Assembly: GCA_033763775.1 (NCBI GenBank)
Contig: JANRJW010000008.1
Span: 7,256-71,255 of the forward strand
DNA from: Alphaproteobacteria bacterium
GTDB taxonomy: Bacteria > Pseudomonadota > Alphaproteobacteria > Rickettsiales > SXRF01
Direction: 5' to 3'
Length of the DNA: 64,000 nt
In this document: piece after piece, positions 1-64,000 of the stretch
Layout: each line of letters starts with the position of its first letter
Position numbering within the stretch: the first letter of the stretch is position 1
The notes under the pieces: model-generated
Database searches by the model: none
What the model saw: the letters and a program-made list of their open reading frames with translations, nothing else
Told to the model about the DNA's origin: nothing
Made by a program: the position numbers and the translations under genes

Positions 1-352
1 TGATGCCTTTGTGATTCTAAGCTCGGTGACGTTGCTCATACATTTCTCCCCATTGATTTGTAGTGTGGTGCGCATGAGCGACACCGAAAAGGGAATGCAC
101 TATAACAACCTTTAGTTTAATATGCAAGTATGAAAAGCAACCTAAAGGGGAATTTATTGTTGCTGTAGATCAAAGCGGTCGTCGATTTTCTGAAAATCGT
201 GTCAGATAACACGCGCAAGAGGACATAGCACGTTCCCCATTCACTGATGATTTGATTGTTCGATGTAGGTGCATTCATATTGAAAAAACCTGCTGTACCG
301 AGCATTCCTAAAAATCATTGCGTAGCAATAGATTGCAGTTTTTATGCACCAT

Positions 353-384
353 TTCTGCTGTACCGAGTTTCTGGTACAGCAGAA
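353..384. repeat. Perfect 12-bp-stem hairpin (TTCTGCTGTACC / GGTACAGCAGAA, 8-nt loop) built from the TGCTGTACC motif
   Basis: Read directly from the sequence. 353-364 is the exact reverse complement of 373-384. It lies about 50 nt beyond the 3-prime end of tRNA-Phe. No U/T run follows on either strand. Confidence 0.6.
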
Positions 385-434
385 AACTCCAATCTGGTTA
401 GTTCAAATTTTTCTAGGTTTTCTGCGGGAGAGAG

Positions 435-510
435 TGGTGCCCGGAGCCGGAATCGAACCAGCGACACAGGGATTTTCAGTCCCTTGCTCTACCAACTGAG
501 CTATCCGGGC
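435..510 (-). tRNA. tRNA-Phe (anticodon GAA), CCA encoded
   Basis: The reverse complement reads GCCCGGATAGCTCAGTTGGTAGAGCAAGGGACTGAAAATCCCTGTGTCGCTGGTTCGATTCCGGCTCCGGGCACCA. It has a 7-bp acceptor stem, a canonical D loop, anticodon loop CTGAAAA and T arm GGTTCGATTCC. Confidence 0.92.
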
Positions 511-639
511 ACATCGAAATGTGCTCTTTTGTGCGTTTGCTGTACCGGTGCTGTACCGACACATTTTTGAAAATTCAACCATACGCACAACGCGTTGAAT
601 TTCCAATCTTAAACCCCACGCCGCCAGAGACAGGAACGT

Positions 640-682
640 GGATTTTCAGTCCCTTGCTCTACCAACTGAGCTATCGAGGCAC
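640..682 (-). pseudogene. Truncated tRNA-Phe copy (5-prime half only: acceptor strand, D arm, anticodon loop)
   Basis: 640-682 matches 470-512 with 2 mismatches. Beyond the anticodon loop the sequence diverges. The anticodon stem is broken and there is no GGTTCGATTCC T arm. Confidence 0.6.
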
Positions 683-741
683 ATGCCATATCGGCAATAA
701 AGAGCCTGCGTTATAGAAGAAGCGTTTTTGCTTGTCCAGCC

Positions 742-2265
742 TTAGAATAAGGTTTCGAGCAGGCCAGCGTCGCTGGGCTTGCTGTAAGTCATTTCCTCCC
801 ACCCGCCGCCCAGCGCGCGAATGAGGCTCACGGCCGCGTTCATGCGTGCACCCTGCCCTGCGATAGCGGCGCGGCTGGCGGCCAGCGCCTGCCGGTCGCT
901 CTCGGCCACTTCAAAATAGCTGACATCGCCCTGCTCATAGCGCCTGCGGGTTAAATCCAGTGTGCGGCGGCTGGCGCTGGCGGCTTTATCCAGCTCCTGC
1001 TGCGCCTCGGCAAGCAGGCGCTGGCTGGAGAGGGCGTTTTCAACATCAGCAAACGCAACCAGCACCTGCGCGCGGTAGGCCTCGAGCGACCCCTCATAGA
1101 CTGCCTGCGCGCTATCGACACGGGCGATGGTGCGGCCGCTATCAAAAATGGTCATGGCAAGTGCGCTGCCGCCCACCTGCCCCAGCGCCCAGTTTCGGCT
1201 GCTCCATTTGAAAAGATCAGCAAGGCTGGCTGATTCATAGCCAAAGTTCGAGGTGAGCGACAGGCTGGGGAAAAATGCCGCGCGGGCGACCCCAATGCGC
1301 CGGTTGGCCGCCTGCATGGTGGAGGCCGCCTGCGCCACATCCGGCCGCCTTGCGAGCAAGGTCGAGGGCAGACCAGCAGGAATATTCGGCGGCGTCATGA
1401 CCACCGATGCCTCGGGAAAGCGGTAGGTTGAAGGCAGCTCGCCAAGCAGCACCGCAAGGGCATTTTCATAACCCGCGCGCGCGCGATCCAGCGAGAGAAG
1501 ATCTGCTTTTGCCTGTGCAAGATCGGCCTCGGTGCGGCTGACATCCTGCTCGGAGACGGTGCCAACATCGAAACGCCGCTGCATGATACGTGCCGCTTCT
1601 TCGCGCACTGCGACTGTATCACGCAGCAGCAGGCGCTCGGCATCGAGTGCGCGTAGCGTAAAATAGGTGCTGGCGACATCGGCCTGCAGCGCCAGCAGTG
1701 TGCTGCGATAGAGCGCGTCCTGCGCGTCGGTTTCAAATTCCAGTGCGCGCTCGCTATCTAAGATGCGGGCGAATAAATCCACCTCATAGGTGAGTGTCGC
1801 GCCGGCGCCGTAAAGATTGTAGGGCTTTAAATCATTCGTGGCGCCGCCAAAGGCTACGTTGCCCGCGCTTGCTGATTTAGCGCGCACCGCATTGCCGCCT
1901 GCCTGCAATGTGGGAAGCAGCGTGGAAGCCACACTGCGCGCCTGCGCCCGCGCCTGATTCACACGCGCGGCAGCAATTTTGAGGTTCGGGTTGTTACTGG
2001 CTGCCTGCTCCTGCAGGCTGCTTAGTACACCATCATCAAAGATGCGCCACCACTGGCCGCGATCTTCACCTTCTCGCGGCGTAATTTCTTTCCACTCCCC
2101 CACCTGCTCGGCGGCGATTTGCTCCTTATATTGCTCCGGCAGCTTGGTTTCCGGCATCACAAAATCAGGCGCCAAGCTGCAGCTGCTGAGCAGTGTTGTT
2201 GTCAGAAGCAGGCTGGCAACTAGCGACCGATAACTAGAGACACTATTCACGACGCTCTCCTTCAT
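742..2265 (-). CDS. RND efflux outer-membrane lipoprotein, NodT/OprM family
   Basis: Lipobox LLSSCS follows a hydrophobic leader. The protein has two long coiled TolC-like repeats. It is the last gene of an MFP-RND-OMP operon. An alternative GTG start at 2250 is preceded by AAGGAG. The gene overlaps the RND stop codon. Confidence 0.85.
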   Translation of the reverse strand: MKESVVNSVSSYRSLVASLLLTTTLLSSCSLAPDFVMPETKLPEQYKEQIAAEQVGEWKEITPREGEDRGQWWRIFDDGVLSSLQEQAASNNPNLKIAAARVNQARAQARSVASTLLPTLQAGGNAVRAKSASAGNVAFGGATNDLKPYNLYGAGATLTYEVDLFARILDSERALEFETDAQDALYRSTLLALQADVASTYFTLRALDAERLLLRDTVAVREEAARIMQRRFDVGTVSEQDVSRTEADLAQAKADLLSLDRARAGYENALAVLLGELPSTYRFPEASVVMTPPNIPAGLPSTLLARRPDVAQAASTMQAANRRIGVARAAFFPSLSLTSNFGYESASLADLFKWSSRNWALGQVGGSALAMTIFDSGRTIARVDSAQAVYEGSLEAYRAQVLVAFADVENALSSQRLLAEAQQELDKAASASRRTLDLTRRRYEQGDVSYFEVAESDRQALAASRAAIAGQGARMNAAVSLIRALGGGWEEMTYSKPSDAGLLETLF

Positions 2266-5200
2266 GATGGTGCGCGTGTTCAAGTGAAGCGGAATGAAGC
2301 GTTCCGCCAAACATCATGCGCAGCCCGACATAGAAAATCGGGGTAAGAAATAGGCCGAAGAAGGTCACACCCAGCATGCCCGAAAACACCGCCACGCCCA
2401 TATCCTGACGCATCTCCGAACCGGCGCCGCTTGAAAAGACCAGCGGCAACACACCCATGATAAAAGCAAAAGAAGTCATGAGAATGGGGCGAAGACGCAG
2501 GCGGCACGACTTGATGGCCGCGTGAAACGGCGAGAGCTTCTGCATAATCTCCAGCTCGCGAGCAAACTCCACAATTAAAATGGCGTTTTTGCAGGCAAGC
2601 CCCACGAGTACGATGAGTCCTATCTGGGTGAAGATGTTGTTATCGCGCCCGACAATCCACACACCAAAAATGGCCGATAGCAAACACATCGGCACAATCA
2701 GAATCACCGCCAGCGGCAACACCAGACTTTCATACTGCGCCGCCAGCACCATGAATACCAGCAGCACGCAAAGCGGGAAAATGAGCAGCGCCGTGTTGCC
2801 AGCTAAGATTTCCTGATAGGTGAGCTCCGTCCATTCAAACGTCATGCCCTTGGGCAAGGTTTCGCGCACGATACGCTCAATCTCGTCCTTCACTTGCCCG
2901 GTAGAATAGCCAGCCGCCGGGCTTACGTTGATATCCGCCGAGCGATAGGCGTTGTAGCGCGTGGCATTATCCGGCCCATAGCTTTCGGTGACTTTGATGA
3001 GCGCGCCGAGCGGCACCATCTCGCCAGAACTACTCCTGACTTTCAGCTGCAGCATATCGCTGGCGCGATCACGAAACTCGCTATCGGCCTGCGCGAACAC
3101 ACGGTAGGTACGGCCGAATTTATTAAAGTCATTGATGTAAGCCGAGCCGAGATAGATCTGCAGCGTGGCGAAAATATCAGTGATATTCACGCCCATCTGC
3201 TTGGCGCGCACGCGGTCAACCTTCACTTCCAGCTGCGGCACGTTAATACCGTAGAGTGAGTAAGCACCGCCCTGCGGGTCAAACACCGGCGACTGCCGCG
3301 CCTTGCCGAGAATTTCGTTTTTCACGGCATCGAGCGCTTCATAGCCAAGATCCGCACGATCCTGAATCTGCAGCTTCGCACCGCCAGTGGTCGATAGCCC
3401 CATCACCGGCGGTGGTGGCAGGGCGAGCACCGGAAAGGCCTCTTTAATCTGCATGAAATACTGCCCCATCAGCGCACCGGAAATGGCGCCAGCAGAAAGA
3501 TCGGGGGTGGTGCGCTCTTCAAAAGGCTTCAGCGATACGAAGGTGATACCGGCGCTTGGGCTATTGGTGAAGCCCTTGATGGAAAGCCCCGGAAACGCCA
3601 CTGCGCTTTGAACGCCCGGCTGCTTCATCATAATGTCCGACATTTTGCGCATCACCTCTTCGGTGCGATCCAGATTCGCGCCGTCGGGGAGCATGGCAAA
3701 GCTCACCAGATATTGCTTATCCTGCTGCGGAATGAAGCCTTTCGGAGTGAGCTGAAACAGCAGACCCGTGACACCGATGAGCACGACATAGCCCATCACA
3801 AAAGCACGCTTACGCTTAAGCGAGCTCTGCACGCCGAGCGAATAGCGCTCAGACTGGCGGCCAAAATAGCGGTTAAACAGATCAAAGCCCTGCGGCGCAC
3901 CTGCGGCGGGCGGCGTGAGCATATGCTTGATGGCAAGCACCGCGCCTATGGCCACCGACAGCCAGATAAGCACCGTAAAGCCGATGCCAACGAACATCAG
4001 CACCGGGCTGAAGCCAAGCAAACTGCCCAGTATTTTCATGATGATGATATCAGCAATGACCAGAAGCACCGCCGCCAGAAACCAGCGCCACGCATGAAAA
4101 ACGCCGCCAAAGATTTTTTCAATCAAAAGCGTGAGCTTGTCCTTGGGTAGCCCCTTGGGCTTTAGCAGCATGGCGGCGAGCGCCGGGCTTAAGGTGAGCG
4201 AATTGAACGCGGAGATAACGGTGGAAATAGCAATGGTGAGCGCGAATTGCTGGTAGAACTGGCCGGTGAGGCCGCTCATAAACGCAATCGGCACGAAGAC
4301 GGCAATCAGCGTGAGTGCAATCGCGATGATCGGGCCAGATACCTCGCGCATCGCCTGATAGGTCGCTTCAAGCGGGCTTAGGCCTTCTTCAATATTACGC
4401 TCGACATTTTCCACCACCACAATCGCATCATCCACCACAATCCCGATGGCGAGCACCAGGCCGAAGAGCGATAGCGCATTAATCGAAAAACCAAACGCAT
4501 ACATGAAGGCGAACGTGCCCACGATCGACACCGGCACCGCAAGCAGCGGAATAATCGAAGCGCGCCAGGTTTGTAAGAAAACAATCACCACCAGCACCAC
4601 CAGCGCCACTGCCTCGAGCAGGGTTTTAATCACCGCCGTGATCGAATCACGCACGAAAACTGTAGGGTCGTAGACGATGCTGTAGTCGAGTCCGGGCGGA
4701 AAATCTTTTTTTAGTTCCGCCATAGTGGCGCGAATATCATCGGAAATCTGAATGGCGTTGGAGCCGGGCGCCTGAAAAATGGGAATCGCCACCGCCGGCT
4801 TGTTATCCAGCAGCGAGCGCAGGCCATATTCCGACGCGCCCAGCTCAATGCGCGCCACATCGCGAAGGTAGGTCACGCCGCCAGTTTGCGGATCGGTCTT
4901 CAGCACAATCTCGCCAAATTCTTCTTCGGTCTGCAAGCGCCCCTGCGCGCTCACGTTCAGCTGAATCTCGGTGCCCTTCGCATAGGGCGGCCCGCCAATC
5001 ACACCAGCGGCCACCTGCACGTTCTGCTCGCGCACCGCCATCACCACATCGGTGGCGGCTAAGCCGCGCGCGGCCATTTTTTCCGGGTTCAGCCACAGGC
5101 GCATCGCGTAATCGCCGGAGCCAAACACCGCCACCTGCCCCACCCCGCGCACACGCGCGAGCGCATCTTTCACGTTCAGCACCGCGTAGTTGCGCTGATA

Positions 5201-5662
5201 GAGCATATCGCGGCTGCCATCCGGCGAGAGCAGATGCACCACCATGGTGAGATCGGGCGAACTTTTTACGGTGGTGACACCAAACTGGCGCACCTCATCA
5301 GGAAGACGTGGCAATGCCTGCGACACACGGTTTTCCACCAGCTGCTGGGCTTTGTCCGGATCGGTGCCAATTTTGAAGGTGACAGTAAGGCGCATCACAC
5401 CATCGCTGGTGCCCTGCGACGACATGTAGAGCATACCCTCGACGCCGTTAATCTGCTCTTCCAGCGGCGCGGCCACCGTTTCTGAAATCACTTTCGGGTT
5501 CGCGCCCGGATATTGCGCGGAAACTTCCACCGTGGGCGGCACAACATCAGGATATTCCGAGATGGGCATCAGCGGAATGGCGATCAGACCGGCGATAAAA
5601 ATCAGCGCCGAGAGCACTCCGGCAAAAATCGGGCGATCGACGAAAAAGCGGGAGAAGTTCAT
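2243..5662 (-). CDS. RND (HAE1/AcrB-type) efflux permease, 1139 aa, with an extra ~85-aa two-helix insertion
   Basis: N-terminus is MNFSRFFVDRPIFAGVLS. The family motif GIVVDDAIVVVEN is present. The start forms an ATGA overlap with the upstream MFP gene. See the finding on the insertion at aa ~505-589. Confidence 0.93.
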   Translation of the reverse strand: MNFSRFFVDRPIFAGVLSALIFIAGLIAIPLMPISEYPDVVPPTVEVSAQYPGANPKVISETVAAPLEEQINGVEGMLYMSSQGTSDGVMRLTVTFKIGTDPDKAQQLVENRVSQALPRLPDEVRQFGVTTVKSSPDLTMVVHLLSPDGSRDMLYQRNYAVLNVKDALARVRGVGQVAVFGSGDYAMRLWLNPEKMAARGLAATDVVMAVREQNVQVAAGVIGGPPYAKGTEIQLNVSAQGRLQTEEEFGEIVLKTDPQTGGVTYLRDVARIELGASEYGLRSLLDNKPAVAIPIFQAPGSNAIQISDDIRATMAELKKDFPPGLDYSIVYDPTVFVRDSITAVIKTLLEAVALVVLVVIVFLQTWRASIIPLLAVPVSIVGTFAFMYAFGFSINALSLFGLVLAIGIVVDDAIVVVENVERNIEEGLSPLEATYQAMREVSGPIIAIALTLIAVFVPIAFMSGLTGQFYQQFALTIAISTVISAFNSLTLSPALAAMLLKPKGLPKDKLTLLIEKIFGGVFHAWRWFLAAVLLVIADIIIMKILGSLLGFSPVLMFVGIGFTVLIWLSVAIGAVLAIKHMLTPPAAGAPQGFDLFNRYFGRQSERYSLGVQSSLKRKRAFVMGYVVLIGVTGLLFQLTPKGFIPQQDKQYLVSFAMLPDGANLDRTEEVMRKMSDIMMKQPGVQSAVAFPGLSIKGFTNSPSAGITFVSLKPFEERTTPDLSAGAISGALMGQYFMQIKEAFPVLALPPPPVMGLSTTGGAKLQIQDRADLGYEALDAVKNEILGKARQSPVFDPQGGAYSLYGINVPQLEVKVDRVRAKQMGVNITDIFATLQIYLGSAYINDFNKFGRTYRVFAQADSEFRDRASDMLQLKVRSSSGEMVPLGALIKVTESYGPDNATRYNAYRSADINVSPAAGYSTGQVKDEIERIVRETLPKGMTFEWTELTYQEILAGNTALLIFPLCVLLVFMVLAAQYESLVLPLAVILIVPMCLLSAIFGVWIVGRDNNIFTQIGLIVLVGLACKNAILIVEFARELEIMQKLSPFHAAIKSCRLRLRPILMTSFAFIMGVLPLVFSSGAGSEMRQDMGVAVFSGMLGVTFFGLFLTPIFYVGLRMMFGGTLHSASLEHAHHHEGERRE

Positions 5663-6822
5663 GGCTGTGATTCGGGATTGGGGATTGGGGATTCGGGATT
5701 TGGGTTTGTTTGAGGTTGCTCAGTTGCTGTCATGCTAACCAGCTCCGGCACCACCGGCGCGCCGGGGAAAAAGACGCGCTGCGTGCCATTGATGACGATT
5801 TTTTCGCCAGCACTCAAACCATCGGTAATGATGCGCAGGCCTTCGGCCACGCCGCCCAGTGTCACCGCGCGCTGCTCGGTGGTGCCGTCTTCCTTCACCA
5901 CAATCACGAACTTGCGGCTCTGATCCGTGCCGATCGCTTTTTCAGCCACTAATATCGCAGGATGAGGCACTGCATCCGCAATGCGCACGCGGGCAAAAAG
6001 ACCCGGCAGTAGCGAGCCATCCTCATTGTCAAAAACAGTGCGCACACGAATGGTGCCGGATGCGATATTCAGCTGGTTATCAAATGATTGCACGCGGCCA
6101 GTGTAAGTTTTATCGCCGGTGGAAAGCGCCAGCTCCACCGGAATGGACGAGATGGTTTCCTGACTTCCCAGCGCTGGCTGCAAATAGCGCACGAAGGTCT
6201 GCTCATCGATTTCCACATCGGCATACATCGGATGGATGGAGACCACGCTGGTGAGCACAGGCGCATTGCCGCCAGCGTCAACCAGATTACCCACGGTGAG
6301 CTCCGGACGGCTTGCGCGGCCTTTGATTGGCGAGCGCACCTCGGTGTATTCCATATCCAGCTGGGCGCGGGTGAGCGCGGCGCGGGCGATTTCCAGCTCG
6401 TTCCTGCGCTGATCGAATTCGCGTTTGGGGATGGCCTTATCGGCTATCAGCGCACTGGCACGAGCGAACTCAGCTTCGGCGAGCGCGGCGGTTGCCTGCG
6501 CCGCTTTCAGGGTTGCAGCATAAGGGCGCGGGTCAATGGTGAAAAGTGGCTGGCCGGCCTCCACCATCTGCCCTTCGGTAAAATGCAATTTCTGAATCAC
6601 GCCAGAAACGCGCGGGCGAATCTCAGCGCTTTCCACCGCGCTTAAGCGGCCGGTAAACTCGCGCCACTGCCGCACCTCTTTGGCCACCACTTCGGCAACT
6701 TCCACCGGCATCGGCCCGCCCATGCCCGCCTGGCCGCCAGCACCGCGGCCTGAAACCATGGAATACACCCCATAACCGCCTGCAGCGACAAGGATAAGAA
6801 ACGCAAGATAACGACGCGGCAT
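5659..6822 (-). CDS. RND efflux periplasmic adaptor (membrane fusion protein)
   Basis: Single N-terminal TM helix, lipoyl/hairpin/beta-barrel MFP layout, translationally coupled to the RND gene. The C-terminal tail TNPNPESPIPNPESQP is encoded by heptamer repeats. Confidence 0.88.
   Translation of the reverse strand: MPRRYLAFLILVAAGGYGVYSMVSGRGAGGQAGMGGPMPVEVAEVVAKEVRQWREFTGRLSAVESAEIRPRVSGVIQKLHFTEGQMVEAGQPLFTIDPRPYAATLKAAQATAALAEAEFARASALIADKAIPKREFDQRRNELEIARAALTRAQLDMEYTEVRSPIKGRASRPELTVGNLVDAGGNAPVLTSVVSIHPMYADVEIDEQTFVRYLQPALGSQETISSIPVELALSTGDKTYTGRVQSFDNQLNIASGTIRVRTVFDNEDGSLLPGLFARVRIADAVPHPAILVAEKAIGTDQSRKFVIVVKEDGTTEQRAVTLGGVAEGLRIITDGLSAGEKIVINGTQRVFFPGAPVVPELVSMTATEQPQTNPNPESPIPNPESQP
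5669..5703. repeat. Tandem heptanucleotide array (GATTCGG GATTGGG GATTGGG GATTCGG GATTTGG)
   Basis: Five in-phase heptamers read directly from the sequence. They are followed at 5714-5730 by GTTGCT-type units. The array lies inside the 3-prime end of the MFP CDS. Confidence 0.85.
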
Positions 6823-6828
6823 AATGAC

Positions 6829-7161
6829 CTATTTTTTGGTTTTGGTTTTTTTGACTTTGTAGGGTTTGTGGTGCGCGAGGATGGATTCGAGCAGACCGGG
6901 AAATTTCTTATCAATGTCCTTTTTGCGAAGCGTGTTGTGCACCTCAATGCCTTTTTTTTCTGACCTCACCAGACCGGATTCCCTGAGTATCCGAAAATGA
7001 AAAGACAGAGTAGAGGGCGAAATTACATCGCAGCTCTGATTGCAACGCATGCCTTCACATTCCATCAGCCGCACCACGATTTCGCGGCGCAGTGGGTCAG
7101 AAAGCGCATGCACTACCGTATCCAGCGAGATTTGTTTTAAAGTGGGGTGATGAAAAGCCAT
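6829..7161 (-). CDS. ArsR/SmtB-family HTH transcriptional regulator
   Basis: LSDPLRREIVVRL...LSFHFRILRESGLV is the typical ArsR winged-helix core. It is the first gene of the efflux operon and is divergent from the lipid cluster. Confidence 0.8.
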   Translation of the reverse strand: MAFHHPTLKQISLDTVVHALSDPLRREIVVRLMECEGMRCNQSCDVISPSTLSFHFRILRESGLVRSEKKGIEVHNTLRKKDIDKKFPGLLESILAHHKPYKVKKTKTKK

Positions 7162-7168
7162 AGCGAGT

Positions 7169-7206
7169 TTATAGTGCCTATAATTTAATAATTCAAGAAT
7201 ATTGAA
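7169..7206. promoter_or_regulatory. Two AT-rich 15-bp palindromes in the divergent promoter region (TTATAGtgcCTATAA at 7169-7183; TTCAAgaataTTGAA at 7192-7206)
   Basis: Both inverted repeats were read directly. They lie between the ArsR-family gene and the oxidoreductase gene. The operator role is inference only. Confidence 0.3.
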
Positions 7207-7283
7207 ATAATCATGGACGCATGGGTTCTGGCTGCGACAATCGCCTTGACGAGTGGTCGCCTGAGCGCCTAATCTTTCGCGCG

Positions 7284-8531
7284 ATGAAAACTGTGGCAGT
7301 GATTGGTTCTGGCATTTCCGGCATGGGCGCGGCCTATTTGCTGTCGAAGCGCTATCGCGTGACGCTGTTTGAAAAAAACGCCGTCACCGGTGGCCATAGC
7401 CGCACTAAAACCGTCAGCTTTGACGGTAAGCAGATTCCCGTTGATACCGGGTTCATTGTTTTTAATTACCCAACCTACCCTGAACTGGTGGGGCTGTTTA
7501 AGCATCTTGGTGTGGCGCATGAGAAAAGCGACATGTCCTTTGCTTTTACCAGCAATAGTGGGGCATTTGAGTGGGGCGCGCGCAGCCTGAATGCTGTGTT
7601 CGGCCAGCGCAGCAATCTACTGAATCCCTCCTTTTATAAAATGATTTGGGATGTGCGGCGTTTTTTCCGGCAGGCGCCCGCCTGCCTCGCACGCGCCGAT
7701 GAACCAACCCTTGGCCAGCTGCTTTCCGAGCTTCGCCTGGGGGATGGCTTCAGGCACCGCTTCATCATCCCCATGGGCGCGGCGATCTGGAGCTGCCCGG
7801 CGGCGGCGATGTTTGATTTTCCCGCCAAGACCTTTGTGCGTTTTTTCATTAATCACGGGCTGATGTCGTTTGGCGGCCAGCACCAATGGTATACGGTAAG
7901 CGGCGGCAGCCAGGAATATGTGAAAAAAATCACTGCGCCGCTGGCCGGCCATATCCGTACCAGCGAGGCGATTAGCTCCGTGCGGCGCGAGGGTGAAAAA
8001 ATTGCGGTGACGAACCAGCGCGGTGAAGTATTTTATTATGACGAAGCGGTGCTCGCCTGCCACGCGGATGAGGCGCTCGCCATGCTCAGCGACGCAACCG
8101 ATGACGAGCGCGCGGTGCTTTCCTGCTTTTCCTATCAGGCCAACCAGGCGTACCTGCACTCCGACCCGCGCTTCATGCCAAAGCGCCGCGCCTGCTGGGC
8201 AAGCTGGAATTATCATGAAGGCGCGCCGGGCAAAGTTTCGCTCACTTACTGGATGAATCTGCTGCAGAATATCGACGAGACCGATGCGCTGTTTGTGACA
8301 CTGAACCCCGAAACACCCCCCGCCCCCGAGCTTACCCACGACAGCCATCTGTTTCATCACCCGGTCTTTACCAGCGAGGCCATCGCCGCGCAGGCGCGCA
8401 TTCCTGAAATCCAAGGCAAGCGCGGCATCTGGTTTGCCGGCGCATATCAGCGCTACGGTTTTCATGAAGATGGTTTGCAAAGCGCCGTAAAAGTTGCCGA
8501 GATGATGGGAGCGAACATCCCGTGGCGCTAG
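7284..8531 (+). CDS. FAD/NAD(P)-binding oxidoreductase (amine-oxidase-like; UfaD-like candidate)
   Basis: The MKTVAVIGSGISGMGAAY dinucleotide-binding motif is followed by FEKNAVTGGH. This protein type characteristically precedes DUF1365 and a CFA-synthase-like gene. Confidence 0.8.
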   Translation: MKTVAVIGSGISGMGAAYLLSKRYRVTLFEKNAVTGGHSRTKTVSFDGKQIPVDTGFIVFNYPTYPELVGLFKHLGVAHEKSDMSFAFTSNSGAFEWGARSLNAVFGQRSNLLNPSFYKMIWDVRRFFRQAPACLARADEPTLGQLLSELRLGDGFRHRFIIPMGAAIWSCPAAAMFDFPAKTFVRFFINHGLMSFGGQHQWYTVSGGSQEYVKKITAPLAGHIRTSEAISSVRREGEKIAVTNQRGEVFYYDEAVLACHADEALAMLSDATDDERAVLSCFSYQANQAYLHSDPRFMPKRRACWASWNYHEGAPGKVSLTYWMNLLQNIDETDALFVTLNPETPPAPELTHDSHLFHHPVFTSEAIAAQARIPEIQGKRGIWFAGAYQRYGFHEDGLQSAVKVAEMMGANIPWR

Positions 8532-9280
8532 CGCATGGCCTGATGGTCGCTGATGTTTTCCACAAACGGCTGCACCCGAAAGAGCATGCTCTCAGCTACA
8601 AAGTCTATTATCTCTGCCTGCCAATGTCGCGGCTTGGCGAGGCCGCCGGAAGACTGCTTCGCATCAATCGCGGCGGGCTGATGAGCTTTCGCGCAAGCGA
8701 TTACGGCTTTGGTAACAAAGGCGAGGTCTGGGCGCGCAGTGTTCTGAAACAATATCAGCTGGCGGCGGCGGATGGCGAGCTGGTGCTGGTTACCATGCCG
8801 CGCATTCTGGGCTATGGCTTCAACCCGGTGAGTTTCTGGTTTTGCCTCGGTAAAGACGGTGCGCTGCGCGCCGTTATCTCGGAAGTCAACAACACGTTCG
8901 GCGAGCGCCATGCCTATATTTCCTATCACGACGACCAGCGCCCCATCACCAAAGACGATGTGCTGGAGAGCCGGAAAATTTTCCATGTATCCCCGTTTAT
9001 GAAGGTCGAAGGGCGCTATGAATTTCGCTTCAGCTACAGCGAAGAAAAAATCGGCGTGTGGATTGATTATTTTGATAACCAGCGGAAAATGCTCATTACT
9101 TCCGTCGTTGGCAAACGCACTGGTCTAGATGATAAAAGCCTGCTAATTTGTTTTTTCACCTACCCGCTGGTGACGCTGAAAGTGATCGCGATGATCCATC
9201 TGCATGCGCTGAGGCTTGTCATCAAGGGTATTAAATATCATATTAAACCTGAGCCACCGACCGAAGAGATCAGTCGATAA
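8522..9280 (+). CDS. DUF1365 family protein (UfaO-like candidate)
   Basis: Size and the N-terminal V..VFHKRLHPKEHALSYKVYYLCL pattern fit DUF1365. It sits between the oxidoreductase and the CFA-synthase-like gene. The start is uncertain (GTG at 8522 or ATG at 8543). Confidence 0.7.
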   Translation: MALAHGLMVADVFHKRLHPKEHALSYKVYYLCLPMSRLGEAAGRLLRINRGGLMSFRASDYGFGNKGEVWARSVLKQYQLAAADGELVLVTMPRILGYGFNPVSFWFCLGKDGALRAVISEVNNTFGERHAYISYHDDQRPITKDDVLESRKIFHVSPFMKVEGRYEFRFSYSEEKIGVWIDYFDNQRKMLITSVVGKRTGLDDKSLLICFFTYPLVTLKVIAMIHLHALRLVIKGIKYHIKPEPPTEEISR

Positions 9281-9282
9281 CT

Positions 9283-10449
9283 ATGATGAACCGTTTTTAC
9301 GAACGCCTGCTGTTTGACACGTTTGAGCGCGCGATTGAACGCGGCGATATCACCATCACCGCTCCCGGCGGTGCCACCAGAACGTTTAAGGGAAGTGTGC
9401 CCGGCGCCAAAGCAATCTGGCAGATTCATGATTGGCAGGTGGTCAAGGCGCTTGCCAGCCGCGGGGATATTGGCCTTGGCGAGACGTATACGCAGGGGCT
9501 ATGGGACAGCCCGGATTTGGATGCACTCTTTACTGTGTTTATCGACAATCTCAGCCGGCTGGATCGCTTTGCCAATGGCAGCGCGCTCAGCCGCGCCTGG
9601 CTTGCGCTGGTCAACAACGTGATACGCCGAAACAGCCTGCGCGGCAGCAGCCGTAATATCCGCGCGCATTACGATGTCGGTAATGAATTTTACAAGCTGT
9701 GGCTGGATCCGACGATGACCTATTCATCTGCCATCTATTCCGGCTCCGAAATGACGCTGCAGGACGCTCAGCGCGAAAAATACCAGCGCATCCTTTCCAA
9801 AATTGAGGAAGGCCGCAAACATATCCTTGAAATAGGCTGTGGCTGGGGCGGCTTTGCTGAAGAGGCCGCACGGCGCGGCCACCGCCTCACCGGCCTGACG
9901 CTTTCGCACCAGCAGTACGCCTATGCCAGCGAGCGGCTGAAACACCAGCCGGCCGATATTCGCCTGCAGGATTACCGCGAGACCGGCGGTATGTTTGACG
10001 CCATTGCCTCGATCGAGATGTTTGAGGCGGTGGGTAGCCGCTACTGGCCATCGTATTTTGATACGCTGAAATCGCGCATGGCGAAGGATGGTGTCGCCAT
10101 GGTGCAGACCATCACGGTGGGCGATGAGATTTTCGACGATTATGCCGCGCGCAGCGACTATATCCGCCATTATGTGTTTCCCGGCGGGCTGCTGCCATCG
10201 GTGGCGAGGTTCCGCGAAAGCGCCGAAAAAGCAGGCCTTGCGGTGAAAGAGGTGTTTGCCTTCGGGCAGGACTATGCGCGCACGCTGCGCGAATGGCTCG
10301 CGCGCTTTGATGCCAGCGAAACGGCTATCCGCGCACTTGGCTATGATAGCGCCTTTATTCGCAGCTGGCGGCTTTATCTTGCGATGTGCGCGGCGTCGTT
10401 TGCCTGTGAGCGCACCAACGTGGTGCAGGTGGAGCTGGTGCATGCGTAG
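9283..10449 (+). CDS. Cyclopropane-fatty-acyl-phospholipid synthase family SAM-dependent methyltransferase
   Basis: SAM motif ILEIGCGWGG, HYDVGNEFYKLWLD and the C-terminal RLYLAMCAASF are typical of the CFA synthase family. Confidence 0.85.
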   Translation: MMNRFYERLLFDTFERAIERGDITITAPGGATRTFKGSVPGAKAIWQIHDWQVVKALASRGDIGLGETYTQGLWDSPDLDALFTVFIDNLSRLDRFANGSALSRAWLALVNNVIRRNSLRGSSRNIRAHYDVGNEFYKLWLDPTMTYSSAIYSGSEMTLQDAQREKYQRILSKIEEGRKHILEIGCGWGGFAEEAARRGHRLTGLTLSHQQYAYASERLKHQPADIRLQDYRETGGMFDAIASIEMFEAVGSRYWPSYFDTLKSRMAKDGVAMVQTITVGDEIFDDYAARSDYIRHYVFPGGLLPSVARFRESAEKAGLAVKEVFAFGQDYARTLREWLARFDASETAIRALGYDSAFIRSWRLYLAMCAASFACERTNVVQVELVHA

Positions 10450-10954
10450 CCGCTCGCTGGTTGTTGCTCTCCTGATCTCTCTTGCGCCGCTCACCGCGCA
10501 GGCCAAGCCTGCGGAAATCAGCCCGGCCATCAAAGCCGAGGCTGCTTATGGCAAAGGCGCGCTCACAAGGCTGATTTTCCATGCCTATGACGCCGAGCTG
10601 TGGACGGACGCAACGCCATGGTCGTATGACGCGCCGTTTGCCCTCACCCTCACCTACCGCATGAATTTCACCAGTGAAGAGCTGGTGGAAAAAACCCTTG
10701 ACGAGCTTGCGCGCATCCATGGTGATAAAAGCCGCTACCGCGATGAGCTTTATCAGGCGTTCCCGGAGGTCAAAGAGGGCGACCGCATCACCGCGCTTTT
10801 CCTGCCGGAAAAGGGAGTGCGTTTTTACTATAACGGGCAGAAAACCTCGATGATCCCCTCGCCCGCTTTTGCCCGCAAGTTTTTTGATATCTGGCTGTCG
10901 GATCAAACCTCCGAGCCGCGCCTGCGCCGCAAGCTACTGGGGCTGAGCGCATGA
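10442..10954 (+). CDS. Chalcone-isomerase-like family protein, secreted
   Basis: Start MRSRSLVVALLISLAPLTAQA is a signal peptide and overlaps the upstream stop. The C-terminal FARKFFDIWLSDQTSEPRLRRKLLG resembles the bacterial CHI-like family. Confidence 0.6.
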   Translation: MRSRSLVVALLISLAPLTAQAKPAEISPAIKAEAAYGKGALTRLIFHAYDAELWTDATPWSYDAPFALTLTYRMNFTSEELVEKTLDELARIHGDKSRYRDELYQAFPEVKEGDRITALFLPEKGVRFYYNGQKTSMIPSPAFARKFFDIWLSDQTSEPRLRRKLLGLSA

Positions 10955-12219
10955 GCCAATTAGTCGCGCGCGCGCAGCTGCTGCGCTACGCGCTGCTGGG
11001 AGTGCCGCTTGGGTTTGTCGGGCTACCGCTTTATGTGCATTTGCCGAAATACTACGCGGATTTTCTGCCACTGTCGCTGGCGGCCATTGGCTTCGCGATG
11101 TTTATCACGCGGATTGTGGACTGCGTGGCCGATCCTTTCATCGGCGTGCTGTCGGATCGTCTGGCGGCGAAGCGCCGGCTACTCAGCGTCGCCGCGGCTT
11201 TGGTGATGGCGCTGGGCGTCATCGCGCTGTTCTTCCTGCCGAGCTACGCCACCAGCGAGAGCGCCATGGGGCTACTCATGCTGCTACTTTGCATCACCTA
11301 CCTTTCCTTCAGTCTTCTATCGGTGAATTTTTATGCGGGCGGGTTATCGCTTTCCACCGACCCACGCGAAACCACGCGCATCTCCGCCTGGCGCGAAGGC
11401 GCGATTATTCTGGGCGTGCTGGTGGCTTCTGCTTTGCCGCAAATACTCACAGAGGGACGCAGTAGCGAAGAAGCCTATCATCTCTTTGCGTGGATCGCGG
11501 CGGGGGTGATTATAGCCGCTTTGTTTACTCTTAAATCGCCATCATCCATTAAAACACCCCCACCCTACCCACCCCCGCAAGCAGGGGAGGTAAATTTTAG
11601 AACTGTCTGGGAAAATAAAACGCTGCGCTGGATTTTTGCGATTTTCTTTATCAACGCCATTCCGCCTTCCATCACTGCGACGCTGTTTTTATTTTTTGTC
11701 TCGGATGTGCTGGGCGCGCCGGACTCAAGCGGCGCGTTTCTTGGGCTTTATTTTTTAGCGGCGGTACTCGCCATGCCGCTATGGGTGAAGCTGGCCGCGC
11801 GCATCGGCAAGCGCCGCTCGCTGATTGGCTCGATGACGCTCGCCATCCTTTCCTTCATCTGGGCGTATGGGCTGGATAGCAGCAATAGCACCATGTTTTA
11901 TGCCATCTGCCTGCTTTCCGGCGCGGCGCTCGGCGGCGATCTGGCGGTGCTTCCCTCGCTGCTTTCAGACGCGCTGAAAGGCAAAGAACATCAAGGCGGG
12001 CTGGAGTTCGGCATCTGGAACTTCATCAGCAAATTCACCCTCGCCATGGCCGCCGGCATTGCGCTGCCGCTGCTTGCGGCGCTGGGCTATGAATCAGGCG
12101 CACGAAGCGAGGCAAGCCTTGGCGCACTCTCATTTGGCTACGCGCTGCTGCCCTGCCTCTTTAAACTCGGCGCGCTCGCACTACTTATACTAAGCCCCTT
12201 AGAGAGGAAAAACCCATGA
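10951..12219 (+). CDS. MFS (GPH-like) transporter
   Basis: About 12 hydrophobic segments. The D-rich motif after TM2 reads RIVDCVADPFIGVLSDR. Both ends have 4-nt overlaps with the neighbouring genes. Confidence 0.72.
   Translation: MSQLVARAQLLRYALLGVPLGFVGLPLYVHLPKYYADFLPLSLAAIGFAMFITRIVDCVADPFIGVLSDRLAAKRRLLSVAAALVMALGVIALFFLPSYATSESAMGLLMLLLCITYLSFSLLSVNFYAGGLSLSTDPRETTRISAWREGAIILGVLVASALPQILTEGRSSEEAYHLFAWIAAGVIIAALFTLKSPSSIKTPPPYPPPQAGEVNFRTVWENKTLRWIFAIFFINAIPPSITATLFLFFVSDVLGAPDSSGAFLGLYFLAAVLAMPLWVKLAARIGKRRSLIGSMTLAILSFIWAYGLDSSNSTMFYAICLLSGAALGGDLAVLPSLLSDALKGKEHQGGLEFGIWNFISKFTLAMAAGIALPLLAALGYESGARSEASLGALSFGYALLPCLFKLGALALLILSPLERKNP
11554..11592. repeat. Partial CTCCCCC/GGGAGG-family element inside the MFS central loop
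   Basis: ACACCCCCACCCTACCCACCCCCGCAAGCAGGGGAGG resembles the right arm of the elements at 20789-20905 and 27807-27913. It translates in frame as TPPPYPPPQAGE. Confidence 0.6.
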
Positions 12220-12746
12220 AAAAACTCTGCGCCCTTGCTGCCACCGCTGCCTTCATGCTTGGCGGCTGCAGCGCCACCACCACCGAAGATTATGCCAGCA
12301 AAACCCCCAAGCTCGATATCCGCCAATATCTCAATGGGCCGCTCGAAGCGCACGGTATTTTGTTTGATATCTCCGGCAAAGCTGACCTTGAATTTGTAGT
12401 CACGATGAAGGGCGCATGGAACGGCAATACCGGCACGCTGGATGAAGATTTTGTATTCAGCGACGGGCGCAAGGATAAGCGTGTCTGGACGGTGACATTC
12501 AAAGATGATCACAACTTCACCGCCACCGCGCATGATGTGATTGGCGAAGCTGTGGGCACGCAGCACGGCAATGCAGTGAATATGAAATACACGCTGCGAG
12601 TAAAGCGTTCAAATGGCGATATGATCGACCTTGCCATGGATGACTGGATGTATTTGCTGGATGACAAAACCCTGATCAACCGCACCAAGATGAAAAAATT
12701 TGGCTTCACGGTCGGTGAGCTGGTGATTACGTTCAGGAAACTCTAA
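12216..12746 (+). CDS. DUF3833 family lipoprotein (lipocalin-like)
   Basis: Lipobox MLGGCS, then the YLNGPLEAHGILFD...GTLDEDFVFSDG pattern seen in DUF3833 proteins of CFA-type clusters. Confidence 0.62.
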   Translation: MKKLCALAATAAFMLGGCSATTTEDYASKTPKLDIRQYLNGPLEAHGILFDISGKADLEFVVTMKGAWNGNTGTLDEDFVFSDGRKDKRVWTVTFKDDHNFTATAHDVIGEAVGTQHGNAVNMKYTLRVKRSNGDMIDLAMDDWMYLLDDKTLINRTKMKKFGFTVGELVITFRKL

Positions 12747-12747
12747 T

Positions 12748-12814
12748 ATCATCCCGAGCGAAGTCGAGGGATCTTGAAGATCCCTCCACGTGCTTCGCTT
12801 GGTCGGGATGACAT
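12748..12814. repeat. Short-form GTCATCC...GGGATGAC palindromic element
   Basis: TCATCCCGAGCGAAGTCGAGGGATCTTGAAGATCCCTCCACGTGCTTCGCTTGGTCGGGATGAC is a long imperfect hairpin that fills the gap between the DUF3833 and SDR genes. Confidence 0.85.
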
Positions 12815-12830
12815 CAATTAGTGAGGAACG

Positions 12831-13583
12831 ATGACTTTCTCAGGCAAGCATATCTGGCTGATCGGCGCGAGCGAGGGTATCGGCGAGGCGCTGGCGGCAA
12901 AGCTGGCGCTAGCGGGCGCGCATGTGTGTCTGTCAGCGCGGCAAGCTGATAAGCTGGAGGCGCTTAAAGGTTCCCTGCAAGGAACGAATCACCTCACTGC
13001 TGCGCTTGATGTCACCTCGATGGATAGCCTTAAGGCCGCATGGGAAAAGATTCATCAAAACTGGCCGCGCGTTGATACCGTGATTTATAATGCTGGAACT
13101 TACGTACCGATGGATGCGACGCAGTTTGATCTTGCGAAAGTGGAGCGCACGGTGGATGTGAATTTTTTAGGCGCACACCGTATGCTCTCGCTGGTGCTGC
13201 CTTATTTTATCCAGCAGCAAAAAGGCCATATCGCCCTGGTTGCGAGTGTGGCGGGTTATCGCGGCCTGCCCGCCGCGATGGGTTACGGCGCGAGCAAAGC
13301 CGCGCTGATTCACCTCGCTGAAAACCTGAAAGCAGATTTGAAGGACATGGTGAAGGTACAGGTGATTAACCCGGGCTTTGTCGCCACACGCCTTACGGCG
13401 AAAAACAATTTCCATATGCCGATGATGATCACGGCGCAGAAGGCAGCGGATTATATCTTTGCTGGGCTGCAGAGCAGCCGCTTCGAGATTCACTTCCCGC
13501 CTGCTTTTTCACTGCTGCTGAAAGCGCTCGCCCGCCTGCCCTACGGGGTTTATTTCTGGCTGCTGAAGCACATGAAATTTTAG
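12831..13583 (+). CDS. Short-chain dehydrogenase/reductase (SDR)
   Basis: Cofactor motif GASEGIGEA and catalytic YGASKAAL. GAGGAA Shine-Dalgarno lies upstream. Confidence 0.85.
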   Translation: MTFSGKHIWLIGASEGIGEALAAKLALAGAHVCLSARQADKLEALKGSLQGTNHLTAALDVTSMDSLKAAWEKIHQNWPRVDTVIYNAGTYVPMDATQFDLAKVERTVDVNFLGAHRMLSLVLPYFIQQQKGHIALVASVAGYRGLPAAMGYGASKAALIHLAENLKADLKDMVKVQVINPGFVATRLTAKNNFHMPMMITAQKAADYIFAGLQSSRFEIHFPPAFSLLLKALARLPYGVYFWLLKHMKF

Positions 13584-14968
13584 GCAGCCGCCGCCTTATT
13601 GCTCAAAGGCTCGAAATGTGCGGTGAAATGGCGCAGGAATGGCGCCTGCCAGGTGATGCGGTGCGGCATAATTCGGCTAGCGTTTTTCTTCACTTCCGCG
13701 AGCACCTCGATCACATAATCAAAATGGCTCTGGGTGTAGACGCGGCGCGGAAAGGCGAGGCGTACCAGCTCGCGCGGGCCGCTGATTTCGCTGCCGTCCT
13801 TGTGCTTGCCAAACATCACGCTGCCAAGCTCCACCGCGCGGATGCCGCCTTCGAGATAGAGCGCGTTGATGACGCCAATACCGGGATAATCGGTTGGCTT
13901 TAAGTGCGGGCAAAAACGCTGCGCATCGATAAACACCGCGTGGCCGCCCGGCGGACGCACGATGGGAATATCAAGCGCGATCAGCCGCTCAGCCATGTAT
14001 TGCACGGTGGCGTGGCGGTAGCGCTGGTAATCTTCTTCAAGCGCTTCCATCAGCCCCACAGCAATCACCTCGAGGTCACGTCCGGCAAGGCCGCCGTAAG
14101 TTGGAAAGCCTTCGGTGAGAATCAGCATGTTGCGAAAATCTTCCGCCCATTTGTCGTCATTGCAGGTGAAAAACCCTCCGATATTGGCAAGCCCGTCTTT
14201 TTTCGCGCTCATCGAGGAGGCATCGGCGTAGGAGAACATTTCCTGCGCAATCGCAAGCAAGCTTTTATTCTGATAGCCCGGCTCGTGCTGCTGGATGAAA
14301 TAGGCATTTTCGGCAAAGCGGCATGAGTCCAGCACCAGTGGGATGTTATGCTTTTTCAGCACGGCCTTCACGGCGCGAATATTTTCCATCGACACCGGCT
14401 GACCGCCGCCGGTGTTATTCGTGACCGTAATCATGCCGAAAGGAATCTTTTCACGGCCATGCCTCTCAATCACCGCTTCAAGCTTCTCAATATCCATATT
14501 GCCTTTGAACGGCTTGTCAGCGGCAAGATCCATGCCGGCATCGGTGAGCAGATCCAGCGCTTCGGCGCCCGCCACTTCGAGATTGGCGCGGGTGGTGTCA
14601 AAATGGCTGTTATTGGGAATCACATGGCCGGGCTTAATGCGCGTCTGGGCGAGGATGCGCTCGCCTGCCCTACCTTGATGGGTGGGAAAAATATGCTTCA
14701 TGCCGGTGATGTTTCGCACCGTCTGCTCGAAACGCTGCCATGATAGGCTTCCCGCGTAGCTTTCATCACCGAGCATCAGCGCCGCCCACTGCTTGGCCGA
14801 CATCGCGCCGGTGCCGCTATCGGTGAGCAGGTCGATGGTGATATCCTGCGCCTGAAGCAGAAACACGTTATGGTGCGCTGCAGCAAGGGCAGATTCGCGC
14901 TGGCTGCGGTCCGTAATTGGCACCGCCTCCGTCATTTTGATGCGAAATGGCTCGATAATCGTTTTCAT
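13580..14968 (-). CDS. Tryptophanase / tyrosine phenol-lyase family beta-eliminating lyase (PLP-dependent)
   Basis: EPFRIKM..., DLLTDSGTGAMS, PTHQGRAGE, the PLP-lysine region SMSAKKDGLANIGGF and C-terminal LRHFTA all align by eye with TnaA and TPL. Substrate preference cannot be decided. Confidence 0.85.
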   Translation of the reverse strand: MKTIIEPFRIKMTEAVPITDRSQRESALAAAHHNVFLLQAQDITIDLLTDSGTGAMSAKQWAALMLGDESYAGSLSWQRFEQTVRNITGMKHIFPTHQGRAGERILAQTRIKPGHVIPNNSHFDTTRANLEVAGAEALDLLTDAGMDLAADKPFKGNMDIEKLEAVIERHGREKIPFGMITVTNNTGGGQPVSMENIRAVKAVLKKHNIPLVLDSCRFAENAYFIQQHEPGYQNKSLLAIAQEMFSYADASSMSAKKDGLANIGGFFTCNDDKWAEDFRNMLILTEGFPTYGGLAGRDLEVIAVGLMEALEEDYQRYRHATVQYMAERLIALDIPIVRPPGGHAVFIDAQRFCPHLKPTDYPGIGVINALYLEGGIRAVELGSVMFGKHKDGSEISGPRELVRLAFPRRVYTQSHFDYVIEVLAEVKKNASRIMPHRITWQAPFLRHFTAHFEPLSNKAAAA

Positions 14969-15050
14969 AAAAGTCTCTGTTTTAAGCTTTTGTTCATCTA
15001 TAGCTATTAGCGTGTTTGCTTGGTTTTGATAAGTAAAAAAGGATGAAGCT

Positions 15051-16322
15051 ATGAGTAAAATTCCCGCTCCCGCGATGGTGTATATTGCCGGTGAGGAAAT
15101 GACGCGTGAAGTGATGAAGCGTGTGCTGGATGCGTGGGTTTCTCCTTACCTTGAAACAGCGAAATGGCAATGGTTTGATCTCTCCTGCAAAAGCCGGGAT
15201 ACGACCGGCGATAAGGTGCTGAAAGATGCCATTAACGCTGGCGCCGAGGTGGGCGCAATTTTCAAAGAACCGACGATTACGCCGACTGACGAGCAGATGC
15301 GCGAGATGGGGCTTTCCAAACCGCTCGGCAGCCCCAACGGTAAAATGCGCGCGGCGTGGAATGGCTATTCGATCGACCGTGATACCATCGTGGTGCCCGG
15401 GCTTGAAAATTTGATGGGTTATAAAAGGCCGGTGCTGTTCTGCCGCCATGCCGTGGGCGGGGAATATGGCGCAGGTCATGCCGTGGTTGGCCCCGGCACT
15501 CTCAAACTGCTCTATATTGCGAAAGACGGCACCGAACAGGTGATCGACACGCGCGAACTGATTGACCAGAAAAATGCCGCCGTGGTCTATCACAACCCGC
15601 TGGATAATGTGCCGCTGCTGGCGCACCATTTCTTCAGCCGAGCCTTAGCGGCGAAGGTGACGCCCTATATCGTTACCAAAAAAACGGTGTTCAAATGGCA
15701 GGAGCCGTTCTGGAAGCCGATGAAGGAAATTTTCGAACGCGATTACAAAGCGAAATTTGCGGAGGCCGGCCTGCTCGACAAAACCGGCGGCGAGCTGCGC
15801 CATCTGCTCTCGGATGATGCGGTGATGAAAATGGCGCAGTGGCGCGATGGCGGCTTTGCCATGACCGCGCACAACTATGACGGCGACGTGCTGACCGATT
15901 TAGAGGCGCAGATTTATAAATCACCGGGGTTCATTTCGTCGGTGCTGACCGGCGTGAAAGCCAGCGGCCAGAAAATCATGGAATTTGAGGCCTCACACGG
16001 CACCATCGCCGACCAGTATCACAAATTTTTAAAAGGCGAGGAAACCTCGGTCAACCCACTCGGCATGGTCTATGCGCTGCGCGGCGCGATTGACCATTCG
16101 GCGACACTCGCGCTGGAAAACAAGCAGATCGACAGCAGCTCAGCCGAACGCATCAAAACCTTCACCAGCCTGATGTATAGCGCCATGTGCGAAGCGATGG
16201 CCGAAGGCAAAGGCACGCGTGATTTATCCGGCGCAAGCGGGCTTACCACCGAAGGCTTCATCACCGAAGTGGCTGGCAGGCTGAAAAGCAAAGTCGCCAA
16301 AGATTTAAAGATTGCTGCGTAG
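15051..16322 (+). CDS. icd: NADP-dependent isocitrate dehydrogenase, eukaryote-like (type II) family, divergent
   Basis: GEEMTR near the N-terminus, TITP...SPNG, NYDGDVLTD and EASHGT motifs are present. The region after SPNG is more diverged than usual. Confidence 0.78.
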   Translation: MSKIPAPAMVYIAGEEMTREVMKRVLDAWVSPYLETAKWQWFDLSCKSRDTTGDKVLKDAINAGAEVGAIFKEPTITPTDEQMREMGLSKPLGSPNGKMRAAWNGYSIDRDTIVVPGLENLMGYKRPVLFCRHAVGGEYGAGHAVVGPGTLKLLYIAKDGTEQVIDTRELIDQKNAAVVYHNPLDNVPLLAHHFFSRALAAKVTPYIVTKKTVFKWQEPFWKPMKEIFERDYKAKFAEAGLLDKTGGELRHLLSDDAVMKMAQWRDGGFAMTAHNYDGDVLTDLEAQIYKSPGFISSVLTGVKASGQKIMEFEASHGTIADQYHKFLKGEETSVNPLGMVYALRGAIDHSATLALENKQIDSSSAERIKTFTSLMYSAMCEAMAEGKGTRDLSGASGLTTEGFITEVAGRLKSKVAKDLKIAA

Positions 16323-16329
16323 CATTCAA

Positions 16330-16429
16330 TCTCCTTCTCCCCTCCGGGGAGAAGGCCGGGATGAGGGGGCAAAGCCTTACCGCTAATCACTACCCCCTCA
16401 CCCTCCCCTCTCCCCAGAGGGGAGAGGGT
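16330..16429. repeat. CTCCCC/GGGAGAGG-family composite element
   Basis: Hairpins CCTTCTCCCCTCCGGGGAGAAGG and CCCTCTCCCCAGAGGGGAGAGGG flank TGAGGGGG...CCCCCTCA. It lies upstream of the second MFP gene. Confidence 0.8.
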
Positions 16430-16480
16430 TTTTTTTGGTTCCAGCTTGTCCAAACCCGCCAGTCTGATAGAGTGCTGGCC

Positions 16481-17611
16481 ATGGTTTCTAAGCGTTTGAT
16501 TCTTGGTCTGGTGGTGGTCGCTGGCAGCGCCTACGGCGCTTACAGCTATTTCCTTTCCGGCGGCGAGAGCAGCAAACAGCCGCCGCGCAGCGCGAGTGTC
16601 ACGGTTGCGGCCGCCAGCCGGCAGGATGTTCCCCTTCAGCTATCGCTGGTGGGCACGGCGGAAGCCTTTGAAACGGTCGCGGTCAAATCGCGGCTGGATT
16701 CCCAAATTACCGAGGTGGCGTTCAAGGATGGCGATTTGGTGAAGGAAGGCCAGTTGCTATTTACGCTGGATGACCGCGCGCTGGCCGCGCAGGCGCGCGA
16801 GCTGGAAGCAGAGCTTATGCAGGGCAAGGCGCAGCTGACCAACGCCCGCCTGCAATATGAACGGGCGCAGGAGCTTTTTAAAACCAACACCGTGGCACAG
16901 GCGCGGGTGGATGATACAAAGGCGGCGTTTGAAGCGCAGCAGGCGCAGGTAGCGGCAACTGCGGCCAGCCTCGAAAACGTTCGGGTCATGCTGGGCTATA
17001 GCCGCATCACCGCTCCCATCTCCGGACGCGCCGGCAGCATCCATGCCACACGCGGCAACAATGTGAAGGCCAACGATGTGGCGGCGCTGGTGGTCATTAA
17101 TCAGGTGCAGCCGCTGCGTGTGCAGGTGGCGATCCCGCAGCGCCACGTGGGCGAGGTGCGCCGCGCCATGGCCGCAGGTCAGGTTGCCGCCACCGCCACC
17201 CATGACGGCGCCGATACCCTGTCACACGGGGTACTCGATTATCTTGATAATGCCGTGGATGTCACGAGTGGCACGCTTGCTGCGCATGTACGCTTTGCCA
17301 ATGAAGACGAAGCGCTGTGGCCGGGCATGTTCCTGCGCCTCACCCTCACGCTTGGCACCGAGCAGGCAGCACTCACCATTCCTGCCGCAGCGATTCAGGG
17401 CGATGAAGGGGCGCGGTTTGTGTTTGTGGTGGATGAGGCTGGCAAAGCGAAGCGCACCAGTGTCACCGTTTCCAGAATCATGGCGGATGTCGCGGTGATT
17501 GAAAGCGGGCTGGAAGAAGGTGCCCGCGTCATCACCGATGGGCTGCTGCGGGTGAGTGATGGCAGTCAGGTGGAAATTAAGAATTCGTCATCCCGTGGAG
17601 CGGAGCAGTAG
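16481..17611 (+). CDS. RND efflux periplasmic adaptor (membrane fusion protein)
   Basis: Start taken at MVSKRLILGLVVVAGSAYG, because the ORF-track N-terminus reads through a repeat. Typical MFP hairpin and barrel regions are present. The last 8 codons and the stop lie in a repeat element. Confidence 0.85.
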   Translation: MVSKRLILGLVVVAGSAYGAYSYFLSGGESSKQPPRSASVTVAAASRQDVPLQLSLVGTAEAFETVAVKSRLDSQITEVAFKDGDLVKEGQLLFTLDDRALAAQARELEAELMQGKAQLTNARLQYERAQELFKTNTVAQARVDDTKAAFEAQQAQVAATAASLENVRVMLGYSRITAPISGRAGSIHATRGNNVKANDVAALVVINQVQPLRVQVAIPQRHVGEVRRAMAAGQVAATATHDGADTLSHGVLDYLDNAVDVTSGTLAAHVRFANEDEALWPGMFLRLTLTLGTEQAALTIPAAAIQGDEGARFVFVVDEAGKAKRTSVTVSRIMADVAVIESGLEEGARVITDGLLRVSDGSQVEIKNSSSRGAEQ

Positions 17612-17735
17612 CGCAGCGAGCACGGGATCCACGCTAAAAATGTCAGTAGACATTTTTAGACGCAAAAAGTCTTCTGACTTTTTGCTATACTGGATCCCGG
17701 ATAAATTTTGCTGCTGCAAAATTTTCCGGGATGAC
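17587..17735. repeat. Long-form GTCATCC...GGGATGAC multi-hairpin element (4 hairpins)
   Basis: GTCATCCCGTG...CACGGGATCC, then AAAAATGTCagtaGACATTTTT, then GCAAAAAGTCttctGACTTTTTGC, then GGATCCCGGATAAATTTTGCtgctGCAAAATTTTCCGGGATGAC. Near-identical modules recur at 46157-46302. Confidence 0.9.
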
Positions 17736-17746
17736 AAAAGGAAATT

Positions 17747-20700
17747 ATGAACCTCTCTGAGTTCTGTATCCGAAGGCCGGTTTTTACCACGCTGCTGATG
17801 CTGGCGGTGGTGGTGGCGGGCTGGGCGGGTTACCGCGCCCTGCCGGTATCGGCGCTGCCGAAAGTGGATTTCCCCACCATTCAGGTGACTGCGCGTCTGC
17901 CCGGCGCAAGCCCGGAGACGATGGCCTCATCGGTGGCCACGCCGCTGGAGCGGCAGTTTTCAACCATCGCCGGCATCAGCTCCATGACCTCCACCAGCTA
18001 CCTGGGGGTTTCGGAAATCACCCTGCAATTTGAGCTGGATCGCGATATTGACGGCGCGGCGCTCGATGTGCAGACGGCGATTGCGGCGACACTCAGCCGC
18101 CTGCCGCCGGAAATGCCAACCGCGCCTTCCTTTCGCAAAATCAACCCTGCCGACCAACCGATTTTATTCATCGCCGTCTCGTCGGATACGCTGCCCATTT
18201 CTAAAGTGAATGAATATGCCGATACGCTGATGGCGCAGCGCATCTCGATGGTCACCGGCGTGGCACAGGTGCAGATTTTTGGCGCGCAGAAATATGCGGT
18301 GCGCATTGAGGCGGATCCCAAGCGCCTCGCCGGTCATGACATCAGTTTTGATGAGGTGGAGCGCGCGGTGGCGGCCGCCAGCTCGAATGCGCCCACCGGC
18401 GTGATCAGCGGCGAAAAGCAGCTTTTTAACCTGAAAGTTGCCGGCCAGCCGATGGATGCGGCGACCTTCCGGCCACTGATTGTGACATGGAAAAACGGCG
18501 CGCCGGTTCGGCTTTCGGATATCGCGACGGTGACCGACTCGGTGGAAGATGACCGCTCGGTCGGGTTTATTGACGGCGAGCGTTCGGTGGTGCTTGCCAT
18601 TCAGCGCCAGCCGGATGCCAATACCATTCAGGTGGTGGATGATATCCGCGCCCTGCTGCCGCAGTTTCGCGCGCAGGTGCCGGCGAGCGTGGCACTCACG
18701 CCGATGCTCGATCGTTCGATCGCCGTGCGTGAATCGGTGCATGATGTGCAGCTGACACTGGCGCTCAGTGTCGTGCTGGTGGTGCTGGTGATCTATGCGT
18801 TTCTGCCGAGCCTGTCTGCCACTTTCATTCCGGCGATTGCCATTCCGCTATGCATCATGGCGACTTACGGCGCCATGGCGCTGCTTGGCTTTTCACTCAA
18901 TAACGTCTCGCTGCTGGCCATCACGCTATGCGTTGGCTTCATGGTCGATGACGCGATTGTGATGATGGAAAATATCATGCGCTATCTGGAGCGCGGCATG
19001 GCACCGTTTGAGGCGGCTATCAAGGGCGCGCGTGAAATCACCTTCACCATCATCTCGATCAGCCTGTCGCTGGTCGCAGTGTTTATTCCGGTTTTATTCA
19101 TGGGCGGGGTGATCGGGCGGCTGTTTAACGAGTTTGCAGTGACCATCACCGTTGCTACGCTGGTTTCCGCGCTGGTCTCGCTCACCTTAACCCCCATGCT
19201 CTGCAGCAGGTGGCTGAGGGCAGGCGCGCATCAGCCGGATAAGCAAAGCCGTTTTGAAAGGCTGTGGCAGCACAGTGTGCGCGGCTATGAGGCCAGTCTC
19301 GGCTGGGTACTGCGTCACCAGCGCGCCACGCTGCTTACTACGCTGGCCAGCATCGCGCTTACGGTGGGTGCGTTCATGATCGTGCCCAAAGGGTTTTTCC
19401 CGCTGGAAGATACCGGCTTTGTCTTTGTCTCCACCGAAGGCGCGCAGGATATTTCCTTTGAAGCGATGATGGAAAAACAGATCGCCGCCGCTGAGATTGT
19501 GCGCGCTGACCCGGCGGTGAAGAATGTATTTTATGCGGTGGGCGGCGGGCGCGGCGCGCTCAACACCGGCCGTATGTTTTTCAGCTTAAAGCCGAGGGGC
19601 GAGCGCGACCATGCCAGCGTGGTGATTGCCCGCCTGCGCGCTAAAACCGCCAGCGTGCCGGGCATTAATGTGTTCATGCAGCCGGTGCAGAACATCACCA
19701 TTGGCGGAAGATTAAGCCGCGCACTGTACCAATACACGCTGCAAAGCTCTGACCTTGAGGCGCTCTACGTCGCTGAGGCGAAATTGATGACGATGCTGCG
19801 TAAAGAAAGCGGCTTTCGCGACCTTAATTCCGACCTGCAGATGAAAAGCTTAGAAACGCACCTGCTCATTGATCAGGAAAAAGCGGCGAGCATGGGCATT
19901 ACCTATGAAGATATACGCCGCGCGCTGTATCAGGCGTTTGGCACGGCGCAGGTGGGCACGCTCTACACCCCCACCAACGATTACGCGGTGATACTGGAAG
20001 CAAAAAGCGATGCCTCGCCATCGCCGGGTGAGATTCTACAGATTCACCTGCGATCAACGAGCGGCACGCTGGTGCCGATGAGCAGCTTTGCCACCCTGAT
20101 GCAGCGCACTGGCGCACTTTCCATCAACCATCAGGGGCAGATGCCGTCAGTGACCATTTCTTTCAACCTTGCCGAAGGTTTTGCGCTGAGCCAGGCGGTC
20201 GATCGCATCCGCGCGTTGGAGCGCGAGGCGGGACTTTCCGAAGCCATCACCACTAATTTCCAGGGCGCGGCCAAGGCGTTTGAAGATTCCGAGAAAAATC
20301 AGGGCATGCTGATTATTCTCACCATCCTCGTGGTCTATATCATCCTCGGCATGCTCTATGAGAGCTTCATTCACCCGGTGACCATCCTCTCCGGCCTGCC
20401 ATCGGCGGGGCTTGGCGCGATTCTCGTGCTGCTGTTGTTTGGCATGGATCTCAACGTCATCGCGCTAATCGGCCTTCTGCTGCTGATTGGTATTGTGAAG
20501 AAAAACGCGATCATGATGATTGATTTTGCGGTGGCCGCGCGCGCTGAGGGAAGTAGCGCCGAGGAAGCGATTTATCAGGCCTGCCTGCAGCGCTTCCGGC
20601 CGATCATGATGACCACCTTCTGCGCGCTGTTTGGCACGCTGCCGATTGCGCTGGGCATTGGCGCCGGCGCCGAGCTGCGCCAGCCGCTGGGGGTGACGGT

Positions 20701-20788
20701 GGTTGGCGGGCTTATTACCTCGCAGGTGCTAACCCTTTATATTACCCCGGTCATTTACCTATTTTTTGAGCGGCTGCGTAAATCATAG
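17747..20788 (+). CDS. RND efflux permease (MdtB/MdtC/AcrB-like), 1013 aa
   Basis: MNLSEFCIRRPVFTTLLM and GFMVDDAIVMMEN are present, with 12-TM RND architecture. AAGGA Shine-Dalgarno sits directly after the repeat element. Confidence 0.92.
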   Translation: MNLSEFCIRRPVFTTLLMLAVVVAGWAGYRALPVSALPKVDFPTIQVTARLPGASPETMASSVATPLERQFSTIAGISSMTSTSYLGVSEITLQFELDRDIDGAALDVQTAIAATLSRLPPEMPTAPSFRKINPADQPILFIAVSSDTLPISKVNEYADTLMAQRISMVTGVAQVQIFGAQKYAVRIEADPKRLAGHDISFDEVERAVAAASSNAPTGVISGEKQLFNLKVAGQPMDAATFRPLIVTWKNGAPVRLSDIATVTDSVEDDRSVGFIDGERSVVLAIQRQPDANTIQVVDDIRALLPQFRAQVPASVALTPMLDRSIAVRESVHDVQLTLALSVVLVVLVIYAFLPSLSATFIPAIAIPLCIMATYGAMALLGFSLNNVSLLAITLCVGFMVDDAIVMMENIMRYLERGMAPFEAAIKGAREITFTIISISLSLVAVFIPVLFMGGVIGRLFNEFAVTITVATLVSALVSLTLTPMLCSRWLRAGAHQPDKQSRFERLWQHSVRGYEASLGWVLRHQRATLLTTLASIALTVGAFMIVPKGFFPLEDTGFVFVSTEGAQDISFEAMMEKQIAAAEIVRADPAVKNVFYAVGGGRGALNTGRMFFSLKPRGERDHASVVIARLRAKTASVPGINVFMQPVQNITIGGRLSRALYQYTLQSSDLEALYVAEAKLMTMLRKESGFRDLNSDLQMKSLETHLLIDQEKAASMGITYEDIRRALYQAFGTAQVGTLYTPTNDYAVILEAKSDASPSPGEILQIHLRSTSGTLVPMSSFATLMQRTGALSINHQGQMPSVTISFNLAEGFALSQAVDRIRALEREAGLSEAITTNFQGAAKAFEDSEKNQGMLIILTILVVYIILGMLYESFIHPVTILSGLPSAGLGAILVLLLFGMDLNVIALIGLLLLIGIVKKNAIMMIDFAVAARAEGSSAEEAIYQACLQRFRPIMMTTFCALFGTLPIALGIGAGAELRQPLGVTVVGGLITSQVLTLYITPVIYLFFERLRKS

Positions 20789-20905
20789 TTCTCCCCCCGC
20801 TTGCGGGGGAGTTAGAGGGGGGGTGATTCACCCCCACCACTCGCCTAAGAATGTTGTCAAAACAACATTCAAGGCTCATTGCCTCCCCCGCAAGCGGGAG
20901 AGGTT
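20789..20905. repeat. CTCCCCCCGC...GCGGGAGAGG-family composite element
   Basis: CTCCCCCCGCTTGCGGGGGAG hairpin, then TAGAGGGGGGTGATTCACCCCC, an AT-rich core with TGTTGTCAAAACAACA, then CCTCCCCCGCAAGCGGGAGAGG. Confidence 0.85.
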
Positions 20906-20947
20906 AAGACTTGAATTTCTAGGCTCAGCGCGCTATAGAAGCGCTCT

Positions 20948-21769
20948 ATGGCCACACCCCTGCTCAAACGTTTTTATCAGGATCGCTTCCTGCAGATGCG
21001 ATCCTTTGCACTCACCCTGCTGACTGTAGGCGCGCTGTCGGCGCTTCTGTTCAATATCATGCCCGCCTCTCACTATGTGTTTTCGCCGAGCAGCTGGCAT
21101 CTGCTACTCATTCCGCTGGCGATTTATCTAGGCGGGGTTTCGGCGGTGTGGATTCATAATGCGACCCATGGCAGCTTTTCGCCCAAATGGCTGAACTGGA
21201 TCTGCGGCCAGATTGCCGGCATTCACCAGCTCTGGGGCTTTACCGGCTGGAAGCTCATCCACCTGCTGCACCACATGTATTCCGATGATGAAAAGCTCGA
21301 CACCCATCCGCCCAAAGGCATGACCATCTGGCAGTTCGGCAAAATCATGTTTGTGTATTCGTCCAAACAGGTCTCTGCCCGCTACCGCGAACATTGGGGT
21401 GATACGAAAGAAACGAAACTCATTCAGCAAGTGGGTCTTGCGATATTCCTGATGATGTCGGCGGCGAACCTGATCTTCTGGTTTGCACTGCTCGGCGCGA
21501 ATGGTTTTGTGTTTTTCTTCCTGCCGTCTTTCATCACCAATCATCTGCTGTTTGTGGACATTAACTACAGCGCCCATCCGGCTGACCCCGCGACCGGCGA
21601 AACGAAGCCCGCCAACCTCAACCACACACCTTACTACAAACTTGCGAATTTTCTCTGGTCGGGGATTTATTTCCACGGCAACCACCACAGAAAACCCCTG
21701 CTCTTTAACCCGCGCATGATGCCCGAGCGCGCGCCCAGGCGGCCGGACGAACTTAAAGAAGCAGCTTAA
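20948..21769 (+). CDS. Membrane fatty-acid desaturase family protein
   Basis: Three histidine boxes (HNATHG, HLLHHMYSD, HGNHHRKP) and 4-5 hydrophobic segments. Confidence 0.75.
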   Translation: MATPLLKRFYQDRFLQMRSFALTLLTVGALSALLFNIMPASHYVFSPSSWHLLLIPLAIYLGGVSAVWIHNATHGSFSPKWLNWICGQIAGIHQLWGFTGWKLIHLLHHMYSDDEKLDTHPPKGMTIWQFGKIMFVYSSKQVSARYREHWGDTKETKLIQQVGLAIFLMMSAANLIFWFALLGANGFVFFFLPSFITNHLLFVDINYSAHPADPATGETKPANLNHTPYYKLANFLWSGIYFHGNHHRKPLLFNPRMMPERAPRRPDELKEAA

Positions 21770-21780
21770 CGATCAATAAA

Positions 21781-22344
21781 TTATTGTTTTGCTTTGCGGG
21801 CAGCTTCGCGCTCAGCACGCTTTGCCGCATTGTGAGCGCGGATATCCGCCTGCGTGATCACGCCGGATTTACGATCATCCACCGCGTCGAAAAACTTCTC
21901 GTGGTGCGCAAAAAACTCTGCTTTGGTGAGCTTGCCATCACGGTTACCATCGGCGCGCACAAACCAGCGAATCGGGCGGGGCTTTGCTTTCGGATCAGCG
22001 ACCGGCGCGGGCTTTCCTTCGCGCTGGGCACGCGCGGCAGCTTTCTGAGCGTTCAGCGTATGAATATCCTGCTGGGTGATGGCGCCTGATTTACGAATAT
22101 CCATCTGATTGTAATAGCGCTCGTGAAAAGCCAGAAATTCTGCCTTCACCAGTTCGCCGTCGCGGTTGGTATCCGCGCGCACAAACCAGCGAATCGGGCG
22201 CGGCGGCTTGTTGCCCGCTTCCTGCTTCGCGTTTGCTTTTTGCTCATGCGCGGCTGGCGGCGAGTCTTTCCCGCCGACCACAGCAATCCCCACCGCGGCC
22301 AGCACGGCCGCACCGGCTAATGCCCCGATATGCGCTGTTTTCAT
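21781..22344 (-). CDS. Secreted EF-hand calcium-binding protein with internal ~74-aa tandem duplication
   Basis: Signal-like N-terminus. Two canonical 12-residue loops (DTNRDGELVKAE and DGNRDGKLTKAE) are each followed by a degenerate second loop. The nucleotide repeat period is 222 bp (CGCGCACAAACCAGCGAATCGGGCG at 21954 and 22176). Confidence 0.8.
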   Translation of the reverse strand: MKTAHIGALAGAAVLAAVGIAVVGGKDSPPAAHEQKANAKQEAGNKPPRPIRWFVRADTNRDGELVKAEFLAFHERYYNQMDIRKSGAITQQDIHTLNAQKAAARAQREGKPAPVADPKAKPRPIRWFVRADGNRDGKLTKAEFFAHHEKFFDAVDDRKSGVITQADIRAHNAAKRAEREAARKAKQ

Positions 22345-22363
22345 CGCCGCCTCCCTTGGTTAT

Positions 22364-22723
22364 TTACGCCGCAACCAGTCCGCCAAGCGGCTTGCCGGCG
22401 AGCAGATGCACGTGGAAATGATGAACCACCTGCCCTCCTTCTTTACCATGATTGCTGATTAAACGATAGCCGTTCTTATCAATGCCCAGCTGGCTGGCCA
22501 CTTTCTGCACCGCGTAAAAAAAGCCCTGCATTTTTTCCGGGGAGGCCTTGGCAGCAAAATCCTGAAAGGACTGATACTCGCCCTTAGGAATCACCAGCAC
22601 ATGCACCGGTGCTGCCGGAGCGATATCGTGAAACGCCAGTGCAAAACCATCTTCATAGACTTTATTGCAAGGAATTTCGCCGCGCAGAATTTTAGCGAAG
22701 ATATTGTTGCTGTCGTAGGTCAA
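22364..22723 (-). CDS. HIT (histidine triad) family protein
   Basis: Histidine triad HHFHVHLL and IFAKILRGEIP are present. The start is set at TTG 22723, preceded by GAGAGGGA. The ORF-track ATG at 22762 lies inside a repeat element and is the alternative. Confidence 0.82.
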   Translation of the reverse strand: MTYDSNNIFAKILRGEIPCNKVYEDGFALAFHDIAPAAPVHVLVIPKGEYQSFQDFAAKASPEKMQGFFYAVQKVASQLGIDKNGYRLISNHGKEGGQVVHHFHVHLLAGKPLGGLVAA

Positions 22724-22735
22724 TTTATCCCTCTC

Positions 22736-22850
22736 GTCATCCCGGCGTAGGCCGGGATCCATTTTTTTATTTCGACGCTAAAAGTCTACTGAATTTTAGC
22801 TTTACTGGATCCCGGATAAATTTTGCTACTGCTAAATTTTCCGGGATGAC
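22736..22850. repeat. Long-form GTCATCC...GGGATGAC multi-hairpin element
   Basis: GTCATCCCGGCGTAGGCCGGGATCC ... CTAAAAGTCtactGAATTTTAG ... GGATCCCGGATAAATTTTGCtactGCTAAATTTTCCGGGATGAC. Confidence 0.88.
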
Positions 22851-22855
22851 GGCGA

Positions 22856-23440
22856 TCACTCAACTCTACAGAATTCACCAAATTCTGGCCTTGGGCTGCG
22901 CGGGTAAAGCTTGCTGACATCGCCGTAGCCAAGATTGCAGATAAAGTTGGATTTAATCGTGGTGCCCTTAAAAAACAGTTCATCCACCATCTGGTTATTA
23001 AAGCCGCTCATCGGCCCGCAATCGAGACCCACCGCGCGCGCGGCCAGCATGAAATAAGCACCCTGCAGGCTGCTGTTGCGCATCGCGAGCACTTCCAGCA
23101 CATTCTCCGGCAGGTCTTTAAACCATGCCTTCGCATCCACATGCGGAAACAGGCGCGGTAGCTCGTTGTAAAAATGAATATCCATGCCGATGATGGCGGT
23201 GACCGGCGCGCTCATGGTTTTATCGATATTGCCCTTATCGAGCGCGGGCTTTAGTTTTTCTTTAGCCGCCTGTGACTTTACAAACACGATGCGCATCGGC
23301 TGCATGTTGGCGCTGGTCGGCGCCATTTTTGCAAGGTCAAAGGCCTGCTTAAGAAGCGCATCATCGACCGGCTTTGCAAGCCAGCCATTATGCGTGCGCG
23401 CACTATTAAACAATACATCCAGACTTTTGCTATCGATCAT
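22856..23440 (-). CDS. Nitroreductase-family protein, RutE-like malonic semialdehyde reductase
   Basis: Aligns by eye along its full length with E. coli RutE (ARTHNGW, PTSAN, APVTAI, GPMSGF, GYGD motifs). Confidence 0.75.
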   Translation of the reverse strand: MIDSKSLDVLFNSARTHNGWLAKPVDDALLKQAFDLAKMAPTSANMQPMRIVFVKSQAAKEKLKPALDKGNIDKTMSAPVTAIIGMDIHFYNELPRLFPHVDAKAWFKDLPENVLEVLAMRNSSLQGAYFMLAARAVGLDCGPMSGFNNQMVDELFFKGTTIKSNFICNLGYGDVSKLYPRSPRPEFGEFCRVE

Positions 23441-23766
23441 AGGTCGTTCCTTCTTCGCTTTTTTTCCACATGGCCGGAGGTGCCCTCACGGCGGGTCATC
23501 TCGGCCATCACTTCCTCCAGCGTAATACCCTGATCCACCAGCAGCAGCAGCCAATGAAAAATCAGATCCGCTGATTCATTGATGAGTTCTTTTTTATCGC
23601 CGCGCATGGCGGCAATCACAGTTTCCACCGCCTCTTCGCCCAGCTTCTGGGAGATTTTTGCGGTGCCCTGCTTCAGGCGTTTGGCGACATACGATGTGTC
23701 AGGATCACCGCCGCGGCGGCTTTCAACAACTTTGTAGAGGCGTTCGAGTGTGTCGTTAGTGCTCAT
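23437..23766 (-). CDS. hisE: Phosphoribosyl-ATP pyrophosphatase
   Basis: LGEEAVETVIA...ESADLIFHWLLLL is the typical HisE pattern. It is the last gene of the his cluster. Confidence 0.9.
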   Translation of the reverse strand: MSTNDTLERLYKVVESRRGGDPDTSYVAKRLKQGTAKISQKLGEEAVETVIAAMRGDKKELINESADLIFHWLLLLVDQGITLEEVMAEMTRREGTSGHVEKKRRRNDL

Positions 23767-23767
23767 A

Positions 23768-24532
23768 TCACCTTCTTACGGCAATCCCGGCCGCTTGCAT
23801 AGACTCTTTCACCTCAGCAATGCTGAATTCGCCAAAATGAAAAACCGAGGCCGCGAGCACAGCGCTGGCATGGCCAGCACTCACCGCCTCAGAAAAATGG
23901 GCAAGCGAGCCGATACCACCGGAAGCAATCACCGGAATGGGCACGCTATCCGCCACGGCGCGGGTGAGCGGGATGTTCACTCCCTGCTTGGTGCCATCGC
24001 GATCCATGGAGGTGAGCAGAATCTCCCCTGCCCCGTAGCCTGCCATTTTCTTCGCCCACGCTACGGCGTCCAGGCCGGTTGGATTGCGTCCTCCATGTGT
24101 AAAAACTTCAAAGTTACTCACGGAGCTTTCTGCCGACTTCGCATCAATCGCCACCACAATGCACTGGCTGCCGAATTTCTCCGCCGCTTCACGTACAAAT
24201 TCCGGCCGTTTAACGGCCTCGGTATTAATCGACACTTTATCCGCCCCTGCCAGTAGCAGGTGCCTGATATCATCCAATGTGCGCACGCCGCCGCCAACCG
24301 TGAGCGGCATGAAGCATGCTTCAGCGACACGCGAAATCACATCATACAAAATGCCGCGATTGTCACTTGAAGCGGTGATATCGAGAAAGCACAGCTCATC
24401 AGCGCCGCCTGCATCATAAAGCTTTGCCTGCTCCACCGGATCCCCTGCGTCGCGAAGCTCCACAAAATTCACGCCCTTGACCACGCGGCCATCTTTCACA
24501 TCAAGGCAGGGAATGATACGCGTCTTCAGCAT
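23768..24532 (-). CDS. hisF: Imidazole glycerol phosphate synthase, cyclase subunit
   Basis: [28 protein letters not shown] and GGGVR motifs. Confidence 0.95.
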
Positions 24533-24535
24533 GGC

Positions 24536-24787
24536 TTAAATCTTCTTTCGCGCGCGAAGAATGCCGCGCAGCGCATACAGGCCAATGAAACACCAGATGA
24601 TGTTCAGCGCCGCGGAAGGCAGTGCATCTTTCCAGTACGTATAGACAGCAAGCAGCAGCGCGCCGATGATATTCATCCCGTGATAGACAAGCGTATCGCT
24701 TTCGATTTTTTTGGCCGCAAGCAGGCCGTATGCGCCAAGCACCAGCACCATCCCTACCCAGCCCATGGTTTCAAACAGCATCGCCAT
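24536..24787 (-). CDS. Small integral membrane protein (83 aa, about 3 TM) embedded in the his operon
   Basis: Three hydrophobic segments, tight packing between hisA and hisF (1-nt and 3-nt spacing). No function recognised. Confidence 0.6.
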   Translation of the reverse strand: MAMLFETMGWVGMVLVLGAYGLLAAKKIESDTLVYHGMNIIGALLLAVYTYWKDALPSAALNIIWCFIGLYALRGILRARKKI

Positions 24788-25512
24788 CAGCCACCCGCCA
24801 GCGCCAGAGCTTCTTTGGGGTCAATCACCCCATCATAAAGCGCGCGGCCGATAATCACGCCGTCGATACCGCTGGCCATTTGCTCTTGATACGCGCGAAT
24901 ATCAGCAAGCGAGGAAACACCGCCGGAAGCAATGACTGGAATGGAAATCTGTTTCGCAAGTGAAACGGTCTCGGCGACATTGCTGCCTTCCATCGCACCA
25001 TCGCGGCTGATGTCGGTGTAGATGATGGCGGCGACGCCCGCATCTTCAAATTTCCTCGCCAGCTGCGCCGCCTTGATGTCGGACACTTCTGCCCAGCCCT
25101 CCACGGCCACATAGCCATCCTTCGCATCAATACCCACCGCGATTTTACCCGGAAACAGCTTGCAGGCCTGTTTCACGAGCGGCGGGTTTTTGAGCGCCGC
25201 CGTGCCCAGAATCACCCGCGAGATGCCCAGCGATAGCCACGCATCGATCTGGTTTAGGCTACGAATGCCGCCGCCCAGCTGCAGCTTCATGCGCACACTG
25301 GCGCGAATCGCGCGCACCGCCTGTTCATTCACCGGCTTTCCTTCAAACGCGCCGTTTAAATCCACCACATGCAGCCATGAAAAGCCAGCTGCTTCGAATT
25401 GCTTTGCCTGATCGGCGGGCGTATTTTCAAAAACGGTTGCTTTCTCCATGTCGCCGCGCAGCAGACGCACGCAGCGTCCGTCTTTGAGGTCAATGGCGGG
25501 GTAGAGGTTCAT
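24787..25512 (-). CDS. hisA: ProFAR isomerase
   Basis: [15 protein letters not shown] and GGGIRS motifs, with a TIM-barrel HisA layout. Confidence 0.94.
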
Positions 25513-26042
25513 ACCAGCGTACTGATCGGCTCGAGGTTTTTATAATAAAAGCGCCCGGGAATCATCTGCGCGCTTTCAAATTCATAGTAGGGCAGCGTAC
25601 CCCAGTGGGTGTAGCCGCTTTCTTCATAGAGCTTGATCGCGGCTTCCTGTGTGGCGCGCACAGAGAGCCTGAGCACCGAAAAACCTTGCGAGCGCGCTTC
25701 GCGCTCCGCCGCTTCGAGCAGCATTTTAGCAAGGCCATGCCCGCGCGCCCAGGGCGCTACAAAATGCGCCTCGATATGCGCAGCAAAGGATGAGGTTTCC
25801 TTACTGGGCCCCGGCTTTAAGAGCTGAATGCTGGCTGATAATGTGCCGTCCAGACGCCCAGCAAAGAGTACGCGCTCCGGCACCACCAGCACGCCTTTCC
25901 AGTACGTCTCGAGCACGTCCTTGCCCGGCGGAAGCACCCAGTTAAAGCCGATGCCTTCGCGAATGGCGTCCTCGGTCGCCTGTACCAGCTCGGGCAGGTC
26001 GGCGTGGCGGAATTCGGTGATGCGTTCGACGCGAGCGGGCAT
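25509..26042 (-). CDS. GNAT-family N-acetyltransferase inserted between hisH and hisA
   Basis: The acetyl-CoA motif region [15 protein letters not shown] is present. The gene overlaps the hisA start by 4 nt. Confidence 0.75.
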
Positions 26043-26043
26043 A

Positions 26044-26697
26044 TCAGAGCCTTACGAAATTGCTGAGCAGGCGCAGCCCCGTTTCCTGACTTTTTTCCGG
26101 GTGAAACTGCGTGCCCATGATGTTGCCCTTCGCTACCACTGCGGTGATGGTTTGTCCATAGTTGCAGCTGGCAATCACATCCGGCGAACCTGCCGCATGG
26201 TAGCTATGCACAAAATAGGCGTGCGCGCCCGTTTGGATGCCAGCAAGCAGCGGGTGTGCGCTCACGGTGAGTTCATTCCAGCCCATGTGGGGGATCTTGA
26301 GGGATTGGGCATTAGGGATTTGGGATTGGTTCGCTAGTCCCTGATGCCTGATGCCTAATGCCTTTACTTCCCCCTTCAGCCAGCCCAGTCCGTCATGCAT
26401 GCCGTGCTCAAAGCCACGTTCAAACAAAAGCTGCATGCCGACACAAATGCCCAGAAAGGGCTTTTGTTTCACCTGCACTTCTTCATGCAATGCTGCCAGC
26501 ATGCCGGGGATGGCGGCAAGACCGCGCATCGAGTCGCCATACGTGCCGACACCGGGCAGCACGATATGGCTCGCGCGTTTTAAATCCTCTGGGCTTTGGG
26601 TGATATGGACATGGACGCCATCGGGCGCAACACGCTCCAGCGCTTTGGCGGCCGAGCGCAGATTGCCAGAGCCGTAATCAATCACCGCGATACTCAT
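26044..26697 (-). CDS. hisH: Imidazole glycerol phosphate synthase, glutamine amidotransferase subunit, carrying a ~24-codon repeat insertion
   Basis: IAVIDYGSGNLRS, GICVGMQLL (catalytic Cys), PHMGWN and QFHPEKS motifs. See the repeat at 26291-26362. Confidence 0.93.
   Translation of the reverse strand: MSIAVIDYGSGNLRSAAKALERVAPDGVHVHITQSPEDLKRASHIVLPGVGTYGDSMRGLAAIPGMLAALHEEVQVKQKPFLGICVGMQLLFERGFEHGMHDGLGWLKGEVKALGIRHQGLANQSQIPNAQSLKIPHMGWNELTVSAHPLLAGIQTGAHAYFVHSYHAAGSPDVIASCNYGQTITAVVAKGNIMGTQFHPEKSQETGLRLLSNFVRL
26291..26362. repeat. Inverted heptamer-array element inside hisH (72 bp)
   Basis: The left arm is GGGATTG GGCATTA GGGATTT GGGATTG and the right arm is CCTGATG CCTGATG CCTAATG CC. 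GGCATTAGG (26308-26316) pairs with CCTAATGCC (26354-26362). Confidence 0.8.
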
Positions 26698-26711
26698 GCA
26701 CTATTTTTCCT

Positions 26712-26776
26712 GTCATTCCGACCGACCAACGGGAGCAGAGGAATCTTAAGATCCCTCGGCTTCGCTCGGGATGACA
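26712..26776. repeat. Short-form GTCATYCC...GGGATGAC palindromic element (degenerate left arm)
   Basis: GTCATTCCGACCGACCAACGGGAGCAGAGGAATCTTAAGATCCCTCGGCTTCGCTCGGGATGAC. Confidence 0.8.
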
Positions 26777-26787
26777 TCAAAACAACA

Positions 26788-27186
26788 CTAAACATTGACT
26801 GCAGAACCAAGCAAACGCTCGAAATAGCGCTGCTCGGCGCGAAGCAGGCTATCACCCGCTGTAATATCCGCCATGATGTAGCCGCGCTTTGCAAGCCTCG
26901 CGCGCAGCCAGTCATTGGCATGAAAGCCGATGAGCAAATTGCAGCCCAGCTGCAGGATGGAAATGCCCTCCATGCCAAACCACTGCCCCTTGGCCATCGC
27001 CATCAGCGCGACATTAACAAGGAAAATGCCCAGCGCCGGCAGCCACAAGCGATGATACAGCGCCCAGAACATGGTGAAAATAAACGCATAGAGATTAAAC
27101 CCTTCGCGCACAAAGACCGGCCGCTCATAGGCGCTTGCCGCACCGGGTTTCACATGCACGGTGTAAAGTTTCATCCGGCCGAACAT
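26788..27186 (-). CDS. DUF2628-like small membrane protein between hisB and hisH
   Basis: The pattern FVREGFNLYAFIFTMFWALYHRLW and two TM helices are present. This position in alphaproteobacterial his clusters is familiar. An alternative start MKLY is at 27174. Confidence 0.6.
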   Translation of the reverse strand: MFGRMKLYTVHVKPGAASAYERPVFVREGFNLYAFIFTMFWALYHRLWLPALGIFLVNVALMAMAKGQWFGMEGISILQLGCNLLIGFHANDWLRARLAKRGYIMADITAGDSLLRAEQRYFERLLGSAVNV

Positions 27187-27785
27187 TAAAGTGACCCTCC
27201 TAGCGTGCCTTTGGTCGAAGGAATGGCATCGCTCTTTCTCGGGTCAATCGCGCAGGCGGCGCGTAAAGAGCGGGCGAGCCCTTTGTAGCAGGATTCAACG
27301 ATATGGTGATTGTTCACGCCATAGAGATTTTCGACATGCAGCGTGATGCCGGAGGCAAAGGCAAAGGCCTGAAACCACTCGCGGAACAGCTCGGTGTCCA
27401 TCTCGCCCAGCTTGGGTTTGGAAAATTCCACCTTCCACACAAAATAAGGCCGGCCAGAAATATCCAGCGCCACGCGCGATAGCGTCTCGTCCATCGGGCT
27501 ATAGGCATGGGCGTAGCGCGTGATGCCCCGGCGCTCGCCGAGGGCTTTGGCGACCGCTTCGCCAATCGCGATGCCGGTATCTTCGGTGGTGTGGTGCTGG
27601 TCGATATGCAGGTCGCCCTTCGCGCTCACCGTAAGGTCGATCAGGCTGTGGCGCGAGAGCTGCTCAAGCATGTGATCCAGAAACCCGATGCCGGTGGAAA
27701 CGTTATATTCCCCAGTGCCGTCGAGATTCACCGTGACAGAAATCTCGGTTTCTTTGGTTTTTCGTTCTACGGTTGCGGTGCGCAT
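27186..27785 (-). CDS. hisB: Imidazoleglycerol-phosphate dehydratase
   Basis: [31 protein letters not shown] and HHIVES motifs. The start is set at MRTATVER, since the longer ORF reads through a repeat. Confidence 0.93.
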
Positions 27786-27806
27786 TGGTTGTCTTTCAAG
27801 TGATAT

Positions 27807-27913
27807 TCCTCCCCCGCTTGCGGGGGAGGCTAGGTGGGGGTGATATGGCTCACTTAATCTCATTCCAAATGAGGTCACCCCCCTCTAACTCCCCCCGCAA
27901 GCGGGGGGAGAGC
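27807..27913. repeat. CCTCCCCCGC...GCGGGGGGAGAG-family composite element
   Basis: CCTCCCCCGCTTGCGGGGGAGG, then TAGGTGGGGGTGA...TCACCCCCCTCTAA, then CTCCCCCCGCAAGCGGGGGGAG. Same architecture as 20789-20905. Confidence 0.85.
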
Positions 27914-28080
27914 ATTAGTTGGCTGTTTTTAGCAGAAATCCTACCAAAAACAAGCCCATAATCCCTTATTTTCTAGGCGCAAATCCGCCGTCACCAAATC
28001 TTCACAAAACCCACCTTGCTTACCCCCCCCCCATTTGTTAAGATGCGTTAGTTTTTTCATTTTGTTGTCTGGGATGTATT

Positions 28081-28752
28081 ATGAGCAAAACTCAAAAGCC
28101 GCGTATAGTATTGAGTCTGAAAGATGAAACCAGAGATTTGCTCAATGATATTTTAGATTATGTCCCTGTGGTTACTGTTGAATCTAAACTCGACGAACAT
28201 TGCAAGCAATTACGCGACAAGGGATGTGACGAAGCGTATATTGAAAAATCCAAATCCCGTATGCTAAAGATTTACCATTCAAAAGGTTTTCAATTTACGG
28301 AGGATCACGCTAGAGATTTGCTTGTTTCACTGGCTGGGGAAAAGCAGCATCAAGGACACAAAAAGTTTTCTGAACCAGCCGGTTATCCTACGGTTTTCGA
28401 TGCGGCATGGGGGAAAAACTTTGTACTTACTACGCTGCAGCAAATCATCCGCTTTGAAGAAGGTCAAAGGTTTGATAGATTGCGCCACAGCAAGAAACAA
28501 CCTCCTGTAGTTGAGCATAGACAAAATATTAATCCATACTTGGATAAAGCTGCGGAAAATCTGATGTTAGAGGCTTCTGATGAACGCAGAGCACAATTAA
28601 AGGAAGCCGCTGAACTCGCTATGATCGACATAGAAAAAACTTTTGAAGAAATCTATCAACAGTCAAAACAAGATAAATCAGAAACAACACCATCAGGAAG
28701 CAATTGGGCCAACAAAACTGGTAACAAACCAGCTTCACGCGGAATAGGCTAA
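28081..28752 (+). CDS. Hypothetical protein (223 aa), AT-richer than its surroundings
   Basis: Long ORF with no recognisable motif. It is charged and helical-looking with a Lys/Gln-rich C-terminus. It sits in an AT-richer islet between hisB and lptG. Confidence 0.55.
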   Translation: MSKTQKPRIVLSLKDETRDLLNDILDYVPVVTVESKLDEHCKQLRDKGCDEAYIEKSKSRMLKIYHSKGFQFTEDHARDLLVSLAGEKQHQGHKKFSEPAGYPTVFDAAWGKNFVLTTLQQIIRFEEGQRFDRLRHSKKQPPVVEHRQNINPYLDKAAENLMLEASDERRAQLKEAAELAMIDIEKTFEEIYQQSKQDKSETTPSGSNWANKTGNKPASRGIG

Positions 28753-28789
28753 CCTCCTTCAGCCCCACCGCCGCTGGTCATACTTGCCA

Positions 28790-28822
28790 CAAAAAACATA
28801 GCCCCGCCGTAAAGGGCGGGGC
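28790..28822 (-). terminator. Rho-independent terminator for the PemK-like gene
   Basis: GCCCCGCC (28801-28808) pairs with GGCGGGGC (28815-28822). On the minus strand the hairpin is followed by TATGTTTTTTGT. Confidence 0.7.
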
Positions 28823-28866
28823 CGCAAGTCCGTTTCCGGATGACGCAAACATCATATCATAACGGC

Positions 28867-29253
28867 TTAGACAAAGTCAAGATAAGCCCTAACCGATTGG
28901 CAAACCAGATTGAAATCATCAGCAGAAATCGATGGGGTTAAAAAAGCCTCCCCTACCCTGATGCGATCCAGCCTCTTGAGTGCGACGGTGTAGATCATAT
29001 CCGCCTTAACCCAGCTATCATCCTGCTGACTCAGAAACCGATATTTGGCTGCCGGAATCCTTGAGTGAAAATCCTCAATATATTCCGGCACGCGAGTGCT
29101 GATCGGAACCACGGTACAAATGCCGCGCTTGTTTTGCTGATAAGGTGAGATCACAATCACACGCCGCTTCTTCACCATTTCCGGCGGTATGAAGCCTGTA
29201 TTGAAATCGCAAATCAGTACCATGCCCGGCTTAGGGTGAAAGGTTATCGCCAT
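28867..29253 (-). CDS. PemK/MazF-superfamily protein (YifN-like), no adjacent antitoxin
   Basis: The N-terminal PKPGMVLICDFNTGFIPPEMVKKRRVIVISP follows the PemK pattern P-x-G-x-v-x-x-dF...E-x-x-K-x-R-P-x-v-V-x-S. Size is 128 aa. Confidence 0.6.
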   Translation of the reverse strand: MAITFHPKPGMVLICDFNTGFIPPEMVKKRRVIVISPYQQNKRGICTVVPISTRVPEYIEDFHSRIPAAKYRFLSQQDDSWVKADMIYTVALKRLDRIRVGEAFLTPSISADDFNLVCQSVRAYLDFV

Positions 29254-29268
29254 AACTCAACTCTCGCG

Positions 29269-30366
29269 TTAACCATCTTCAACCTGCAGCAGCAGTGCGG
29301 TGCCAATCATCGCCACCACCAGCGCCGGTGTCCATGCCGCAAGTGCCACTGGAAGCGTGCCGGCAGCGCCGAGTGCGTGAATGAGGTCGGTGAAGAAATG
29401 CATCAGAAAGCCGGTTAAAACCCCTGCCACCACCAAAATGCCAACCTTGCCGCGGCGCGGCAGGCGCAGCGAAAAAATCGCAGCAATCAGCACCGTGGCG
29501 GCCAGCAAAAACGGGCTGGCCAGCAGGCTCTGCCAGTGAAGCTGATGCTTAAGGGCTGAAAAACCTGCATTTTCAAGCATCACCATAAAGGACGGCAGCG
29601 CCCAGAACGACATGGTTTCCGGCGAGGCGAAGCTGTCCTGAATGTAGCTGAGTGTGAGGGTGGTCGGAATTTCAAACCGGGCAATTGGCTGCGGCGGCCT
29701 GCCGGGAATAGAGCGAGTGACATCGATCAGTACTAATCTACCGGTCTCGAGCACGGCCTGCTTGGCATCGAGACGCTCCTTGAAGGTTTTGTCCTTGCCA
29801 AAGCTGAAGATCACCACATTCGCAAACGACATATCGCTCTGGGAAATACGCAGGGCATGAATAATATGTTCATCGCCATCCCCCTCAATCTGCCTGAGCC
29901 ACAGCCCGGAAGCAGAGACAGCAAGCAAGCTGGGCTGGCCAGTCAAATAGCGGCCTTCCACCTGCTCAAAACGCAGCAGCAACGCAGAGGCCAGCGGGTT
30001 AAAGACCGTGGTCATGAAAGCGCCAAGCGCCAGCACCACCACCATTGCCGGATAAAGAAACTGCCAGACAGACACGCCCGCCGCACGCACCACCACCAGC
30101 TCCTGCGTGCGCGTCAGGCGGGTGAGCGAGAGCATGCTACCGATAAGCACCGCATATGGCAGCAGCTTTTCCGCCATGCTGGGCAGCTTCAGCGCGGACA
30201 TCTGCAGAATCACAATAAATGGGACATTGTCGCGGCCGGAGGCGCGGCGCAGCAGCTCCACCACATCGACCAGCATGCTGATCGCAAGCAGGCCAAACAG
30301 CGCCAGCATGATGCTCTGCAGAAAATGCTTGCCAATATAGGCGGAAAGCGTCCAGGGCAGTCTCAT
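29269..30366 (-). CDS. lptG: LPS export ABC transporter permease
   Basis: YjgP/YjgQ-type 6-TM permease with a central periplasmic domain. It overlaps lptF by 4 nt. The order pepA<>lptF-lptG matches E. coli. Confidence 0.82.
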   Translation of the reverse strand: MRLPWTLSAYIGKHFLQSIMLALFGLLAISMLVDVVELLRRASGRDNVPFIVILQMSALKLPSMAEKLLPYAVLIGSMLSLTRLTRTQELVVVRAAGVSVWQFLYPAMVVVLALGAFMTTVFNPLASALLLRFEQVEGRYLTGQPSLLAVSASGLWLRQIEGDGDEHIIHALRISQSDMSFANVVIFSFGKDKTFKERLDAKQAVLETGRLVLIDVTRSIPGRPPQPIARFEIPTTLTLSYIQDSFASPETMSFWALPSFMVMLENAGFSALKHQLHWQSLLASPFLLAATVLIAAIFSLRLPRRGKVGILVVAGVLTGFLMHFFTDLIHALGAAGTLPVALAAWTPALVVAMIGTALLLQVEDG

Positions 30367-31457
30367 GCCGCCCTCCGATCCGGCCAGAGACGCCGGCCAC
30401 TGAGGCTGGCCATCGCTGCCGCCAGCGGCAAGGCAAAGGCGAGATAATACACCACAATCATCGAGGCATGGTTAGCAATCACGCCGCGCAGCCCCACCTG
30501 CGCAAACAGCCACACCACCGCCACCGCTACCGCCACCGCCAGTGGCCGCCAATGGCCGCGACGGTTAAACTCGCTGGCAAGCATGACAGCCAGCGCGGCC
30601 AGCGCAACACCGAGGCTGAGCGCCGGCCATAAAATGCGCTGGTGGCCTTCGGCGCGGCGCTTCATCTGCTCCTGCGGCGAGGCTGTGTCATCGACAGCAA
30701 ACAGCTCATGCACAAACATTTCCTGCGGGTCGCGGTAGCGCTGGCCGCTTTGCTGCGTGTACAGGCTGATATCAAGGGTGTAATTGTCAAAATTCAGAAA
30801 TGAGAGCCGGCCATTTTCGACTTCCTGACGGTTGCCTTTCAGCATGATAAAGCGCGGCCCCTGCGGGGTTTGCACCAGCTTGCCTTCTTGCGCCATCATG
30901 GTGATGTTTTTGTCCGGCGTGCGGTTATCATGCACCAGAATGCCATAGAGAATGTTATTATCATCACGCTCGCGGATAAACACGGTCAGACCCGCTACCG
31001 GGCTGGAAAACACCCCCTCCTGCAGCAGGATCGAGGCGTAATTATTGCGAAGGAAAAACTGCATTTCCTTGAATTCCCGGTAAGTGACTGGCTGCAGGTA
31101 AAACGCAATCACGTAGCCCAGCAAGGTTGTTATCCCCGCCACCATCAGCACCGGCTTTGCCAGCGCCCACTTGGAAAGGCCAGCCGCCTGCAGTACCACC
31201 AGCTCACTGTCGATTTTCAGTTTGTTATACACAAACAACACCGAGCAGAGCATGGCCGGCGGCAGAATCATCAGCAGCAGCGACGGCACGAGCAGCAGCG
31301 TCAGGGTGACAAAAATAAGAATCGACACACCCTGACTGACAATCACATCAATAAAGCGCAGCGCTTGCGTCAGCCAGACGATGCTGGTAAGGCTGATGGT
31401 AATCAGCAACATAGAGTGCGCCAGCATGCGCATGATATAGATGTTGTAACGTTCCAT
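30363..31457 (-). CDS. lptF: LPS export ABC transporter permease
   Basis: YjgP/YjgQ family, divergent from pepA. Confidence 0.82.
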   Translation of the reverse strand: MERYNIYIMRMLAHSMLLITISLTSIVWLTQALRFIDVIVSQGVSILIFVTLTLLLVPSLLLMILPPAMLCSVLFVYNKLKIDSELVVLQAAGLSKWALAKPVLMVAGITTLLGYVIAFYLQPVTYREFKEMQFFLRNNYASILLQEGVFSSPVAGLTVFIRERDDNNILYGILVHDNRTPDKNITMMAQEGKLVQTPQGPRFIMLKGNRQEVENGRLSFLNFDNYTLDISLYTQQSGQRYRDPQEMFVHELFAVDDTASPQEQMKRRAEGHQRILWPALSLGVALAALAVMLASEFNRRGHWRPLAVAVAVAVVWLFAQVGLRGVIANHASMIVVYYLAFALPLAAAMASLSGRRLWPDRRAA

Positions 31458-31499
31458 TCTTCATCCTTAGCCTTATTGAATCTTAAAGGAAAGCCCCCT

Positions 31500-33038
31500 A
31501 TGCAGATCAGATTCACCGAACGCTCCAGCGCCCTCGTCGATAAGGTGATGATTTACCTCATCGCCGATGACCTTAAACTTTCCAGCGAAGCAAAGGCGAT
31601 TGACCAGAAAGCAAGCGGCCTGATCAGCAAAGCAATCAAAACCAGCCAGTTTAAAGGCAAGCGCGGCACGCACCTTGCCATCGCGCTGGCGGGCGGCGCA
31701 CGCGCGGACTATGCCCTGCTCTGCGGTATCGGCAGCCTCAAGGATTTGAGCGAACATGCGTGGGAAAAAATCGGTGGCAGCTGCGTGCCGAAGCTCAATT
31801 CCTTGCGCGCAAGCTCTGCCACGCTGGTGATAGAAAACGCCAAAATAGGCACATTTTCTGCGGCTGATATCGCCGCGCGCATCGCCCATGGCGCGCATCT
31901 TCGCAGCTTCACCTTTGATAAATATTTCACCAAAAAAACCGCTGATGACAAACCAACCCTGAAGGTTTTTGCCGTAGCGCTGACGGGCAGCAAAGCCGCT
32001 GCCAAGCCCTACAGCGAGCTGGAAAAGCTGGCCGAAGGGGTGTTTTTCACCCGCGAAGTGGTTTCGGAACCTGCCAACATCATCCACCCCGAATCGCTCG
32101 CTGAGCGCTGCCTGGAGCTGAAAAAACTCGGCGTGGAGGTCGAAATTTTCGGCGAACCAGAAATGCACAAGATGGGCTTTGGTGCGCTGCTTGGCGTGGG
32201 CCAGGGCTCGGTGCGCGAATCGCAGATGGTCATCATGCGCTATCATGGCCTGCCTACGCCGAAGCGAAGCTCCGGCTTCGCGCAGGCAGGCGCAGGCAGA
32301 GGCAAAGCCGCCCCACTCGCCTTCATTGGCAAGGGCGTGACGTTTGACACGGGCGGCATCTCCATCAAGCCGGCAGGCGGCATGGAAGAAATGAAATGGG
32401 ACATGGGCGGCGCCGGCACCGTCATCGGCCTGATGAAGGCGCTGGCTGGCCGCAAAGCCAAGGTGAATGTGGTCGGCGCGGTGGGGCTGGTGGAAAACAT
32501 GCCCGACGGCAACGCCCAGCGCCCGGGCGATGTGGTAACCAGCTATTCCGGCCAGACAATCGAAGTCCTCAACACCGATGCAGAAGGCCGCCTCGTGCTC
32601 GCGGATGTACTGTGGTATGTGCAGAAACACTTCAAGCCCAGCGCCATGATTGATCTTGCGACCTTAACCGGCGCGATCATTGTCGCGCTTGGCACGTCGC
32701 GCGCAGGCCTCTTTTCCAACAACGACAAGCTTGCTGAACAACTCTTTAAAGCAGGTGAAAAAACCGGTGAGGAAGTCTGGCGTCTGCCGCTTGGCAAAGT
32801 CTATGATGAGCAGATTAACTCTGATATCGCCGACATGCAGAATATCGGCCGCGACCGCGAGGCCGGCTCCATCACCGCCGCGCAGTTTCTGCAGCGTTTT
32901 GTGAATGATGTGCCGTGGGCGCATCTGGATATCGCCGGCACCGCCTGGAGCAAAAAAGCCAGCGAGATCTATGACAAAGGCGCAACCGCCTACGGCGTGC
33001 GCCTCTTGAATGAGTGGGTGAAAGAGAATTATGAATAG
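31500..33038 (+). CDS. pepA: Leucyl aminopeptidase (M17)
   Basis: GKGVTFDTGGISIKP, NTDAEGRLVLAD and DLATLTGA motifs. The start is set at MQIRFTERSS after AAAGGAAAG. The upstream ORF-track extension is antisense to lptF. Confidence 0.93.
   Translation: MQIRFTERSSALVDKVMIYLIADDLKLSSEAKAIDQKASGLISKAIKTSQFKGKRGTHLAIALAGGARADYALLCGIGSLKDLSEHAWEKIGGSCVPKLNSLRASSATLVIENAKIGTFSAADIAARIAHGAHLRSFTFDKYFTKKTADDKPTLKVFAVALTGSKAAAKPYSELEKLAEGVFFTREVVSEPANIIHPESLAERCLELKKLGVEVEIFGEPEMHKMGFGALLGVGQGSVRESQMVIMRYHGLPTPKRSSGFAQAGAGRGKAAPLAFIGKGVTFDTGGISIKPAGGMEEMKWDMGGAGTVIGLMKALAGRKAKVNVVGAVGLVENMPDGNAQRPGDVVTSYSGQTIEVLNTDAEGRLVLADVLWYVQKHFKPSAMIDLATLTGAIIVALGTSRAGLFSNNDKLAEQLFKAGEKTGEEVWRLPLGKVYDEQINSDIADMQNIGRDREAGSITAAQFLQRFVNDVPWAHLDIAGTAWSKKASEIYDKGATAYGVRLLNEWVKENYE
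32248..32291. repeat. CCTACGC...GGCTTCGC palindromic element inside pepA
   Basis: GCCTGCCT (32248-32255) pairs with AGGCAGGC (32284-32291), and CGAAGC (32260-32265) pairs with GCTTCG (32275-32280). A related intergenic copy lies at 39006-39038. Confidence 0.65.
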
Positions 33039-33045
33039 TAAGCGC

Positions 33046-33160
33046 TGTCATCCCGTGACGTTTGTCAGTAGACAAACGTGCACGGGATCCAGAAAAGAAA
33101 CATGTCAGCAGACATGTTTCGTCAATATAAAAACGTGGATCCCGGCCCTCGCCGGGATGA
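33046..33160. repeat. Long-form GTCATCC...GGGATGAC multi-hairpin element
   Basis: GTCATCCCGTGACGTTTGTCagtaGACAAACGTGCACGGGATCC ... GAAACATGTCagcaGACATGTTTC ... GGATCCCGGCCCTCGCCGGGATGAC. It fills the pepA-holC spacer. Confidence 0.88.
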
Positions 33161-33164
33161 CAAC

Positions 33165-33614
33165 ATGACCCAGATCTCCTTCTACCATCTGACCGCTACT
33201 GCACTCGATCAGGCGCTGCCCAAGCTGCTCGAAAAAGCCTATGGCAGCGGGCTGCGCGCGCATGTGTGGTGTGAGTCTGAAGCGCGAATGGAGCAGCTGA
33301 ATACGCTGCTATGGACGTATGATCCGGCAAGTTTTCTGCCTCATGGTAGTGAAAAAGAGCCGCATCCGGAGCTTCAGCCAGTGCTGCTTGGCACTGAGGA
33401 AAACGCTGCCAATCAGGCACCGGCACTATTCATCACCCACGGGCAGACGGTTGTAAATCCTACCTCTTTCGATCGCGTGTTCGATCTGTTTGACGGCAAA
33501 GATAGCGCCGCCACCGACGCCGCGCGCGCGCGCTGGAAGCATTACAAAGACCAAGGCCTCACCCTTTCCTATTTCAAACAGACACCCGCAGGCGGCTGGG
33601 AGAAGGCGGCGTAA
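33165..33614 (+). CDS. holC: DNA polymerase III chi subunit
   Basis: MTQISFYHL...LLEKAYGSGLRAHVWC is a typical chi N-terminus. The protein is 149 aa, and its position downstream of pepA is conserved. Confidence 0.8.
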   Translation: MTQISFYHLTATALDQALPKLLEKAYGSGLRAHVWCESEARMEQLNTLLWTYDPASFLPHGSEKEPHPELQPVLLGTEENAANQAPALFITHGQTVVNPTSFDRVFDLFDGKDSAATDAARARWKHYKDQGLTLSYFKQTPAGGWEKAA

Positions 33615-34348
33615 TGGAACGACAGCTTTACCAGCAGATGGCAGTGAGCGAAGATACGCATTGGTGGTTTGCGGCACGTCGAAGCATGGTTCGTGCGCTG
33701 CTGTGCAAAGCACCGAGAGTTGACCATGCCGAGCTTTTAGATGCAGGATGCGGTACTGGCGGCAACCTCGCCATGCTCTCAGAATTTGGCAAGGTTTATG
33801 GCTTTGAATATGATGACGAGGCGCGTGGACATGCAAAAGCGCGCGGTATTTGCACTATTGAGGCAGGTAGCCTGCCAAACGGCGTTCCATTTGATGGCAT
33901 CACATTTGATGGCATTTTACTGACCGATGTGCTCGAGCATATCGATGATGATAATACTACGCTTGCCTCCCTGTCTAAGCGCCTTAAACCTGGCGGGTGG
34001 CTGATCATCACTGTGCCCGCTTTTTCTTTTTTATGGACACATCACGATGTACAAAACCACCATAAGCGGCGCTACCTCAAGGCCGAGCTGGAAAGTAAAT
34101 TAGCGCAGGCCGGCTTTCACCTTACCTATTCAAGCTACTGCTTCCTGACTATTTTTCCGCTCGCACTGCTTGCGGCGTGGTGTGAAAAGCTTGGCATCGC
34201 TGGTCTCAGGGAAACCGGCCTGAAACAGCCCCACCCGCTGATCAACAGCATGCTGCGCCTTGTTGCCTCGCTGGATGTGCTGTTTATTCGCTTAGGAATC
34301 ACTCTCCCAATCGGTGTTTCCTGCATTGCACTGGCGAGAAAATCCTGA
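33614..34348 (+). CDS. Class I SAM-dependent methyltransferase
   Basis: Motif I LLDAGCGTGGNLAML and post-I FEYDDEA. Confidence 0.8.
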   Translation: MERQLYQQMAVSEDTHWWFAARRSMVRALLCKAPRVDHAELLDAGCGTGGNLAMLSEFGKVYGFEYDDEARGHAKARGICTIEAGSLPNGVPFDGITFDGILLTDVLEHIDDDNTTLASLSKRLKPGGWLIITVPAFSFLWTHHDVQNHHKRRYLKAELESKLAQAGFHLTYSSYCFLTIFPLALLAAWCEKLGIAGLRETGLKQPHPLINSMLRLVASLDVLFIRLGITLPIGVSCIALARKS

Positions 34349-34349
34349 C

Positions 34350-35981
34350 ATGTCCGCTCACCTGAATCGCCGCACCTTTGCTATCATCTCCCACCCTGAT
34401 GCGGGGAAGACAACGCTCACTGAAAAGCTACTGCTGTTTGGCGGGGCGATTCATCTGGCCGGTGCGGTCAAAGCCAAAAAAGGTGGCAAATCCGCAACCT
34501 CCGACTGGATGGCGATTGAGCAGCAGCGCGGTATTTCGGTCACCGCGTCGGTGATGACGTTTGAATATAACGGCCACACCATCAACCTGCTGGACACGCC
34601 CGGCCATAAAGATTTTTCGGAAGACACCTACCGCACGCTCACCGCCGTGGACTCCGCCGTGATGGTGCTGGACGGCGCGAAGGGCATCGAGGAGCAGACC
34701 TATAAACTCTTCGAAGTCTGCCGCCTGCGCGATACGCCGATTACCACCTTCATCAACAAAATGGATCGCGAAACACGCGAGCCGTTTGAGCTGCTTGATG
34801 AAATTGAAAGCCGATTGCAGCTTTCCGTCTGCCCGATCACCTGGCCGATCGGCATGGGCGAGCGCTTCCGCGGTTGTTTTAACCTTGTGAGCGACACGCT
34901 CTATCTGTTTGATGCCGGCGTAAACCCCTTCTCCCCCCGCCTGCGGGGGGAGCCAGAGGGGGTTGATCACCCCCCCTTCCCCCCCGCAGGCGGGGGGGTA
35001 ATAAAATATACCAGCGCAGATGACCCGGCGCTGGACGATGTTATTCCGGAAGCGGAACTGAAAAAATTCCGCGAAGAAGTAGCGATGGTTAAGGCGATTT
35101 ACCCACCCTTTAACCGCGAGCATTTCCTGGAAGGCCATGTCACGCCTGTGTTTTTTGGTAGCGCGGTGAATAACTTCGGAGTTCGCGAGCTGCTTAGCGC
35201 CATCTGCGACTATGCCCCCTCGCCCCGCCTGCAGAAAACCGAGACGCGCGAGGTGGCGCCTGAGGAGCCGAAATTCACCGGCTTTGTGTTTAAAATTCAG
35301 GCGAACATGGATAAGAACCACCGCGACCGCATCGCCTTTGTGCGGGTCTGCTCCGGAAAATATACACGCGGCATGAAAGTGCTGCATGTAAGAAGCGGCA
35401 AGACACTGGCGCTCAATAACCCTGTTTTGTTTCTGGCGCGTGAGCGCGAGCTGGCCGAAGAAGCCTGGCCGGGCGATATTCTCGGTATTCCCGGCCATGG
35501 CCACCTGCATATCGGTGATGCGCTGACCGAGGGTGAAAAGCTCTACTTCACCGGCATTCCAAGCTTTGCGCCCGAGCTTTTCCAGCGTGTGCGGCTGGAA
35601 GACCCGCTGAAATCCAAGCAGCTCAAGGAAGCGCTCACCCAGCTTTCCGAAGAAGGCGCCTCACAGATTTTCAAACCGCTCGATGGCAGCCCGTGGATTT
35701 TAGGGGTGGTGGGCGCGCTGCAGTTTGATGTGATTGCCTCGCGCCTAGCCGCCGAATATGGCGTGAAGGGCAGTTTTGAAGCCGTCTCCTACACCGCCGC
35801 GCGCTGGCTGAAAGCGAAAGACCAGAAAACGCTCGATGATTTCTTGAGCAAAAATAAATTCAGCACCGCCGAGGATGCGACCGGCCAGCTGGCCTACCTC
35901 GCACCAAACGCATGGCATCTAGAGCGCATTCAGAAAGACTTTCCCGAGATTGAGTTTTTAAGGACAAGAGAGAATCGGTAA
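34350..35981 (+). CDS. prfC: Peptide chain release factor 3, carrying a ~24-codon repeat insertion
   Basis: RRTFAIISHPDAGKTTLTEKLL, DTPGHKDF, NKMDR and FKIQANMD motifs. Confidence 0.96.
   Translation: MSAHLNRRTFAIISHPDAGKTTLTEKLLLFGGAIHLAGAVKAKKGGKSATSDWMAIEQQRGISVTASVMTFEYNGHTINLLDTPGHKDFSEDTYRTLTAVDSAVMVLDGAKGIEEQTYKLFEVCRLRDTPITTFINKMDRETREPFELLDEIESRLQLSVCPITWPIGMGERFRGCFNLVSDTLYLFDAGVNPFSPRLRGEPEGVDHPPFPPAGGGVIKYTSADDPALDDVIPEAELKKFREEVAMVKAIYPPFNREHFLEGHVTPVFFGSAVNNFGVRELLSAICDYAPSPRLQKTETREVAPEEPKFTGFVFKIQANMDKNHRDRIAFVRVCSGKYTRGMKVLHVRSGKTLALNNPVLFLARERELAEEAWPGDILGIPGHGHLHIGDALTEGEKLYFTGIPSFAPELFQRVRLEDPLKSKQLKEALTQLSEEGASQIFKPLDGSPWILGVVGALQFDVIASRLAAEYGVKGSFEAVSYTAARWLKAKDQKTLDDFLSKNKFSTAEDATGQLAYLAPNAWHLERIQKDFPEIEFLRTRENR
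34929..34999. repeat. Compact CTCCCCCCGC-family element inside prfC
   Basis: CTCCCCCCGC (34931-34940) pairs with GCGGGGGGAG (34943-34952), followed by AGGGGGTTGATCACCCCCC and CCCCCCCGCAGGCGGGGGGG. It translates as PFSPRLRGEPEGVDHPPFPPAGGG. Confidence 0.85.
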
Positions 35982-36047
35982 ATTTAATGGATTGTACTTT
36001 CCCATAAAAAGAACTAGAGAGTTCGAAAATTTATCAGCAGGAGTATT

Positions 36048-36995
36048 ATGGATAAGCCATTGTGGATGTGGGGTGTATTCCTGCTGATTGTGGTTATTCT
36101 TCTGGTTCTTGACCTTGGTGTCCTGCACCGCAAGCAGCGCGAAATTGGCGTGAGGGAAAGCCTTGGACTCAGCGCGTTTTATATCATGATCGGCCTGCTT
36201 TTTGGCGGCTGGGTATGGTATGAGCTTGGCGCGCAAAGCGGCAAAGAATACTTAACCGGCTTTGTCGTCGAAAAAACGCTGGCGATGGACAACATCTTCG
36301 TCATTTCGCTGATCTTCACTTATTTCGCCATTCCGCGCATCTACCAGCACCGCGTACTATTCTGGGGGATTCTCGGCGTGATTATTCTGCGTGCGATCAT
36401 GATCGGTCTTGGCGCTACGCTGGTATCACAGTTCAGCTGGATTCTTTATATTTTCGCACTGTTCTTGATCGCCACTGGCATCAAGATGTTCTTCATGATC
36501 GATAAACTGCCGGATATATCCCAGAATCCGCTGCTGCTGATGATGAAGAAACATATGCGCATTACCAACGAGCTGCATGCAGAAAAATTTGTGGTCAAAA
36601 AACCTGACCCAAAACAAGCAGATAAGTTAGTGTTGTGGTATACCCCGCTCTTTGTGGCGCTGATATTGATTGAATTTGTGGATCTGATTTTCGCGGTCGA
36701 CAGCGTGCCGGCGATTTTCGCCATCACCACCGATCCGTTCATTGTCTATACCAGCAATATTTTTGCGATTCTCGGCCTGCGCGCGCTTTATTTTGCGCTG
36801 GATGCGGTGATTCACCGCTTCAAATACCTGAAATATGCGCTGGCGATGACGCTGGTGTTTATTGGCAGCAAAATCTTCCTTGCGGATTTGATGGGGCTTG
36901 AGAAATTTCCGGTGTGGATTTCGCTAACGGTCACGCTCGGGCTGATCGGCGGCGGTATTATCTACTCGCTTTATAAAACGCGTAAAACCGTTTAA
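36048..36995 (+). CDS. TerC family integral membrane protein
   Basis: Motifs EKTLAMDNIFV and FAVDSVPAIFAIT, with about 9 TM segments. Confidence 0.85.
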   Translation: MDKPLWMWGVFLLIVVILLVLDLGVLHRKQREIGVRESLGLSAFYIMIGLLFGGWVWYELGAQSGKEYLTGFVVEKTLAMDNIFVISLIFTYFAIPRIYQHRVLFWGILGVIILRAIMIGLGATLVSQFSWILYIFALFLIATGIKMFFMIDKLPDISQNPLLLMMKKHMRITNELHAEKFVVKKPDPKQADKLVLWYTPLFVALILIEFVDLIFAVDSVPAIFAITTDPFIVYTSNIFAILGLRALYFALDAVIHRFKYLKYALAMTLVFIGSKIFLADLMGLEKFPVWISLTVTLGLIGGGIIYSLYKTRKTV

Positions 36996-37484
36996 TCAGA
37001 ATACATCATCTTCGATGCGGCAAAGATAACTGAAAGCGCGCTGAAGTGGGTTTGCACTGCTTGCCATCGCCACACGAAGACGCTCTTCGTCCCTGAAGGC
37101 TTCCGCCTCTTCGCGTGCGGCTTTCAGCGCCGCTTTGAGGTCAATGGTCAGCATGTGTTTATCGTAGATGGCCTGCCAGATTTTCTGTTCCACTTCAGAA
37201 AAATCGCCATCAATATGAAAAAGAACGCGGGCAAAATTAATCAGATGAGCGCGATCTCGCTTATCAGTAATTTCGCCAAAAATATTTTCAATCGCTATGC
37301 CCTGATGCAGATCTTTATCGAGCTGCGCCTGCTGCGCGTCAGAAAAATCAAACTGCTGCCAATATTCATGGATTAAATCCATTTCAGAATTCGACAGGCG
37401 ATGATCACTATAGGCAAGCGCAATCGCGCCGCGCCACATGGCGAATTTACTTTCGGTAACCGGCACTCGTCGAACAACTTTCAT
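36996..37484 (-). CDS. Hypothetical protein, possibly TerB-like
   Basis: 162-aa helical acidic protein. The repeated pattern D...S..E...I resembles TerB-type domains. It converges on terC with zero spacing. The assignment is weak. Confidence 0.35.
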   Translation of the reverse strand: MKVVRRVPVTESKFAMWRGAIALAYSDHRLSNSEMDLIHEYWQQFDFSDAQQAQLDKDLHQGIAIENIFGEITDKRDRAHLINFARVLFHIDGDFSEVEQKIWQAIYDKHMLTIDLKAALKAAREEAEAFRDEERLRVAMASSANPLQRAFSYLCRIEDDVF

Positions 37485-37554
37485 AGCAATCTCCTCGTAT
37501 CAGTTTTTTAAACCATAATGGTTAATAATACCCTTCCTGAGCAGTGTTGCTATT

Positions 37555-37609
37555 GTCATCCTGAGCGAAGCGAAGGATCTTCAGATTCCTCGCTTACACT
37601 AGGAATGAC
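37555..37609. repeat. Short-form GTCATCC...GGAATGAC palindromic element
   Basis: GTCATCCTGAGCGAAGCGAAGGATCTTCAGATTCCTCGCTTACACTAGGAATGAC. It ends 6 nt before the holin start codon. Confidence 0.82.
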
Positions 37610-37615
37610 AAACAT

Positions 37616-38029
37616 ATGCTCCAAACCCTCATCCCCGCCATTTCCCAACTGCTCGACAAGCTGATCCCCGACCCGGCCGCGCGCGAGCAGGCGAAAATCG
37701 AGCTACTGAAAACCGAGCGCGAAAGCGACCTGGAGGCGCTGCGCCTTGCCCTTTCCGCCGATCAGGCGCAAACGGAAATCAACCAGCAGGAGGCCGCGCA
37801 CAGCGACCGGTTTGTGGCGGGCTGGCGGCCATTCATTGGCTGGGTGTGCGGGGTGGCCTTTGCCTATCACTTCGTGCTGCAGCCGCTGCTGGCCTTTGCC
37901 ATCATGAATAGTGGCGGCGAGGTGAAGCTACCCGCTTTTGATATGGATGCGCTTTCCACCGTGCTGATGGGCATGCTTGGCCTTGGCGGCCTCAGAACGA
38001 TTGAAAAGATTCGTAAAGCTGGTAGATGA
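37616..38029 (+). CDS. 3TM holin (GTA-type holin family, PF11351-like)
   Basis: DKLIPDP...AKIELLK...EINQQEAAHSDRFVAGWRPFIGWVCGVAFAYHFVLQPLL matches my memory of the holin-of-3TMs family. No endolysin is adjacent. Confidence 0.62.
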   Translation: MLQTLIPAISQLLDKLIPDPAAREQAKIELLKTERESDLEALRLALSADQAQTEINQQEAAHSDRFVAGWRPFIGWVCGVAFAYHFVLQPLLAFAIMNSGGEVKLPAFDMDALSTVLMGMLGLGGLRTIEKIRKAGR

Positions 38030-38031
38030 GT

Positions 38032-38108
38032 AACCCTCACCCACGCGCTTTGCGCGTTTCCCTCTCCCTGAAAGGGAGAGGGTCAGGGTGAGGGTCGCTT
38101 TGCGACCC
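38032..38108. repeat. CCCTCACCC/CCCTCTCCC-family element
   Basis: CCCTCACCC...CCCTCTCCCTGAAAGGGAGAGGGTCAGGGTGAGGGTCGCTTTGCGACCC. Its reverse complement closely matches 39297-39345. Confidence 0.85.
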
Positions 38109-38117
38109 AATCGATGT

Positions 38118-38191
38118 GCGGGTGTAGTTCAATGGTAGAACGGCAGCTTCCCAAGCTGCATACGAGGGTTCGATTCCCTTCACCCGCTCCA
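38118..38191 (+). tRNA. tRNA-Gly (anticodon CCC), CCA encoded
   Basis: GCGGGTGTAGTTCAATGGTAGAACGGCAGCTTCCCAAGCTGCATACGAGGGTTCGATTCCCTTCACCCGCTCCA. The acceptor GCGGGTG pairs with CACCCGC, the anticodon loop is TTCCCAA, and the T arm is GGTTCGATTCC. Confidence 0.92.
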
Positions 38192-38349
38192 CTTAGATTT
38201 TCTTAGCAGCTTTGCTGCTTAGAAAATCAAGTGTCCGACGTAGCTCTTTAGAGCGAAGGCGGACTGGTTGAACAATCTCGGCCTTAATTGAAATTTAACG
38301 CAGAATCTAGTATAGCGTAGTTATTCTATCATCATTGTTTGGAGATATT

Positions 38350-38844
38350 ATGCGTTTTCGCACTGCCCTGCTCACCAGCCTTGCCGCCCTCAGCCTGTCC
38401 GCCCCCGCCTCGGCATCGGATTACCTGACCGGCTATGTCGGCTGGTTTGATGTGGTGGATGAAGAAAATGAAGCCACGCAGTTTGGCCTCGAATATCGCC
38501 TAAGCCCCGTTGGCTACGGCCTGCGGCCGACCATTGGTATTGACGTAACTACAGACGGCGCAGTCTATGCGTTTGGCGGGATTAACTGGGAAGTGCCGCT
38601 GATTGATAACCAGCTGTTTCTGATTCCAAACTTCATGGCCGGCGGCTATTCGCAGGGCGATGGCAAGGATCTCGGCCATGGGCTTGAGTTCCGCTCTGGT
38701 ATCGAGCTTTCCTACCAGATGGAAAATAGTCACCGCGTGGGCGTGGCATTTAACCATATCTCCAATGCCAGCCTTGGTGACAAAAACCCCGGCGCGGAGA
38801 CGGTGCTGATTAATTATTCCGTACCGGTGGGCACGTTGTTCTAG
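38350..38844 (+). CDS. Acyloxyacyl hydrolase / PagL-like lipid A deacylase outer-membrane protein
   Basis: Signal peptide ending ASA, a beta-strand-rich sequence, and the catalytic-region motif FNHISNASLG..NPGAE. GGAGA Shine-Dalgarno precedes the ATG at 38350. Confidence 0.62.
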   Translation: MRFRTALLTSLAALSLSAPASASDYLTGYVGWFDVVDEENEATQFGLEYRLSPVGYGLRPTIGIDVTTDGAVYAFGGINWEVPLIDNQLFLIPNFMAGGYSQGDGKDLGHGLEFRSGIELSYQMENSHRVGVAFNHISNASLGDKNPGAETVLINYSVPVGTLF

Positions 38845-38862
38845 GTTTTACCGACGCGTTTC

Positions 38863-38975
38863 GTCATTCCCGCGAAAGCGGGAATCCATTCAAAGCCGCT
38901 TTCTGGCGGCGATAAAGTATTTTTTCTCCTCGCTACCACGGTAAGTATCTGGATCCCCGCTTTCGCGGGGATGAC
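38863..38975. repeat. Composite element: GTCATTCCCGCGAAAGCGGGAATC ... GGATCCCCGCTTTCGCGGGGATGAC
   Basis: Two terminal mini-hairpins in inverted orientation flank a 64-bp spacer. Confidence 0.85.
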
Positions 38976-39267
38976 GATGACGTAACAAAATAGGGCGCGC
39001 CTCCTCCTACGCTAAAGCTTCGGAGGACCGGCTTCGCAGTGTTTGGCGGACGTTGTTTGCATGGCTGCATTCAACTAGCGGCTGCAGGCGGGGTTGGTGC
39101 CGCGAGCAGCGCTGCTGACCCGGATGATCTGCCACACCCAAACCAGACTTTGCTTCGGCCGAAGCAAGGGTGATGATGGTGGGCAAATAGATGTTCGGGA
39201 AGGGGGAAAGTTTACGAAAAATACAATAAGCCGCCATCGCCTGAATTCGCTTTTGCAAATTCTGAAA

Positions 39268-39396
39268 CATTTTCGATTTAATCATGCACAGAGTTTGGGT
39301 CGCTAAACGACCCTCACCCTAACCCTCTCCCTAGTAGGGAGAGGGACACAGCGGCTACAGTGCTGCGGTAGAGGGTGCATGATTAAATCGAAAATG
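39268..39396. mobile_element. MITE-like 129-bp element with perfect 22-bp terminal inverted repeats enclosing a CCCTCTCCC-family repeat
   Basis: CATTTTCGATTTAATCATGCAC (39268-39289) is the exact reverse complement of 39375-39396. The interior carries GGGTCGCTAAACGACCCTCACCCTAACCCTCTCCCTAGTAGGGAGAGGG. Confidence 0.6.
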
Positions 39397-39494
39397 CGCT
39401 AATAGGTGATCTAAAAATAAAGCTGGATTGCCCTAGGATTTTTGAAAAAAACAAAAATCCGGGCAATGACGGGAACGATACTGCCAAGGCTTAG

Positions 39495-39525
39495 CCCAAA
39501 AAAAAGGCCGCCCGGAGGCGGCCTT
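39495..39525 (-). terminator. Rho-independent terminator of the pilin-like gene
   Basis: AAGGCCGCC-cgga-GGCGGCCTT. On the minus strand the hairpin is followed by a run of 8 T. Confidence 0.8.
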
Positions 39526-39549
39526 CCTTTGGTTAGTTACGACAGCAAA

Positions 39550-40389
39550 TTAGAAGCTGGCGCGGATACGCAGGATACACTCAGTGTCGTTTGCGCGAGT
39601 GGTGGTGCCAGTACTGTACTTATCATCCGAGGTTGCAGGATCCGCGGTGCCATTGTTATCTTTACAGATGTTTTCAGTTGGTGTAGCTGCGTTCGCACCA
39701 CCATCTAATGTTGTATAAGTTGCAGTTGCCGATGCTGAAACCACACGGCCAATGGAAGGATTGCCGTCATCCAGCTTTGAATCAATCTGGAATGCATCAA
39801 TCACCGGTATCTGCGACCCATCCGTGTAGGTTGCAACACCGTCTTCAACTGTTGGAATGCCAAGAAAGAAGAAATTCTGACCATTGGCACCGCGTGCCGT
39901 CACCAGTGTACCGCGACCCATTTTAGATACCGGCATGAAGTTGGTCGCCTCATCAATATCGCCTGCCGCGTAGTTGGTAGTTTTGGTTGTTCCTGTTCCT
40001 GCATAGGCGTTGATTGCCTCAGAGATCAGGTTAGCATCGGCCATATGGCTGAAAAATGCCGCAGCCTCATATTGAAATTGGTTACCCGCATCTGCTGCTG
40101 TGGTGGCTGCAATAAACCCATCGCCGTTGCCCGTAGCTGATACAAAACCAAAAGTCGCTGCGTTGTTCATATCGCCCGGCAGCGCGTTATATTTACCGCG
40201 GAAGGTGTTGACCGCTGCATCGTATTTTTCCAGCTGACTGATAGTAGCGCGGAGTTCGGCGGCTTTAATCAGATCCTGGCCGACGAGTACGCCGCCGACG
40301 ATCAGGCCGATGATCACGAGCACGATTGATAATTCAATCAGCGTGAAACCTGATTTTCCAGATTTTGCTCTGGCTTGTTGATTGGTCAT
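39550..40389 (-). CDS. Prepilin-type N-terminal cleavage/methylation domain protein (type IV pilin / pseudopilin-like), 279 aa
   Basis: KSGFTLIELSIVLVIIGLIVGGVLVG is the class-III signal with hydrophobic alpha-1 helix. AGGAGA Shine-Dalgarno. No pil or gsp genes are nearby. Confidence 0.8.
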   Translation of the reverse strand: MTNQQARAKSGKSGFTLIELSIVLVIIGLIVGGVLVGQDLIKAAELRATISQLEKYDAAVNTFRGKYNALPGDMNNAATFGFVSATGNGDGFIAATTAADAGNQFQYEAAAFFSHMADANLISEAINAYAGTGTTKTTNYAAGDIDEATNFMPVSKMGRGTLVTARGANGQNFFFLGIPTVEDGVATYTDGSQIPVIDAFQIDSKLDDGNPSIGRVVSASATATYTTLDGGANAATPTENICKDNNGTADPATSDDKYSTGTTTRANDTECILRIRASF

Positions 40390-40711
40390 AAATTTTCTCC
40401 TGAACTGGGTTATTTAAGGGTTACTGCCCCCGCATATGCTGCGAAAACAGGGTTAATGATGGCTCAGCTCTGCGCCTCTTGCTACTCACTTGTAGGTGCA
40501 TCACAAATTGCGCAACTCTGGCACAACGCTAACAGCCAAAAGTTACCAAAACGTTAGCAAAGATGGATTAATCATGTTTATTTCAGGTGATAAACTCCAT
40601 TCATCATCAAGCACTTAGTGCTTAATCTGCAGATTTCAAAAGATGAGCGGCTATTAATTTGTAAGATTGTTGTTTTGAGGCAACAATTGGGTGGCGTTCA
40701 CTGAACTTCCC

Positions 40712-40731
40712 CCTCTCCCAACGGGGAGAGG
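40712..40731. repeat. CCTCTCCC-aac-GGGGAGAGG mini-hairpin
   Basis: Read directly. It lies just downstream of the DUF1013 gene stop. Confidence 0.6.
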
Positions 40732-40745
40732 ATAAAACAGAGTAA

Positions 40746-41279
40746 CTAACCCGCCTTTACTTCCGGCTTGATTTTCGCGACCACTGCATCGAGCATCGTC
40801 TGCGAGCACAGGCCAAGCAGCACCGGATCACGCGGCTTGATGTTGTTCGAGTTCCAGTGCGTTTTGCCGCGCACTGCGGCAATGGTGTTTTTAGTGGTAC
40901 CGACCAGCTTACCAATCTGGGCATCGCTCATGGTGGGGAAGTTTTTCACCAGCCATGCAATCGCATCCGGTTTATCCTGGCGGCGAGCCACCGGCGTGTA
41001 GCGGCCACCCTTCGATTTTTTGTTGATGTATTGTTTGGCCGTGCCAGCAATGGCAAGGCGCGCGTCGCTGTCCGCCTCGCAGCGCTTGATTTCTTCCATG
41101 GTCAGCTGGCCGTTCGCCGTGGGATCCAGCCCGCGAATACCGCCAGAGACATCACCATCGGCAATGCCCTGCACTTCCAGCGGGTGCATGCCGCAGAATT
41201 CAGCGATCTGCTCAAAGGTGAGCGCGGTGTTTTCAACCAGCCATACGGCGGTTGCTTTCGGCATGAGTGGCAGGGTCAT
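40746..41279 (-). CDS. DUF1013 domain protein (TrcR-like cell-cycle transcriptional regulator family)
   Basis: MTLPLMPKATAVWLVENTALTFEQIAEFCGMHPLEVQGIADG is the highly conserved alphaproteobacterial DUF1013 N-terminus as I recall it. Confidence 0.7.
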   Translation of the reverse strand: MTLPLMPKATAVWLVENTALTFEQIAEFCGMHPLEVQGIADGDVSGGIRGLDPTANGQLTMEEIKRCEADSDARLAIAGTAKQYINKKSKGGRYTPVARRQDKPDAIAWLVKNFPTMSDAQIGKLVGTTKNTIAAVRGKTHWNSNNIKPRDPVLLGLCSQTMLDAVVAKIKPEVKAG

Positions 41280-41293
41280 CGCTTCTTCTCCTT

Positions 41294-41317
41294 GTCATTC
41301 CTGCGAAGGCAGGAATC
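41294..41317. repeat. Solo GTCATTCC-TGCGAAGGCA-GGAATC mini-hairpin (half element)
   Basis: Same terminal module as 38863-38886 and 54789-54812. Confidence 0.7.
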
Positions 41318-41394
41318 CTGAATCTTGGGTCTGTGGGGGATTATCGTGGGTGGTTTTTAGTGGTTTTATTGGCTGAATCAAGTATTTTCAGCGC

Positions 41395-42168
41395 ATGGAA
41401 CCCCTCATTCTTGCAAGCCAGCCAGCTGAAGCCGTGCTTTTACTGACGCTCAGCCGCCCCGAAGCAGCGAACGCGCTGACCAGCGAGCTGGCCAAGCAGC
41501 TGATAGATAAGGTTAAAAATATTCCCTCCTCGGTGCGCTGCATCGTGCTGGCGGGAAGCGGCAAGCATTTCTGCGCCGGCGCCGACCTGAAAGAACGAAA
41601 AAACATGGACGAAACCGCATGGAAAGCCCAGCATGCGCTGTTTCGCGGGGCGCGTGATGCGCTGCTGGAAGCGCCGGTGCCGGTGATCGCCGCGGTGCAT
41701 GGCGCGGCGATGGGCGGCGGGATGGAGCTGGCGCTCGCCTGCGATTTCATTTATGCGGCGGATGATGCGCGTTTTGCGCTGACTGAAGCCACGCTCGGCA
41801 TCATGCCCGGCATGGGCGGAACACAAACCCTGCCCCGCGCCGTGGGCAGCCGCCGCGCGCGTGAATTATTGCTGAGTGGCCAGCCATTTAGCGCGATACA
41901 GGCCTATGAATGGGGCATGGTCAACCGGCTATGCACGCCCGAAACATTGCACAAGGAAGCGATAGAAACGGCGATGATCATCGCCGCCAATGCCCCGCTT
42001 TCCATCAAAGCCATCCGCAGCGCGCTACGCGAAGGGCTGGAAATGCCGATGGATCAGGCGCTTGAAGCCGAACTTCGTCATTATAACCGCCTGCTTTCCA
42101 GCGCTGACCGTCATGAAGGCATGGCCGCCTGGAACGAGAAACGAAAGCCTGTTTTTAAAGGCGAATAG
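41395..42168 (+). CDS. Enoyl-CoA hydratase/isomerase (crotonase) family protein
   Basis: Oxyanion-hole region FCAGADLKE and GGGMELALACD. Confidence 0.87.
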   Translation: MEPLILASQPAEAVLLLTLSRPEAANALTSELAKQLIDKVKNIPSSVRCIVLAGSGKHFCAGADLKERKNMDETAWKAQHALFRGARDALLEAPVPVIAAVHGAAMGGGMELALACDFIYAADDARFALTEATLGIMPGMGGTQTLPRAVGSRRARELLLSGQPFSAIQAYEWGMVNRLCTPETLHKEAIETAMIIAANAPLSIKAIRSALREGLEMPMDQALEAELRHYNRLLSSADRHEGMAAWNEKRKPVFKGE

Positions 42169-42186
42169 CTGCTATACTGGCCGTCC

Positions 42187-43149
42187 ATGCCTAAGCCAAT
42201 CAAAACCCACAAAATCTCACTCGCGCTTCAGGGCGGCGGTGCGCACGCGGCGTTCAGCTGGGGCGTGATCGACCAGCTGCTGCAGAACGAGAGCACCGAG
42301 ATTGAGGCCATCAGCGCCACGAGTGGCGGCGCGATGCTCGCGGTGGTGATGGCGCAGGGCATGATGGAAGGCGGGCGCGAGGGTGCGCGCGATGCGCTGC
42401 TCAAATTCTGGCGCAAAGCCAATATCGCCGCCGGTCTGCTGCCCATTCGCACCACCATTGCTGATAAATTTTTAGGCAATGTCGGGCTTGATCTTTCGCC
42501 CTCCACGGTGGCGCTGGACATGCTGACTAAAATGTTCTCGCCCTACCAGTTCAACCTGTTTGATATCAACCCGATGAAAAGCATCATCGAGGAGATGGTT
42601 GATTTTAAGGTGCTGAATAAAAAAAGTCCGCTCGCGCTTTACATCAACACCACCCACGCGCGCACCGGCAAAAGCCGCATTTTCGACCATAGCGAAATCT
42701 CGCTGGATGCAGTGATGGCCTCCTCTTGCCTTCCTTATATTTTCCGTACCGTGGAGATTGAGGGCGAGCCGTATTGGGATGGCAGCTTTTCCGCCTGCCC
42801 TGCCCTCGCCCCGCTGGTGGGCAGCGGGCGCGATATTGTGCTGGTAGAAGTTCATCCACATTATGTGGAGGAGATTCCTACCGCTGCGGCGGATATTCTC
42901 GATCGTATGACCGAGATCAGCTTCACCGCCGCCCAGCTTTCAGAAATGCGCGCGATTGAGCAATATAATAACATGATTGAAAGCGGCGTGCTGAAGCAGA
43001 AACCAATCACCATACACCGCGTCGAAGCGCAGGACATTCTGCTTGGGCTTGGCCGCTCGAGCAAACTGAATCTCGAATGGAGCTTCCTTATGTACCTCCA
43101 TGATACTGGCATTCAGGCGGCAACTGACTGGCTTGAAAAAAGACGATGA
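42187..43149 (+). CDS. Patatin-like phospholipase
   Basis: Glycine-rich LQGGGAHAAF, the nucleophile elbow SATSGGA and a later DG(S) dyad region (YWDGSF). Confidence 0.8.
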   Translation: MPKPIKTHKISLALQGGGAHAAFSWGVIDQLLQNESTEIEAISATSGGAMLAVVMAQGMMEGGREGARDALLKFWRKANIAAGLLPIRTTIADKFLGNVGLDLSPSTVALDMLTKMFSPYQFNLFDINPMKSIIEEMVDFKVLNKKSPLALYINTTHARTGKSRIFDHSEISLDAVMASSCLPYIFRTVEIEGEPYWDGSFSACPALAPLVGSGRDIVLVEVHPHYVEEIPTAAADILDRMTEISFTAAQLSEMRAIEQYNNMIESGVLKQKPITIHRVEAQDILLGLGRSSKLNLEWSFLMYLHDTGIQAATDWLEKRR

Positions 43150-43757
43150 ATAACCCGTGGAATGATTCGGATGATCCTCTGGATCGTCCTGCGCTGACCC
43201 CAGAGCTTGCAGCGCAGATTAAGAAATGGGCATCACAGCCTCTGAGCGCAGAAGGTCAGCAGGTGCTTGCAGCAAAACTTGCTGGCGTAGCAAAAGAACA
43301 GGAAGACAAGAAAAAAATCCCTCGCCTGAGTCTTACAGAAAATAAAGCGCGGCTCTTTATCGCCGCCGATGCGAATGAAACAGACGGCGATTTAATCCGT
43401 GAATTCAAACAGTGGCTGGATGGTTTTGCCTCTGCCCCTCTTACTGATGCAGCGGTAAGAAAAGAGCTGGTGCGGGGCTTTGCTGAGATTATCACAGCGC
43501 TCGATCAGGACAACCACCCGCTAGCACAAGCCCAAGTCGAGATGCGGGCGAGCGACCGCGCGGTGCTTGATCTTCGCGACCGCATCATGGCGTTGCCAGC
43601 TGTCGCAGCGTCAAATTTTCCAAAAGAAACCGCCAATGGGCTAACGGGACAAATCATCCGCCCTGCCATTGTTGCTGCTGGTAGGCTGGGCATTGCCAGA
43701 CCCAGCATCACCAAAGATTTGTTTATGCGGGAAACACAAAGCGCCGGACGCTACTGA
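43146..43757 (+). CDS. Hypothetical protein (203 aa), translationally coupled to the patatin gene
   Basis: ATGA overlap with the patatin stop. Helical, acidic N-terminus. No motif recognised. Confidence 0.55.
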   Translation: MNNPWNDSDDPLDRPALTPELAAQIKKWASQPLSAEGQQVLAAKLAGVAKEQEDKKKIPRLSLTENKARLFIAADANETDGDLIREFKQWLDGFASAPLTDAAVRKELVRGFAEIITALDQDNHPLAQAQVEMRASDRAVLDLRDRIMALPAVAASNFPKETANGLTGQIIRPAIVAAGRLGIARPSITKDLFMRETQSAGRY

Positions 43758-44365
43758 CCCGTCAGAATCTCGCGCATCGCACCCATGTCTTTCACCTTAT
43801 CCAGCTCACCGGGTTTTGGCACTAGACGCAGTTCCAGTTTGCATACCGCATCCTTAAGCAGCGCTTCTTCCTGTTCATAGACAGTATTGCCGCTGCAAAC
43901 ACCTTTCACCGTGTAGCGCATGTTCAGCGCCACGCCGCTGGCGTGCGAAATACCATCCGCCCAGCCATCATTCTCAAAGCTTACGTTAGCAGCGCCATCG
44001 TCTGCCAGCGCAAAGCTGGTGATGCGCCCTTCGTACATGTAGTCGCTCAGTGGATAGAGCACATTATCGATAAAGGGGATGAACGTGTCTTTGGTGAAAT
44101 CCTGGATAAGCGGTGGGTTTTCGCGGCCGAGCACAGTCTGGATGGTGATGAAAGAAATCTCGAGGCGAACCTTAGCATCCGGCGCAAGGAATATGCCCAG
44201 CGCTGCGCCAATTTTCGCGCGGTCTTTGCTCGCCACCGCCTCGCCAAACGCAGCCAGCGAACGTTCGGCGGCGCGCTTTTTGACCACCGGCGGATACGCC
44301 ATAAAATAATATGCTGCGCCTGCAACCAGCGTGAATACCAGTAGCAACACCGTGAGATATTTCAT
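43751..44365 (-). CDS. Hypothetical membrane-anchored protein (204 aa)
   Basis: N-terminal TM helix LTVLLLVFTLVAGAAYYF. It has a 4-nt overlap with the upstream asparaginase-like gene. Confidence 0.6.
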   Translation of the reverse strand: MKYLTVLLLVFTLVAGAAYYFMAYPPVVKKRAAERSLAAFGEAVASKDRAKIGAALGIFLAPDAKVRLEISFITIQTVLGRENPPLIQDFTKDTFIPFIDNVLYPLSDYMYEGRITSFALADDGAANVSFENDGWADGISHASGVALNMRYTVKGVCSGNTVYEQEEALLKDAVCKLELRLVPKPGELDKVKDMGAMREILTGQ

Positions 44366-44895
44366 ATTTCTGTCTCCTCAAAGCGCATGGTCTGCCTGTT
44401 TTTGCGAAAATGGCCGGGCGCAAAAAAACGCTGGTGCATCACCACATGCACCCCCGGCTTCAGCTGCTCTATCGTTTCGACAGCGAAACGAAGATTATCA
44501 TAAGCATCACTGGCGCGCCCATTGGCCAGCGGCATCATCGAGCCGGTGAGAATCACGGTTTTACCTGTGCCCTGCATTTGTTTCGCAAGTTCTGCCGCCG
44601 TTTGTGCCATACGATCGGTGCCGTGGGTGACAATGATATGCTGCGCGCGGCGCTGCTTGATAAAGACCGATAGTGCATAAATCTCCACCTCGGTGAAATT
44701 TTTGCTGTCTTTCATCATCCACTGAAAAAAGCGGCAGTCCGGCGCATAGCCAAGCTCCTCCATCGCCATCGGCACCAGGCTATCCTTCAGCACAATCGCA
44801 TTTTTGGGCGGATGCTGAGGATCCGGATAGGCCTCCGCGTCAATCGTGCCGCCGGTCATGATGAAGAGAATATCTTTGGTCATAATTTCTGTCAT
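44362..44895 (-). CDS. Single-domain asparaginase-like protein (N-terminal domain only)
   Basis: MTGGTID, VTHGTDRM and ILTGSMMP correspond to the TGGTI, HGTDT and TGAMRP motifs of L-asparaginase N-domains. At 177 aa it has no C-domain. The ATG at 44895 lies in the GTCAT terminus of a repeat, and an alternative ATG is at 44883. Confidence 0.62.
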   Translation of the reverse strand: MTEIMTKDILFIMTGGTIDAEAYPDPQHPPKNAIVLKDSLVPMAMEELGYAPDCRFFQWMMKDSKNFTEVEIYALSVFIKQRRAQHIIVTHGTDRMAQTAAELAKQMQGTGKTVILTGSMMPLANGRASDAYDNLRFAVETIEQLKPGVHVVMHQRFFAPGHFRKNRQTMRFEETEI

Positions 44896-44964
44896 CTTGA
44901 GCGAGCACAGCGAGTCGAAAGATCTTTTAAAAGCATCAGATCCCTCGGCTACGCTCGGGATGAC
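44891..44964. repeat. Short-form GTCATC...GGGATGAC palindromic element
   Basis: GTCATCTTGAGCGAGCACAGCGAGTCGAAAGATCTTTTAAAAGCATCAGATCCCTCGGCTACGCTCGGGATGAC. Confidence 0.82.
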
Positions 44965-44966
44965 AC

Positions 44967-46142
44967 CTACTCACTTTTAAACGCCTGAAGTCCGGTAATC
45001 GCGCGCCCTAAAATCAGCGCGTGGATATCATGCGTGCCTTCATAGGTGTTCACGCTTTCCAGATTCATCACATGGCGGATGACGTGATACTCATCGGCGA
45101 TGCCGTTGCCGCCATGCATATCACGCGCCACGCGCGCCATTTCCAGCGCTTTACCCGCGGAGTTGCGCTTGATGATCGAGATCATATCGGGGTGCCATCT
45201 GTCCTCGTCAATCAGCCGCCCAACGCGCAGGCAGGCCTGCAGGCCGAGTGCGATCTCCACCAGCATATCGGCCAGTTTTTTCTGGATGAGCTGGTTGGCG
45301 GCGAGCGGTTTTCCGAATTGCTTGCGATCCATCACATAGTTGCGCGCTGCCTCGTAGCAGAACTCCGCCGCGCCCAGCGCCCCCCAGCCAATGCCATAGC
45401 GCGCTTTGTTGAGGCAGGAAAATGGGCCTTTCAGACCTTTCACGTCGGGCAAGATATTATCTAGCGGCACGAACACATCCTGCATCGAGATCATGCCGGT
45501 GATCGACGCGCGAAGCGACATCTTGCCTTCGATTTTCGGCGCGGTGAGGCCTTTCATATTTTTTTCCAGAATAAAGCCGCGAATCTCCCCGTCCAGCTTT
45601 GCCCAGATGATAAAAATATCGGCAATCGGCGAATTGGTAATCCAGTTTTTCGCGCCGTTTAAGATGAAGCCGCCATCCACCTTTTTCGCATTCGTCACCA
45701 TGCTGGAAGGGTCGGAGCCGTGGTCGGGCTCGGTGAGGCCAAAACAGCCGATCAGCTCGCCGGTTGCCAGTTTTGGCAGATATTTATCTTTCTGCGCCTG
45801 CGTGCCAAACGTGTAAATCGGGTGCATGACCAGCGAAGACTGCACCGAAAGCGCCGAGCGATAGCCGGAATCCACCCACTCCACCTCGCGGCAGATCAGC
45901 CCCATCGCCACATGGCTCACACCCGCACAGCCATAGCCTTTAATCGTGGAGCCAAACAGCCCGAGTGCGCCCATCTCGCGCATGATGGCGGGGTCGAAAT
46001 GCTCGTGGCGGCTGGCTTCCAGTACACGCGGCATCAGCTTATCACGCGCATAGCCACGCGCCGTATCGCGCACCATGCGCTCTTCGTCGGTCAGCTGGGA
46101 TTCAAGGTCGAAAGGGTCGAAGGGATTGAGGTTTTTCAGCAT
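44967..46142 (-). CDS. gcdH: Glutaryl-CoA dehydrogenase (acyl-CoA dehydrogenase family)
   Basis: [35 protein letters not shown] and a C-terminal YEGTHDIH. The overall pattern matches GCDH. Confidence 0.82.
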
Positions 46143-46156
46143 GTCATCTGTTTTAC

Positions 46157-46302
46157 GTCATCCTGAGGATTTTGTCAGCAGACAAAATCCGTGAGGATCC
46201 ATTTTAAAATGTCAGCAGACATTTTAAACGCAAAAAGTCTGCTGACTTTTTGCTATGCTGGATCCCGGAAAATTTTGCTGCTGCAAAATTTTCCGGGATG
46301 AC
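46157..46302. repeat. Long-form GTCATCC...GGGATGAC multi-hairpin element (4 hairpins)
   Basis: GTCATCCTGAGGATTTTGTCagcaGACAAAATCCGTGAGGATCC, TTAAAATGTCagcaGACATTTTAA, GCAAAAAGTCtgctGACTTTTTGC, GGATCCCGGAAAATTTTGCtgctGCAAAATTTTCCGGGATGAC. Confidence 0.9.
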
Positions 46303-46305
46303 GGC

Positions 46306-46542
46306 TCACACTAACAAATTCAAAATCGTACCGCGATCCCACGTCGAACCCTGACGCAGCGCCGCCACAGCGCTACGGATCAGTGTCGCCAGCGACTCTT
46401 CGGCGGGGATGATGTTGAGGCTCGCACGCTTTGGAACTGGAACCGGCGCTTCACGCTCGCTTTGCTGCGATCGGCGCTGGGTGGATGGCTTCACGCCTCC
46501 AGAACTGGCGCCAATGCGGCTTGGATTGATGTTGATAGTCAT
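46306..46542 (-). CDS. Hypothetical small protein (78 aa)
   Basis: ORF with plausible composition but no clear Shine-Dalgarno and no motif. It is flanked by repeat elements on both sides. Confidence 0.4.
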   Translation of the reverse strand: MTININPSRIGASSGGVKPSTQRRSQQSEREAPVPVPKRASLNIIPAEESLATLIRSAVAALRQGSTWDRGTILNLLV

Positions 46543-46549
46543 AAGCTTG

Positions 46550-46619
46550 GTTGCTAGTTGCTAGTTGCTAGTTGTTAGTGGTCAACTATAAACCAGCAAC
46601 CAGCAACTCTCAACCAGCA
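46550..46619. repeat. Ten in-phase heptamers forming an inverted array (GTTGCTA x3, GTTGTTA, GTGGTCA, ACTATAA, ACCAGCA x2, ACTCTCA, ACCAGCA)
   Basis: Read directly. The left arm is nearly the reverse complement of the right arm, with A/G differences that become G-U wobbles only on the minus-strand transcript. Confidence 0.85.
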
Positions 46620-46627
46620 ACTTATTT

Positions 46628-47506
46628 ATGTTTCTCGTCGCCGCTTTTTATCATTTTTTTGATTTTCCGGATTTTCGTGCCCATCAGCAGCCGCTGCTTT
46701 CACTGCTGAAATCGCAGGGCATCAAAGGCTCGATATTAATTGCGGATGAAGGCTTCAACGGCACGATCTCCGGCACCCAGCCGGCCGTGCACGCGGTGCT
46801 CGAGCGCCTCAAACACATCGGCGGTGCGTTTGAGCATAAGGAAAGTTTTTTTGAGAAGCAGCCTTTTGGCAAAGCGAAAGTAAGGCTTAAAAAGGAGCTG
46901 ATTTCGCTTGGTGAAGCCGCTTTCGTTCGTCATCCCCGCTTCGTGCGGGGATCTAAGGCCGCAGAGCTTGATGGCTCAGGATCCCCGCTCAAGGCGGGGG
47001 TGACAGTGGGTGATTATGTTGAACCGAAAGACTGGAACGCGCTGATTAGCGACCCCGATACCATCGTGCTTGATACACGCAATAGTTACGAGACGTATCT
47101 TGGAACATTCGCGCGCGCGATAGACCCAAACACCAGAAACTTCAAAGAGCTACCGGCATTTGTTCGCGAAACACTGCAGGACAAGAAAGATAAAAAAATT
47201 GCCACCTTCTGCACCGGCGGCATTCGCTGCGAAAAATTCACCGCGTGGATGAAAGCCGAAGGTTTTGAAAACGTGTATCACTTAAAAGGCGGCATCCTGA
47301 AATATCTGGAAGAAATTCCAAGAGAAGAAAGTTTGTGGAACGGCGAGTGCTACGTCTTTGATGAGCGCGTGGCGGTCGGCCATGGGCTTGCGCCATCGCA
47401 GACCGCGAGCTCCTGCACCGCCTGCGGCCATACGCTCAAAGAACAAGATCATCGTTCTCCCTTATATAAGGAGAATGAATCATGTCCACATTGCATTGCG
47501 CGCTGA
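46628..47506 (+). CDS. trhO: Rhodanese-domain protein of the YceA/TrhO (UPF0176) family, carrying a ~25-codon repeat insertion
   Basis: AAFYHFFDF, ADEGFNGTISG, DTRNSYE, the rhodanese loop FCTGGIRCEK and C-terminal CxxC motifs. Confidence 0.8.
   Translation: MFLVAAFYHFFDFPDFRAHQQPLLSLLKSQGIKGSILIADEGFNGTISGTQPAVHAVLERLKHIGGAFEHKESFFEKQPFGKAKVRLKKELISLGEAAFVRHPRFVRGSKAAELDGSGSPLKAGVTVGDYVEPKDWNALISDPDTIVLDTRNSYETYLGTFARAIDPNTRNFKELPAFVRETLQDKKDKKIATFCTGGIRCEKFTAWMKAEGFENVYHLKGGILKYLEEIPREESLWNGECYVFDERVAVGHGLAPSQTASSCTACGHTLKEQDHRSPLYKENESCPHCIAR
46929..47004. repeat. GTCATCCCCGC...GCGGGGGTGAC element inside trhO
   Basis: GTCATCCCCGCTTCGTGCGGGGATC ... GGATCCCCGCTCAAGGCGGGGGTGAC has the same two-mini-hairpin layout as 38863-38975. 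It translates as RHPRFVRGSKAAELDGSGSPLKAGV. Confidence 0.82.
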
Positions 47507-47783
47507 CTTCACCGACTTATCCCAAGCCTGTAATTTTTTATTGCTGATTTCTAAAGCACTTGGCGAATTATCCCCAACTTTCACAGGCATTACTATCCCC
47601 AGCACCACAGCATCTAGCGGCGAAAACCATGTCAACCACAATATGTAGTTGCATCGCATTTTTTTCATGGTTATGGTGATAGTCCTTCAAAGCAATCTGG
47701 AATGTGTGCACAACAACGTCAGCAGCTCTCGCTTTGAAGCAAAAAACATATTAAAATCATCGGATATAGGGAGATCCACCACC

Positions 47784-50700
47784 ATGCGTATTGAGCGCCA
47801 CTATCTGAAGCCAAAAGAAAATGCCTACGATGCCATCACCTTCCGTAAAACCGATGTGGTGATGAAAAATCCTGATGGCTCGCTGGTGTTTGAATGCCGC
47901 GGCGTGGAGGTGCCGGAGCATTGGTCGCAGGTGGCTTCTGATGTGCTCGCGCAGAAATATTTTCGCAAAGCAGGCGTGGCCGCCAAGCTCAAAAAGGTGG
48001 AAGAAAATGCCGTGCCAAGCTGGCTGTGGCGCAGCGTGCCGGATGAGGCGGCGCTTGCCAAACTGCCGGAAAAAGAACGTTTCGTGGGCGAAACAAGCTC
48101 CAAGCAGGTGTTTGATCGTCTTGCTGGTGCATGGACATACTGGGGCTGGAAAGGCGGCTATTTTGATACGGAAGCGGATGCCAAAAGCTTCCATGACGAG
48201 CTGCGCTACATGCTGGCAATGCAGATTGCCGCGCCTAATTCGCCACAATGGTTCAACACTGGGCTGCACTGGGCGTATGGTATTGATGGCCCGTCGCAGG
48301 GGCATTTTTATGTCGATCCCGAAACCGGCAAGCTCAGCAAATCAAAAAGCGCCTATGAGCGCCCGCAGCCACACGCCTGCTTCATCCAGAGCATTAAAGA
48401 TGATCTGGTGAATGATGGCGGCATCATGGATCTATGGGAGCGCGAGGCGCGCCTGTTTAAATATGGCTCTGGTACTGGTTCGAACTTCTCCGACCTTCGC
48501 GGCAGCGGCGAATCGCTCTCCGGCGGCGGAAAGTCTTCTGGCCTGATGAGCTTCCTGAAAATTGGCGACCGTGCGGCGGGCGCCATCAAATCCGGCGGCA
48601 CCACTCGCCGCGCCGCCAAAATGGTGGTGGTGGATATTGACCACCCGGATGTGGAAGAATTCATCAATTGGAAAGTGATTGAAGAGCAGAAGGTCGCAGC
48701 ACTCGTCACCGGCTCTAAAATCTGCCGCAGGCACCTCAAGGCCGTGATGGCCGCCTGCCAGCAAGGCAGTGGTGATGGCCGCTTCAGCCCGTCCGATAAC
48801 CCGGCGCTGAAGAAAGCAATGCGCGAAGCGATCAAAGCGCAGGTGCCGGATAATTATGTGCAGCGCGTGGTGCAATTCGCCAAGCAAGGCTATAGCGAGC
48901 TGGAATTTGAAGAATATGATACAGACTGGGATTCCGAGGCATACCGCACGGTGTCCGGCCAGAATTCGAACAACTCGATTCGCGTCACCAATGAATTTTT
49001 AGAAGCGGTGGAGCAGGACAAGCCCTGGCACCTGCTGAACCGCAAGAACGGCGAAGTTGCCAAAGAAATTTCCGCGCGCGATCTGTGGGAGCAGGTCTCC
49101 TACGCGGCGTGGGCATGCGCGGATCCCGGCATCCAGTATGATACCACCATCAATGAATGGCATACCTGCCCGCAGTCAGGCCGCATCCGCGCCTCGAACC
49201 CCTGCTCGGAATACATGTTCCTCGATGATACGGCGTGCAACCTCGCCTCCATCAATCTGCTGAAATTCCGCACGTCAGGCGGCACGTTTGATACCAAGGC
49301 GTATGAACATGCCGTGCGGCTGTGGACGGTGGTGCTGGAAATTTCGGTGGCCATGGCGCAGTTTCCTTCCAAAGAAATTGCACAGCGCTCCTATGAGTTC
49401 CGCACGCTCGGCCTTGGCTATGCGAATATCGGCGGTCTGCTCATGGCCAGCGGTATTGCTTATGATTCCGAGGAAGGCCGCGCACTGACGGGTGCTTTGT
49501 CTGCCATTCTCACCGGCGTTTCTTATGCCACCTCGGCGGAAATGGCCAAGGAACTTGGCGCCTTTGACGGCTATGAAAAAAACAAGCGCGACATGATGCG
49601 TGTGATGAAAAACCATCGCCGCGCCGCGCTTGGCGAGAGCAGTGGTTATGAGGAGCTTTCCATTCTTCCCACCCCGCTGGATACCCAGAACCTGCCGGAT
49701 AAATCGCTGGCAAAATCTGCGAAAAAAGCGTGGGACACTGCCATCATGCTCGGAGAGAAATATGGCTTCCGTAACGCGCAGGCCACCTGCATTGCGCCCA
49801 CCGGCACCATTGGCCTTGTCATGGACTGCGATACCACCGGCATTGAGCCGGACTTCGCGCTGGTGAAGTTTAAAAAACTCGCCGGCGGTGGTTATTTCAA
49901 AATCATCAATCAGCAGGTGCCTGAGGCGCTGAAAACGCTGGGCTACAACGCTAAGCAGATTGCCGATATCACTGATTACGCGGTTGGCCGCGGCACCTTG
50001 AAAGACGCGCCAGGTGTAAACCATGCAGCCTTACGCGCCAAAGGTTTTGGCGACGAGGAGCTGGCGAAAGTTGAAAAAGCGCTCGCCTCAGCGTTTGATA
50101 TCAAGTTTGTGTTTAACCAGTGGACACTCGGTGAGGCTTTCTGCAAACAAAAGCTCGGCTTTACCGATGCGCAGCTGGCAAGCCCCGGCTTTGATATGCT
50201 CGCCGCGCTTGGTTTCCTCAAGGCTGATATTGACGCAGCGAATGACTATTGCTGCGGCACCATGACCGTAGAAGGCGCACCTTCCTTAAAGAAAGAGCAT
50301 CTCGCGGTGTTTGATTGCGCGAACCCCTGCGGTAAAAAAGGAAAGCGCTTCCTTTCCAGCCAAAGCCACATCCTGATGATGGCGGCGGCGCAGCCTTTTA
50401 TCTCCGGCGCGATTTCCAAAACCATCAATATGCCGAATTCGGCCACTGTCGAAGAATGCAAGGAAGCCTATATGATGTCGTGGAAGCTTGGCCTGAAAGC
50501 CAACGCGCTCTACCGCGATGGCTCGAAGCTTTCGCAGCCGCTTTCGAGCTCGCTGGTGAGCGATCTGGGGGCGGATGATGAGGACGATGCTCAGGAAACT
50601 GCCCGCGCCAGCCGCCAGCCGCAGATTGTGGCAGAGCGTATTGTTGAGCGGTTAGTTGAGCGTATCGTTCATGCCTCTGAGCGCCGCAAGCTGCCGGAGC

Positions 50701-51452
50701 GCCGCAAAGGCTACACCCAGAAAGCCTCCGTGGGTGGCCATAAAGTGTACCTGCGCACCGGCGAATATGAAGATGGCAAGCTTGGCGAAATCTTCATCGA
50801 TATGCACAAAGAAGGCGCGGCGTTCCGCTCGCTGATGAACAACTTTGCCATCTCGGTGTCCATCGGTCTGCAATATGGCGTGCCGCTGGAGGAATATGTC
50901 GATGCCTTTACCTTCACCCGCTTTGAGCCGAGCGGCATGGTGGAAGGCAACGAGGCGATCAAGATGTCGACCTCGATTCTCGACTATATTTTCCGTGAGC
51001 TGGCGATTTCCTACCTTGGCCGCCATGATCTGGCGCATGCAGAAATCGGCGAGCTCAGCTCGGATACGATTGGCCGCGGCGAGGGCGATTCGACGCGTGG
51101 CGATAGCGAGCCGGAACTGCCTTTTTTCAATAAAATGACCAGCACCGGCTTTGTGCGCGGCCAGCTGCAGGTGATTACCAGCAGCAAACCCGCCACCTCC
51201 GGCGCCCTCGCACTCGCTGCCACCCAGGAAACCACCGCGCTTCTGAAAAACGACACGCAGGACGGCATGATCGTGCAGGTCGGTGTCTCCGTATCGCAGA
51301 AGGAGCATGATCATCTGCGCGAGAAAATCCGTGAGGCCAAGGCGAAAGGCTATGAGGGTGATTCGTGCCATGAGTGCGGCATGTTCACGCTGGTGAGAAA
51401 CGGCACCTGCATGAAGTGTGACACCTGCGGCGCCACCAGCGGCTGCAGCTAA
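47784..51452 (+). CDS. nrdJ: Vitamin B12-dependent ribonucleotide reductase (class II, long form)
   Basis: [16 protein letters not shown], the active-site [18 protein letters not shown], a C-terminal Cys cluster CHECG...CMKCDTCG. The start is at MRIERHY, after GGGAGA. Confidence 0.95.
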
Positions 51453-51465
51453 ACCTGACGCATAA

Positions 51466-51507
51466 AAACACCCCCGCGGCGCAGCCAGACGGGGGTGTTT
51501 GTTTACC
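51466..51507 (+). terminator. Rho-independent terminator after nrdJ
   Basis: AAACACCCCCG (51466-51476) pairs with CGGGGGTGTTT (51490-51500), followed by GTTT. Confidence 0.75.
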
Positions 51508-51519
51508 AGCCGCTCAGTA

Positions 51520-51972
51520 TTATTTTTTCTTTGGCGCAGTCCCAGGCCTATTTGGCCTTACAGGCTTCGTTCCTGGCTTTATTCTATAATCGCGATACAA
51601 CTTTTCGCGTCTTTCTCTTGCAGCCTCTTCATCAACTATAGGGCTTGTTTCTTTTTTATATTTTTCTTGAAGACGACAAATTAATTTTTTCTCGGTATAC
51701 TCAAAGTCTGTAATACCGAGATCTGGACACCTTTTCATAAGATCATCTCTGGAAGAAAGATATTGAGCTTCAAGTACTTCACATCTTATGATTGATTTAG
51801 AATCATTTTTAATTTCTTCTTCGAGTAGACCTCGATACGTCCACAAAAGATCTCTGTAATCATTACAATCGGGAATAACAACTTGGTTATGCAGCTGAGC
51901 ACTCACAGGAGCGGAGTGGATGAGGGTCGCGGTTGCCAGGAGAGCCGCGAGCATCGTGGTGGTTTTTTTCAT
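51520..51972 (-). CDS. Hypothetical secreted protein (150 aa), AT-rich
   Basis: Signal peptide MKKTTTMLAALLATATLIHSAPVSA. Cys-containing, Lys/Glu-rich mature part and a basic Pro-rich C-terminus. Confidence 0.6.
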   Translation of the reverse strand: MKKTTTMLAALLATATLIHSAPVSAQLHNQVVIPDCNDYRDLLWTYRGLLEEEIKNDSKSIIRCEVLEAQYLSSRDDLMKRCPDLGITDFEYTEKKLICRLQEKYKKETSPIVDEEAARERREKLYRDYRIKPGTKPVRPNRPGTAPKKK

Positions 51973-52175
51973 GGTAAGTCCTTTTTTTGATCGGTTAATT
52001 TCGCGTGGTTTATGGTGGCAGGTGATAGGTCTGTATCTTGTGACATTTTAGCCGAACCATGTGACAAAATGATGACGCTTTGGTGATGATTTGATGACAA
52101 ACTGGCTTGCCGAACCACAGAAGCGGCGCTAGGATTCTTGCGCAACTCTCTGAATCAGAACATAAAAAATAACAT

Positions 52176-53069
52176 ATGAAACAACTCATCGAAACTCACT
52201 TTGGCCTTGCGCTGATGCTTGCCTGCGTGCTGGGGCTGTTGCTGCCCGGCCTGCCGAGTGTTCCCAATCAGCTGGCGGGGCTGGCGCTGGCGGTGCTGAT
52301 GTTTGTTTCATGCTATCGCCTGAGCGATAGCCAGCTGAGCGATATTCGCCCGCGTGAGCTGATGTTATTTTACATCACACGCTACGTGGCGCTGCCGCCG
52401 CTTTTATATGTCCTCACGCTCCAGCTTGCGCCAGATTATGCGCTGGCGGTGCTGTTGCTATCGGTGGTACCGGCAGCCGTTTCCAGCCCGGCTTTTACGG
52501 CCATTTATGGCGGCAAGGTGGCGATTGCTTTTGCCGTGGTGCTGCTCTCGCAGCTGCTATCACCGGTGGTGATTCCGCTGCATTTCATAGCAGTGGGCGC
52601 CGATGGCATCACGCCCTCGGCCGCCCATCTCTTTCATACATTGCTGCTGTGTGTTGTTCTGCCGATGGTCGTGTATGCGCTGGCTCGAAAACATGCCGCG
52701 AGCAGGGAATATTTTTACGCGCAGGGGAAGCTTATCTCCATCCTGCTTATCATGTTTATCATTGCGCTGGCGATCGCCAAGCAGCGCGATGTCATTCTGA
52801 CAAACCCCACTCATCTGCTGCTGCCCTTCGCGCTCGCGATGGGGTGCTATGTGGTGTATTTTCTGGTGGGCTTTGCCTTTGCGCGCCGCGACCGGGCATC
52901 ACAAATCAGCTATGCCACCTGCTCCGGTTTTAACAATGCCGCGCTTGGGGTGAGTCTTGCGCTGATGCATTTTGGCACTGACGTGCTGCTTTTCATCGCG
53001 GCGGCTGAAATCGGGTGGTCATTACTACCCATGCTGATGCGGTTTTGGGTCAAACAGACTGATAGATGA
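52176..53069 (+). CDS. Bile acid:sodium symporter (BASS/SBF-like) family transporter
   Basis: About 9-10 TM segments. Size and the N-terminal pattern LLPGL...LALAVLMFVSCYRL resemble SBF-like transporters. The call is tentative. Confidence 0.5.
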   Translation: MKQLIETHFGLALMLACVLGLLLPGLPSVPNQLAGLALAVLMFVSCYRLSDSQLSDIRPRELMLFYITRYVALPPLLYVLTLQLAPDYALAVLLLSVVPAAVSSPAFTAIYGGKVAIAFAVVLLSQLLSPVVIPLHFIAVGADGITPSAAHLFHTLLLCVVLPMVVYALARKHAASREYFYAQGKLISILLIMFIIALAIAKQRDVILTNPTHLLLPFALAMGCYVVYFLVGFAFARRDRASQISYATCSGFNNAALGVSLALMHFGTDVLLFIAAAEIGWSLLPMLMRFWVKQTDR

Positions 53070-53078
53070 GCATCTTAT

Positions 53079-54746
53079 TCAGGACACTGCAAGTTTATAA
53101 CGCCTCACGAATCCGGCAATCATTATTAGCAGACCCAGCCCAGCCCAGCTGATGAGATTCGCCTCACGCACCTTAGGAATATGCTGCACCATCTCTATGT
53201 CATGCGTGCCTTGAGGAGCACGAAGCGTCAGTAATGCTCCGCGTTCAATCACATCTATTCTGGGCAGTGTGGGTGATATGATTTTCCAGCCAGGATAATG
53301 GTAGCGCTTCAGCGCAATCTCAGCCTGTGGCGATGTGACCTCCACGTCGATAAAAATCTCGTTCACCCCCTGTATCATCAAAATAACTTCTGCCTCGCCT
53401 TCCAGTATCTCTGACTCAGGAACATTCAGAAAATGAGCGGGCGGATCCAGCGGCTGGACAATACCCGCCCGGCGCATGGCATGGGTCATGTGTGATTTAT
53501 GGGGAACCAGCTTATATTGCTCAACGCGCTGCCAATAATCTTGATGGGTATCATCATAGCGGTAATTCGCGTGAAAGATTAAACCCGCAACCGTAAGAAA
53601 AATGACCAGCGGATAGCAGAAACTATGACCTTTTAATTTATGATACCAATAGGATAGTAAAAAAATCAGGCATAAGTGAGTCACAAGACCAAATCGAATT
53701 GAAAACTGAAGCTTTTTGAGTAGCTCAAAATTCTCCCATAACCACCTGGAGGAAGAGAATATCATGAACATCGCCACAAGATACATGGCGCAAAAGAAAA
53801 TAACCGGCGATTTATCCGGACTTAGTGGCTTTTCAGACTTTACAATCCATAGCATACTGGCAAAAATTATTAAACTTGCCATCACCGAAACTATACCCGG
53901 CCAGTAAAACGTGTCGGGCAGCGAGACATGTTTAAGAAATCGCGGAAAATGCATTTCCGGGGAATGAAACCAGTTAGTATAGAGGTGAGACCTGATAAAT
54001 GATTCGTTGCCAGTCAAAGGCAGCCAGTAGATCGCAGAAAGCATCAAGGCGACTAAAACCGCCAAAGTAAGCGCCAGCATAAGATGCATTCGCTTGCCAG
54101 AGGGTGCGTTTATCAATGCATAAAGTCCAGGAATGGCCGAAAATATAACCGTAGAAGGCAGGTGAGACAGGATCAACAATGCCTGTACGAATGCATAATG
54201 CGGCAGGTAATAAGATGGATTATCTGCAATACGCCGTGCCACCCACATAAAGACCGGTACAATAAGAAAGACACAAAATGCTGCGCTATGGCCATCGGCT
54301 AGCCGTCCCATGCCTCCCCAGAATATATAAAGAATAGCCCCCGCTTGCGCGCGAGTATGGTCCATATGCTCCATCAGCCAGCGATACATAGCAAGACCGC
54401 CAAGGAAGATGAGTGCGCTATTCACCATCATCAGCCGCCCGTAGCCATGCGGATCATAATCACGCAGAAATTGTAGCGGCAGGGCGAGGTAAAATGACGT
54501 CAGTGGCTGAAAAATAGCAACCGGGCTGCCCAGACCAGCGTTTGCTTCCATCAGCCAGCGCGGGTAAAAATCACCCTGCCAGATCTGCGCCGTGACCATA
54601 TCCAGAAGCATGGCACGCAGCACATGATCAATCCAAATTGGCCAACGCTCTGAAAGCAGCCATGCGGCAGGCAGCACAATGCACAACCAGACTAGAAATA
54701 GCCACAGCAGGAATGAGGGTGGAAACAGGGTGAGAAATCGCTGCAT
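53079..54746 (-). CDS. Large polytopic membrane protein (555 aa), possibly a GT-C-type glycosyltransferase
   Basis: Twelve or more TM segments plus a ~130-aa C-terminal soluble domain. The first-loop motif GDFYPRW...G.GSPVAIFQPL is reminiscent of GT-C/YfhO-like enzymes. AT-richer than its neighbours. Confidence 0.35.
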   Translation of the reverse strand: MQRFLTLFPPSFLLWLFLVWLCIVLPAAWLLSERWPIWIDHVLRAMLLDMVTAQIWQGDFYPRWLMEANAGLGSPVAIFQPLTSFYLALPLQFLRDYDPHGYGRLMMVNSALIFLGGLAMYRWLMEHMDHTRAQAGAILYIFWGGMGRLADGHSAAFCVFLIVPVFMWVARRIADNPSYYLPHYAFVQALLILSHLPSTVIFSAIPGLYALINAPSGKRMHLMLALTLAVLVALMLSAIYWLPLTGNESFIRSHLYTNWFHSPEMHFPRFLKHVSLPDTFYWPGIVSVMASLIIFASMLWIVKSEKPLSPDKSPVIFFCAMYLVAMFMIFSSSRWLWENFELLKKLQFSIRFGLVTHLCLIFLLSYWYHKLKGHSFCYPLVIFLTVAGLIFHANYRYDDTHQDYWQRVEQYKLVPHKSHMTHAMRRAGIVQPLDPPAHFLNVPESEILEGEAEVILMIQGVNEIFIDVEVTSPQAEIALKRYHYPGWKIISPTLPRIDVIERGALLTLRAPQGTHDIEMVQHIPKVREANLISWAGLGLLIMIAGFVRRYKLAVS

Positions 54747-54788
54747 GAGGGTGTTCTAGTTTGGTGTTCGCCTCACCCTACCTTTTTT

Positions 54789-54872
54789 GTCATTCCCGCG
54801 AAAGCGGGAATCCAGCCATAGTTACTCTGGATCCCGGATCGCGCTCGCGGCTGCGCGCTTGTCCGGGATGAC
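54789..54872. repeat. Composite element GTCATTCCCGCGAAAGCGGGAATC ... GGATCCCGGATCGCGCTCGCGGCTGCGCGCTTGTCCGGGATGAC
   Basis: Read directly. Its right arm (54822-54872) encodes the last ~16 codons and the stop of xerD. Confidence 0.85.
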
Positions 54873-55850
54873 GCGGCGAGAAAGCGGATGTTTTTCTTCG
54901 ACCAGCTGTTTCAGGTGAAGGCCAGCGACATGCGTGTAGATCTGGGTGGTAGCGATGTCGCTATGACCAAGCAGCTCCTGAATCACTCGCAGGTCGGCGC
55001 CGCCTTCCAGCAGGTGGGTCGCGAAGCTGTGGCGCAGCGCGTGCGGTGATATTTTTTCGGGATTAATCCCTGCCTTGATCGCCAGCTCTTTCAGCATGAC
55101 GCCAAACTGCTGGCGTGTGATATGACCACTCGCGCGGTGGTAGGGAAACAGGTAGGTGGATGACGGATGGCGGTTGACGGATGGCGACGAGGCGGATTTT
55201 TTTCTTTTTTCCTTCTCATTCGTCATCCGGGCTCCGTTATCCTGAAGAAACATATCCCTGACTTTCAAATAGGAAGCCAGTGCCAGCCTTGCTTTAGCGC
55301 CCAGCGGCACAAGACGTTCCTTGCTGCCTTTGCCACGAACCAGCATGAAATCCTGCTTATGCACCGCAGATAGCGGCAGCGACACCAGTTCAGACACACG
55401 CAGCCCCGCCCCGTAGACCAGCTCAAGCATGGCAGAAAGCCTGAGTCCTTTCGGACTATCGTCGAGCGCCGCGCACTCCAGCAGCAGGTGAATGTCATCA
55501 GCGGTGAGCACCTGCGGCAATGTTTTGGCAAGGCGCGGTGCTGCCACCGTGGCGGCAGGGTTATCTCGGCGCAGCTTTTCACTGTAAAGAAACTGAAAAA
55601 ACTGCTTGATGGCAGACAGCCTGCGCGCCTGAGTCTGCGGCGAAAGACCTCGTGCGCTGAGGGTGGCAAGATACGCCTCAATCGCCTGCGAGCGAAGATG
55701 GCTGAGACGCAGTTTATGCTGCTTGCCATAAGCAAGAAAATCTTCAAGATCACGCCGGTAAGCCGCCACGGTATGGCCGGAGGCGGCGCGTTCAGCGGCC
55801 ATCATCTCCAGAAAGGCGTCGAGCTGATTACTGGCTGACAGCCCTGACAT
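54822..55850 (-). CDS. xerD: Tyrosine site-specific recombinase XerD
   Basis: SPHALRHSFATHLLEGGADLRVIQELLGHSDIATTQIYTHV is the catalytic R-H-R-Y region. The gene neighbours aroK-aroB. It has an extra ~20-aa segment (aa ~204-231) and a C-terminal extension. Confidence 0.85.
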   Translation of the reverse strand: MSGLSASNQLDAFLEMMAAERAASGHTVAAYRRDLEDFLAYGKQHKLRLSHLRSQAIEAYLATLSARGLSPQTQARRLSAIKQFFQFLYSEKLRRDNPAATVAAPRLAKTLPQVLTADDIHLLLECAALDDSPKGLRLSAMLELVYGAGLRVSELVSLPLSAVHKQDFMLVRGKGSKERLVPLGAKARLALASYLKVRDMFLQDNGARMTNEKEKRKKSASSPSVNRHPSSTYLFPYHRASGHITRQQFGVMLKELAIKAGINPEKISPHALRHSFATHLLEGGADLRVIQELLGHSDIATTQIYTHVAGLHLKQLVEEKHPLSRRVIPDKRAAASAIRDPE

Positions 55851-55983
55851 CGATCGGCTTTTCTACCGGCTGCTGCGGTGGGGTGATGGGCCGTGACAGC
55901 AGCACAAAAAACACCCCGAAGGTCAGCCCCACGAGCATCATCAGGAGCACGACAGGGCGGCAGTAGCGCGGCTTGGCTTGCAT
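55828..55983 (-). CDS. Candidate small membrane protein (51 aa), below the ORF-track cutoff
   Basis: My own translation is MQAKPRYCRPVVLLMMLVGLTFGVFFVLLSRPITPPQQPVEKPIDVRAVSQ. It has one clear TM helix. AAGGA lies 13 nt upstream. The 3-prime end overlaps the xerD start. Confidence 0.35.
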   Translation of the reverse strand: MQAKPRYCRPVVLLMMLVGLTFGVFFVLLSRPITPPQQPVEKPIDVRAVSQ

Positions 55984-56045
55984 TTGCTAACGTTTCCTTT
56001 AATGGTAAGAACGATGAACCAGAAAAGACTAGCAGCAAACCGACT

Positions 56046-56588
56046 ATGGCTCAAGATGTGATGATGACCCTGAGCCGCCCCGTGGTGCTGGTGGGGCTGA
56101 TGGGCGCTGGCAAAACCACCATTGGCAGACGCCTCGCACAAGCGCTGCATGTGCCATTCATTGATGCTGACCATGAAATTGTGGAGGCGGCAGGCTGCAG
56201 CATTTCTGATATTTTTGCGCTGTATGGCGAAGCCATTTTTCGTGATCTCGAACAGCGTGTGCTGGTGCGCCTGATTGGCGCCAGCCCGTGCGTGCTGGCC
56301 ACTGGCGGCGGCGCATTCATGAATCCGCTGATCAGGGAGGCGATTCAAACAGGCGCCACCTCGGTGTGGCTGAAGGCCGATCTGGATACGCTGGTGGAAC
56401 GCACCGGAAAGCGTGATACCAGGCCGCTACTGCAGCATGGAGATCGCGGCGAAATCCTCGCACGGCTGATGCAGGAGCGCTATCCTGTCTACGAGCAGGC
56501 ACACATTACCATCGATAGCAATGCCAGCGCCCATGAGGTGGTGGTTTCACGCATCATTAAGGCGCTGAAAGAGAGGTCGCATGACTGA
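56046..56588 (+). CDS. aroK: Shikimate kinase
   Basis: P-loop VLVGLMGAGKTTIGRRLA and FRDLE. It overlaps aroB by 8 nt. Confidence 0.9.
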   Translation: MAQDVMMTLSRPVVLVGLMGAGKTTIGRRLAQALHVPFIDADHEIVEAAGCSISDIFALYGEAIFRDLEQRVLVRLIGASPCVLATGGGAFMNPLIREAIQTGATSVWLKADLDTLVERTGKRDTRPLLQHGDRGEILARLMQERYPVYEQAHITIDSNASAHEVVVSRIIKALKERSHD

Positions 56589-57687
56589 CACCGTGCGCGT
56601 GGAGCTGGAGCGCAGAAGCTATGATATTCTTGTGGGCGAGCGCCTGCTTTCCAGAGCCGGCGAGCTGATGAAGCCCATCTGCGGCGAGTCGCTGGTCATC
56701 GTTATCAGCGACCGGCAGGTGGCACGGTTTTATCTGCACCGTTTAACCGGCGCGCTGGAAGATGCTGGCATTCGTAGCCGAACCGTGCTGGTGGATGCAG
56801 GAGAAGGCAGCAAAAGCCTCAGTGTCTATGCGACGCTGATGGAGCAGATACTCGAGCACAAACCAGACCGCAGCACCGTGCTGGTGGCACTCGGCGGCGG
56901 TGTGGTAGGAGATTTAACCGGCTTTGCCGCCGCCACTTTGCTTCGCGGCGTACGCTTTATCCAGATTCCCACCACATTGCTCGCGCAGGTCGATAGCTCG
57001 GTGGGCGGCAAAACTGGTATCAACTCCGCCCATGGCAAAAACTTGATTGGCGCGTTTCACCAGCCCTCGCTGGTGATGGCCGACATCGCCACTCTGACCA
57101 CCCTGCCCGTTCGCGAAAAACTGGCCGGCTATGCGGAAATTGTGAAATATGGCCTGATTCAGGATGCCGATTTTTTCAGCTGGCTGGAAACCCATGGCAC
57201 GGCGCTGCTCGGCGGTGACAGCGCGGCGGCCATACGGGCCGTAACGCGCAGCTGCCGGTCTAAAGCAGCGATTGTCAGCGCGGATGAAACCGAGCAAGGA
57301 CAGCGCGCGCTGCTGAATTTTGGCCACACATTCGGCCATGCGCTGGAAGCAGAAACCGGATTTTCAGACCTGCTGCTGCACGGCGAAGCTGTCGCGGTTG
57401 GCATGGTGGCAGCACTGCGCCTTTCGGTGCGCATGGGGCTGTGCCCACCCGAAGATCTGGAACGCACGCTTGCGCATTACCGCAGTACCGGCCTGCCGGC
57501 CTGCCTGAACGCCATTGCCCGCGACTGGTCGCCCGACGCGCTGCTGGCGCACATGACGCGCGATAAAAAAGCTAAAAATGGCCAGCTGACATTGATTCTA
57601 TCGCGCGGTATCGGCCGCGCATTCATCCAACATGATGTGGCGCCAGCGCTTGTGCTCGAGGCACTTGCAGCAAGCCTTGAGGCATAA
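56581..57687 (+). CDS. aroB: 3-dehydroquinate synthase
   Basis: GGGVVGDLTGFAAAT, PTTLLAQVDSSVGGKTGIN and NFGHTFGHALE motifs. Confidence 0.95.
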   Translation: MTDTVRVELERRSYDILVGERLLSRAGELMKPICGESLVIVISDRQVARFYLHRLTGALEDAGIRSRTVLVDAGEGSKSLSVYATLMEQILEHKPDRSTVLVALGGGVVGDLTGFAAATLLRGVRFIQIPTTLLAQVDSSVGGKTGINSAHGKNLIGAFHQPSLVMADIATLTTLPVREKLAGYAEIVKYGLIQDADFFSWLETHGTALLGGDSAAAIRAVTRSCRSKAAIVSADETEQGQRALLNFGHTFGHALEAETGFSDLLLHGEAVAVGMVAALRLSVRMGLCPPEDLERTLAHYRSTGLPACLNAIARDWSPDALLAHMTRDKKAKNGQLTLILSRGIGRAFIQHDVAPALVLEALAASLEA

Positions 57688-57703
57688 TATAGTCCGGATT
57701 CTT

Positions 57704-58261
57704 ATGTCGGAACTTACATTCATGGAACCAGAAACCCAGATTTTCAGTGCGCCACGCGCCATGGCCGCAGATGGTACGATTATCCGCGCGATGGTGCTTT
57801 CAGATATCGATGCGGTCTGCGACATGGCGGCGCGTATCTGGCGCCAGCATTATGTGCCGGAGATTGTCACCGCCGGCCAGATTGAATACATGCTGCCACG
57901 CATTTATAACCCGGATATCATCAAAAAAAACATGCTGGATCGCAAGCAGCGTTTCTGGATCATGCTCAAAGACAATGAACCAGTAGGCTACGCTGCCGCC
58001 GAACCACGCGGCGATGGCGTGTGGTTTCTGGATAAACTCTATGTGGATATGGATAAACAGCGTGGCGGTCTTGGCGCGCGTCTGCTGGCGGCGGTGCTGC
58101 TGGAAACACATCCCAAAGAGCTGGCGCTGCGTGTGAACCGCAAGAATTACAAAGCCATTAATTTTTATTTCAGGCAGGGATTTTTCATTCAGGGGCTGGA
58201 TTGCCTCGACATTGGCGGCGGCTATGTGATGGATGATTTCCTGATGAGAAAGATCGTGTAG
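57704..58261 (+). CDS. GNAT-family N-acetyltransferase
   Basis: The acetyl-CoA region LYVDMDKQRGGLGARLL is present. The start is set at MSELTF. Confidence 0.72.
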   Translation: MSELTFMEPETQIFSAPRAMAADGTIIRAMVLSDIDAVCDMAARIWRQHYVPEIVTAGQIEYMLPRIYNPDIIKKNMLDRKQRFWIMLKDNEPVGYAAAEPRGDGVWFLDKLYVDMDKQRGGLGARLLAAVLLETHPKELALRVNRKNYKAINFYFRQGFFIQGLDCLDIGGGYVMDDFLMRKIV

Positions 58262-58267
58262 TCGGCC

Positions 58268-59578
58268 ATGCCCGAACTGGACAACGAGATCATCTTTTAT
58301 GGTCTCACGATTCTGATTTTTCTACTGATATCAGCTTTTTTTTCCGCTGCGGAAACAGCCATGACCGCGGTATCGCGCGCGCGCCTTTACCAGCTGGTGA
58401 TTGACGGCAACAAGCGCGCACAAACGGTCAGCCGGCTGCGGCGCAACAAGGAAGCAACCATCGGCACTGTGCTGCTGGGCAACAATGCGGTTAATATCGC
58501 CGCCTCGACCATTGCCACCACCCTCACCATCCGGCTGTTTGGCACAGAAGAAGGCGGGCTGGTGATCGTCACCGTGGTGATGACGCTGCTGGTAGTGATT
58601 TTCACCGAGGTGCTGCCTAAAACCTTTGCGATTCAGAATGCAGAGCGCGTCTCGCTCGCGCTGTCGCCTGCGCTGAGCATTCTGGTCAAGCTGCTCTATC
58701 CTATTACCTATACCATTCAGATGATCATCCGCGCCGTTCTCAAACTTTTTGGTGTCGATATCACCCAGAGTAACACGCTGATTTCCGCGACCGACGTCGT
58801 GCGCGGCACCATTGAGCTGCATCACCGCGAGGGCAAGCTGATCAAGCAGGATCGTGACATGCTGGGCAGCATCCTCGATTTAAATGATATTGAGGTGAAT
58901 GATATCATGATCCACCGCATGGAGGTGGAAACCATTGATGCCACGCTTCCCGCGCCGGAGTTGATTAAACAGGCCGTTTCCACCATGCATAGCCGCATTC
59001 CGTTGTGGCGCGGCGAGCCGGACAACATCATCGGCATTTTGCATGTCAAAGATCTCGTCAAGGCGATGAGCGGCAGGCTGGGCACGCTCTCCAGCGAGGA
59101 TATTGTCGCCATCTGCCACAAGCCGTGGTTCATTCCGGAAACCACCAGCCTGCACGACCAGCTGCTGGCTTTCCGCAGCCGCCGACAACATTTTGCGCTG
59201 GTGGTGGATGAATATGGCAGCTGGCAGGGCATTGTCACACTGGAAGATATTATTGAGGAAATTGTTGGCAATATTGATGATGAGCACGACGAAACTTCCC
59301 GCGATGTTCAAAAAATTAATGACCAGTCTTATCTGGTGAGCGGCTCGGTGACGCTACGTGATTTGAAACGCCAGCTCGACTGGGAACTGCCGGACGAGCA
59401 TGCCTCCACCATCGCTGGCCTGCTGATTCACGAGGCGCAGACCATTCCTTCCGTAGGCGAGCATTTTTTTCTTCATGGTTTCCGCTTTACCGTGGTGGAA
59501 AAAGACGATACCCAGCTTTCCCTGCTGCGCATTGAGAAGCTGGCAAGCACCCAGCCAACCGATGATGGTGAGCTGTGA
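58268..59578 (+). CDS. Hemolysin-family protein TlyC/CorC-like (DUF21 + CBS pair + CorC_HlyC)
   Basis: The N-terminal 4-TM DUF21 has SAAETA. CBS-pair and C-terminal transporter-associated domains are recognisable. Confidence 0.85.
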   Translation: MPELDNEIIFYGLTILIFLLISAFFSAAETAMTAVSRARLYQLVIDGNKRAQTVSRLRRNKEATIGTVLLGNNAVNIAASTIATTLTIRLFGTEEGGLVIVTVVMTLLVVIFTEVLPKTFAIQNAERVSLALSPALSILVKLLYPITYTIQMIIRAVLKLFGVDITQSNTLISATDVVRGTIELHHREGKLIKQDRDMLGSILDLNDIEVNDIMIHRMEVETIDATLPAPELIKQAVSTMHSRIPLWRGEPDNIIGILHVKDLVKAMSGRLGTLSSEDIVAICHKPWFIPETTSLHDQLLAFRSRRQHFALVVDEYGSWQGIVTLEDIIEEIVGNIDDEHDETSRDVQKINDQSYLVSGSVTLRDLKRQLDWELPDEHASTIAGLLIHEAQTIPSVGEHFFLHGFRFTVVEKDDTQLSLLRIEKLASTQPTDDGEL

Positions 59579-59775
59579 GCCGCCCGCCGCAGAGCGATGG
59601 CTACATTGTGGAATACGTGGCGATTGGCACGTCGGTGAAAGTAACCGCGTTTGACCCGGCAACACTCACCGAAGCCAGCATCGTTGCGCCTTCAGGCGCG
59701 TCGCAGCAGGATATGGCGCAGCTGGCGGTGCGCAAGCTGGAATATGTGCTGGGCAAGAAACAGGCAGGCGAGTGA
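59575..59775 (+). CDS. Small conserved hypothetical protein (66 aa)
   Basis: GTGA-type overlaps with both neighbours suggest translational coupling. No motif recognised. Confidence 0.5.
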   Translation: MSRPPQSDGYIVEYVAIGTSVKVTAFDPATLTEASIVAPSGASQQDMAQLAVRKLEYVLGKKQAGE

Positions 59776-61838
59776 TGGTACGGCTTTTTAAACGACGCAA
59801 ACCCCGGCGCAAATACCCCACCTATCGCTCGCGCAGGCCGCCCGCGCTGGAATCAAGCCGCGCAGTCAAACGCCAGCCGCGCGATGATAGTGCGCGCAGC
59901 GAGCGAAAACCCGCACGCAGCCCCGCACGCCGAAGCACTGGCGGGTTTGGCTATCTTCTGCGCCGCGGGCTGCTCTATGGCACGATGGCTGGCGGCGCAT
60001 TCCTTGGCTATGTCTGGCTGACGTTGCCGGATATTGACGGGCTGAATCGTTTCCTGAAAACCCCGAGCATTGTGGTCAAGGCCGACGATGGCAAAATCAT
60101 CGGCAGCTTCGGCGATGTGTATGGCGATTATGTGCGTTTCGAAGAATTTCCCACCGCACTGGTCGATGCCGTGATGGCCACGGAAGACCGCAATTTTTAT
60201 TACCATTTCGGGGTGGATCCGCTGGGGCTTGCCCGCGCCATGGTGGCTAATTTTCAGGCCGGCCGCGTGGTGCAGGGCGGCAGCACCATCACCCAGCAGG
60301 TGGCAAAAAACGTCTTCCTGACGCCCGAACGCTCGATGATGCGCAAGCTGCGCGAAATGATTCTCGCCTTCAAGCTGGAATATCGTTTTTCCAAACAGGA
60401 TATCATGGCGATTTACTTAAACCGCGTCTATCTCGGCGCGGGCACGTACGGGGTGGACGCTGCCTCACGTCGCTATTTCGATAAATCCGCGCGCGAGATT
60501 AACCTAAGCGAAGCAGCTATTCTTGCCGGTCTGCTTAAAGCGCCGTCGCGCTTTGCACCCACCAGCAACCCTACCCGCGCCAAACAACGCGCCGAACAGG
60601 TGCTGGTGAATATGCAGGACGCTGGCTATTTAAGCGAAGCGCAGACAACACGCGCCCGCGCGCAGCTGAGGGAAGCGATGAGCACCCGCCAGCGTGAAAC
60701 ACAAGGCAGCATGTATTTTGCGGAATGGGTGGCCGATCAGGTGCCCGATCTGATTGGCCAGACACAGGAAGATGTGGTGGTGATTTCCACCCTGAAGTCC
60801 GAGCTGCAGGACGCCGCAGAAAAAGCCCTCACCGCCGCGCTGGAAAAAGACGGACAGAAAGAAAAAGTGTCGCAAGCGGCGCTGGTGTCGATGACACCGG
60901 ATGGCGCGGTGCTGGCGATGATGGGCGGGCGCAGCTACGGCGAGAGCCAATTTAACCGCGCCACCCAATCGCAGCGCCAGCCCGGCTCGGCCTTTAAACT
61001 TTTTGTCTATCTGGCCGGGCTGGAGGACGGCATGTCGCCGGATATGCTGGTGGAAGACGCACCGATCACCATCCCCATTCCCGGCGGGAGCTGGAGCCCG
61101 AAAAACTACACAGGCCGCTTTGAAGGCGCGATCACGCTGCGCGAAGCAGTGGCAGAATCGATCAACACTATCGCCGCGATGATTGCGCAGCAGGCTGGCG
61201 TTCAGACCGTGGTGGATATGGCGCAGCGCCTTGGCATTAGCTCACCGCTTATTGCGGTTCCCAGCATTGCGCTTGGCTCCACTGAAGTAACCCTGCTGGA
61301 ACTGACCACCGCCTATGCCCATCTGCCCGCTGGCGGCCAGGTGGTGATACCGCGCGGCATTCAGCGTATTGAAACCAGCCAGGGCAGTCTGCTTTATGAA
61401 TACACGCCCGATCAGCGCGCACAGGTGCTCAGCACCAACACGGTGAATATGATGAATGACATGCTGATGGCGGTCACCACCAGCGGCACCGGCAGGCGGG
61501 CACAGTTTGGCCGCGCCATCGCTGGAAAAACGGGTACGACGTCTGATTACAAAGATGCCTGGTTTATCGGTTACAGCGCCCAGCTGGCGACCGGTGTATG
61601 GGTGGGCAATGACGACAACATGCCCATGAAAAAAGTCACCGGTGGCGGCATGCCGGCCGGCATCTGGCGTGACTACATGAAAGTAGCGACGGCCGATCAG
61701 CCCGCGCTTGGTCTGCCGACTGAATTTCAAGAAAATCAGCGTCTGCCATGGCAAGCCGGCGAGCCAGCAGATGCGGCTGGCTCGGTGCAGGATCTCAAGC
61801 TGGGGCCAAGCTTCTGGGACAAGCTGATGCGTGAATAA
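59775..61838 (+). CDS. Penicillin-binding protein 1A family (bifunctional transglycosylase/transpeptidase)
   Basis: GT51 motifs EDRNFYYHFG and GGSTITQQ. Transpeptidase motifs SAFK, SIN and KTGTT. Basic Arg-rich cytoplasmic N-terminus. Confidence 0.9.
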   Translation: MVRLFKRRKPRRKYPTYRSRRPPALESSRAVKRQPRDDSARSERKPARSPARRSTGGFGYLLRRGLLYGTMAGGAFLGYVWLTLPDIDGLNRFLKTPSIVVKADDGKIIGSFGDVYGDYVRFEEFPTALVDAVMATEDRNFYYHFGVDPLGLARAMVANFQAGRVVQGGSTITQQVAKNVFLTPERSMMRKLREMILAFKLEYRFSKQDIMAIYLNRVYLGAGTYGVDAASRRYFDKSAREINLSEAAILAGLLKAPSRFAPTSNPTRAKQRAEQVLVNMQDAGYLSEAQTTRARAQLREAMSTRQRETQGSMYFAEWVADQVPDLIGQTQEDVVVISTLKSELQDAAEKALTAALEKDGQKEKVSQAALVSMTPDGAVLAMMGGRSYGESQFNRATQSQRQPGSAFKLFVYLAGLEDGMSPDMLVEDAPITIPIPGGSWSPKNYTGRFEGAITLREAVAESINTIAAMIAQQAGVQTVVDMAQRLGISSPLIAVPSIALGSTEVTLLELTTAYAHLPAGGQVVIPRGIQRIETSQGSLLYEYTPDQRAQVLSTNTVNMMNDMLMAVTTSGTGRRAQFGRAIAGKTGTTSDYKDAWFIGYSAQLATGVWVGNDDNMPMKKVTGGGMPAGIWRDYMKVATADQPALGLPTEFQENQRLPWQAGEPADAAGSVQDLKLGPSFWDKLMRE

Positions 61839-62540
61839 TCAGGCGCAGAAACGATACAGCTCATTGCCATGTTGTTTGAGCCAGCCGCGCCAGCGCTCAT
61901 AATCCGGACAGAGTGAACCCACCACCCGCCAGAAAGCCGGGCTGTGATTAAGATGCACAAGATGCGCGACCTCGTGGCACACCACATAATCCAGCACCTC
62001 ATACGGCGCGAGCACAAGGCGCCATGAAAATGACAGATGCCCGCGCTGGTTGCAGCTGCCCCAATGTGAATGAGTATCGCGCAGACCAACACGCCGGATG
62101 GCAACGCCCAGCGTAGCGGCATGCTGCTTCGCCAGACGCACTATTTCTTCGCGCGCGCATTTCACGAGCGCATCGCGGACGCGGCGTGCCAGAAATGCAC
62201 GGTCGCCATACACCAGCAACCGCCCCTCATCCTGAAGCGGGCAGGTCGTGATGTGCGCCGTTCCCCTGCCCCCGCGATACTCAATCACGCAGGGCCTACC
62301 CAGAACCGATAGCCGCAGCCCCTCATCCAACGTGATTCTGGGTGGCTTTTTGCCGAGCTGCTGTTCAATCCAGCCGCGCTTTTCTTCAAGAAAAGACAGG
62401 CCTTGCTTTATCGATACGAACCGGGGTAAAGTCAGCGTTAAGGAATGGTTAATGGGTTGGTAGCGCAGCACCATGCTGCGGCTTTTCGGGTGTTTGCGAA
62501 TCACAACCTCGATGGGCTGCTGCTGAATGATGAATTGCAT
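61839..62540 (-). CDS. M48-family metallopeptidase, YgjP-like (DUF45)
   Basis: Zinc motif HEVAHLVHLNHSPAFW. The start is set at MQFIIQQ. It converges on the PBP gene with zero spacing. Confidence 0.75.
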   Translation of the reverse strand: MQFIIQQQPIEVVIRKHPKSRSMVLRYQPINHSLTLTLPRFVSIKQGLSFLEEKRGWIEQQLGKKPPRITLDEGLRLSVLGRPCVIEYRGGRGTAHITTCPLQDEGRLLVYGDRAFLARRVRDALVKCAREEIVRLAKQHAATLGVAIRRVGLRDTHSHWGSCNQRGHLSFSWRLVLAPYEVLDYVVCHEVAHLVHLNHSPAFWRVVGSLCPDYERWRGWLKQHGNELYRFCA

Positions 62541-62632
62541 GACGCTATCTGATGTGACCTGATGGAAACATCTTCCACCATTTCCTGCCCGCCTGCAACC
62601 TGCCTGTGTTATGAACGGACGAGGAACTGACC

Positions 62633-64000
62633 ATGCGCTTTGCGCCATCATTCATCGAAAGGGTCAAGCAGCATTTTCTGCTGTCGGAAGTGATTGGCAA
62701 ATATCTGGCGGTGAAGCGCCATGGCCGCGAATATCAGGCGCTGTGCCCGTTTCACAACGAAAAATCCCCTTCCTTTACCATCAATGATGAAAAAGGATTT
62801 TATCACTGCTTTGGTTGCGGCGCGCATGGCGACGCGATCAGCTTCCTGATGCAGCATCAGCGCGCGACCTACCCTGAAGCCATCGAAATGCTCGCACGTG
62901 AGGCCGGCATTGCGCTGCCGGAGATATCGCCCGAACAGGCGCGAAAAACACAGGCAGAAAAAACATTGTATGATGTCATGGAGGCCGCCGCCCTGTGGTT
63001 TGAAACCCAGCTTCAGGCAAGCGCGCATCATCAGGCGCTGGAATATGCCAGGCGGCGCGGCCTGAGCGCACAGGCGCTGCGACAATATCGCATCGGCTAT
63101 GCACCAGACCAGCGCACTGCCCTGCATCAACATTTAACCAAGCTGGGGTTTTCTGCCGCGCTGCAGCTTGAAGCCGGGCTGGTAATCGCGCCGGAAGATG
63201 GCGCGGTGTATGACCGCTTCCGCGGCCGGCTGATGTTTCCTATCCGCAGCAGCAGCGGCAAGGTGGTCGCGTTTGGCGGCCGCCTGCTTGCCACTTCCAA
63301 AACAGCTGCGAAATATCTCAACTCGCCGGAGACACCGCTGTTTAAAAAAGGTGAGATGCTGTTTAATCTGGATCAAGCCAAGCGCAGCGCACGCGAACAT
63401 AACCGTGTCGTTGTCATGGAAGGCTACATGGATGTGGTGATGACCGCGCAGGCCGGCATCGACTACGCGGTGGCCACGCTCGGCACCGCTGTGACCCCCA
63501 GCCATCTTCATCTGCTCTGGCAGCTGGCCAAAGAGCCGGTGATGTGCCTTGACGGTGACGCGGCGGGCAAACGCGCCATGCTACGTGCGATTGAAGTTGC
63601 GCTGCCGCTGCTGAAGCCCGGTTTCAGCCTTCGTTTTGCGGTGCTTCCTGCCGGCGAGGATCCGGATTCATATGTGCAGAAACATGGCCGCGAAAATTTT
63701 GAAACCCTGCTTGCCGGCGCACGGCCACTGTCGCAGGTCATCTGGGACACGCTCGCCGCGCCGCATCAACTTGCACGGCCGGAAGGCAAGGCCGCACTAG
63801 AAGGTGCATTCACCAAGCTCTGCGGCGCGATCACCGATAACGCTGTGCGCAGCCATTACCTTTCTTTTTTCCGAAAGCAATTGTGGGACGCGGCGCGCAG
63901 TAAAAAACCTGCCAGCCAGAACCGCACGCGCTCGGCGCATGTTGAACAGATGGCGCTACAGCACCACAGCAGCGCCCTTGATACGCTGGTGCGCCGGCTG
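62633..64000 (+). CDS. dnaG: DNA primase (3-prime end beyond the window)
   Basis: My own translation from ATG 62633 (after GAGGAA) is MRFAPSFIERVKQHFLLSEVIGKYLAVKRHGREYQALCPFHNEKSPSFTINDEKGFYHCFGCGAHGDAISFLMQ, a CHC2 zinc finger. The frame stays open to the window end, so the gene is absent from the ORF track. Confidence 0.9.
   Translation, partial: MRFAPSFIERVKQHFLLSEVIGKYLAVKRHGREYQALCPFHNEKSPSFTINDEKGFYHCFGCGAHGDAISFLMQHQRATYPEAIEMLAREAGIALPEISPEQARKTQAEKTLYDVMEAAALWFETQLQASAHHQALEYARRRGLSAQALRQYRIGYAPDQRTALHQHLTKLGFSAALQLEAGLVIAPEDGAVYDRFRGRLMFPIRSSSGKVVAFGGRLLATSKTAAKYLNSPETPLFKKGEMLFNLDQAKRSAREHNRVVVMEGYMDVVMTAQAGIDYAVATLGTAVTPSHLHLLWQLAKEPVMCLDGDAAGKRAMLRAIEVALPLLKPGFSLRFAVLPAGEDPDSYVQKHGRENFETLLAGARPLSQVIWDTLAAPHQLARPEGKAALEGAFTKLCGAITDNAVRSHYLSFFRKQLWDAARSKKPASQNRTRSAHVEQMALQHHSSALDTLVRRL

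Follow-up and report, generated by a model that had tools for sequence, protein, structure and literature searches.

Genes and repeat elements of the window

The window, that is, the whole 64-kb stretch of DNA analysed, comes from the MAG of an uncultured alphaproteobacterium (~55% GC) and has a coding fraction of ~92%. NCBIfam models confirm the presence of prfC, hisH, trhO, pepA, a GPH/MFS transporter gene, xerD and two RND adaptor genes, named here MFP1 and MFP2. Every host ORF is intact and passes the curated threshold of one or more NCBIfam family models, and the host genes display dN/dS values of 0.04–0.35, indicative of purifying selection. Genes for histidine biosynthesis, Lpt and RND efflux are retained by this host lineage. 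The comparison set comprised syntenic relatives sharing 80–96% nucleotide identity, together with hundreds of orthologues, and relatives are cited by locus label (L001, L005/P0001, L007, L087, L170/P0123, L171, L172 and L173).

A preliminary description of this DNA had proposed that the palindromic repeat families filling its spacers are also inserted in frame in intact housekeeping genes. Filled and empty sites, dN/dS values and loop positions bear this out, and our analysis supports the occurrence of these families in frame in intact, selected genes, at loops or C-termini, as is the case for the RPEs of Rickettsia. At least three families behave alike, as had been suggested, namely, BoxC/TM-type repeats (family A), NTS/SRM-type repeats (family B) and heptamer arrays, to which a singleton hairpin in pepA is added. 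Families A and B both belong to repeat classes that already have a name, a fact that the preliminary description had not recognised. Out of its nine examples, three (the MFS segment, the MFP1 tail and the xerD loop) are weak. The segments within genes are the following:

34929–34999, reverse strand: family A (BoxC/TM-type) miniature element in frame in prfC, 71 bp, encoding PFSPRLRGEPEGVDHPPFPPAGGG
32247–32288, forward strand: GC-rich hairpin in frame in pepA, exactly 42 bp, adding 14 amino acids
46929–47004, forward strand: family B (NTS/SRM-type) miniature element in frame in trhO, 76 bp
26291–26362, reverse strand: hypervariable in-frame hisH segment directly before PHMGWN, heptamer array GGCATTA/GGCATCA...CCAATCC/CTAATGC
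54822–54872, reverse strand: xerD C-terminal tail and stop codon from a family B hairpin (fold z -3.3, pattern match)
55158–55241, reverse strand: xerD variable loop, GGATGAC-type heptamers round an A-rich centre (weak fold, z -1.7)
17587–17629, forward strand: family B hairpin over the 3' end of MFP2 (fold z -3.4, pattern match)
5659–5735, reverse strand: MFP1 C-terminal tail, CCCAATC/CCGAATC heptamers (sequence and translation)
11558–11595 (11554–11592 in the preliminary description), reverse strand: degenerate single family A unit in the GPH/MFS transporter central loop (82% complementary to 27803–27840 over 38 nt)

In-frame elements in prfC, pepA and trhO

The prfC insert consists of two inverted triplex-type motifs (34931–34963 and 34968–34998) lying 4 bp apart, and its DNA folds strongly (-34.2 kcal/mol, z -6.3). 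It is carried by the window and L005/P0001 and is missing in L001 and 14 other orthologues, which, together with its match to family A, substantiates the in-frame element announced at this site. The pepA insert is located just upstream of the GKGVTFDTGG motif, where about 14 extra amino acids had been noticed; it was encountered in the window only, the site being empty in L005 (95% nucleotide identity) and L001. This hairpin has a fold z of -3.9, and no second copy was found in about 250 kb of sequence (window plus related loci).

With regard to trhO, the insert is formed by two inverted hairpins, GTCATCCCCGC...GCGGGGGTGAC, placed in the linker that joins the N-terminal domain to the rhodanese domain (fold -23.9 kcal/mol, z -5.0). 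It represents a net gain of 24 amino acids relative to six family orthologues and to the 84%-identical P0123/L170. Present in the window, L173, L171 and L172 but missing in L170/P0123 and many orthologues, it matches family B, and the proposed element is here again confirmed. The right-hand hairpin reads CCCCGC...GCGGGG in the window versus CCCCGG...CCGGGG in L171/L172, a paired change that keeps base pairing while altering two amino acids, and which amounts to one compensatory pair in four sequences. The insert is also kept in lineages that are 69–73% identical, and across orthologues this loop holds six or more distinct inserts, BoxC/TM-type as well as SRM-type.

Indels in the orthologue alignments coincide with the elements in prfC, pepA, trhO and the xerD tail. 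The positioning of the extra segments in variable loops, initially judged by eye, agrees with the structural comparisons, since the prfC insert appears as a clean gap of 18–19 residues against RF3 structures and the pepA insert as a clean 15-residue gap in the alignment with P. putida PepA 3H8E. In the predicted models, the trhO insert region has low pLDDT, and segment 116–133 of HisH is the sole low-pLDDT loop of an otherwise confident protein.

Segments in hisH, xerD and transport genes

The hisH segment is extra and in frame relative to minimal HisH loops, as had been described, but it is weakly palindromic (z -0.9) and does not represent a simple insertion. Three different sequences occupy this site with the same boundaries in four relatives: a heptamer array in the window and L001, other heptamers in L087, and a 119-bp family A element in L005. 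More widely, hisH orthologues carry many different heptamer-type peptides at this site, or none.

The suggestion that elements provide C-terminal tails and stop codons holds for two genes. The xerD product ends with HPLARKPI* in L173 (about 97% identical) versus ...RRVIPDKRAAASAIRDPE* in the window, and the tail, which matches family B, is missing in L173 and six other orthologues. The MFP2 hairpin spans the last ~8 codons and provides the TAG stop at 17609–17611; the tail following ...QVEI differs between L087 and the window. By contrast, the heptamer array that forms the MFP1 tail has one arm only and no palindromic character (z -0.1); it matches the hisH segment at 89–92% over 24–27 nt, and the reading of this tail as a palindromic element was not confirmed. 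The same applies to the xerD loop, which is longer than in four out of six orthologues, identical in L173 and partly common to L007, where a similar peptide occurs; it is possibly an old insertion. Despite its likeness to family A, the MFS unit (fold z -1.0) lies in a loop of a length typical of 12 homologues, and could not be upheld as an insertion.

Family A and a DUF559 nuclease element

Family A repeats are built of a C-rich arm, a loop, a complementary G-rich arm, a spacer and a mirror G-run. The corresponding pattern yielded nine overlapping matches at four places in the window (0 expected), and a strict triplex-type motif scan nine motifs, two of which (38060 and 39311) fit TM_ECO exactly: CCCTCNCCC N3-6 GGGNGAGGG N3 GGGNGAGGG. 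Triplex-type pairs inside genes were found in prfC (34931–34998) in the window, and in hisH and holC in L005. The other family A features of the window are:

27797–27921: 125-bp family A element between genes, upstream of hisB, formed by an inverted triplex-type pair with a 31-bp spacer
20789–20907: intergenic family A element directly after the RND permease stop codon (repeat and motif scans)
16333–16428: inverted triplex-type motif pair upstream of the probable MFP2 start (ATG 16482; motif scan)
38056–39349: two TM_ECO-type motifs in inverted orientation (38060–38094 and 39311–39345; motif scan), enclosing tRNA-Gly, pagL, the family B element 38859–38977 and a 92-aa ORF

The sequence of family A identifies it as the BoxC/PIT/"triplex motif" class. 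The three-block architecture with the mirror G-run is common to TM_ECO/BoxC/PIT and family A, and family A loci are hypervariable, as are the triplex-motif loci between close E. coli strains (PMC4666352). The dominant core is CTCCCCCCGC here versus CCCTCNCCC in TM_ECO. Furthermore, the E. coli motif was reported to be always intergenic, which is a description and not a definition, and no mobility function was found nearby (PMC4666352), whereas family A is translated in prfC and in L005 hisH, and its pairs form the ends of an element carrying a DUF559 gene. Intrastrand triplex formation by this class has been studied in vitro by CD or NMR (PMC4666352).

This element, 0.49 kb in length, lies in frame in holC of the 95% relative L005, and the whole element is also present within an hrpA-like helicase gene. 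Its only gene codes for a ~105-aa DUF559 (Vsr-like PD-(D/E)XK) nuclease. Of the two prfC insert halves, one matches the right end of the element (91%) and the other the left end (94%), and window positions 27873–27911 correspond to the right end with 100% identity over 39 nt. In metagenomes, DUF559 ORFs lie between inverted repeats of at least 24 nt at 37 of 61 loci, versus 0 of 256 shifted controls, and 102 of the 130 triplex-type motifs at the surveyed DUF559 loci are at most 200 bp from the DUF559 ORF. The ends common to the prfC insert and the DUF559 element, and the association of DUF559 with triplex motifs across metagenomes, are new here. In E. coli, a canonical TM_ECO motif is located 167 bp downstream of ycjD (DUF559); as ycjD is single-copy in every E. 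coli where it is present, the DUF559 element is not proliferating in this species.

The parent of family A looks, from sequence comparison, like a small, so far undescribed DUF559 element whose leftover ends form the repeats. No DUF559 gene was found in the window, and ~250 kb of close relatives contain one copy. No consistent target-site duplication was seen at 18 DUF559-element borders, nor at the prfC, pepA and trhO sites. Moreover, a few native loop codons are replaced at the prfC, trhO and holC sites, so that the insertions are not clean and simple cut-and-paste is not demonstrated. No gene-carrying partner of family B, of the heptamer arrays or of the pepA hairpin turned up in the loci examined.

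Family B and heptamer arrays

Family B follows the pattern CGTCATYCC...GGRATCC, and the looser form GTCATYCC...GGRATC retrieves 18 hairpins in the window versus 0.03 expected. The published SRM pattern gives four matches versus 0.28 expected, most copies having longer stems or loops. Two window copies, one of them CGTCATTCCCGCGAAAGCGGGAATCCAG, match the Neisseria NTS (consensus CGTCATTCCCGCGMAVGCGGGAATCYRG) at 27 out of 28 positions. Family B copies and heptamer arrays outside the genes listed above are:

54785–54821: intergenic family B hairpin, of which 54788–54815 is 27/28 to the Neisseria NTS consensus (PMC11893778)
38862–38889, 12746–12815, 26712–26775, 33047–33161, 37560–37609, 41294–41317 and 44905–44964: further family B copies (pattern scan)
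38859–38977: 119-bp family B element with inverted ends (repeat scan)
22723–22852: family B hairpin cluster, 130 bp, between the HIT and nitroreductase genes, in the window only
46150–46303: intergenic family B composite element, with copies also at 17634–17735 and 22770–22850
46553–46625: intergenic heptamer-array palindrome upstream of trhO, (GTTGCTA)n...(CCAGCAA)n

These spacers vary among relatives. The HIT and nitroreductase genes adjoin in L087, without the 130-bp cluster, and a mazEF cassette between family B hairpins occupies the place of the 46150–46303 element in L001. The heptamer of the 46553–46625 palindrome also fills the hisH loop of L087.

These matches identify family B as the NTS/SRM repeat associated with Ssn, a single-strand nuclease of the GIY-YIG type. 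Family B has the oriented flanks and the core in common with NTS/dRS3/SRM, and both occur singly and as inverted pairs, clustered in spacers. In genomes with such motifs, the Ssn gene typically has copies of the motif on its flanks. No match to a GIY-YIG (Ssn, cd10448) gene was found among the ORFs scanned in the window, which represents 64 kb of the genome. NTS are rarely located in genes (2% in N. meningitidis; PMC11893778), whereas family B lies in frame in trhO and forms the 3' ends of xerD and MFP2. Since the SRM class is abundant in Rickettsia, and also in Wolbachia (PMC11893778), a relationship between family B and the RPEs is possible.

Comparison with other repeat systems

As outlined in PMC10969869, RPEs are short palindromic repeats found between genes and in frame in many unrelated housekeeping genes. 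Several RPE families behave alike and their peptides occupy fold-compatible loops; the pattern is the same here, the likeness being one of placement and in-frame outcome. Families A and B are likewise multi-copy, the prfC and trhO copies fold strongly, and the hosts appear intact from their ORFs, NCBIfam scores and dN/dS (0.04–0.35). RPEs reside in reduced, obligate intracellular Rickettsia and measure ~100–150 bp, whereas the present elements (42–125 bp) belong to a ~55% GC lineage that keeps biosynthesis genes and, unlike RPEs, show site turnover between 95%-identical genomes. ERIC, Coxiella QMITE1 and cyanobacterial MITEs are known to fuse occasionally in frame with host ORFs (PMC10969869). 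Long inverted repeats within coding genes and read in frame also exist in Nematomorpha mitochondria (PMC6649704); these belong to eukaryotic organelles and, unlike the present elements, are not reported to be linked to interspersed repeat families or nuclease genes.

MITEs are non-autonomous, with terminal inverted repeats and ends shared with a longer gene-carrying element, and family A resembles them in this respect. The copies in prfC (71 bp), in trhO (76 bp), at 27797–27921 (125 bp) and at 38859–38977 (119 bp) are of miniature size with inverted ends. Only family A showed shared ends, with 91–100% identity between window copies and the termini of the L005 DUF559 element. In contrast with MITEs, the putative parent has no known transposase, encoding only the ~105-aa DUF559 protein, and no consistent target-site duplication was found at the borders and sites inspected; to our knowledge, DUF559 is not a known transposase. 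REP/REPIN sequences are short hairpin repeats, often in inverted pairs, that flank one RAYT (IS200/IS605-like) gene acting on hairpin DNA; they far outnumber this gene and are extragenic by definition. The layout of repeats with a single small gene is alike, but the nuclease fold is HUH/Y1 there versus PD-(D/E)XK or GIY-YIG here.

Proposed origin and survival of in-frame copies

The best explanation as a whole, to which we assign a probability of roughly 80%, is that short structured repeat families colonise the genome and that in-frame copies survive selection, family A deriving from the DUF559 element. Several such families would be involved, two of them belonging to classes linked to small nuclease genes. 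The inverted pairs of family A would correspond to the two ends of a ~0.45–0.5 kb element with a DUF559 nuclease as its sole gene, the loss of which would leave a 70–125 bp miniature element. Copies would be quickly gained and lost, as suggested by sites that vary among ~95%-identical genomes, probably spreading through the action of DUF559 and Ssn-type nucleases, by a route such as break-induced copying or action on single-stranded hairpins. Most copies are intergenic, and those landing in genes would be purged unless they add a net length divisible by three, contain no stop in the frame used and are located in a surface loop, in a linker between domains or at a 3' end. The survivors would be translated and expressed, giving either additional peptides, probably disordered, or novel C-terminal tails and stop codons. 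Selection rather than design is indicated, because the elements are not unusually stop-free (those of trhO and hisH are open in only one of six frames) and only 3 of the 18 family B hairpins touch coding sequence in a window that is ~92% coding.

Random insertion followed by a selective filter does not obviously account for the presence of different families in one loop, as in hisH and trhO. In a tentative alternative, compatible with colonisation and selection, elements or nucleases prefer certain sequences or existing elements, so that new copies home into the same loops and displace older ones. It fits the three unrelated sequences at identical hisH boundaries in ~95%-identical genomes, the trhO inserts of both types, the likeness to an element end of the native sequence beside the prfC and pepA inserts, the clusters of different families in spacers, and the hypervariable triplex-motif loci of E. 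coli (PMC4666352). However, prfC orthologues use three different sites, the sites examined did not share any target motif, and recurrence could reflect a small number of permissive loops or the recombinational exchange of alleles between strains.

It seems improbable that the intragenic copies are retained for a benefit which their DNA or RNA brings to the host, e.g., as nuclease targets tuning recombination or transformation, a role suggested for NTS/SsnA, or as structures affecting transcription or translation, rather than being merely tolerated as selfish DNA. The pairing preserved in the trhO hairpin, the persistence of this insert in the 69–73% identical lineages and the modulation of Neisseria transformation by SsnA cutting at NTS (PMC11893778) speak in favour of such a benefit. 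Nevertheless, close relatives lack inserts at these sites and show no sign of harm, the copies in pepA and in the tail of xerD were acquired very recently, and hairpin upkeep, seen as one compensatory pair in four sequences, is explicable by intrastrand palindrome repair or independent insertion of family members.

Ordinary loop variation or low-complexity slippage, without any mobile element, is very unlikely as a general account. It suits the MFS loop, of ordinary length, the heptamer arrays of the MFP1 tail, xerD loop and hisH segment, whose palindromic fold is weak or lacking and whose tandem heptamers can slip, and the xerD loop peptide resembled in L007. For prfC, trhO, the xerD tail and L005 hisH this reading is refuted: the segments of prfC and trhO and the tails of xerD and MFP2 have nucleotide-level matches in multi-copy intergenic families, and the L005 hisH loop holds a complete family A element; in addition, pepA gained a whole 42-bp hairpin in one step relative to the 95% relative. 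Finally, mis-assembly across repeats or pseudogene decay is barely credible, for although the window stems from a MAG and the pepA insert is known from one assembly, a second having been sought and not found, independent ENA/NCBI assemblies contain the prfC insert, four independent samples the trhO insert and a Logan assembly an identical HisH protein, and the ORFs are intact, above NCBIfam cut-offs and low in dN/dS.

Significance

Beyond colonisation and selection in this genome, the chances appear about even that BoxC/PIT/triplex repeats in general form the terminal inverted repeats of a selfish element, widespread but so far unrecognised, with a small DUF559 nuclease as its sole gene. If so, a repeat class known from E. 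coli, cyanobacteria, Neisseria and numerous further bacteria, orphan since the 1990s for want of a linked mobility function, would gain an associated element, and the latter would be the PD-(D/E)XK counterpart of the Ssn–NTS and RAYT–REP pairs. Both the whole element (in holC and the hrpA-like helicase gene) and gene-less miniatures (in prfC and hisH) would reside in frame in essential genes, and the turnover of nuclease-associated repeats would render particular protein loops hypervariable among near-identical strains.

Repeat Families in the Window

Repeat finding revealed several repeat families in the window, present as both direct and inverted copies. For family B, the pattern GTCATYCC-N(6-36)-GGRATC has 18 matches where 0.03 would be expected, and on sequence grounds the family can be assigned to the NTS/SRM class, the repeats that go with Ssn, a single-strand nuclease of the GIY-YIG type. 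Segments 54788-54815 and 38862-38889 each share 27 of 28 positions with the NTS consensus from Neisseria, and the degenerate SRM pattern in the literature is matched by four copies (0.28 expected). SRMs are reported to be abundant in Rickettsia and Wolbachia and NTS-ssnA-NTS units to be insertion-sequence-like, and the NTS/SRM class has been described as rarely intragenic (PMC11893778). No GIY-YIG ORF was found within the 64-kb window, nor was a parent element of family B identified, the long-range inverted pairs seen in relatives flanking only a mazEF cassette or ordinary genes.

Family A, searched for as a C-run hairpin followed by a G-run, gave nine overlapping matches in four places, with none expected. 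A stricter scan, requiring a C-rich arm, a loop, a complementary G-rich arm, a spacer and a mirror G-run, recovered nine triplex-type motifs, mostly in inverted pairs; a generic hairpin scan was too noisy for census use. The architecture is that of TM_ECO, which places family A in the BoxC/PIT/triplex-motif (TM) class, and two window copies match the E. coli TM_ECO consensus exactly. In E. coli, BoxC/TM motifs were described as lying exclusively between genes, without a mobility function in the vicinity, and as marking hypervariable loci (Holder et al., PMC4666352). An Rfam gathering search of the window returned two tRNAs only, the repeats matching no known RNA family. A third kind of repeat consists of tandem heptamer arrays (46553-46625 and 5659-5735 in the window, 1629-2258 in the related locus L087), which are found both in intergenic spacers and in coding loops or tails, and in some cases form two inverted arms.

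Gene Content, Relatives and Variable Spacers

The window is gene-dense, with a GC content of about 55% and a coding fraction of about 92%. NCBIfam agrees with the gene identities proposed in the preliminary description (prfC, hisH, trhO, pepA, a GPH/MFS transporter, xerD and two RND adaptors, MFP1 and MFP2), and also identifies an RND permease and hisB. Apparent N-terminal extensions of HIT and hisB were discarded as start-codon artefacts of the mechanical ORF list. The nearest relatives are records titled 'MAG: Rickettsiales bacterium' or 'MAG: Alphaproteobacteria bacterium'. Syntenic DNA was compared from loci L005 (93-96% nucleotide identity to the window), L087 (94-96%), L173 (protein-level identity of 91% for trhO and about 97% for xerD), and L001 and L170 (78-85%), together with the family-level genomes L006-L015.

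At 38056-39349, an inverted pair of TM_ECO-type motifs, with 64-nt arms that are 84% complementary, surrounds a 1.2-kb block containing, besides tRNA-Gly(CCC) and pagL, one family B element and a 92-residue ORF without Pfam match; this may represent a composite unit. The 92-residue ORF is edged by a 31-bp hairpin (39001-39031, CTCCTCCTACGCTAAAGCTTCGGAGGACCGG), whose length is not a multiple of three and which is present in the window only, compared with L001 and L005. Where the window has just a 154-bp family B composite (46150-46303), L001 carries a mazE/pemK cassette between inverted family B hairpins (L001:20155-21295), and BrnT/BrnA cassettes occupy nearby spacers of other relatives (L005:3980-4508, L173:1003-1591). 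Between its RND adaptor and permease genes, L087 harbours a 372-residue ORF without Pfam match (reverse complement, about 532-1830), the counterpart of which in the window (17578-17746) is just 135 bp of family B repeats. TerC- and TerB-family genes (36048-37484) lie between prfC and a GTA-holin-like gene, and are missing there in L001 and L005. Lastly, tRNA-Phe(GAA) (435-510) is followed 170 bp on by a 45-nt partial self-copy, 96% identical (640-684); such partial copies near a tRNA gene are often left after integration at that gene.

In-Frame Insertions in Housekeeping Genes

The preliminary description had proposed that palindromic repeats colonise coding loops in frame, in the manner of the Rickettsia palindromic elements (RPEs), and this reading is essentially right. 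Four internal sites and two 3' ends are well supported in the window:

34921-34994, insert in prfC
32247-32288, insert of exactly 42 bp in pepA
46982-47004, right-hand hairpin of the 76-bp element in trhO
segment between WLKGEV and LKIPHMGWN, hisH
17587-17629, family B hairpin at the 3' end of MFP2
3' end of xerD, family B hairpin

The orthologue alignment that had been suggested as a check showed the prfC, pepA and trhO segments to be extra, with empty counterpart sites in relatives. In a three-way alignment, the window and L005 have the prfC insert, whereas L001 does not; at the protein level the insert is shared with a 98% identical twin (P0001) and lacking in 14 other orthologues (73-93% identity). 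It folds with -34.2 kcal/mol and a folding z of -6.3. The pepA insert (z of -3.9) occurs in the window only, the site being empty in L005 and L001. No donor copy of this hairpin was found in the window or related loci, and no second, independent assembly with the insert allele is on record; the prfC, trhO and hisH alleles were found again in independent assemblies. In trhO, 24 extra residues are observed with respect to six family orthologues and to the 84%-identical P0123 of locus L170, and correspond in the DNA to the element GTCATCCCCGC...GCGGGGGTGAC (z of -5.0). Its right-hand hairpin reads CCCCGC/GCGGGG in the window and CCCCGG/CCGGGG in the related loci L171 and L172, a paired change that keeps the stem pairing and alters two residues (L>D, A>P).

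Against solved structures, the prfC insert corresponds to a gap of 18-19 residues in the comparison with RF3, and that of pepA to a 15-residue gap in the comparison with P. putida PepA, shortly upstream of the GKG(V/I)TFDTGG motif. The trhO insert falls within a low-confidence region of the model.

With regard to hisH, the extra in-frame segment before PHMGWN does exist, but the site is hypervariable and more complex than a simple insertion. The segment is wholly different in close relatives while keeping the same boundaries: heptamer arrays in the window and L001 (GGCATTA/GGCATCA ... CCAATCC/CTAATGC), (CAACCAG)n in L087, and a complete 119-bp family A element in L005. By-eye reading of the peptides indicates other heptamer-array-like sequences, or none, in distant HisH proteins. 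The window segment folds weakly (z of -0.9), and residues 116-133, the insert, form the sole low-confidence stretch of an otherwise confident HisH AlphaFold model (pLDDT 86.7).

The two 3' ends were also borne out. The window xerD continues through a family B hairpin to ...RRVIPDKRAAASAIRDPE, whereas the L173 protein stops at ...HPLARKPI, and six other orthologues likewise lack the tail. In MFP2, the family B hairpin provides the final codons and the stop, and the end of the L087 gene differs; an N-terminal insertion was rejected for this gene, because ATG 16482, probably its real start, comes after the inverted pair at 16333-16428. Three further examples are weak. In the MFS transporter, a degenerate family A unit lies in the central loop, but an insertion is unproven because the length of this loop does not exceed that seen in 12 homologues (38-54% identity). 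The MFP1 tail is a one-armed heptamer array without palindromic character, and the xerD loop is a weakly folding heptamer arrangement, with a similar peptide in L007.

Recurrence and Turnover

The same loops are occupied by various elements across the clade. At least six different inserts were found in the trhO linker of orthologues, with peptides typical of both families (e.g., ...WIPAYAGMT and ...SPLKGG...), and in close relatives the linker is either empty or filled by another insert. Two further prfC sites carry repeat-like inserts in orthologues P0008, P0039, P0092 and P0099, with peptides of the SAAADASARQT and HLTSPLWGE types among them; nrdJ of L014 contains a 27-residue insert, VGHPVGGAATAQDLSRSSKDPAQPKGS, absent from the window nrdJ; and an MFS homologue has ILPAKAGMIQ within the same central loop. 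The phenomenon is therefore clade-wide and dynamic. A search of the window nrdJ gave no insertion, and a weak TACO1 match was not an insert. The segments inside genes belong to the interspersed repeat families or have ends in common with them, and they are gained, lost and replaced within the divergence time of 95%-identical genomes.

A DUF559-Carrying Unit with Family A Ends

In L005, holC, coding for the chi subunit of DNA polymerase III, contains a 489-bp in-frame insert (L005:8575-9076), composed of a triplex-type motif, an ORF of about 105 residues with a DUF559 domain, and an inverted triplex-type motif. The empty site lies at about 33395-33425 in the window, where the native codons EENAANQAPA are replaced in L005, not merely interrupted. 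The right end of this element and window 27873-27911 share a 39-nt stretch without a mismatch (100% identity), and the halves of the prfC insert resemble the ends of the element, one matching the left end at 94% and the other the right end at 91%; the prfC insert is therefore a DUF559 element with its gene deleted. The ends of family A miniature elements are also those of a DUF559-carrying unit, which is either there or missing as a whole.

Scanning metagenomes with the DUF559 ORF retrieved 80 diverse loci (48-61% identity). Among the 61 loci with adequate flanks, 37 have the ORF enclosed by inverted repeats of this architecture, 24 nt or longer (0 of 256 shifted controls), and the bracketed elements mostly measure 400-500 bp. 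Further, 102 of 130 triplex-type motifs in these loci lie at most 200 bp from the DUF559 ORF. Each locus has its own matched end pair, with cores that vary between loci. In the metagenome locus L104, a complete element with matched inverted ends (2934-3370) sits in frame within an hrpA-like helicase gene, between the stretches for the DEAD and Helicase_C domains, and the frame is stop-free over 3.6 kb. No target-site duplication was evident at the borders of DUF559 elements.

Among the relatives of the DUF559 ORF are PDB 3HRL (Neisseria gonorrhoeae), E. coli YcjD and, with weak similarity, Vsr. In E. coli K-12 (NC_000913.3, about 1351200-1351760; L174:4206-4240 and 4408-4761), a canonical TM_ECO lies 167 bp downstream of ycjD, and the region also contains a duplicated fragment of the ycjD 3' end. 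Of 5426 complete E. coli genomes, 3378 (62%) have the gene, always as a single copy; strains without it display a larger sapF-fabI rearrangement, in which no clean element borders could be read. A literature search of limited reach found no link of DUF559 or YcjD to BoxC/TM repeats or mobility, and the connection, drawn from sequence comparison, would be the newest part of the finding.

Selection and the Origin of the In-Frame State

The host genes remain under selection. Compared with relatives, dN/dS is 0.04-0.07 for prfC and pepA, 0.10-0.27 for trhO and 0.20 for xerD, and the value of 0.16-0.36 for hisH is inflated by the alignment of non-homologous inserts. A translation-ready design of the elements was considered and rejected, as their stop-free frames are not enriched over random window segments. 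For the trhO element, as for that of hisH, only one of the six frames is free of stops. Coding sequence makes up about 92% of the window, yet only 3 of the 18 family B hairpins overlap it. The best reading is therefore that in-frame copies are the ones that survived selection, the in-frame state being no intrinsic property of the elements.

The insertions are not clean, a few native codons being replaced, so that repair-mediated copying fits better than cut-and-paste, short of proof. Ssn-type and DUF559 nucleases could drive such copying, via breaks or single-stranded hairpins, and the insert peptides are presumably translated. No partner element was found in the window or its relatives for the heptamer arrays or the pepA hairpin.

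Biological Significance

Palindromic repeats in frame within housekeeping genes have mainly been viewed as a peculiarity of Rickettsia. The window resembles the RPE case in the in-frame colonisation of such genes, at comparable density, but belongs to another, non-reduced alphaproteobacterial lineage, and the repeat classes involved had already been named and were previously thought to avoid genes. These observations suggest that selfish repeats have a general way of giving proteins new loops and tails. The turnover of unrelated elements at one loop in genomes about 95% identical also constitutes a natural experiment on the tolerance of enzymes to insertion. If true, the DUF559 link would supply the missing partner gene of the 30-year-old BoxC/PIT/TM repeats and a testable role for a very common domain of unknown function, for which E. 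coli ycjD, next to a BoxC, offers a ready system; by analogy with Ssn, DUF559 might yield a new structure- or sequence-specific nuclease.

Follow-up and report, generated by a model that had tools for sequence, protein, structure and literature searches.

Results

The palindromic element in prfC

Within the 64,000-nucleotide stretch of alphaproteobacterial DNA that was analysed (the window), prfC encodes release factor 3 (RF3), with the Pfam domains GTP_EFTU, EF-G_D2 and RF3_C and a match to solved RF3 structures at E = 3e-195; its start agrees with that of the 543-aa orthologue P0001 (Table 1). The gene contains a 77-nt palindrome made of two inverted ~38-nt end units joined at TGATCA, each laid out as a C-block, a G-block and a mirror G-block. 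The first-pass annotation had reported a perfect 10-bp stem here, which is present as hairpin H1, and had bounded the element at 34929-34999. Its left end stands, while comparison with other copies showed that TAATAAA is part of the element end and moved the right boundary to 35005. Folding of an 86-nt stretch gave -62 kcal/mol (z = -6.2), and none of 200 shuffles was as good. Translation agrees with the predicted in-frame Pro/Gly-rich loop of about 24 residues: the insert peptide has 26 aa, contains a PPFPP motif and has no stop in the frame used. The element has no separate ORF; only TGATCA lies between its ends, and no DUF559 ORF. No Rfam family scored above threshold at the element, where only sub-threshold miRNA-like hairpin matches appeared, and a promoter and terminator scan of the prfC element found nothing. 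An intein or self-splicing intron in prfC was rejected on the grounds that Pfam gave RF3 domains only, Rfam gave sub-threshold matches only and 26 aa is too small for an intein.

The insert had been placed between the G domain and domain II of an essential-class GTPase. The G5 motif is located downstream of the element, and the insert is therefore inside the G domain, in the G4-G5 interval, at the turn joining strands 183-187 and 217-220, which we take to be the G'-like region. The label essential-class does not hold either, as E. coli can do without RF3. AlphaFold models residues 191-214 with pLDDT below 50, flanked by confident strands, and the remainder of the model compares with RF3 structures at TM 0.7-0.8. 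The loop region around the insert is variable in the alignment of RF3 orthologues.

Table 1. Positions of prfC, its element and related features in the window.
Feature	Position	Strand	Details
MFS_2 transporter gene copy	11569-11594	+	Degenerate family hairpin, in frame in the gene at 10888-12216; encodes PPPYPPPQAGEV
Intergenic full-length relative	20789-20908		End unit, A/T-richer core, degenerate second end
Intergenic full-length relative	27806-27913		Both end units intact
Empty site in holC	33396-33424	+	29 nt, replaced in the sister genome by a ~490-nt DUF559 cassette
prfC (RF3)	34350-35981	+	543 aa; host gene of the 77-nt element
G4 motif NKMD of the RF3 GTPase	34755-34766	+	Residues 136-139; invariant columns N136, K137, D139
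77-nt miniature	34929-35005	+	Two inverted end units, in frame as residues 194-219 (FSPRLRGEPEGVDHPPFPPAGGGVIK); boundaries from other copies and cassette ends
End unit A	34929-34966	+	TTCT, C-block and H1 (34931-34952), loop CCA, GAGGGGG (34956-34962), T, TGA
Hairpin H1	34931-34952		CTCCCCCCGC (34931-34940), loop CT, GCGGGGGGAG (34943-34952); perfect 10-bp stem
Element middle	34953-34978		CCA-GAGGGGG-T-TGATCA-CCCCCCC-TT
Central palindrome TGATCA	34964-34969		Junction of both end units
End unit B	34967-35005	-	TTTATTA, C7GC-CT-GCG7 (H2, 34979-34998), AA, G7, TGA; the mirror G7 (minus strand) is the plus-strand C7 at 34970-34976
Hairpin H2	34979-34998		CCCCCCCGC (34979-34987), loop AG, GCGGGGGGG (34990-34998)
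G5 motif GSAV of the RF3 GTPase	35157-35168	+	SAV is residues 271-273; invariant columns G270, S271, A272; from sequence

Presence and absence of the element in RF3

The element was found in prfC of two independent assemblies, this genome (G000) and its sister GCA_947459535.1 (G002), which rules out an assembly artefact. The RF3 proteins of the two are 98% identical, and among 58 aligned RF3 sequences only that of the window and P0001/G002 carry the element. It is missing from RF3 of the same-genus genomes G001 and G003 and of L001-L003, all of which also lack the repeat family, so that the reading as an insertion survived the alignment with orthologues. Compared with its closest orthologues, the element-bearing prfC has a net gain of 57 nt; at the site, ~20 nt of the variable loop are displaced in the filled relative to the empty state and no target duplication is seen. 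Judged by these alignments, the element is a lineage-specific insertion that entered prfC in the common ancestor of both carriers, once their lineage had parted from the two remaining genomes of the genus.

Between the two carriers prfC is 4.4% diverged, with 56 codons differing synonymously and 12 non-synonymously. The 77-nt element shows 1 change where 3.4 are expected, a difference that is not significant, and none of the six homopolymer tracts differs in length between the carriers. In RF3 of another lineage (L123), a different element, a pair of the triplex-motif (TM) units described below, occupies the same loop as an independent insertion. Other candidates did not withstand inspection: the RF3 inserts of P0039, P0008 and P0091 (SA(A/S)ADA..ARQ), located close to the border of domains I and II, are no palindromes of TM type, and in L011 and L016 the prfC matches, long enough to be considered as cassettes or inteins, owe their length to an adjoining typA-like GTPase gene that had been joined on.

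A dispersed and recently mobile family

For the hairpin core CCCCCGCNNGCGGGGG, 7 occurrences were counted in the window where 0.05 are expected, and 18 across the 1.87-Mb genome, where a control pattern has 0; in all, the family occupies about 20 loci in this genome. Intergenic members are ~105-150 nt long and bracketed by both end types, and the two in the window have the prfC-like end order around an A/T-richer core. Comparison of the ends thus agrees with the first-pass description of the prfC copy as a compact member of this family without the core. In-frame copies are also present in lpd, serS, lipB, maf, the PPDK gene, ubiE, ileS, ffh and the MFS gene, the host genes being confirmed by Pfam. 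Tract lengths change between orthologous copies at other loci: in the 20789 intergenic copy two G tracts differ between G000 and G002 (G5/G7 and G7/G6), and the maf copy has G7 or G8 depending on the genome, offset by a compensating 2-nt indel, which points to selection keeping the reading frame.

The distribution of the family among relatives is patchy. Against this genome, the sister alone carries inserts of +81, +33, +33, +42, +30 and +48 nt as well as three DUF559 cassettes, and an insert in ffh is found only in this genome, being absent from G002, G003 and G001. These sequence comparisons show a recently mobile family, with copies present in one sister genome and absent from the other in both directions. 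No target-site duplication was found in the filled and empty pairs compared (prfC, holC, ffh, L103-L117), and no target-site consensus is evident among the empty sites. In every pair some host nucleotides were replaced, which fits no standard transposition model. RAYT proteins (Y1 transposase, PF01797) were detected in neither G000 nor G002 in a search whose control was positive in 6/14 genomes.

DUF559 cassettes with the same ends

The same two end types bracket DUF559 cassettes, of which one lies in frame in lipB and another in holC of the sister genome. A full cassette consists of an end unit, TGA, a DUF559 ORF without a start or stop of its own, TCA and an inverted end unit; its protein is a Vsr-like PD-(D/E)xK nuclease. 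TM-type inverted ends were found in 5/5 of the G000/G002 cassettes examined (lipB, ileS, holC, L120, L121), and in the sister holC cassette the B end is on the left and the A end on the right. Unit A of prfC matches the A end of that cassette at 36/41 positions and unit B its B end at 37/41, while the sister version of unit A matches the right end of an intergenic element of G000 (C14:213118-213152) at 40/40 and unit B the B end of a G002-only element (L103) at 38/41, identities that are inflated by composition, as always between sequences of G/C runs. One DUF559 cassette at the start of gatB is accompanied by a 24-nt duplication of the gene start.

DUF559 was present in 7/7 hairpin-rich relatives against 16/34 others (p ~ 0.01, hand count); since it is widespread in the relatives altogether (23/41), this co-occurrence is weak evidence, and the genome search was blind to its E. 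coli control, so that some members were missed. This genome has only two DUF559 copies, which share 50% identity, and the ends of the lipB cassette are decayed; with copies so few and divergent, the nuclease could be a passenger of the hairpin ends and not the driver. E. coli YcjD, a DUF559 protein by RefSeq annotation, is 43% identical to the domain of the lipB cassette. In the literature searched we found no paper that connects DUF559 with in-frame insertion or with repeats of palindromic or triplex type, and we know of no transposase or homing activity shown for it.

Discussion

Likeness to known repeats and mobile elements

The Rickettsia palindromic elements (RPE) are dispersed palindromic repeats, about half of whose copies lie in frame in unrelated housekeeping genes of a host alphaproteobacterium with a small genome; the frame is kept and the extra peptide falls at a site compatible with the fold (Ogata et al. 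2000, as summarised in PMC10969869). The prfC family is likewise dispersed, palindromic and in frame in unrelated genes whose ORF is preserved. It differs in size (77 nt for the prfC element against about 150 nt), in being built from G/C homopolymer blocks instead of a conserved peptide-coding ORF, and in sharing its ends with a nuclease-coding cassette; to our knowledge, RPE have no coding partner. By analogy, the prfC element would work like an RPE, and we do not file it as a member.

In the architecture of its units the element resembles the BoxC/PIT/TMECO repeats, intrastrand triplex motifs found in E. coli and more than 260 genomes and defined by a pyrimidine block, a complementary purine block and a mirror purine block, joined by short loops (Holder et al. 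2015, PMC4666352). Unit A reads CTCCCCCC-(GCCTGC)-GGGGGGAG-CCA-GAGGGGG and unit B C7-(GCCTGC)-G7-AA-G7, and each has the three blocks of a TM. Both kinds of repeat share a C-rich block, a loop, a complementary G-rich block, a 3-nt loop (TTA in type A) and a mirror G-rich block; the units are paired as inverted A and B, and the TM pair between hrpB and mrcB of E. coli is alike in beginning with TTCTCC and in its inner edges CATCA/GTTCA. The likeness is one of block architecture, and the triplex is only predicted. The prfC units are homopolymeric (C6-7/G6-7 with a GC clamp) and depart from the strict consensus CCCTCNCCC N3-6 GGGNGAGGG N3 GGGNGAGGG, which has no match at the prfC element but has 27 exact units elsewhere in G000, 12/27 of which a heuristic places deep within ORFs of 200 aa or more. 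In E. coli K-12 these repeats were reported to be always intergenic and to have no mobility gene, their loci being unusually rearranged between strains (PMC4666352), whereas here no fewer than 9 copies besides that in prfC are in frame within genes, and the family ends bracket DUF559 ORFs.

Two further comparisons concern mobility. Homing endonucleases are carried by inteins and group I introns and include Vsr-like EDxHD nucleases such as I-Bth0305I. The DUF559 cassettes are similar in that a small nuclease gene sits inside conserved host genes, which are left undestroyed, and in that insertions are polymorphic between close relatives. They lack RNA or protein splicing machinery, however, so that the insert would simply be translated, and nothing of the nuclease remains in the prfC copy. 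As in MITEs, miniature elements such as Correia, ERIC and Nezha, the prfC element is short and multicopy, has terminal inverted repeats and no enzyme of its own, and has a longer coding relative with the same ends, the DUF559 cassette. In contrast to these, no target-site duplication accompanies the family inserts, host nucleotides are replaced at the junctions, and the coding relative encodes a Vsr-like nuclease and no known transposase.

Origin of the prfC element

We consider it likely, with good confidence, that the prfC element is a tolerated, RPE-like selfish insertion and a miniature form of a DUF559 cassette that lacks the nuclease. A family of small mobile cassettes would give rise to non-autonomous copies, and that in prfC would be the type A and type B end units alone, fused at TGATCA. 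C-runs would be read as Pro and G-runs as Gly, so that the element is read through as a 26-aa Pro/Gly-rich stretch. According to the structural model, the insert probably adds a floppy Pro/Gly loop to RF3. Purifying selection, together with the position at a strand-turn-strand tip away from the GTPase motifs, suggests that RF3 stays functional with it, and we infer that the insert is translated and neutral. Whether the DUF559 nuclease mobilises the end units is a more doubtful matter, and we put this forward tentatively, as slightly less probable than the contrary.

Other explanations have to be weighed against a selfish insertion. The palindrome might be a native, variable G/C-rich loop of RF3 or an assembly artefact, and the variability of this region among orthologues and the downstream GGGVI, which resembles the ancestral GGAVI, would suit a native loop. 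Yet all close orthologues lack the insert, two independent assemblies carry it, its ends recur elsewhere in the genomes with 40/40 and 37-38/41 nt identity, and the hairpin count is far above chance; on these sequence data we regard this explanation as effectively refuted. It is also improbable, if less strongly so, that the element has been exapted, the hairpin or peptide serving RF3 or its expression, for instance as an mRNA structure that pauses the ribosome and so tunes the level of RF3, or as a new surface loop in contact with the ribosome or a partner. The very stable RNA fold, the persistence of the insert over the divergence of the gene with its single change, and the independent hit on the same loop in another lineage would be expected under such a role. 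Against it, the deficit of changes is not significant, the family is spread over at least 10 unrelated genes and intergenic DNA, which speaks against a gene-specific role, same-genus genomes manage without the insert, and the insert is modelled as disordered. A regulatory side-effect is conceivable, as both the -62 kcal/mol mRNA fold and the PPFPP motif might influence translation.

The homopolymer tracts had also been regarded as slippage-prone, and a contingency locus in which slippage of C6-C7 and G5-G7 tracts toggles prfC by phase variation would explain why six of them lie within a coding region and why tract lengths shift in the orthologous 20789 and maf copies. We consider this highly improbable: the prfC tracts are identical in both carriers and so lend slippage no support, they characterise the end units throughout the family and are not peculiar to prfC, and the length change in maf was compensated, the frame being kept by selection. 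Moreover, tracts of 5-7 are short for efficient phase switching. The prfC element is most likely a selfish passenger, neither a regulator nor a switch.

A wider reading, which we offer more tentatively still than the mobilising role of the nuclease, is that the BoxC/PIT/TM repeats at large are the terminal units and nuclease-less miniatures of a DUF559-only mobile cassette, able to survive in genes through ends that are translated as Pro and Gly; the prfC element would then be its minimal form. In E. coli K-12 the DUF559 gene ycjD ends within a TM-like hairpin, and a duplicated piece of its 3' end reaches TMECO no. 9, ~170 nt downstream, both of which accord with such an origin.

Selfish palindromes inserted in frame are a textbook phenomenon only for Rickettsia. 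Here uncultured alphaproteobacteria from freshwater, a free-standing lineage, show the same habit, with RF3, Ffh, SerS, IleS and others affected. For annotation, the inserts lengthen proteins (IleS reaches 1351 aa in this genome) and give rise to spurious Pro/Gly "low-complexity" regions, and for protein science they mark naturally permissive sites, the RF3 loop having been hit twice independently. Furthermore, the family shares the BoxC/PIT/TM architecture with repeats of E. coli and hundreds of other genomes that have defied explanation since the 1990s, and the DUF559 ORF between the same ends provides a concrete, testable candidate for the nature of these repeats and for what moves them.

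Results

The reading frame of prfC, the RF3 gene, is open across a G/C-tract palindrome at 34929-34999, and inspection of the window sequence bore out the first-pass description of this stretch as a double hairpin, confirming that observation as a whole; its interpretation held up in part. As RNA, the element folds at -62 kcal/mol (z = -6.2 versus shuffles). Its hairpin core has seven copies in the window (0.05 expected) and is found at 18 sites in the window's genome (G000; 1.87 Mb, 14 contigs), where the reversed control pattern gave none. Alignment of ends genome-wide yielded a terminal unit of ~38 nt, (A/T)TTCT-C6-GC-NN-GC-G6-AG-TTA/CCA-GAG6-TGA(T), and the prfC element consists of two such units, inverted relative to each other; the version of its type A unit in the sister genome GCA_947459535.1 (G002) shows 40/40 identity with the end of an intergenic element (C14:213118-213152). 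Since TAATAAA is part of the B end in other copies, the element is 77 nt long (34929-35005, residues 194-219), and ~20 nt of host sequence are missing from the insertion site. It was correctly called a compact version of two intergenic elements, which have common ends with it around an A/T-richer core.

Features of the prfC element, its gene and its relatives (nucleotide positions are those of the window)
Feature	Position	Sequence or description	Basis
prfC (RF3)	34350-35981	543 aa; GTP_EFTU, EF-G_D2, RF3_C; E = 3e-195 to solved RF3 structures	Pfam; RF3 structures
Type A end unit	34929-34966		
H1	34931-34952	CTCCCCCCGC-CT-GCGGGGGGAG	window sequence
Linker and G-block	directly after H1	CCA-GAGGGGG-T	window sequence
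Central palindrome	34964-34969	TGATCA	window sequence
C-tract	between TGATCA and H2	C7, then TT	window sequence
H2	34979-34998	CCCCCCCGC-AG-GCGGGGGGG	window sequence
Type B end unit	35005-34967 (minus strand)	TTTATTA-C7GC-CT-GCG7-AA-G7-TGA	
Intergenic relatives	20789-20908; 27806-27913	prfC-element ends around A/T-richer core	
G4 motif of RF3	residues 136-139	NKMD; insert between G4 and G5	
G5 motif of RF3	residues 271-273	SAV	
In-frame host: MFS_2 transporter	10888-12216		Pfam
Other in-frame hosts		lpd, serS, lipB, maf, PPDK, ubiE, ileS, ffh, prfC	Pfam

Among 58 aligned RF3 sequences the segment is present only in the window's protein and its G002 orthologue P0001 (98% identical); the RF3 of the next relative, P0002 (525 aa, 93% identical over aligned positions), lacks it. 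At the DNA level prfC shows a net gain of 57 nt relative to the loci L001-L003 of insert-free relatives, and within the genus the insert is found in G002 (locus L004) and is missing from G001 and G003. Judged from these alignments, the element is a lineage-specific in-frame insertion, and the prfC copy predates the split of G000 and G002. The host is an uncultured alphaproteobacterium, the relatives being MAGs named 'Rickettsiales bacterium' or 'Alphaproteobacteria bacterium'. Between the two prfC alleles identity is 95.6%, and their codon differences (56 synonymous, 12 non-synonymous) indicate a functional gene. Four of the six frames of the element are open or nearly so.

The insert had been placed between the G domain and domain II of RF3; it is flanked by the G4 and G5 motifs and therefore lies inside the G domain. 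In an AlphaFold2 model of the insert-bearing protein (58-sequence alignment, mean pLDDT 74.6; TM-score 0.7-0.8 to RF3 structures), residues 191-214 have pLDDT <50, with strands 183-187 and 217-220 on either side and confident flanking blocks; this loop is probably directed away from the ribosome. An RF3 of another lineage (P0099, locus L123; protein 73% identical) carries in the same loop a different element, a pair of BoxC/PIT/TMECO triplex motifs (TM). In this gene (L123:501-2117) ~100 nt, folding at -68 kcal/mol, lie in frame directly after TLYIFE. The two insertions are independent, and the loop is a permissive or preferred insertion site. Some RF3 also have a recurrent insert of 10-11 aa near the G domain/domain II border (SASADAAARQA / SAEATARQGRF, in L124 (P0039) and L088 (G015)), which is not TM-type and was ruled out as a TM palindrome.

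Of the ~20 loci that the family occupies in G000, about half are in frame within Pfam-confirmed genes. The encoded peptides are variants of SPRLRGE, PPAGGG, PPQAGG and PPACGG, so the family is read in all frames. The 1351-aa IleS (G000 C13:166140-170192, L098) is interrupted in frame at four or more places by members of three or more repeat families: a single-hairpin unit (IPPAGGGDVRGG), one DUF559 cassette and, in 2-3 copies, an element of the GTCATCCC...GGGATC type that encodes VIPSEA(G/E)GSKD. An alternative block order, C7-linker-hairpin-linker-G7 (~46 nt; back-to-back units with one common hairpin), occurs in G000 in ffh (C13:209060-209103), serS (C3:158161-158191), maf (C10:120458-120504) and ileS (C13:166872-166911); the junction of a circularised or tandem element would be expected to show this order.

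Exact hairpin cores number 27 in G002 and none in G001 and G003, and among the four genus genomes presence of the family tracks presence of the prfC insert; in distant relatives the distribution is patchy (61 in G015, 26 in G034, none in most others). Compared with G000, six mini-elements (net +81, +33, +33, +42, +30 and +48 nt, all multiples of three) and three cassettes are exclusive to G002, and the ffh insert of G000 is missing from G002, G003 and G001; the family thus moved in both lineages after their split. No target-site duplication was seen at any filled/empty pair (prfC, holC, ffh and the G002-only sites L103-L117). At these pairs ~10-30 adjoining host nucleotides are replaced by unrelated sequence, and wherever a gene is hit its length changes by a net multiple of three.

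The same ends enclose nuclease cassettes. In G000, C-run/G-run hairpins flank in-frame domains of the Vsr-like nuclease DUF559 in both lipB (Pfam E = 3e-34) and ileS (E = 6e-40). In holC of G002 (L004:1267-2265), a ~490-nt in-frame DUF559 cassette stands in place of 29 nt that are intact in the window (33396-33424), which accounts for the 332 aa of this HolC. Its left end, TTAC7GCCTGCG7-C-G8TGA, is type B and agrees with the prfC B end at 37/41 positions; the right end, TCAC6-TCTAA-CTC6GCAAGCG6AGAA, is type A and shares 36/41 positions with the prfC A end. Given these matches, the prfC element corresponds to a cassette stripped of the nuclease ORF that lies between TGA and TCA. The 21 nt immediately 5' of the holC junction are unusually diverged between G000 and G002. 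Further G002-only cassettes, at L120 (intergenic) and L121 (gatB start), have other TM-type ends, and such ends were present in 5/5 cassettes examined. At L121 (G002:C44:8300-9700 versus G000 C12:42968-42991) 24 nt of the gatB start are duplicated; the nuclease ORF uses the gatB start codon and ends in TGA, with gatB restarting at an overlapping ATG (TCATGATG).

Discussion

In each end unit a pyrimidine block is followed by its complementary purine block and, beyond a 3-nt loop, by a mirror purine block; this is the three-part layout of the BoxC/PIT/TMECO 'intrastrand triplex motif' (Holder et al. 2015, PMC4666352). TMECO units are of type A (loop TTA) or type B (loop CCG), form inverted A+B pairs, are strictly intergenic in E. 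coli K-12 and have no associated mobility gene nearby (Holder et al. 2015, PMC4666352). The prfC units depart from the strict TMECO consensus. G000 nevertheless holds 27 sites that fit the published E. coli consensus exactly, including 38060-38094 and 39311-39345 in the window; by a heuristic, 12 of these are located well within ORFs of at least 200 aa, and intragenic units encode SPSPFQGEGRGEG or NPHPxPLPERERG. The E. coli hrpB-mrcB pair, TTCT-CCCTCTCCC-TGTG-GGAGAGGG-CCG-GGGTGAGGG-CATCA and, after a gap, GTTCA-CCCTCACCC-TAA-CCCTCTCCC-TCAA-GGGAGAGGG, has the same layout as the window's family. Furthermore, ycjD of E. coli K-12 (DUF559 in RefSeq) adjoins TMECO no. 9 (L128, NC_000913.3 1351040-1351830), and YcjD shares 43% identity with the lipB cassette domain, Pro/Ser tail included. 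The ycjD stop codon lies within the loop of a degenerate TM-like hairpin, and a second copy of part of the ycjD 3' end extends to TMECO no. 9, ~170 nt downstream. Our literature search found no paper linking DUF559 to these repeats.

Explanations of the element through a RAYT, an intron or ribozyme, or a terminator fail: a genome search found no RAYT, no Rfam intron or ribozyme family exceeded threshold at the element, and a terminator scan gave no terminator-like site there. The tracts of the prfC element had been described as slippage-prone, and length drift does occur between G000 and G002 in the intergenic copy at 20789 (G5/G7 and G7/G6) and in maf (G7/G8 plus a compensating 2-nt indel), which indicates slippage over evolutionary time that is corrected in genes. 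The prfC element, however, differs between the two genomes by a single substitution (34963, T/G) and is equal in length, leaving phase variation of prfC unsupported. Exaptation of the element is likewise unsupported.

In-frame copies in unrelated genes are the behaviour described for the Rickettsia palindromic elements (PMC10969869). The prfC element is most probably a tolerated in-frame insertion of this kind, a nuclease-less miniature of the DUF559/TM cassette. More tentatively, the DUF559 nuclease might drive the mobility of the family.

Follow-up and report, generated by a model that had tools for sequence, protein, structure and literature searches.

Between a 78-aa ORF (46306-46542, - strand) and an acyl-CoA dehydrogenase gene (44967-46142, - strand) of an uncultured freshwater alphaproteobacterium, the entire gap is occupied by a long multi-hairpin element (46156-46303), and the locus raises the question of what kind of element this is and whether its hairpins are kept as DNA or as RNA. 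The element, here called D, was studied within a 64-kb stretch of DNA that was analysed as a whole (the window), in which genes identified by Pfam include a GTA holin, TrcR and a class II ribonucleotide reductase. Elements of this type are inverted dimers of CGTC-tagged REPs, a lineage-specific version of a known repeat class and not a new class.

Long multi-hairpin copies number four in the window (17587-17735, 22736-22850, 33046-33160 and 46157-46302), at the positions given by an earlier, sequence-only reading of this DNA and with the termini that it described (left, GTCATCC(C/T)G; right, CCGGGATGAC) and GGATCC landmarks inside. The CCGGGATGAC decamer, allowing at most one mismatch, was matched 16 times in the window (3.5 expected). 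The apex GTCWNYWGAC was found at 7 sites, every one within the four elements (13 strand matches, 1.4 expected), and together with a degenerate apex at 22784 (GTCTACTGAA) these make up the eight hairpins that had been tallied; three right-arm GC-TGCT/TACT-GC hairpins were also found in the elements. Folded as single-stranded DNA, both strands of D reached -52 to -53 kcal/mol, with z = -13.1 and -14.7 relative to shuffles, and the other three copies gave z = -10.7, -7.9 and -10.2.

The left CGTC REP of D (46156-46200, + strand) has the tag CGTC, the base stem ATCCT/AGGAT and the tail CC, and in place of the usual 4-5 nt loop it carries a nested hairpin, GGATTTTGTC-AGCA-GACAAAATCC (46167-46190). 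Its spacer contains the hairpins H2 (46203-46228, + strand; TTTAAAATGTC-AGCA-GACATTTTAAA), with an A-G-N-A loop on the + strand, and H3 (46230-46253, - strand; GCAAAAAGTC-TGCT-GACTTTTTGC), with an A-G-N-A loop on the - strand. The right CGTC REP (46260-46303, - strand) reads CGTCATCCCGG...CCGGGATCC on the - strand and carries the nested hairpin AAAATTTTGC-AGCA-GCAAAATTTT. Copy A (17586-17736) is a full inverted dimer between HlyD-family and AcrB-family genes (both + strand); the stop codon of the upstream ORF (17609-17611) falls within its left-REP loop, and the start codon of the downstream gene lies 12 nt past the element. Copy B (22735-22851) is composed of a short left REP (loop GTAG, a strict match to the Ssn-related motif, SRM), H3 and a long right REP. 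Copy C (33046-33162), which sits between pepA and holC, is the mirror image of B: its long REP contains the nested hairpin ACGTTTGTC-AGTA-GACAAACGT, and a single spacer hairpin separates this REP from a short one. As had been claimed, copies occur in both orientations relative to the flanking co-directional genes, A in the same sense and B, C and D in the opposite sense.

A long element begins with the left REP, in which a hairpin is often nested, and continues through a CCAGAAAAG-type linker, H2, a CGTC...GACG spacer and H3 to the right REP with its nested hairpin. The sequence-only reading had described the hairpin loops as orientation-free (A/T)GC(A/T) tetraloops; they instead depend on the half, being A-G-N-A in the left one and T-N-C-T in the right one. 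A covariance model built from the right half matched the left halves of A and D on the opposite strand (51-54 bits), and each long element is thus an inverted dimer of one unit. This unit consists of a REP plus an AT-rich hairpin, and two units face each other with their tags outward; B and C contain one full unit and a short REP, in mirror orientations. The A-G-N-A hairpins are integral to the CGTC elements: 61 of 70 were located within 130 nt of a tag, the remaining 9 represented background density, and none was found in 120 unrelated loci. An independent small mobile palindrome was considered as an explanation for this hairpin and rejected, since away from a CGTC tag none occurred above background density.

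Approximately 22 terminal modules were located in the window, in 11 intergenic elements (10 inverted dimers and one single copy); the four copies first recognised are real but form a subfamily of this set and not the whole family. Every module follows one plan, with an unpaired (C/T)GTC tag, a stem of A-T, T-A and then (C/T)CC.../...GG(A/G), and the tail CCA. The listed modules read CGTCAT or TGTCAT at the tag (ATCAT in a degenerate copy at 12748), AT(C/T)CC.../...GG(A/G)AT in the stem and CCA(T/G/C) after it; 10 of the 11 window elements are dimeric, and all 11 are intergenic. Besides the four long copies, short dimers were found at 12748-12812 (GCGAAG-type loops), 26712-26775, 37555-37609 and 44891-44964 (at the same site in the relative L149, with another repeat instead in the relative L123). 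Further dimers lie at 38862-38976, where both modules come within 1-2 mismatches of the Neisseria NTS consensus and the left is an exact dRS3, and at 54788-54873, where an NTS-like left module is combined with a right module containing a GC-rich nested hairpin and the element abuts the 3' end of a XerD-like gene. A single REP is present at 41293-41318 (+ strand). When the right-half covariance model was run over the whole window without filters, it recovered the four copies and one GC-rich variant (54784-54872) and no other full copies. By our own extrapolation, about 22 modules per 64 kb would amount to several hundred modules per genome.

In short modules the loop is 3-4 nt (e.g. GTAG, or the AAA of GCGAAAGCG). 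Short modules conform to the 4-5 nt loop that is usual for CGTC REPs (e.g. 22736 with GTAG; 38863) and long modules do not, their loop being a nested AT-rich hairpin of 22-30 nt; the inner region measured at least 15 nt in 24 of 37 modules from the lineage. A single CGTC REP, GTCATCCCCGCTTCGTGCGGGGATC, was also noted at window positions 46929-46953 inside a UPF0176/rhodanese gene (46628-47506, + strand), with 8 of 8 stem pairs formed; it occupies the variable linker of the protein, and the linker of the L123 orthologue is different and shorter at that place.

CGTC-tagged REPs were defined as families CGTC-1 to CGTC-4 by Di Nocera, De Gregorio and Rocco (2013, PMC3733652). Their tag is CGTC, or else TGTC or CCTC, their stem of 8-9 bp opens with an A-T and a T-A pair, 4-5 nt form the loop, and a 3-nt tail, mostly CCA, follows. 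According to the same work, they occur mostly as inverted dimers with spacers of 20-100 bp, some of them structured, flanked by ORFs that are unidirectional or convergent, in mainly alphaproteobacterial hosts, with occasional copies inside genes and without a dedicated transposase, and are equivalent to dRS3 of Neisseria and RPE-4/6 of Rickettsia (PMC3733652). The elements described here have in common with CGTC-1 to CGTC-4 the tag, the 8-9 bp stem with A-T then T-A, the CCA tail, dimers with 20-100 bp spacers, an alphaproteobacterial host, a position between genes of the same direction, copies that occasionally lie in-frame within genes, and the absence of a neighbouring transposase. Some CGTC dimers of A. 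tumefaciens have two stem-loops in the spacer, as these elements do. The loop sets the two apart, being 4-5 nt in CGTC-1 to CGTC-4 and a nested 22-30 nt A-G-N-A hairpin in the long copies here, where similar hairpins stand in the spacer.

Judged by its sequence, the CGTC module is the same as dRS3/NTS in Neisseria, RPE-4/6 in Rickettsia and the SRM found across bacteria. Exact dRS3 (ATTCCCN8GGGAAT) occurred twice in the window against 0.02 expected, the Neisseria NTS consensus with at most 2 mismatches in three window modules against 0 expected, and the strict SRM four times against 0.29 expected. The flanking G and C were conserved in 10 of 10 modules, and long modules fail the SRM pattern on loop length only (published limit ≤5 nt). 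The motif is shared with NTS/SRM, including the GTC upstream and the C after the palindrome that are critical for cleavage and binding; the NTS/SRM-SsnA pair does not depend on the identity of the loop and accepts an extended loop in vitro, and the long modules here lie outside the published SRM pattern.

Neisserial NIMEs (dRS3 - RS - dRS3) are likewise low-GC units bounded by inverted dRS3-type hairpins, two exact dRS3 being present here, but they form long arrays with RS units of 50-150 bp and are described as Neisseria-specific, whereas the present elements are isolated alphaproteobacterial dimers with structured spacers. Each of them works like a NIME unit, with a dimer-plus-spacer layout, but with no arrays and a host other than Neisseria, and is not classed as one. 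REPINs and BIMEs resemble them as inverted REP doublets that fold into a long hairpin, are intergenic, persist vertically and are presumed to be single-stranded DNA substrates; those associated with RAYTs have a GTAG tag and a Y1 (HUH) transposase, and neither is found in the window. RPE-4 and RPE-6 of Rickettsia contain the same CGTC module and insert in-frame into genes, as also occurs in this lineage (nrdJ of L123), but belong to another host group and are without the A-G-N-A nested hairpins. A MITE of a DDE transposon would have inverted termini, which are present here, and was rejected because the four copies have no target-site duplication and the window has no DDE transposase; a phage origin was rejected because no match was obtained in viral contigs.

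Modules in other taxa were sought by scanning contigs with GTCATCCCGN{4,34}CGGGATCC, a loose pattern for which by our own estimate about 2000 chance matches are expected. Among the matches listed, the module with a variable apex was present in Rickettsia (endosymbionts), Coxiellaceae, Bosea, Bradyrhizobium, Sulfurovaceae and candidate-phyla-radiation (CPR) loci, and apex-extended modules with GC-rich nested hairpins were present in several other alphaproteobacteria. A left half-REP (about 20 nt with the tag) stands in three tandem copies before one complete hairpin in Coxiellaceae and in a gammaproteobacterial MAG (L098 7832-7901; L086 7517-7586). Loci with REPs in direct arrays, at a period of 103-107 nt, were seen elsewhere (L048 46-287; L080 7-145).

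Whether the stems are held by structure or by descent was judged on 23 distinct right halves, 4 from the window and 19 from metagenome contigs of relatives; a lineage-specific DNA pattern retrieved 20 metagenome contigs and nhmmer gave 26 distinct matches, from which the 23 right halves were used. Paired cells made up 97.7% of this set and 88.5% in shuffles, both-side changes were found at 17 of 27 pairs, and none of 500 shuffles was as high on any measure. When the 3' partners were slid by 1-3 columns as a control, at most 5 pairs were changed on both sides. The right-arm helix is biased in this comparison, since the 3' arm of the right REP had been prescribed in the search pattern; H3 alone is unbiased, being unconstrained by the pattern, and showed both-side changes at 7 of 10 pairs across the 23 copies. 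Syntenic contigs of relatives were also compared with the window. In the L123 orthologue of D, with flanks about 84% identical, compensatory substitutions were found in three of the four hairpins. The nested 7-bp stems of the left REPs are unrelated yet perfectly paired (GCGAAGC/GCTTCGC, GCCAGTC/GACTGGC, GGCTGTC/GACAGCC). The sequence-only reading had proposed compensatory stems, and structure conserved rather than sequence, from four copies, which alone are too few to judge; with 23 right halves both statements are borne out. Among doubly changed cells, 33 of 44 needed transversions on both sides, and one-sided cells numbered only 5.

Of strand-specific binding and cleavage of the motif as single-stranded DNA, the imperfect pairs gave the only hint, and an indirect one. 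On the A-G-N-A strand, which is the tagged strand, G.T-type mismatches outnumbered A.C-type mismatches 13 to 1 over both halves, in a count that includes some related copies. Among the GC-rich base stems of 215 modules, the lineage gave 5 G.T-type to 4 A.C-type mismatches and the other taxa 10 to 18; with no asymmetry there, the strand signal is limited to the AT-rich hairpins. The tagged strands of the two halves are opposite strands, so one transcript cannot account for the G.T bias, and a hairpin made by each strand's own 5' half can account for a mismatch bias that flips between the halves. From the transversion compensations and this flip, a DNA-level role is favoured. Rfam 15 searched over the window returned two tRNAs only at threshold, the focal region gave generic hairpin matches of at most 23 bits (gathering thresholds 42-117 bits), and no intrinsic terminator was predicted and no terminator-like site was found.

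An enzyme that could act on such DNA is known from Neisseria. SsnA is a 94-aa GIY-YIG protein that binds the NTS/SRM motif (Chenal et al. 2025, PMC11893778); genes of this kind encode single-domain GIY-YIG proteins (cd10448) and often have the motif on their flanks. It binds the hairpin solely as single-stranded DNA and on the tagged strand alone, RNA and the reverse strand not being bound, cuts a few nt upstream of the motif with the 3 bases before the palindrome and the C after it being critical, and tolerates loop replacement and stem extension; among genomes with more than 200 SRMs, 81% encode an Ssn (PMC11893778). On L066 (Ciceribacter), a 95-aa GIY-YIG ORF (Pfam PF01541, 4e-16) was found with CGTC dimers on both sides, and the published association of Ssn with its motif is thereby reproduced. 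A motif regex, tblastn, Pfam and a 120-sequence profile were applied to find a GIY-YIG/Ssn gene, and none of them detected one in the 64-kb window or in the related contigs, which total about 314 kb; a search for Ssn homologues returned Rhizobiaceae proteins only, none on a contig of this lineage. RAYT, IS200/IS605 and IS110 genes were absent from the window and the same approximately 314 kb, and Pfam on 65 non-overlapping window ORFs gave no GIY-YIG, Y1/RAYT, IS200/IS605, IS110 or DDE protein. As no candidate gene lies in the window or these related contigs, the enzyme partner is taken from the literature. An integrase-domain gene (54822-55850) was considered as the enzyme of the elements and rejected as a XerD-like housekeeping recombinase, the only recombinase of the window. 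As an aside, on L066 (3212-4018 and 4131-7797) the Ssn-like GIY-YIG gene with its flanking CGTC dimers directly adjoins the nrdJ orthologue, and nrdJ of the window starts 1.3 kb from D; the parallel is probably a coincidence.

The best explanation, to which we assign a probability of roughly 60%, is that these are CGTC REP dimers acting as single-stranded DNA and presented to an Ssn-type nuclease encoded elsewhere in the genome. Their working form would most likely be single-stranded: on each strand, the 5' half of the element would fold and present a tagged REP to a small GIY-YIG nuclease of the Ssn type, which, if it behaves as published, would bind the stem and the C after it and nick a few nt upstream of the tag (PMC11893778). 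The inner stems would be free to vary in sequence but would have to remain self-complementary for the short recognition stem to close, which would explain the covariation. What was observed directly in these sequences is the family to which the elements belong, their architecture and covariation, the strand asymmetry and the turnover from one relative to another; Ssn binding, cleavage and tolerance of loop extension are taken from the published work (PMC11893778), and that this genome encodes an Ssn acting on these copies, as well as the reason for which the stems are kept, is what we infer. With tags outward, there is one forward motif per strand, and a simple two-cut excision on one strand is left unexplained. 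Within this framework we tentatively suggest, at somewhat less than even odds, that the nested A-G-N-A hairpins are natural loop-extended Ssn substrates that strand-specific selection on single-stranded DNA keeps foldable, the two halves being read on opposite strands. If so, they would provide in vivo evolutionary evidence that these repeats work as single-stranded DNA structures, and would be the natural equivalent of the programmable hairpins, split or extended, engineered in vitro by Chenal et al. (PMC11893778).

The hairpins could alternatively act at the RNA level in operon mRNA, as stabilisers, processing sites or attenuators, with the covariation reflecting selection on RNA structure. 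Every copy lies between co-directional genes a few nt from stop and start codons and is therefore almost certainly transcribed, the elements fold very strongly, some long palindrome is present at the same intergenic site in every relative examined, and an RNA role has been argued for many REPs by Di Nocera et al. (PMC3733652). Against this, copies stand in both orientations relative to transcription, G.T-type mismatches fall on opposite strands in the two halves, and neither a terminator-like site nor an Rfam family at threshold was found. Compensatory change in RNA helices typically passes via wobble intermediates; here the compensations are mainly transversions and such intermediates are few. 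An RNA role therefore appears unlikely, and of the two levels that had been proposed for the hairpin, DNA is supported and RNA disfavoured by the Rfam, terminator, transversion and mismatch results.

Perfect palindromes can be maintained by arm-to-arm template switching without selection, and the elements may by the same token be functionless selfish or relic palindromes whose arms are kept complementary by intrastrand template switching or arm-to-arm conversion. The dominance of double transversions and the rarity of one-sided changes are what would be seen if a change in one arm were copied in a single event, the paralogues are only 72-90% identical, which implies no recent burst, and CGTC families may be going extinct (Di Nocera et al., PMC3733652). 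Template switching would not, however, preserve the asymmetric tag, the tail and the A-G-N-A loops, all of which are conserved across copies and phyla, and selection on one strand is further indicated by the strand-specificity of the G.T bias; we regard this origin as quite unlikely. The sequence-only reading had also proposed a REPIN-like substrate for a RAYT or IS200/IS605 (HUH, Y1) transposase. Inverted REP doublets that fold into long hairpins, with no visible target-site duplication at their ends, are in keeping with such a substrate, but the tag is CGTC and not GTAG, no Y1_Tnp domain was detected in any of the 65 window ORFs, and no RAYT or IS200 gene flanked by CGTC REPs was found by Di Nocera et al. 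(2013, PMC3733652), so that this enzyme is very improbable and the claim is not supported.

An Ssn-type nuclease acting on single-stranded CGTC REP dimers, the preferred explanation, bears on repeats of wide occurrence, CGTC REPs, dRS3 and SRMs being among the most widespread bacterial repeats, with an enzyme partner identified only in 2025. Two points are of some interest, the nested-hairpin elaboration and the strand-flipping mismatch bias. The lineage is a clean natural dataset, with a constant recognition base and nested stems that drift under a pairing constraint, a combination that helps to define the requirements of the nuclease. The published search pattern, with its loop of at most 5 nt, under-counts the family and misses the nested-hairpin elaboration. 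The mismatch bias is an inexpensive computational test of single-stranded DNA versus RNA that is applicable genome-wide. In practical terms, assemblies break at these elements, and in this lineage in-frame insertions of them occur in essential genes.

No target-site duplications were found at the four copies, and filled and empty sites differed too much in sequence for the junctions to be fixed by comparison. The window and L123 both carry the long element at the focal site; there is a short CGTC dimer there in a relative with 88% acyl-CoA dehydrogenase protein identity, and there are unrelated long palindromes in relatives with 96% and 85% identity in the same protein. The orthologous site either needs a hairpin or attracts palindromic insertions. 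The other window dimers show patchy presence and absence among relatives, and paralogue identity is 72-90%; the family is old, with slow turnover. At the site orthologous to 46143-46305, the unrelated long palindromes that stand in relatives without the element read GTCGTTAGTC... in L149 (953-1036) and consist of GTTACCA-type heptads in L153 (9907-10000).

In L123, a CGTC REP dimer (3711-3778) lies in-frame in nrdJ, the class II ribonucleotide reductase gene (1899-5633, - strand), and adds 21 residues (GHPVASEARAQDPAQSLRASQ) that the window orthologue is without; the insertion resembles the RPEs of Rickettsia. The CGTC repeat family fragments short-read assemblies of the lineage, and the assemblies of close relatives break inside the focal element (L148, GCA_947459535.1, at position 1; L122 at position 1).

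Two other repeat families were encountered in the window. One, unrelated and palindromic, consists of CTCCCCCCGC-NNGC-GGGGGGAG plus GGGGG-TGATCA-CCCCC and has sites at 34929-35000, 11558-11595, 20789-20907 and 27797-27921; the copy at 34929-35000 lies in-frame in prfC/RF3 (34314-35981, + strand) and contributes about 27 extra residues (GVNPFSPRLRGEPEGVDHPPFPPAGGG) that are absent from the L123 orthologue. The other, CCCTCTCCC-N4-GGGAGAGGG, is present at 38056-38119 and 39286-39349 and also at 16406-16431. Its 64-nt arms at the first two sites, 84% complementary, bracket 1.2 kb containing a tRNA, a PagL gene and a CGTC dimer, and in L123 it is this family that takes the place of the CGTC dimer at window positions 44891-44964.
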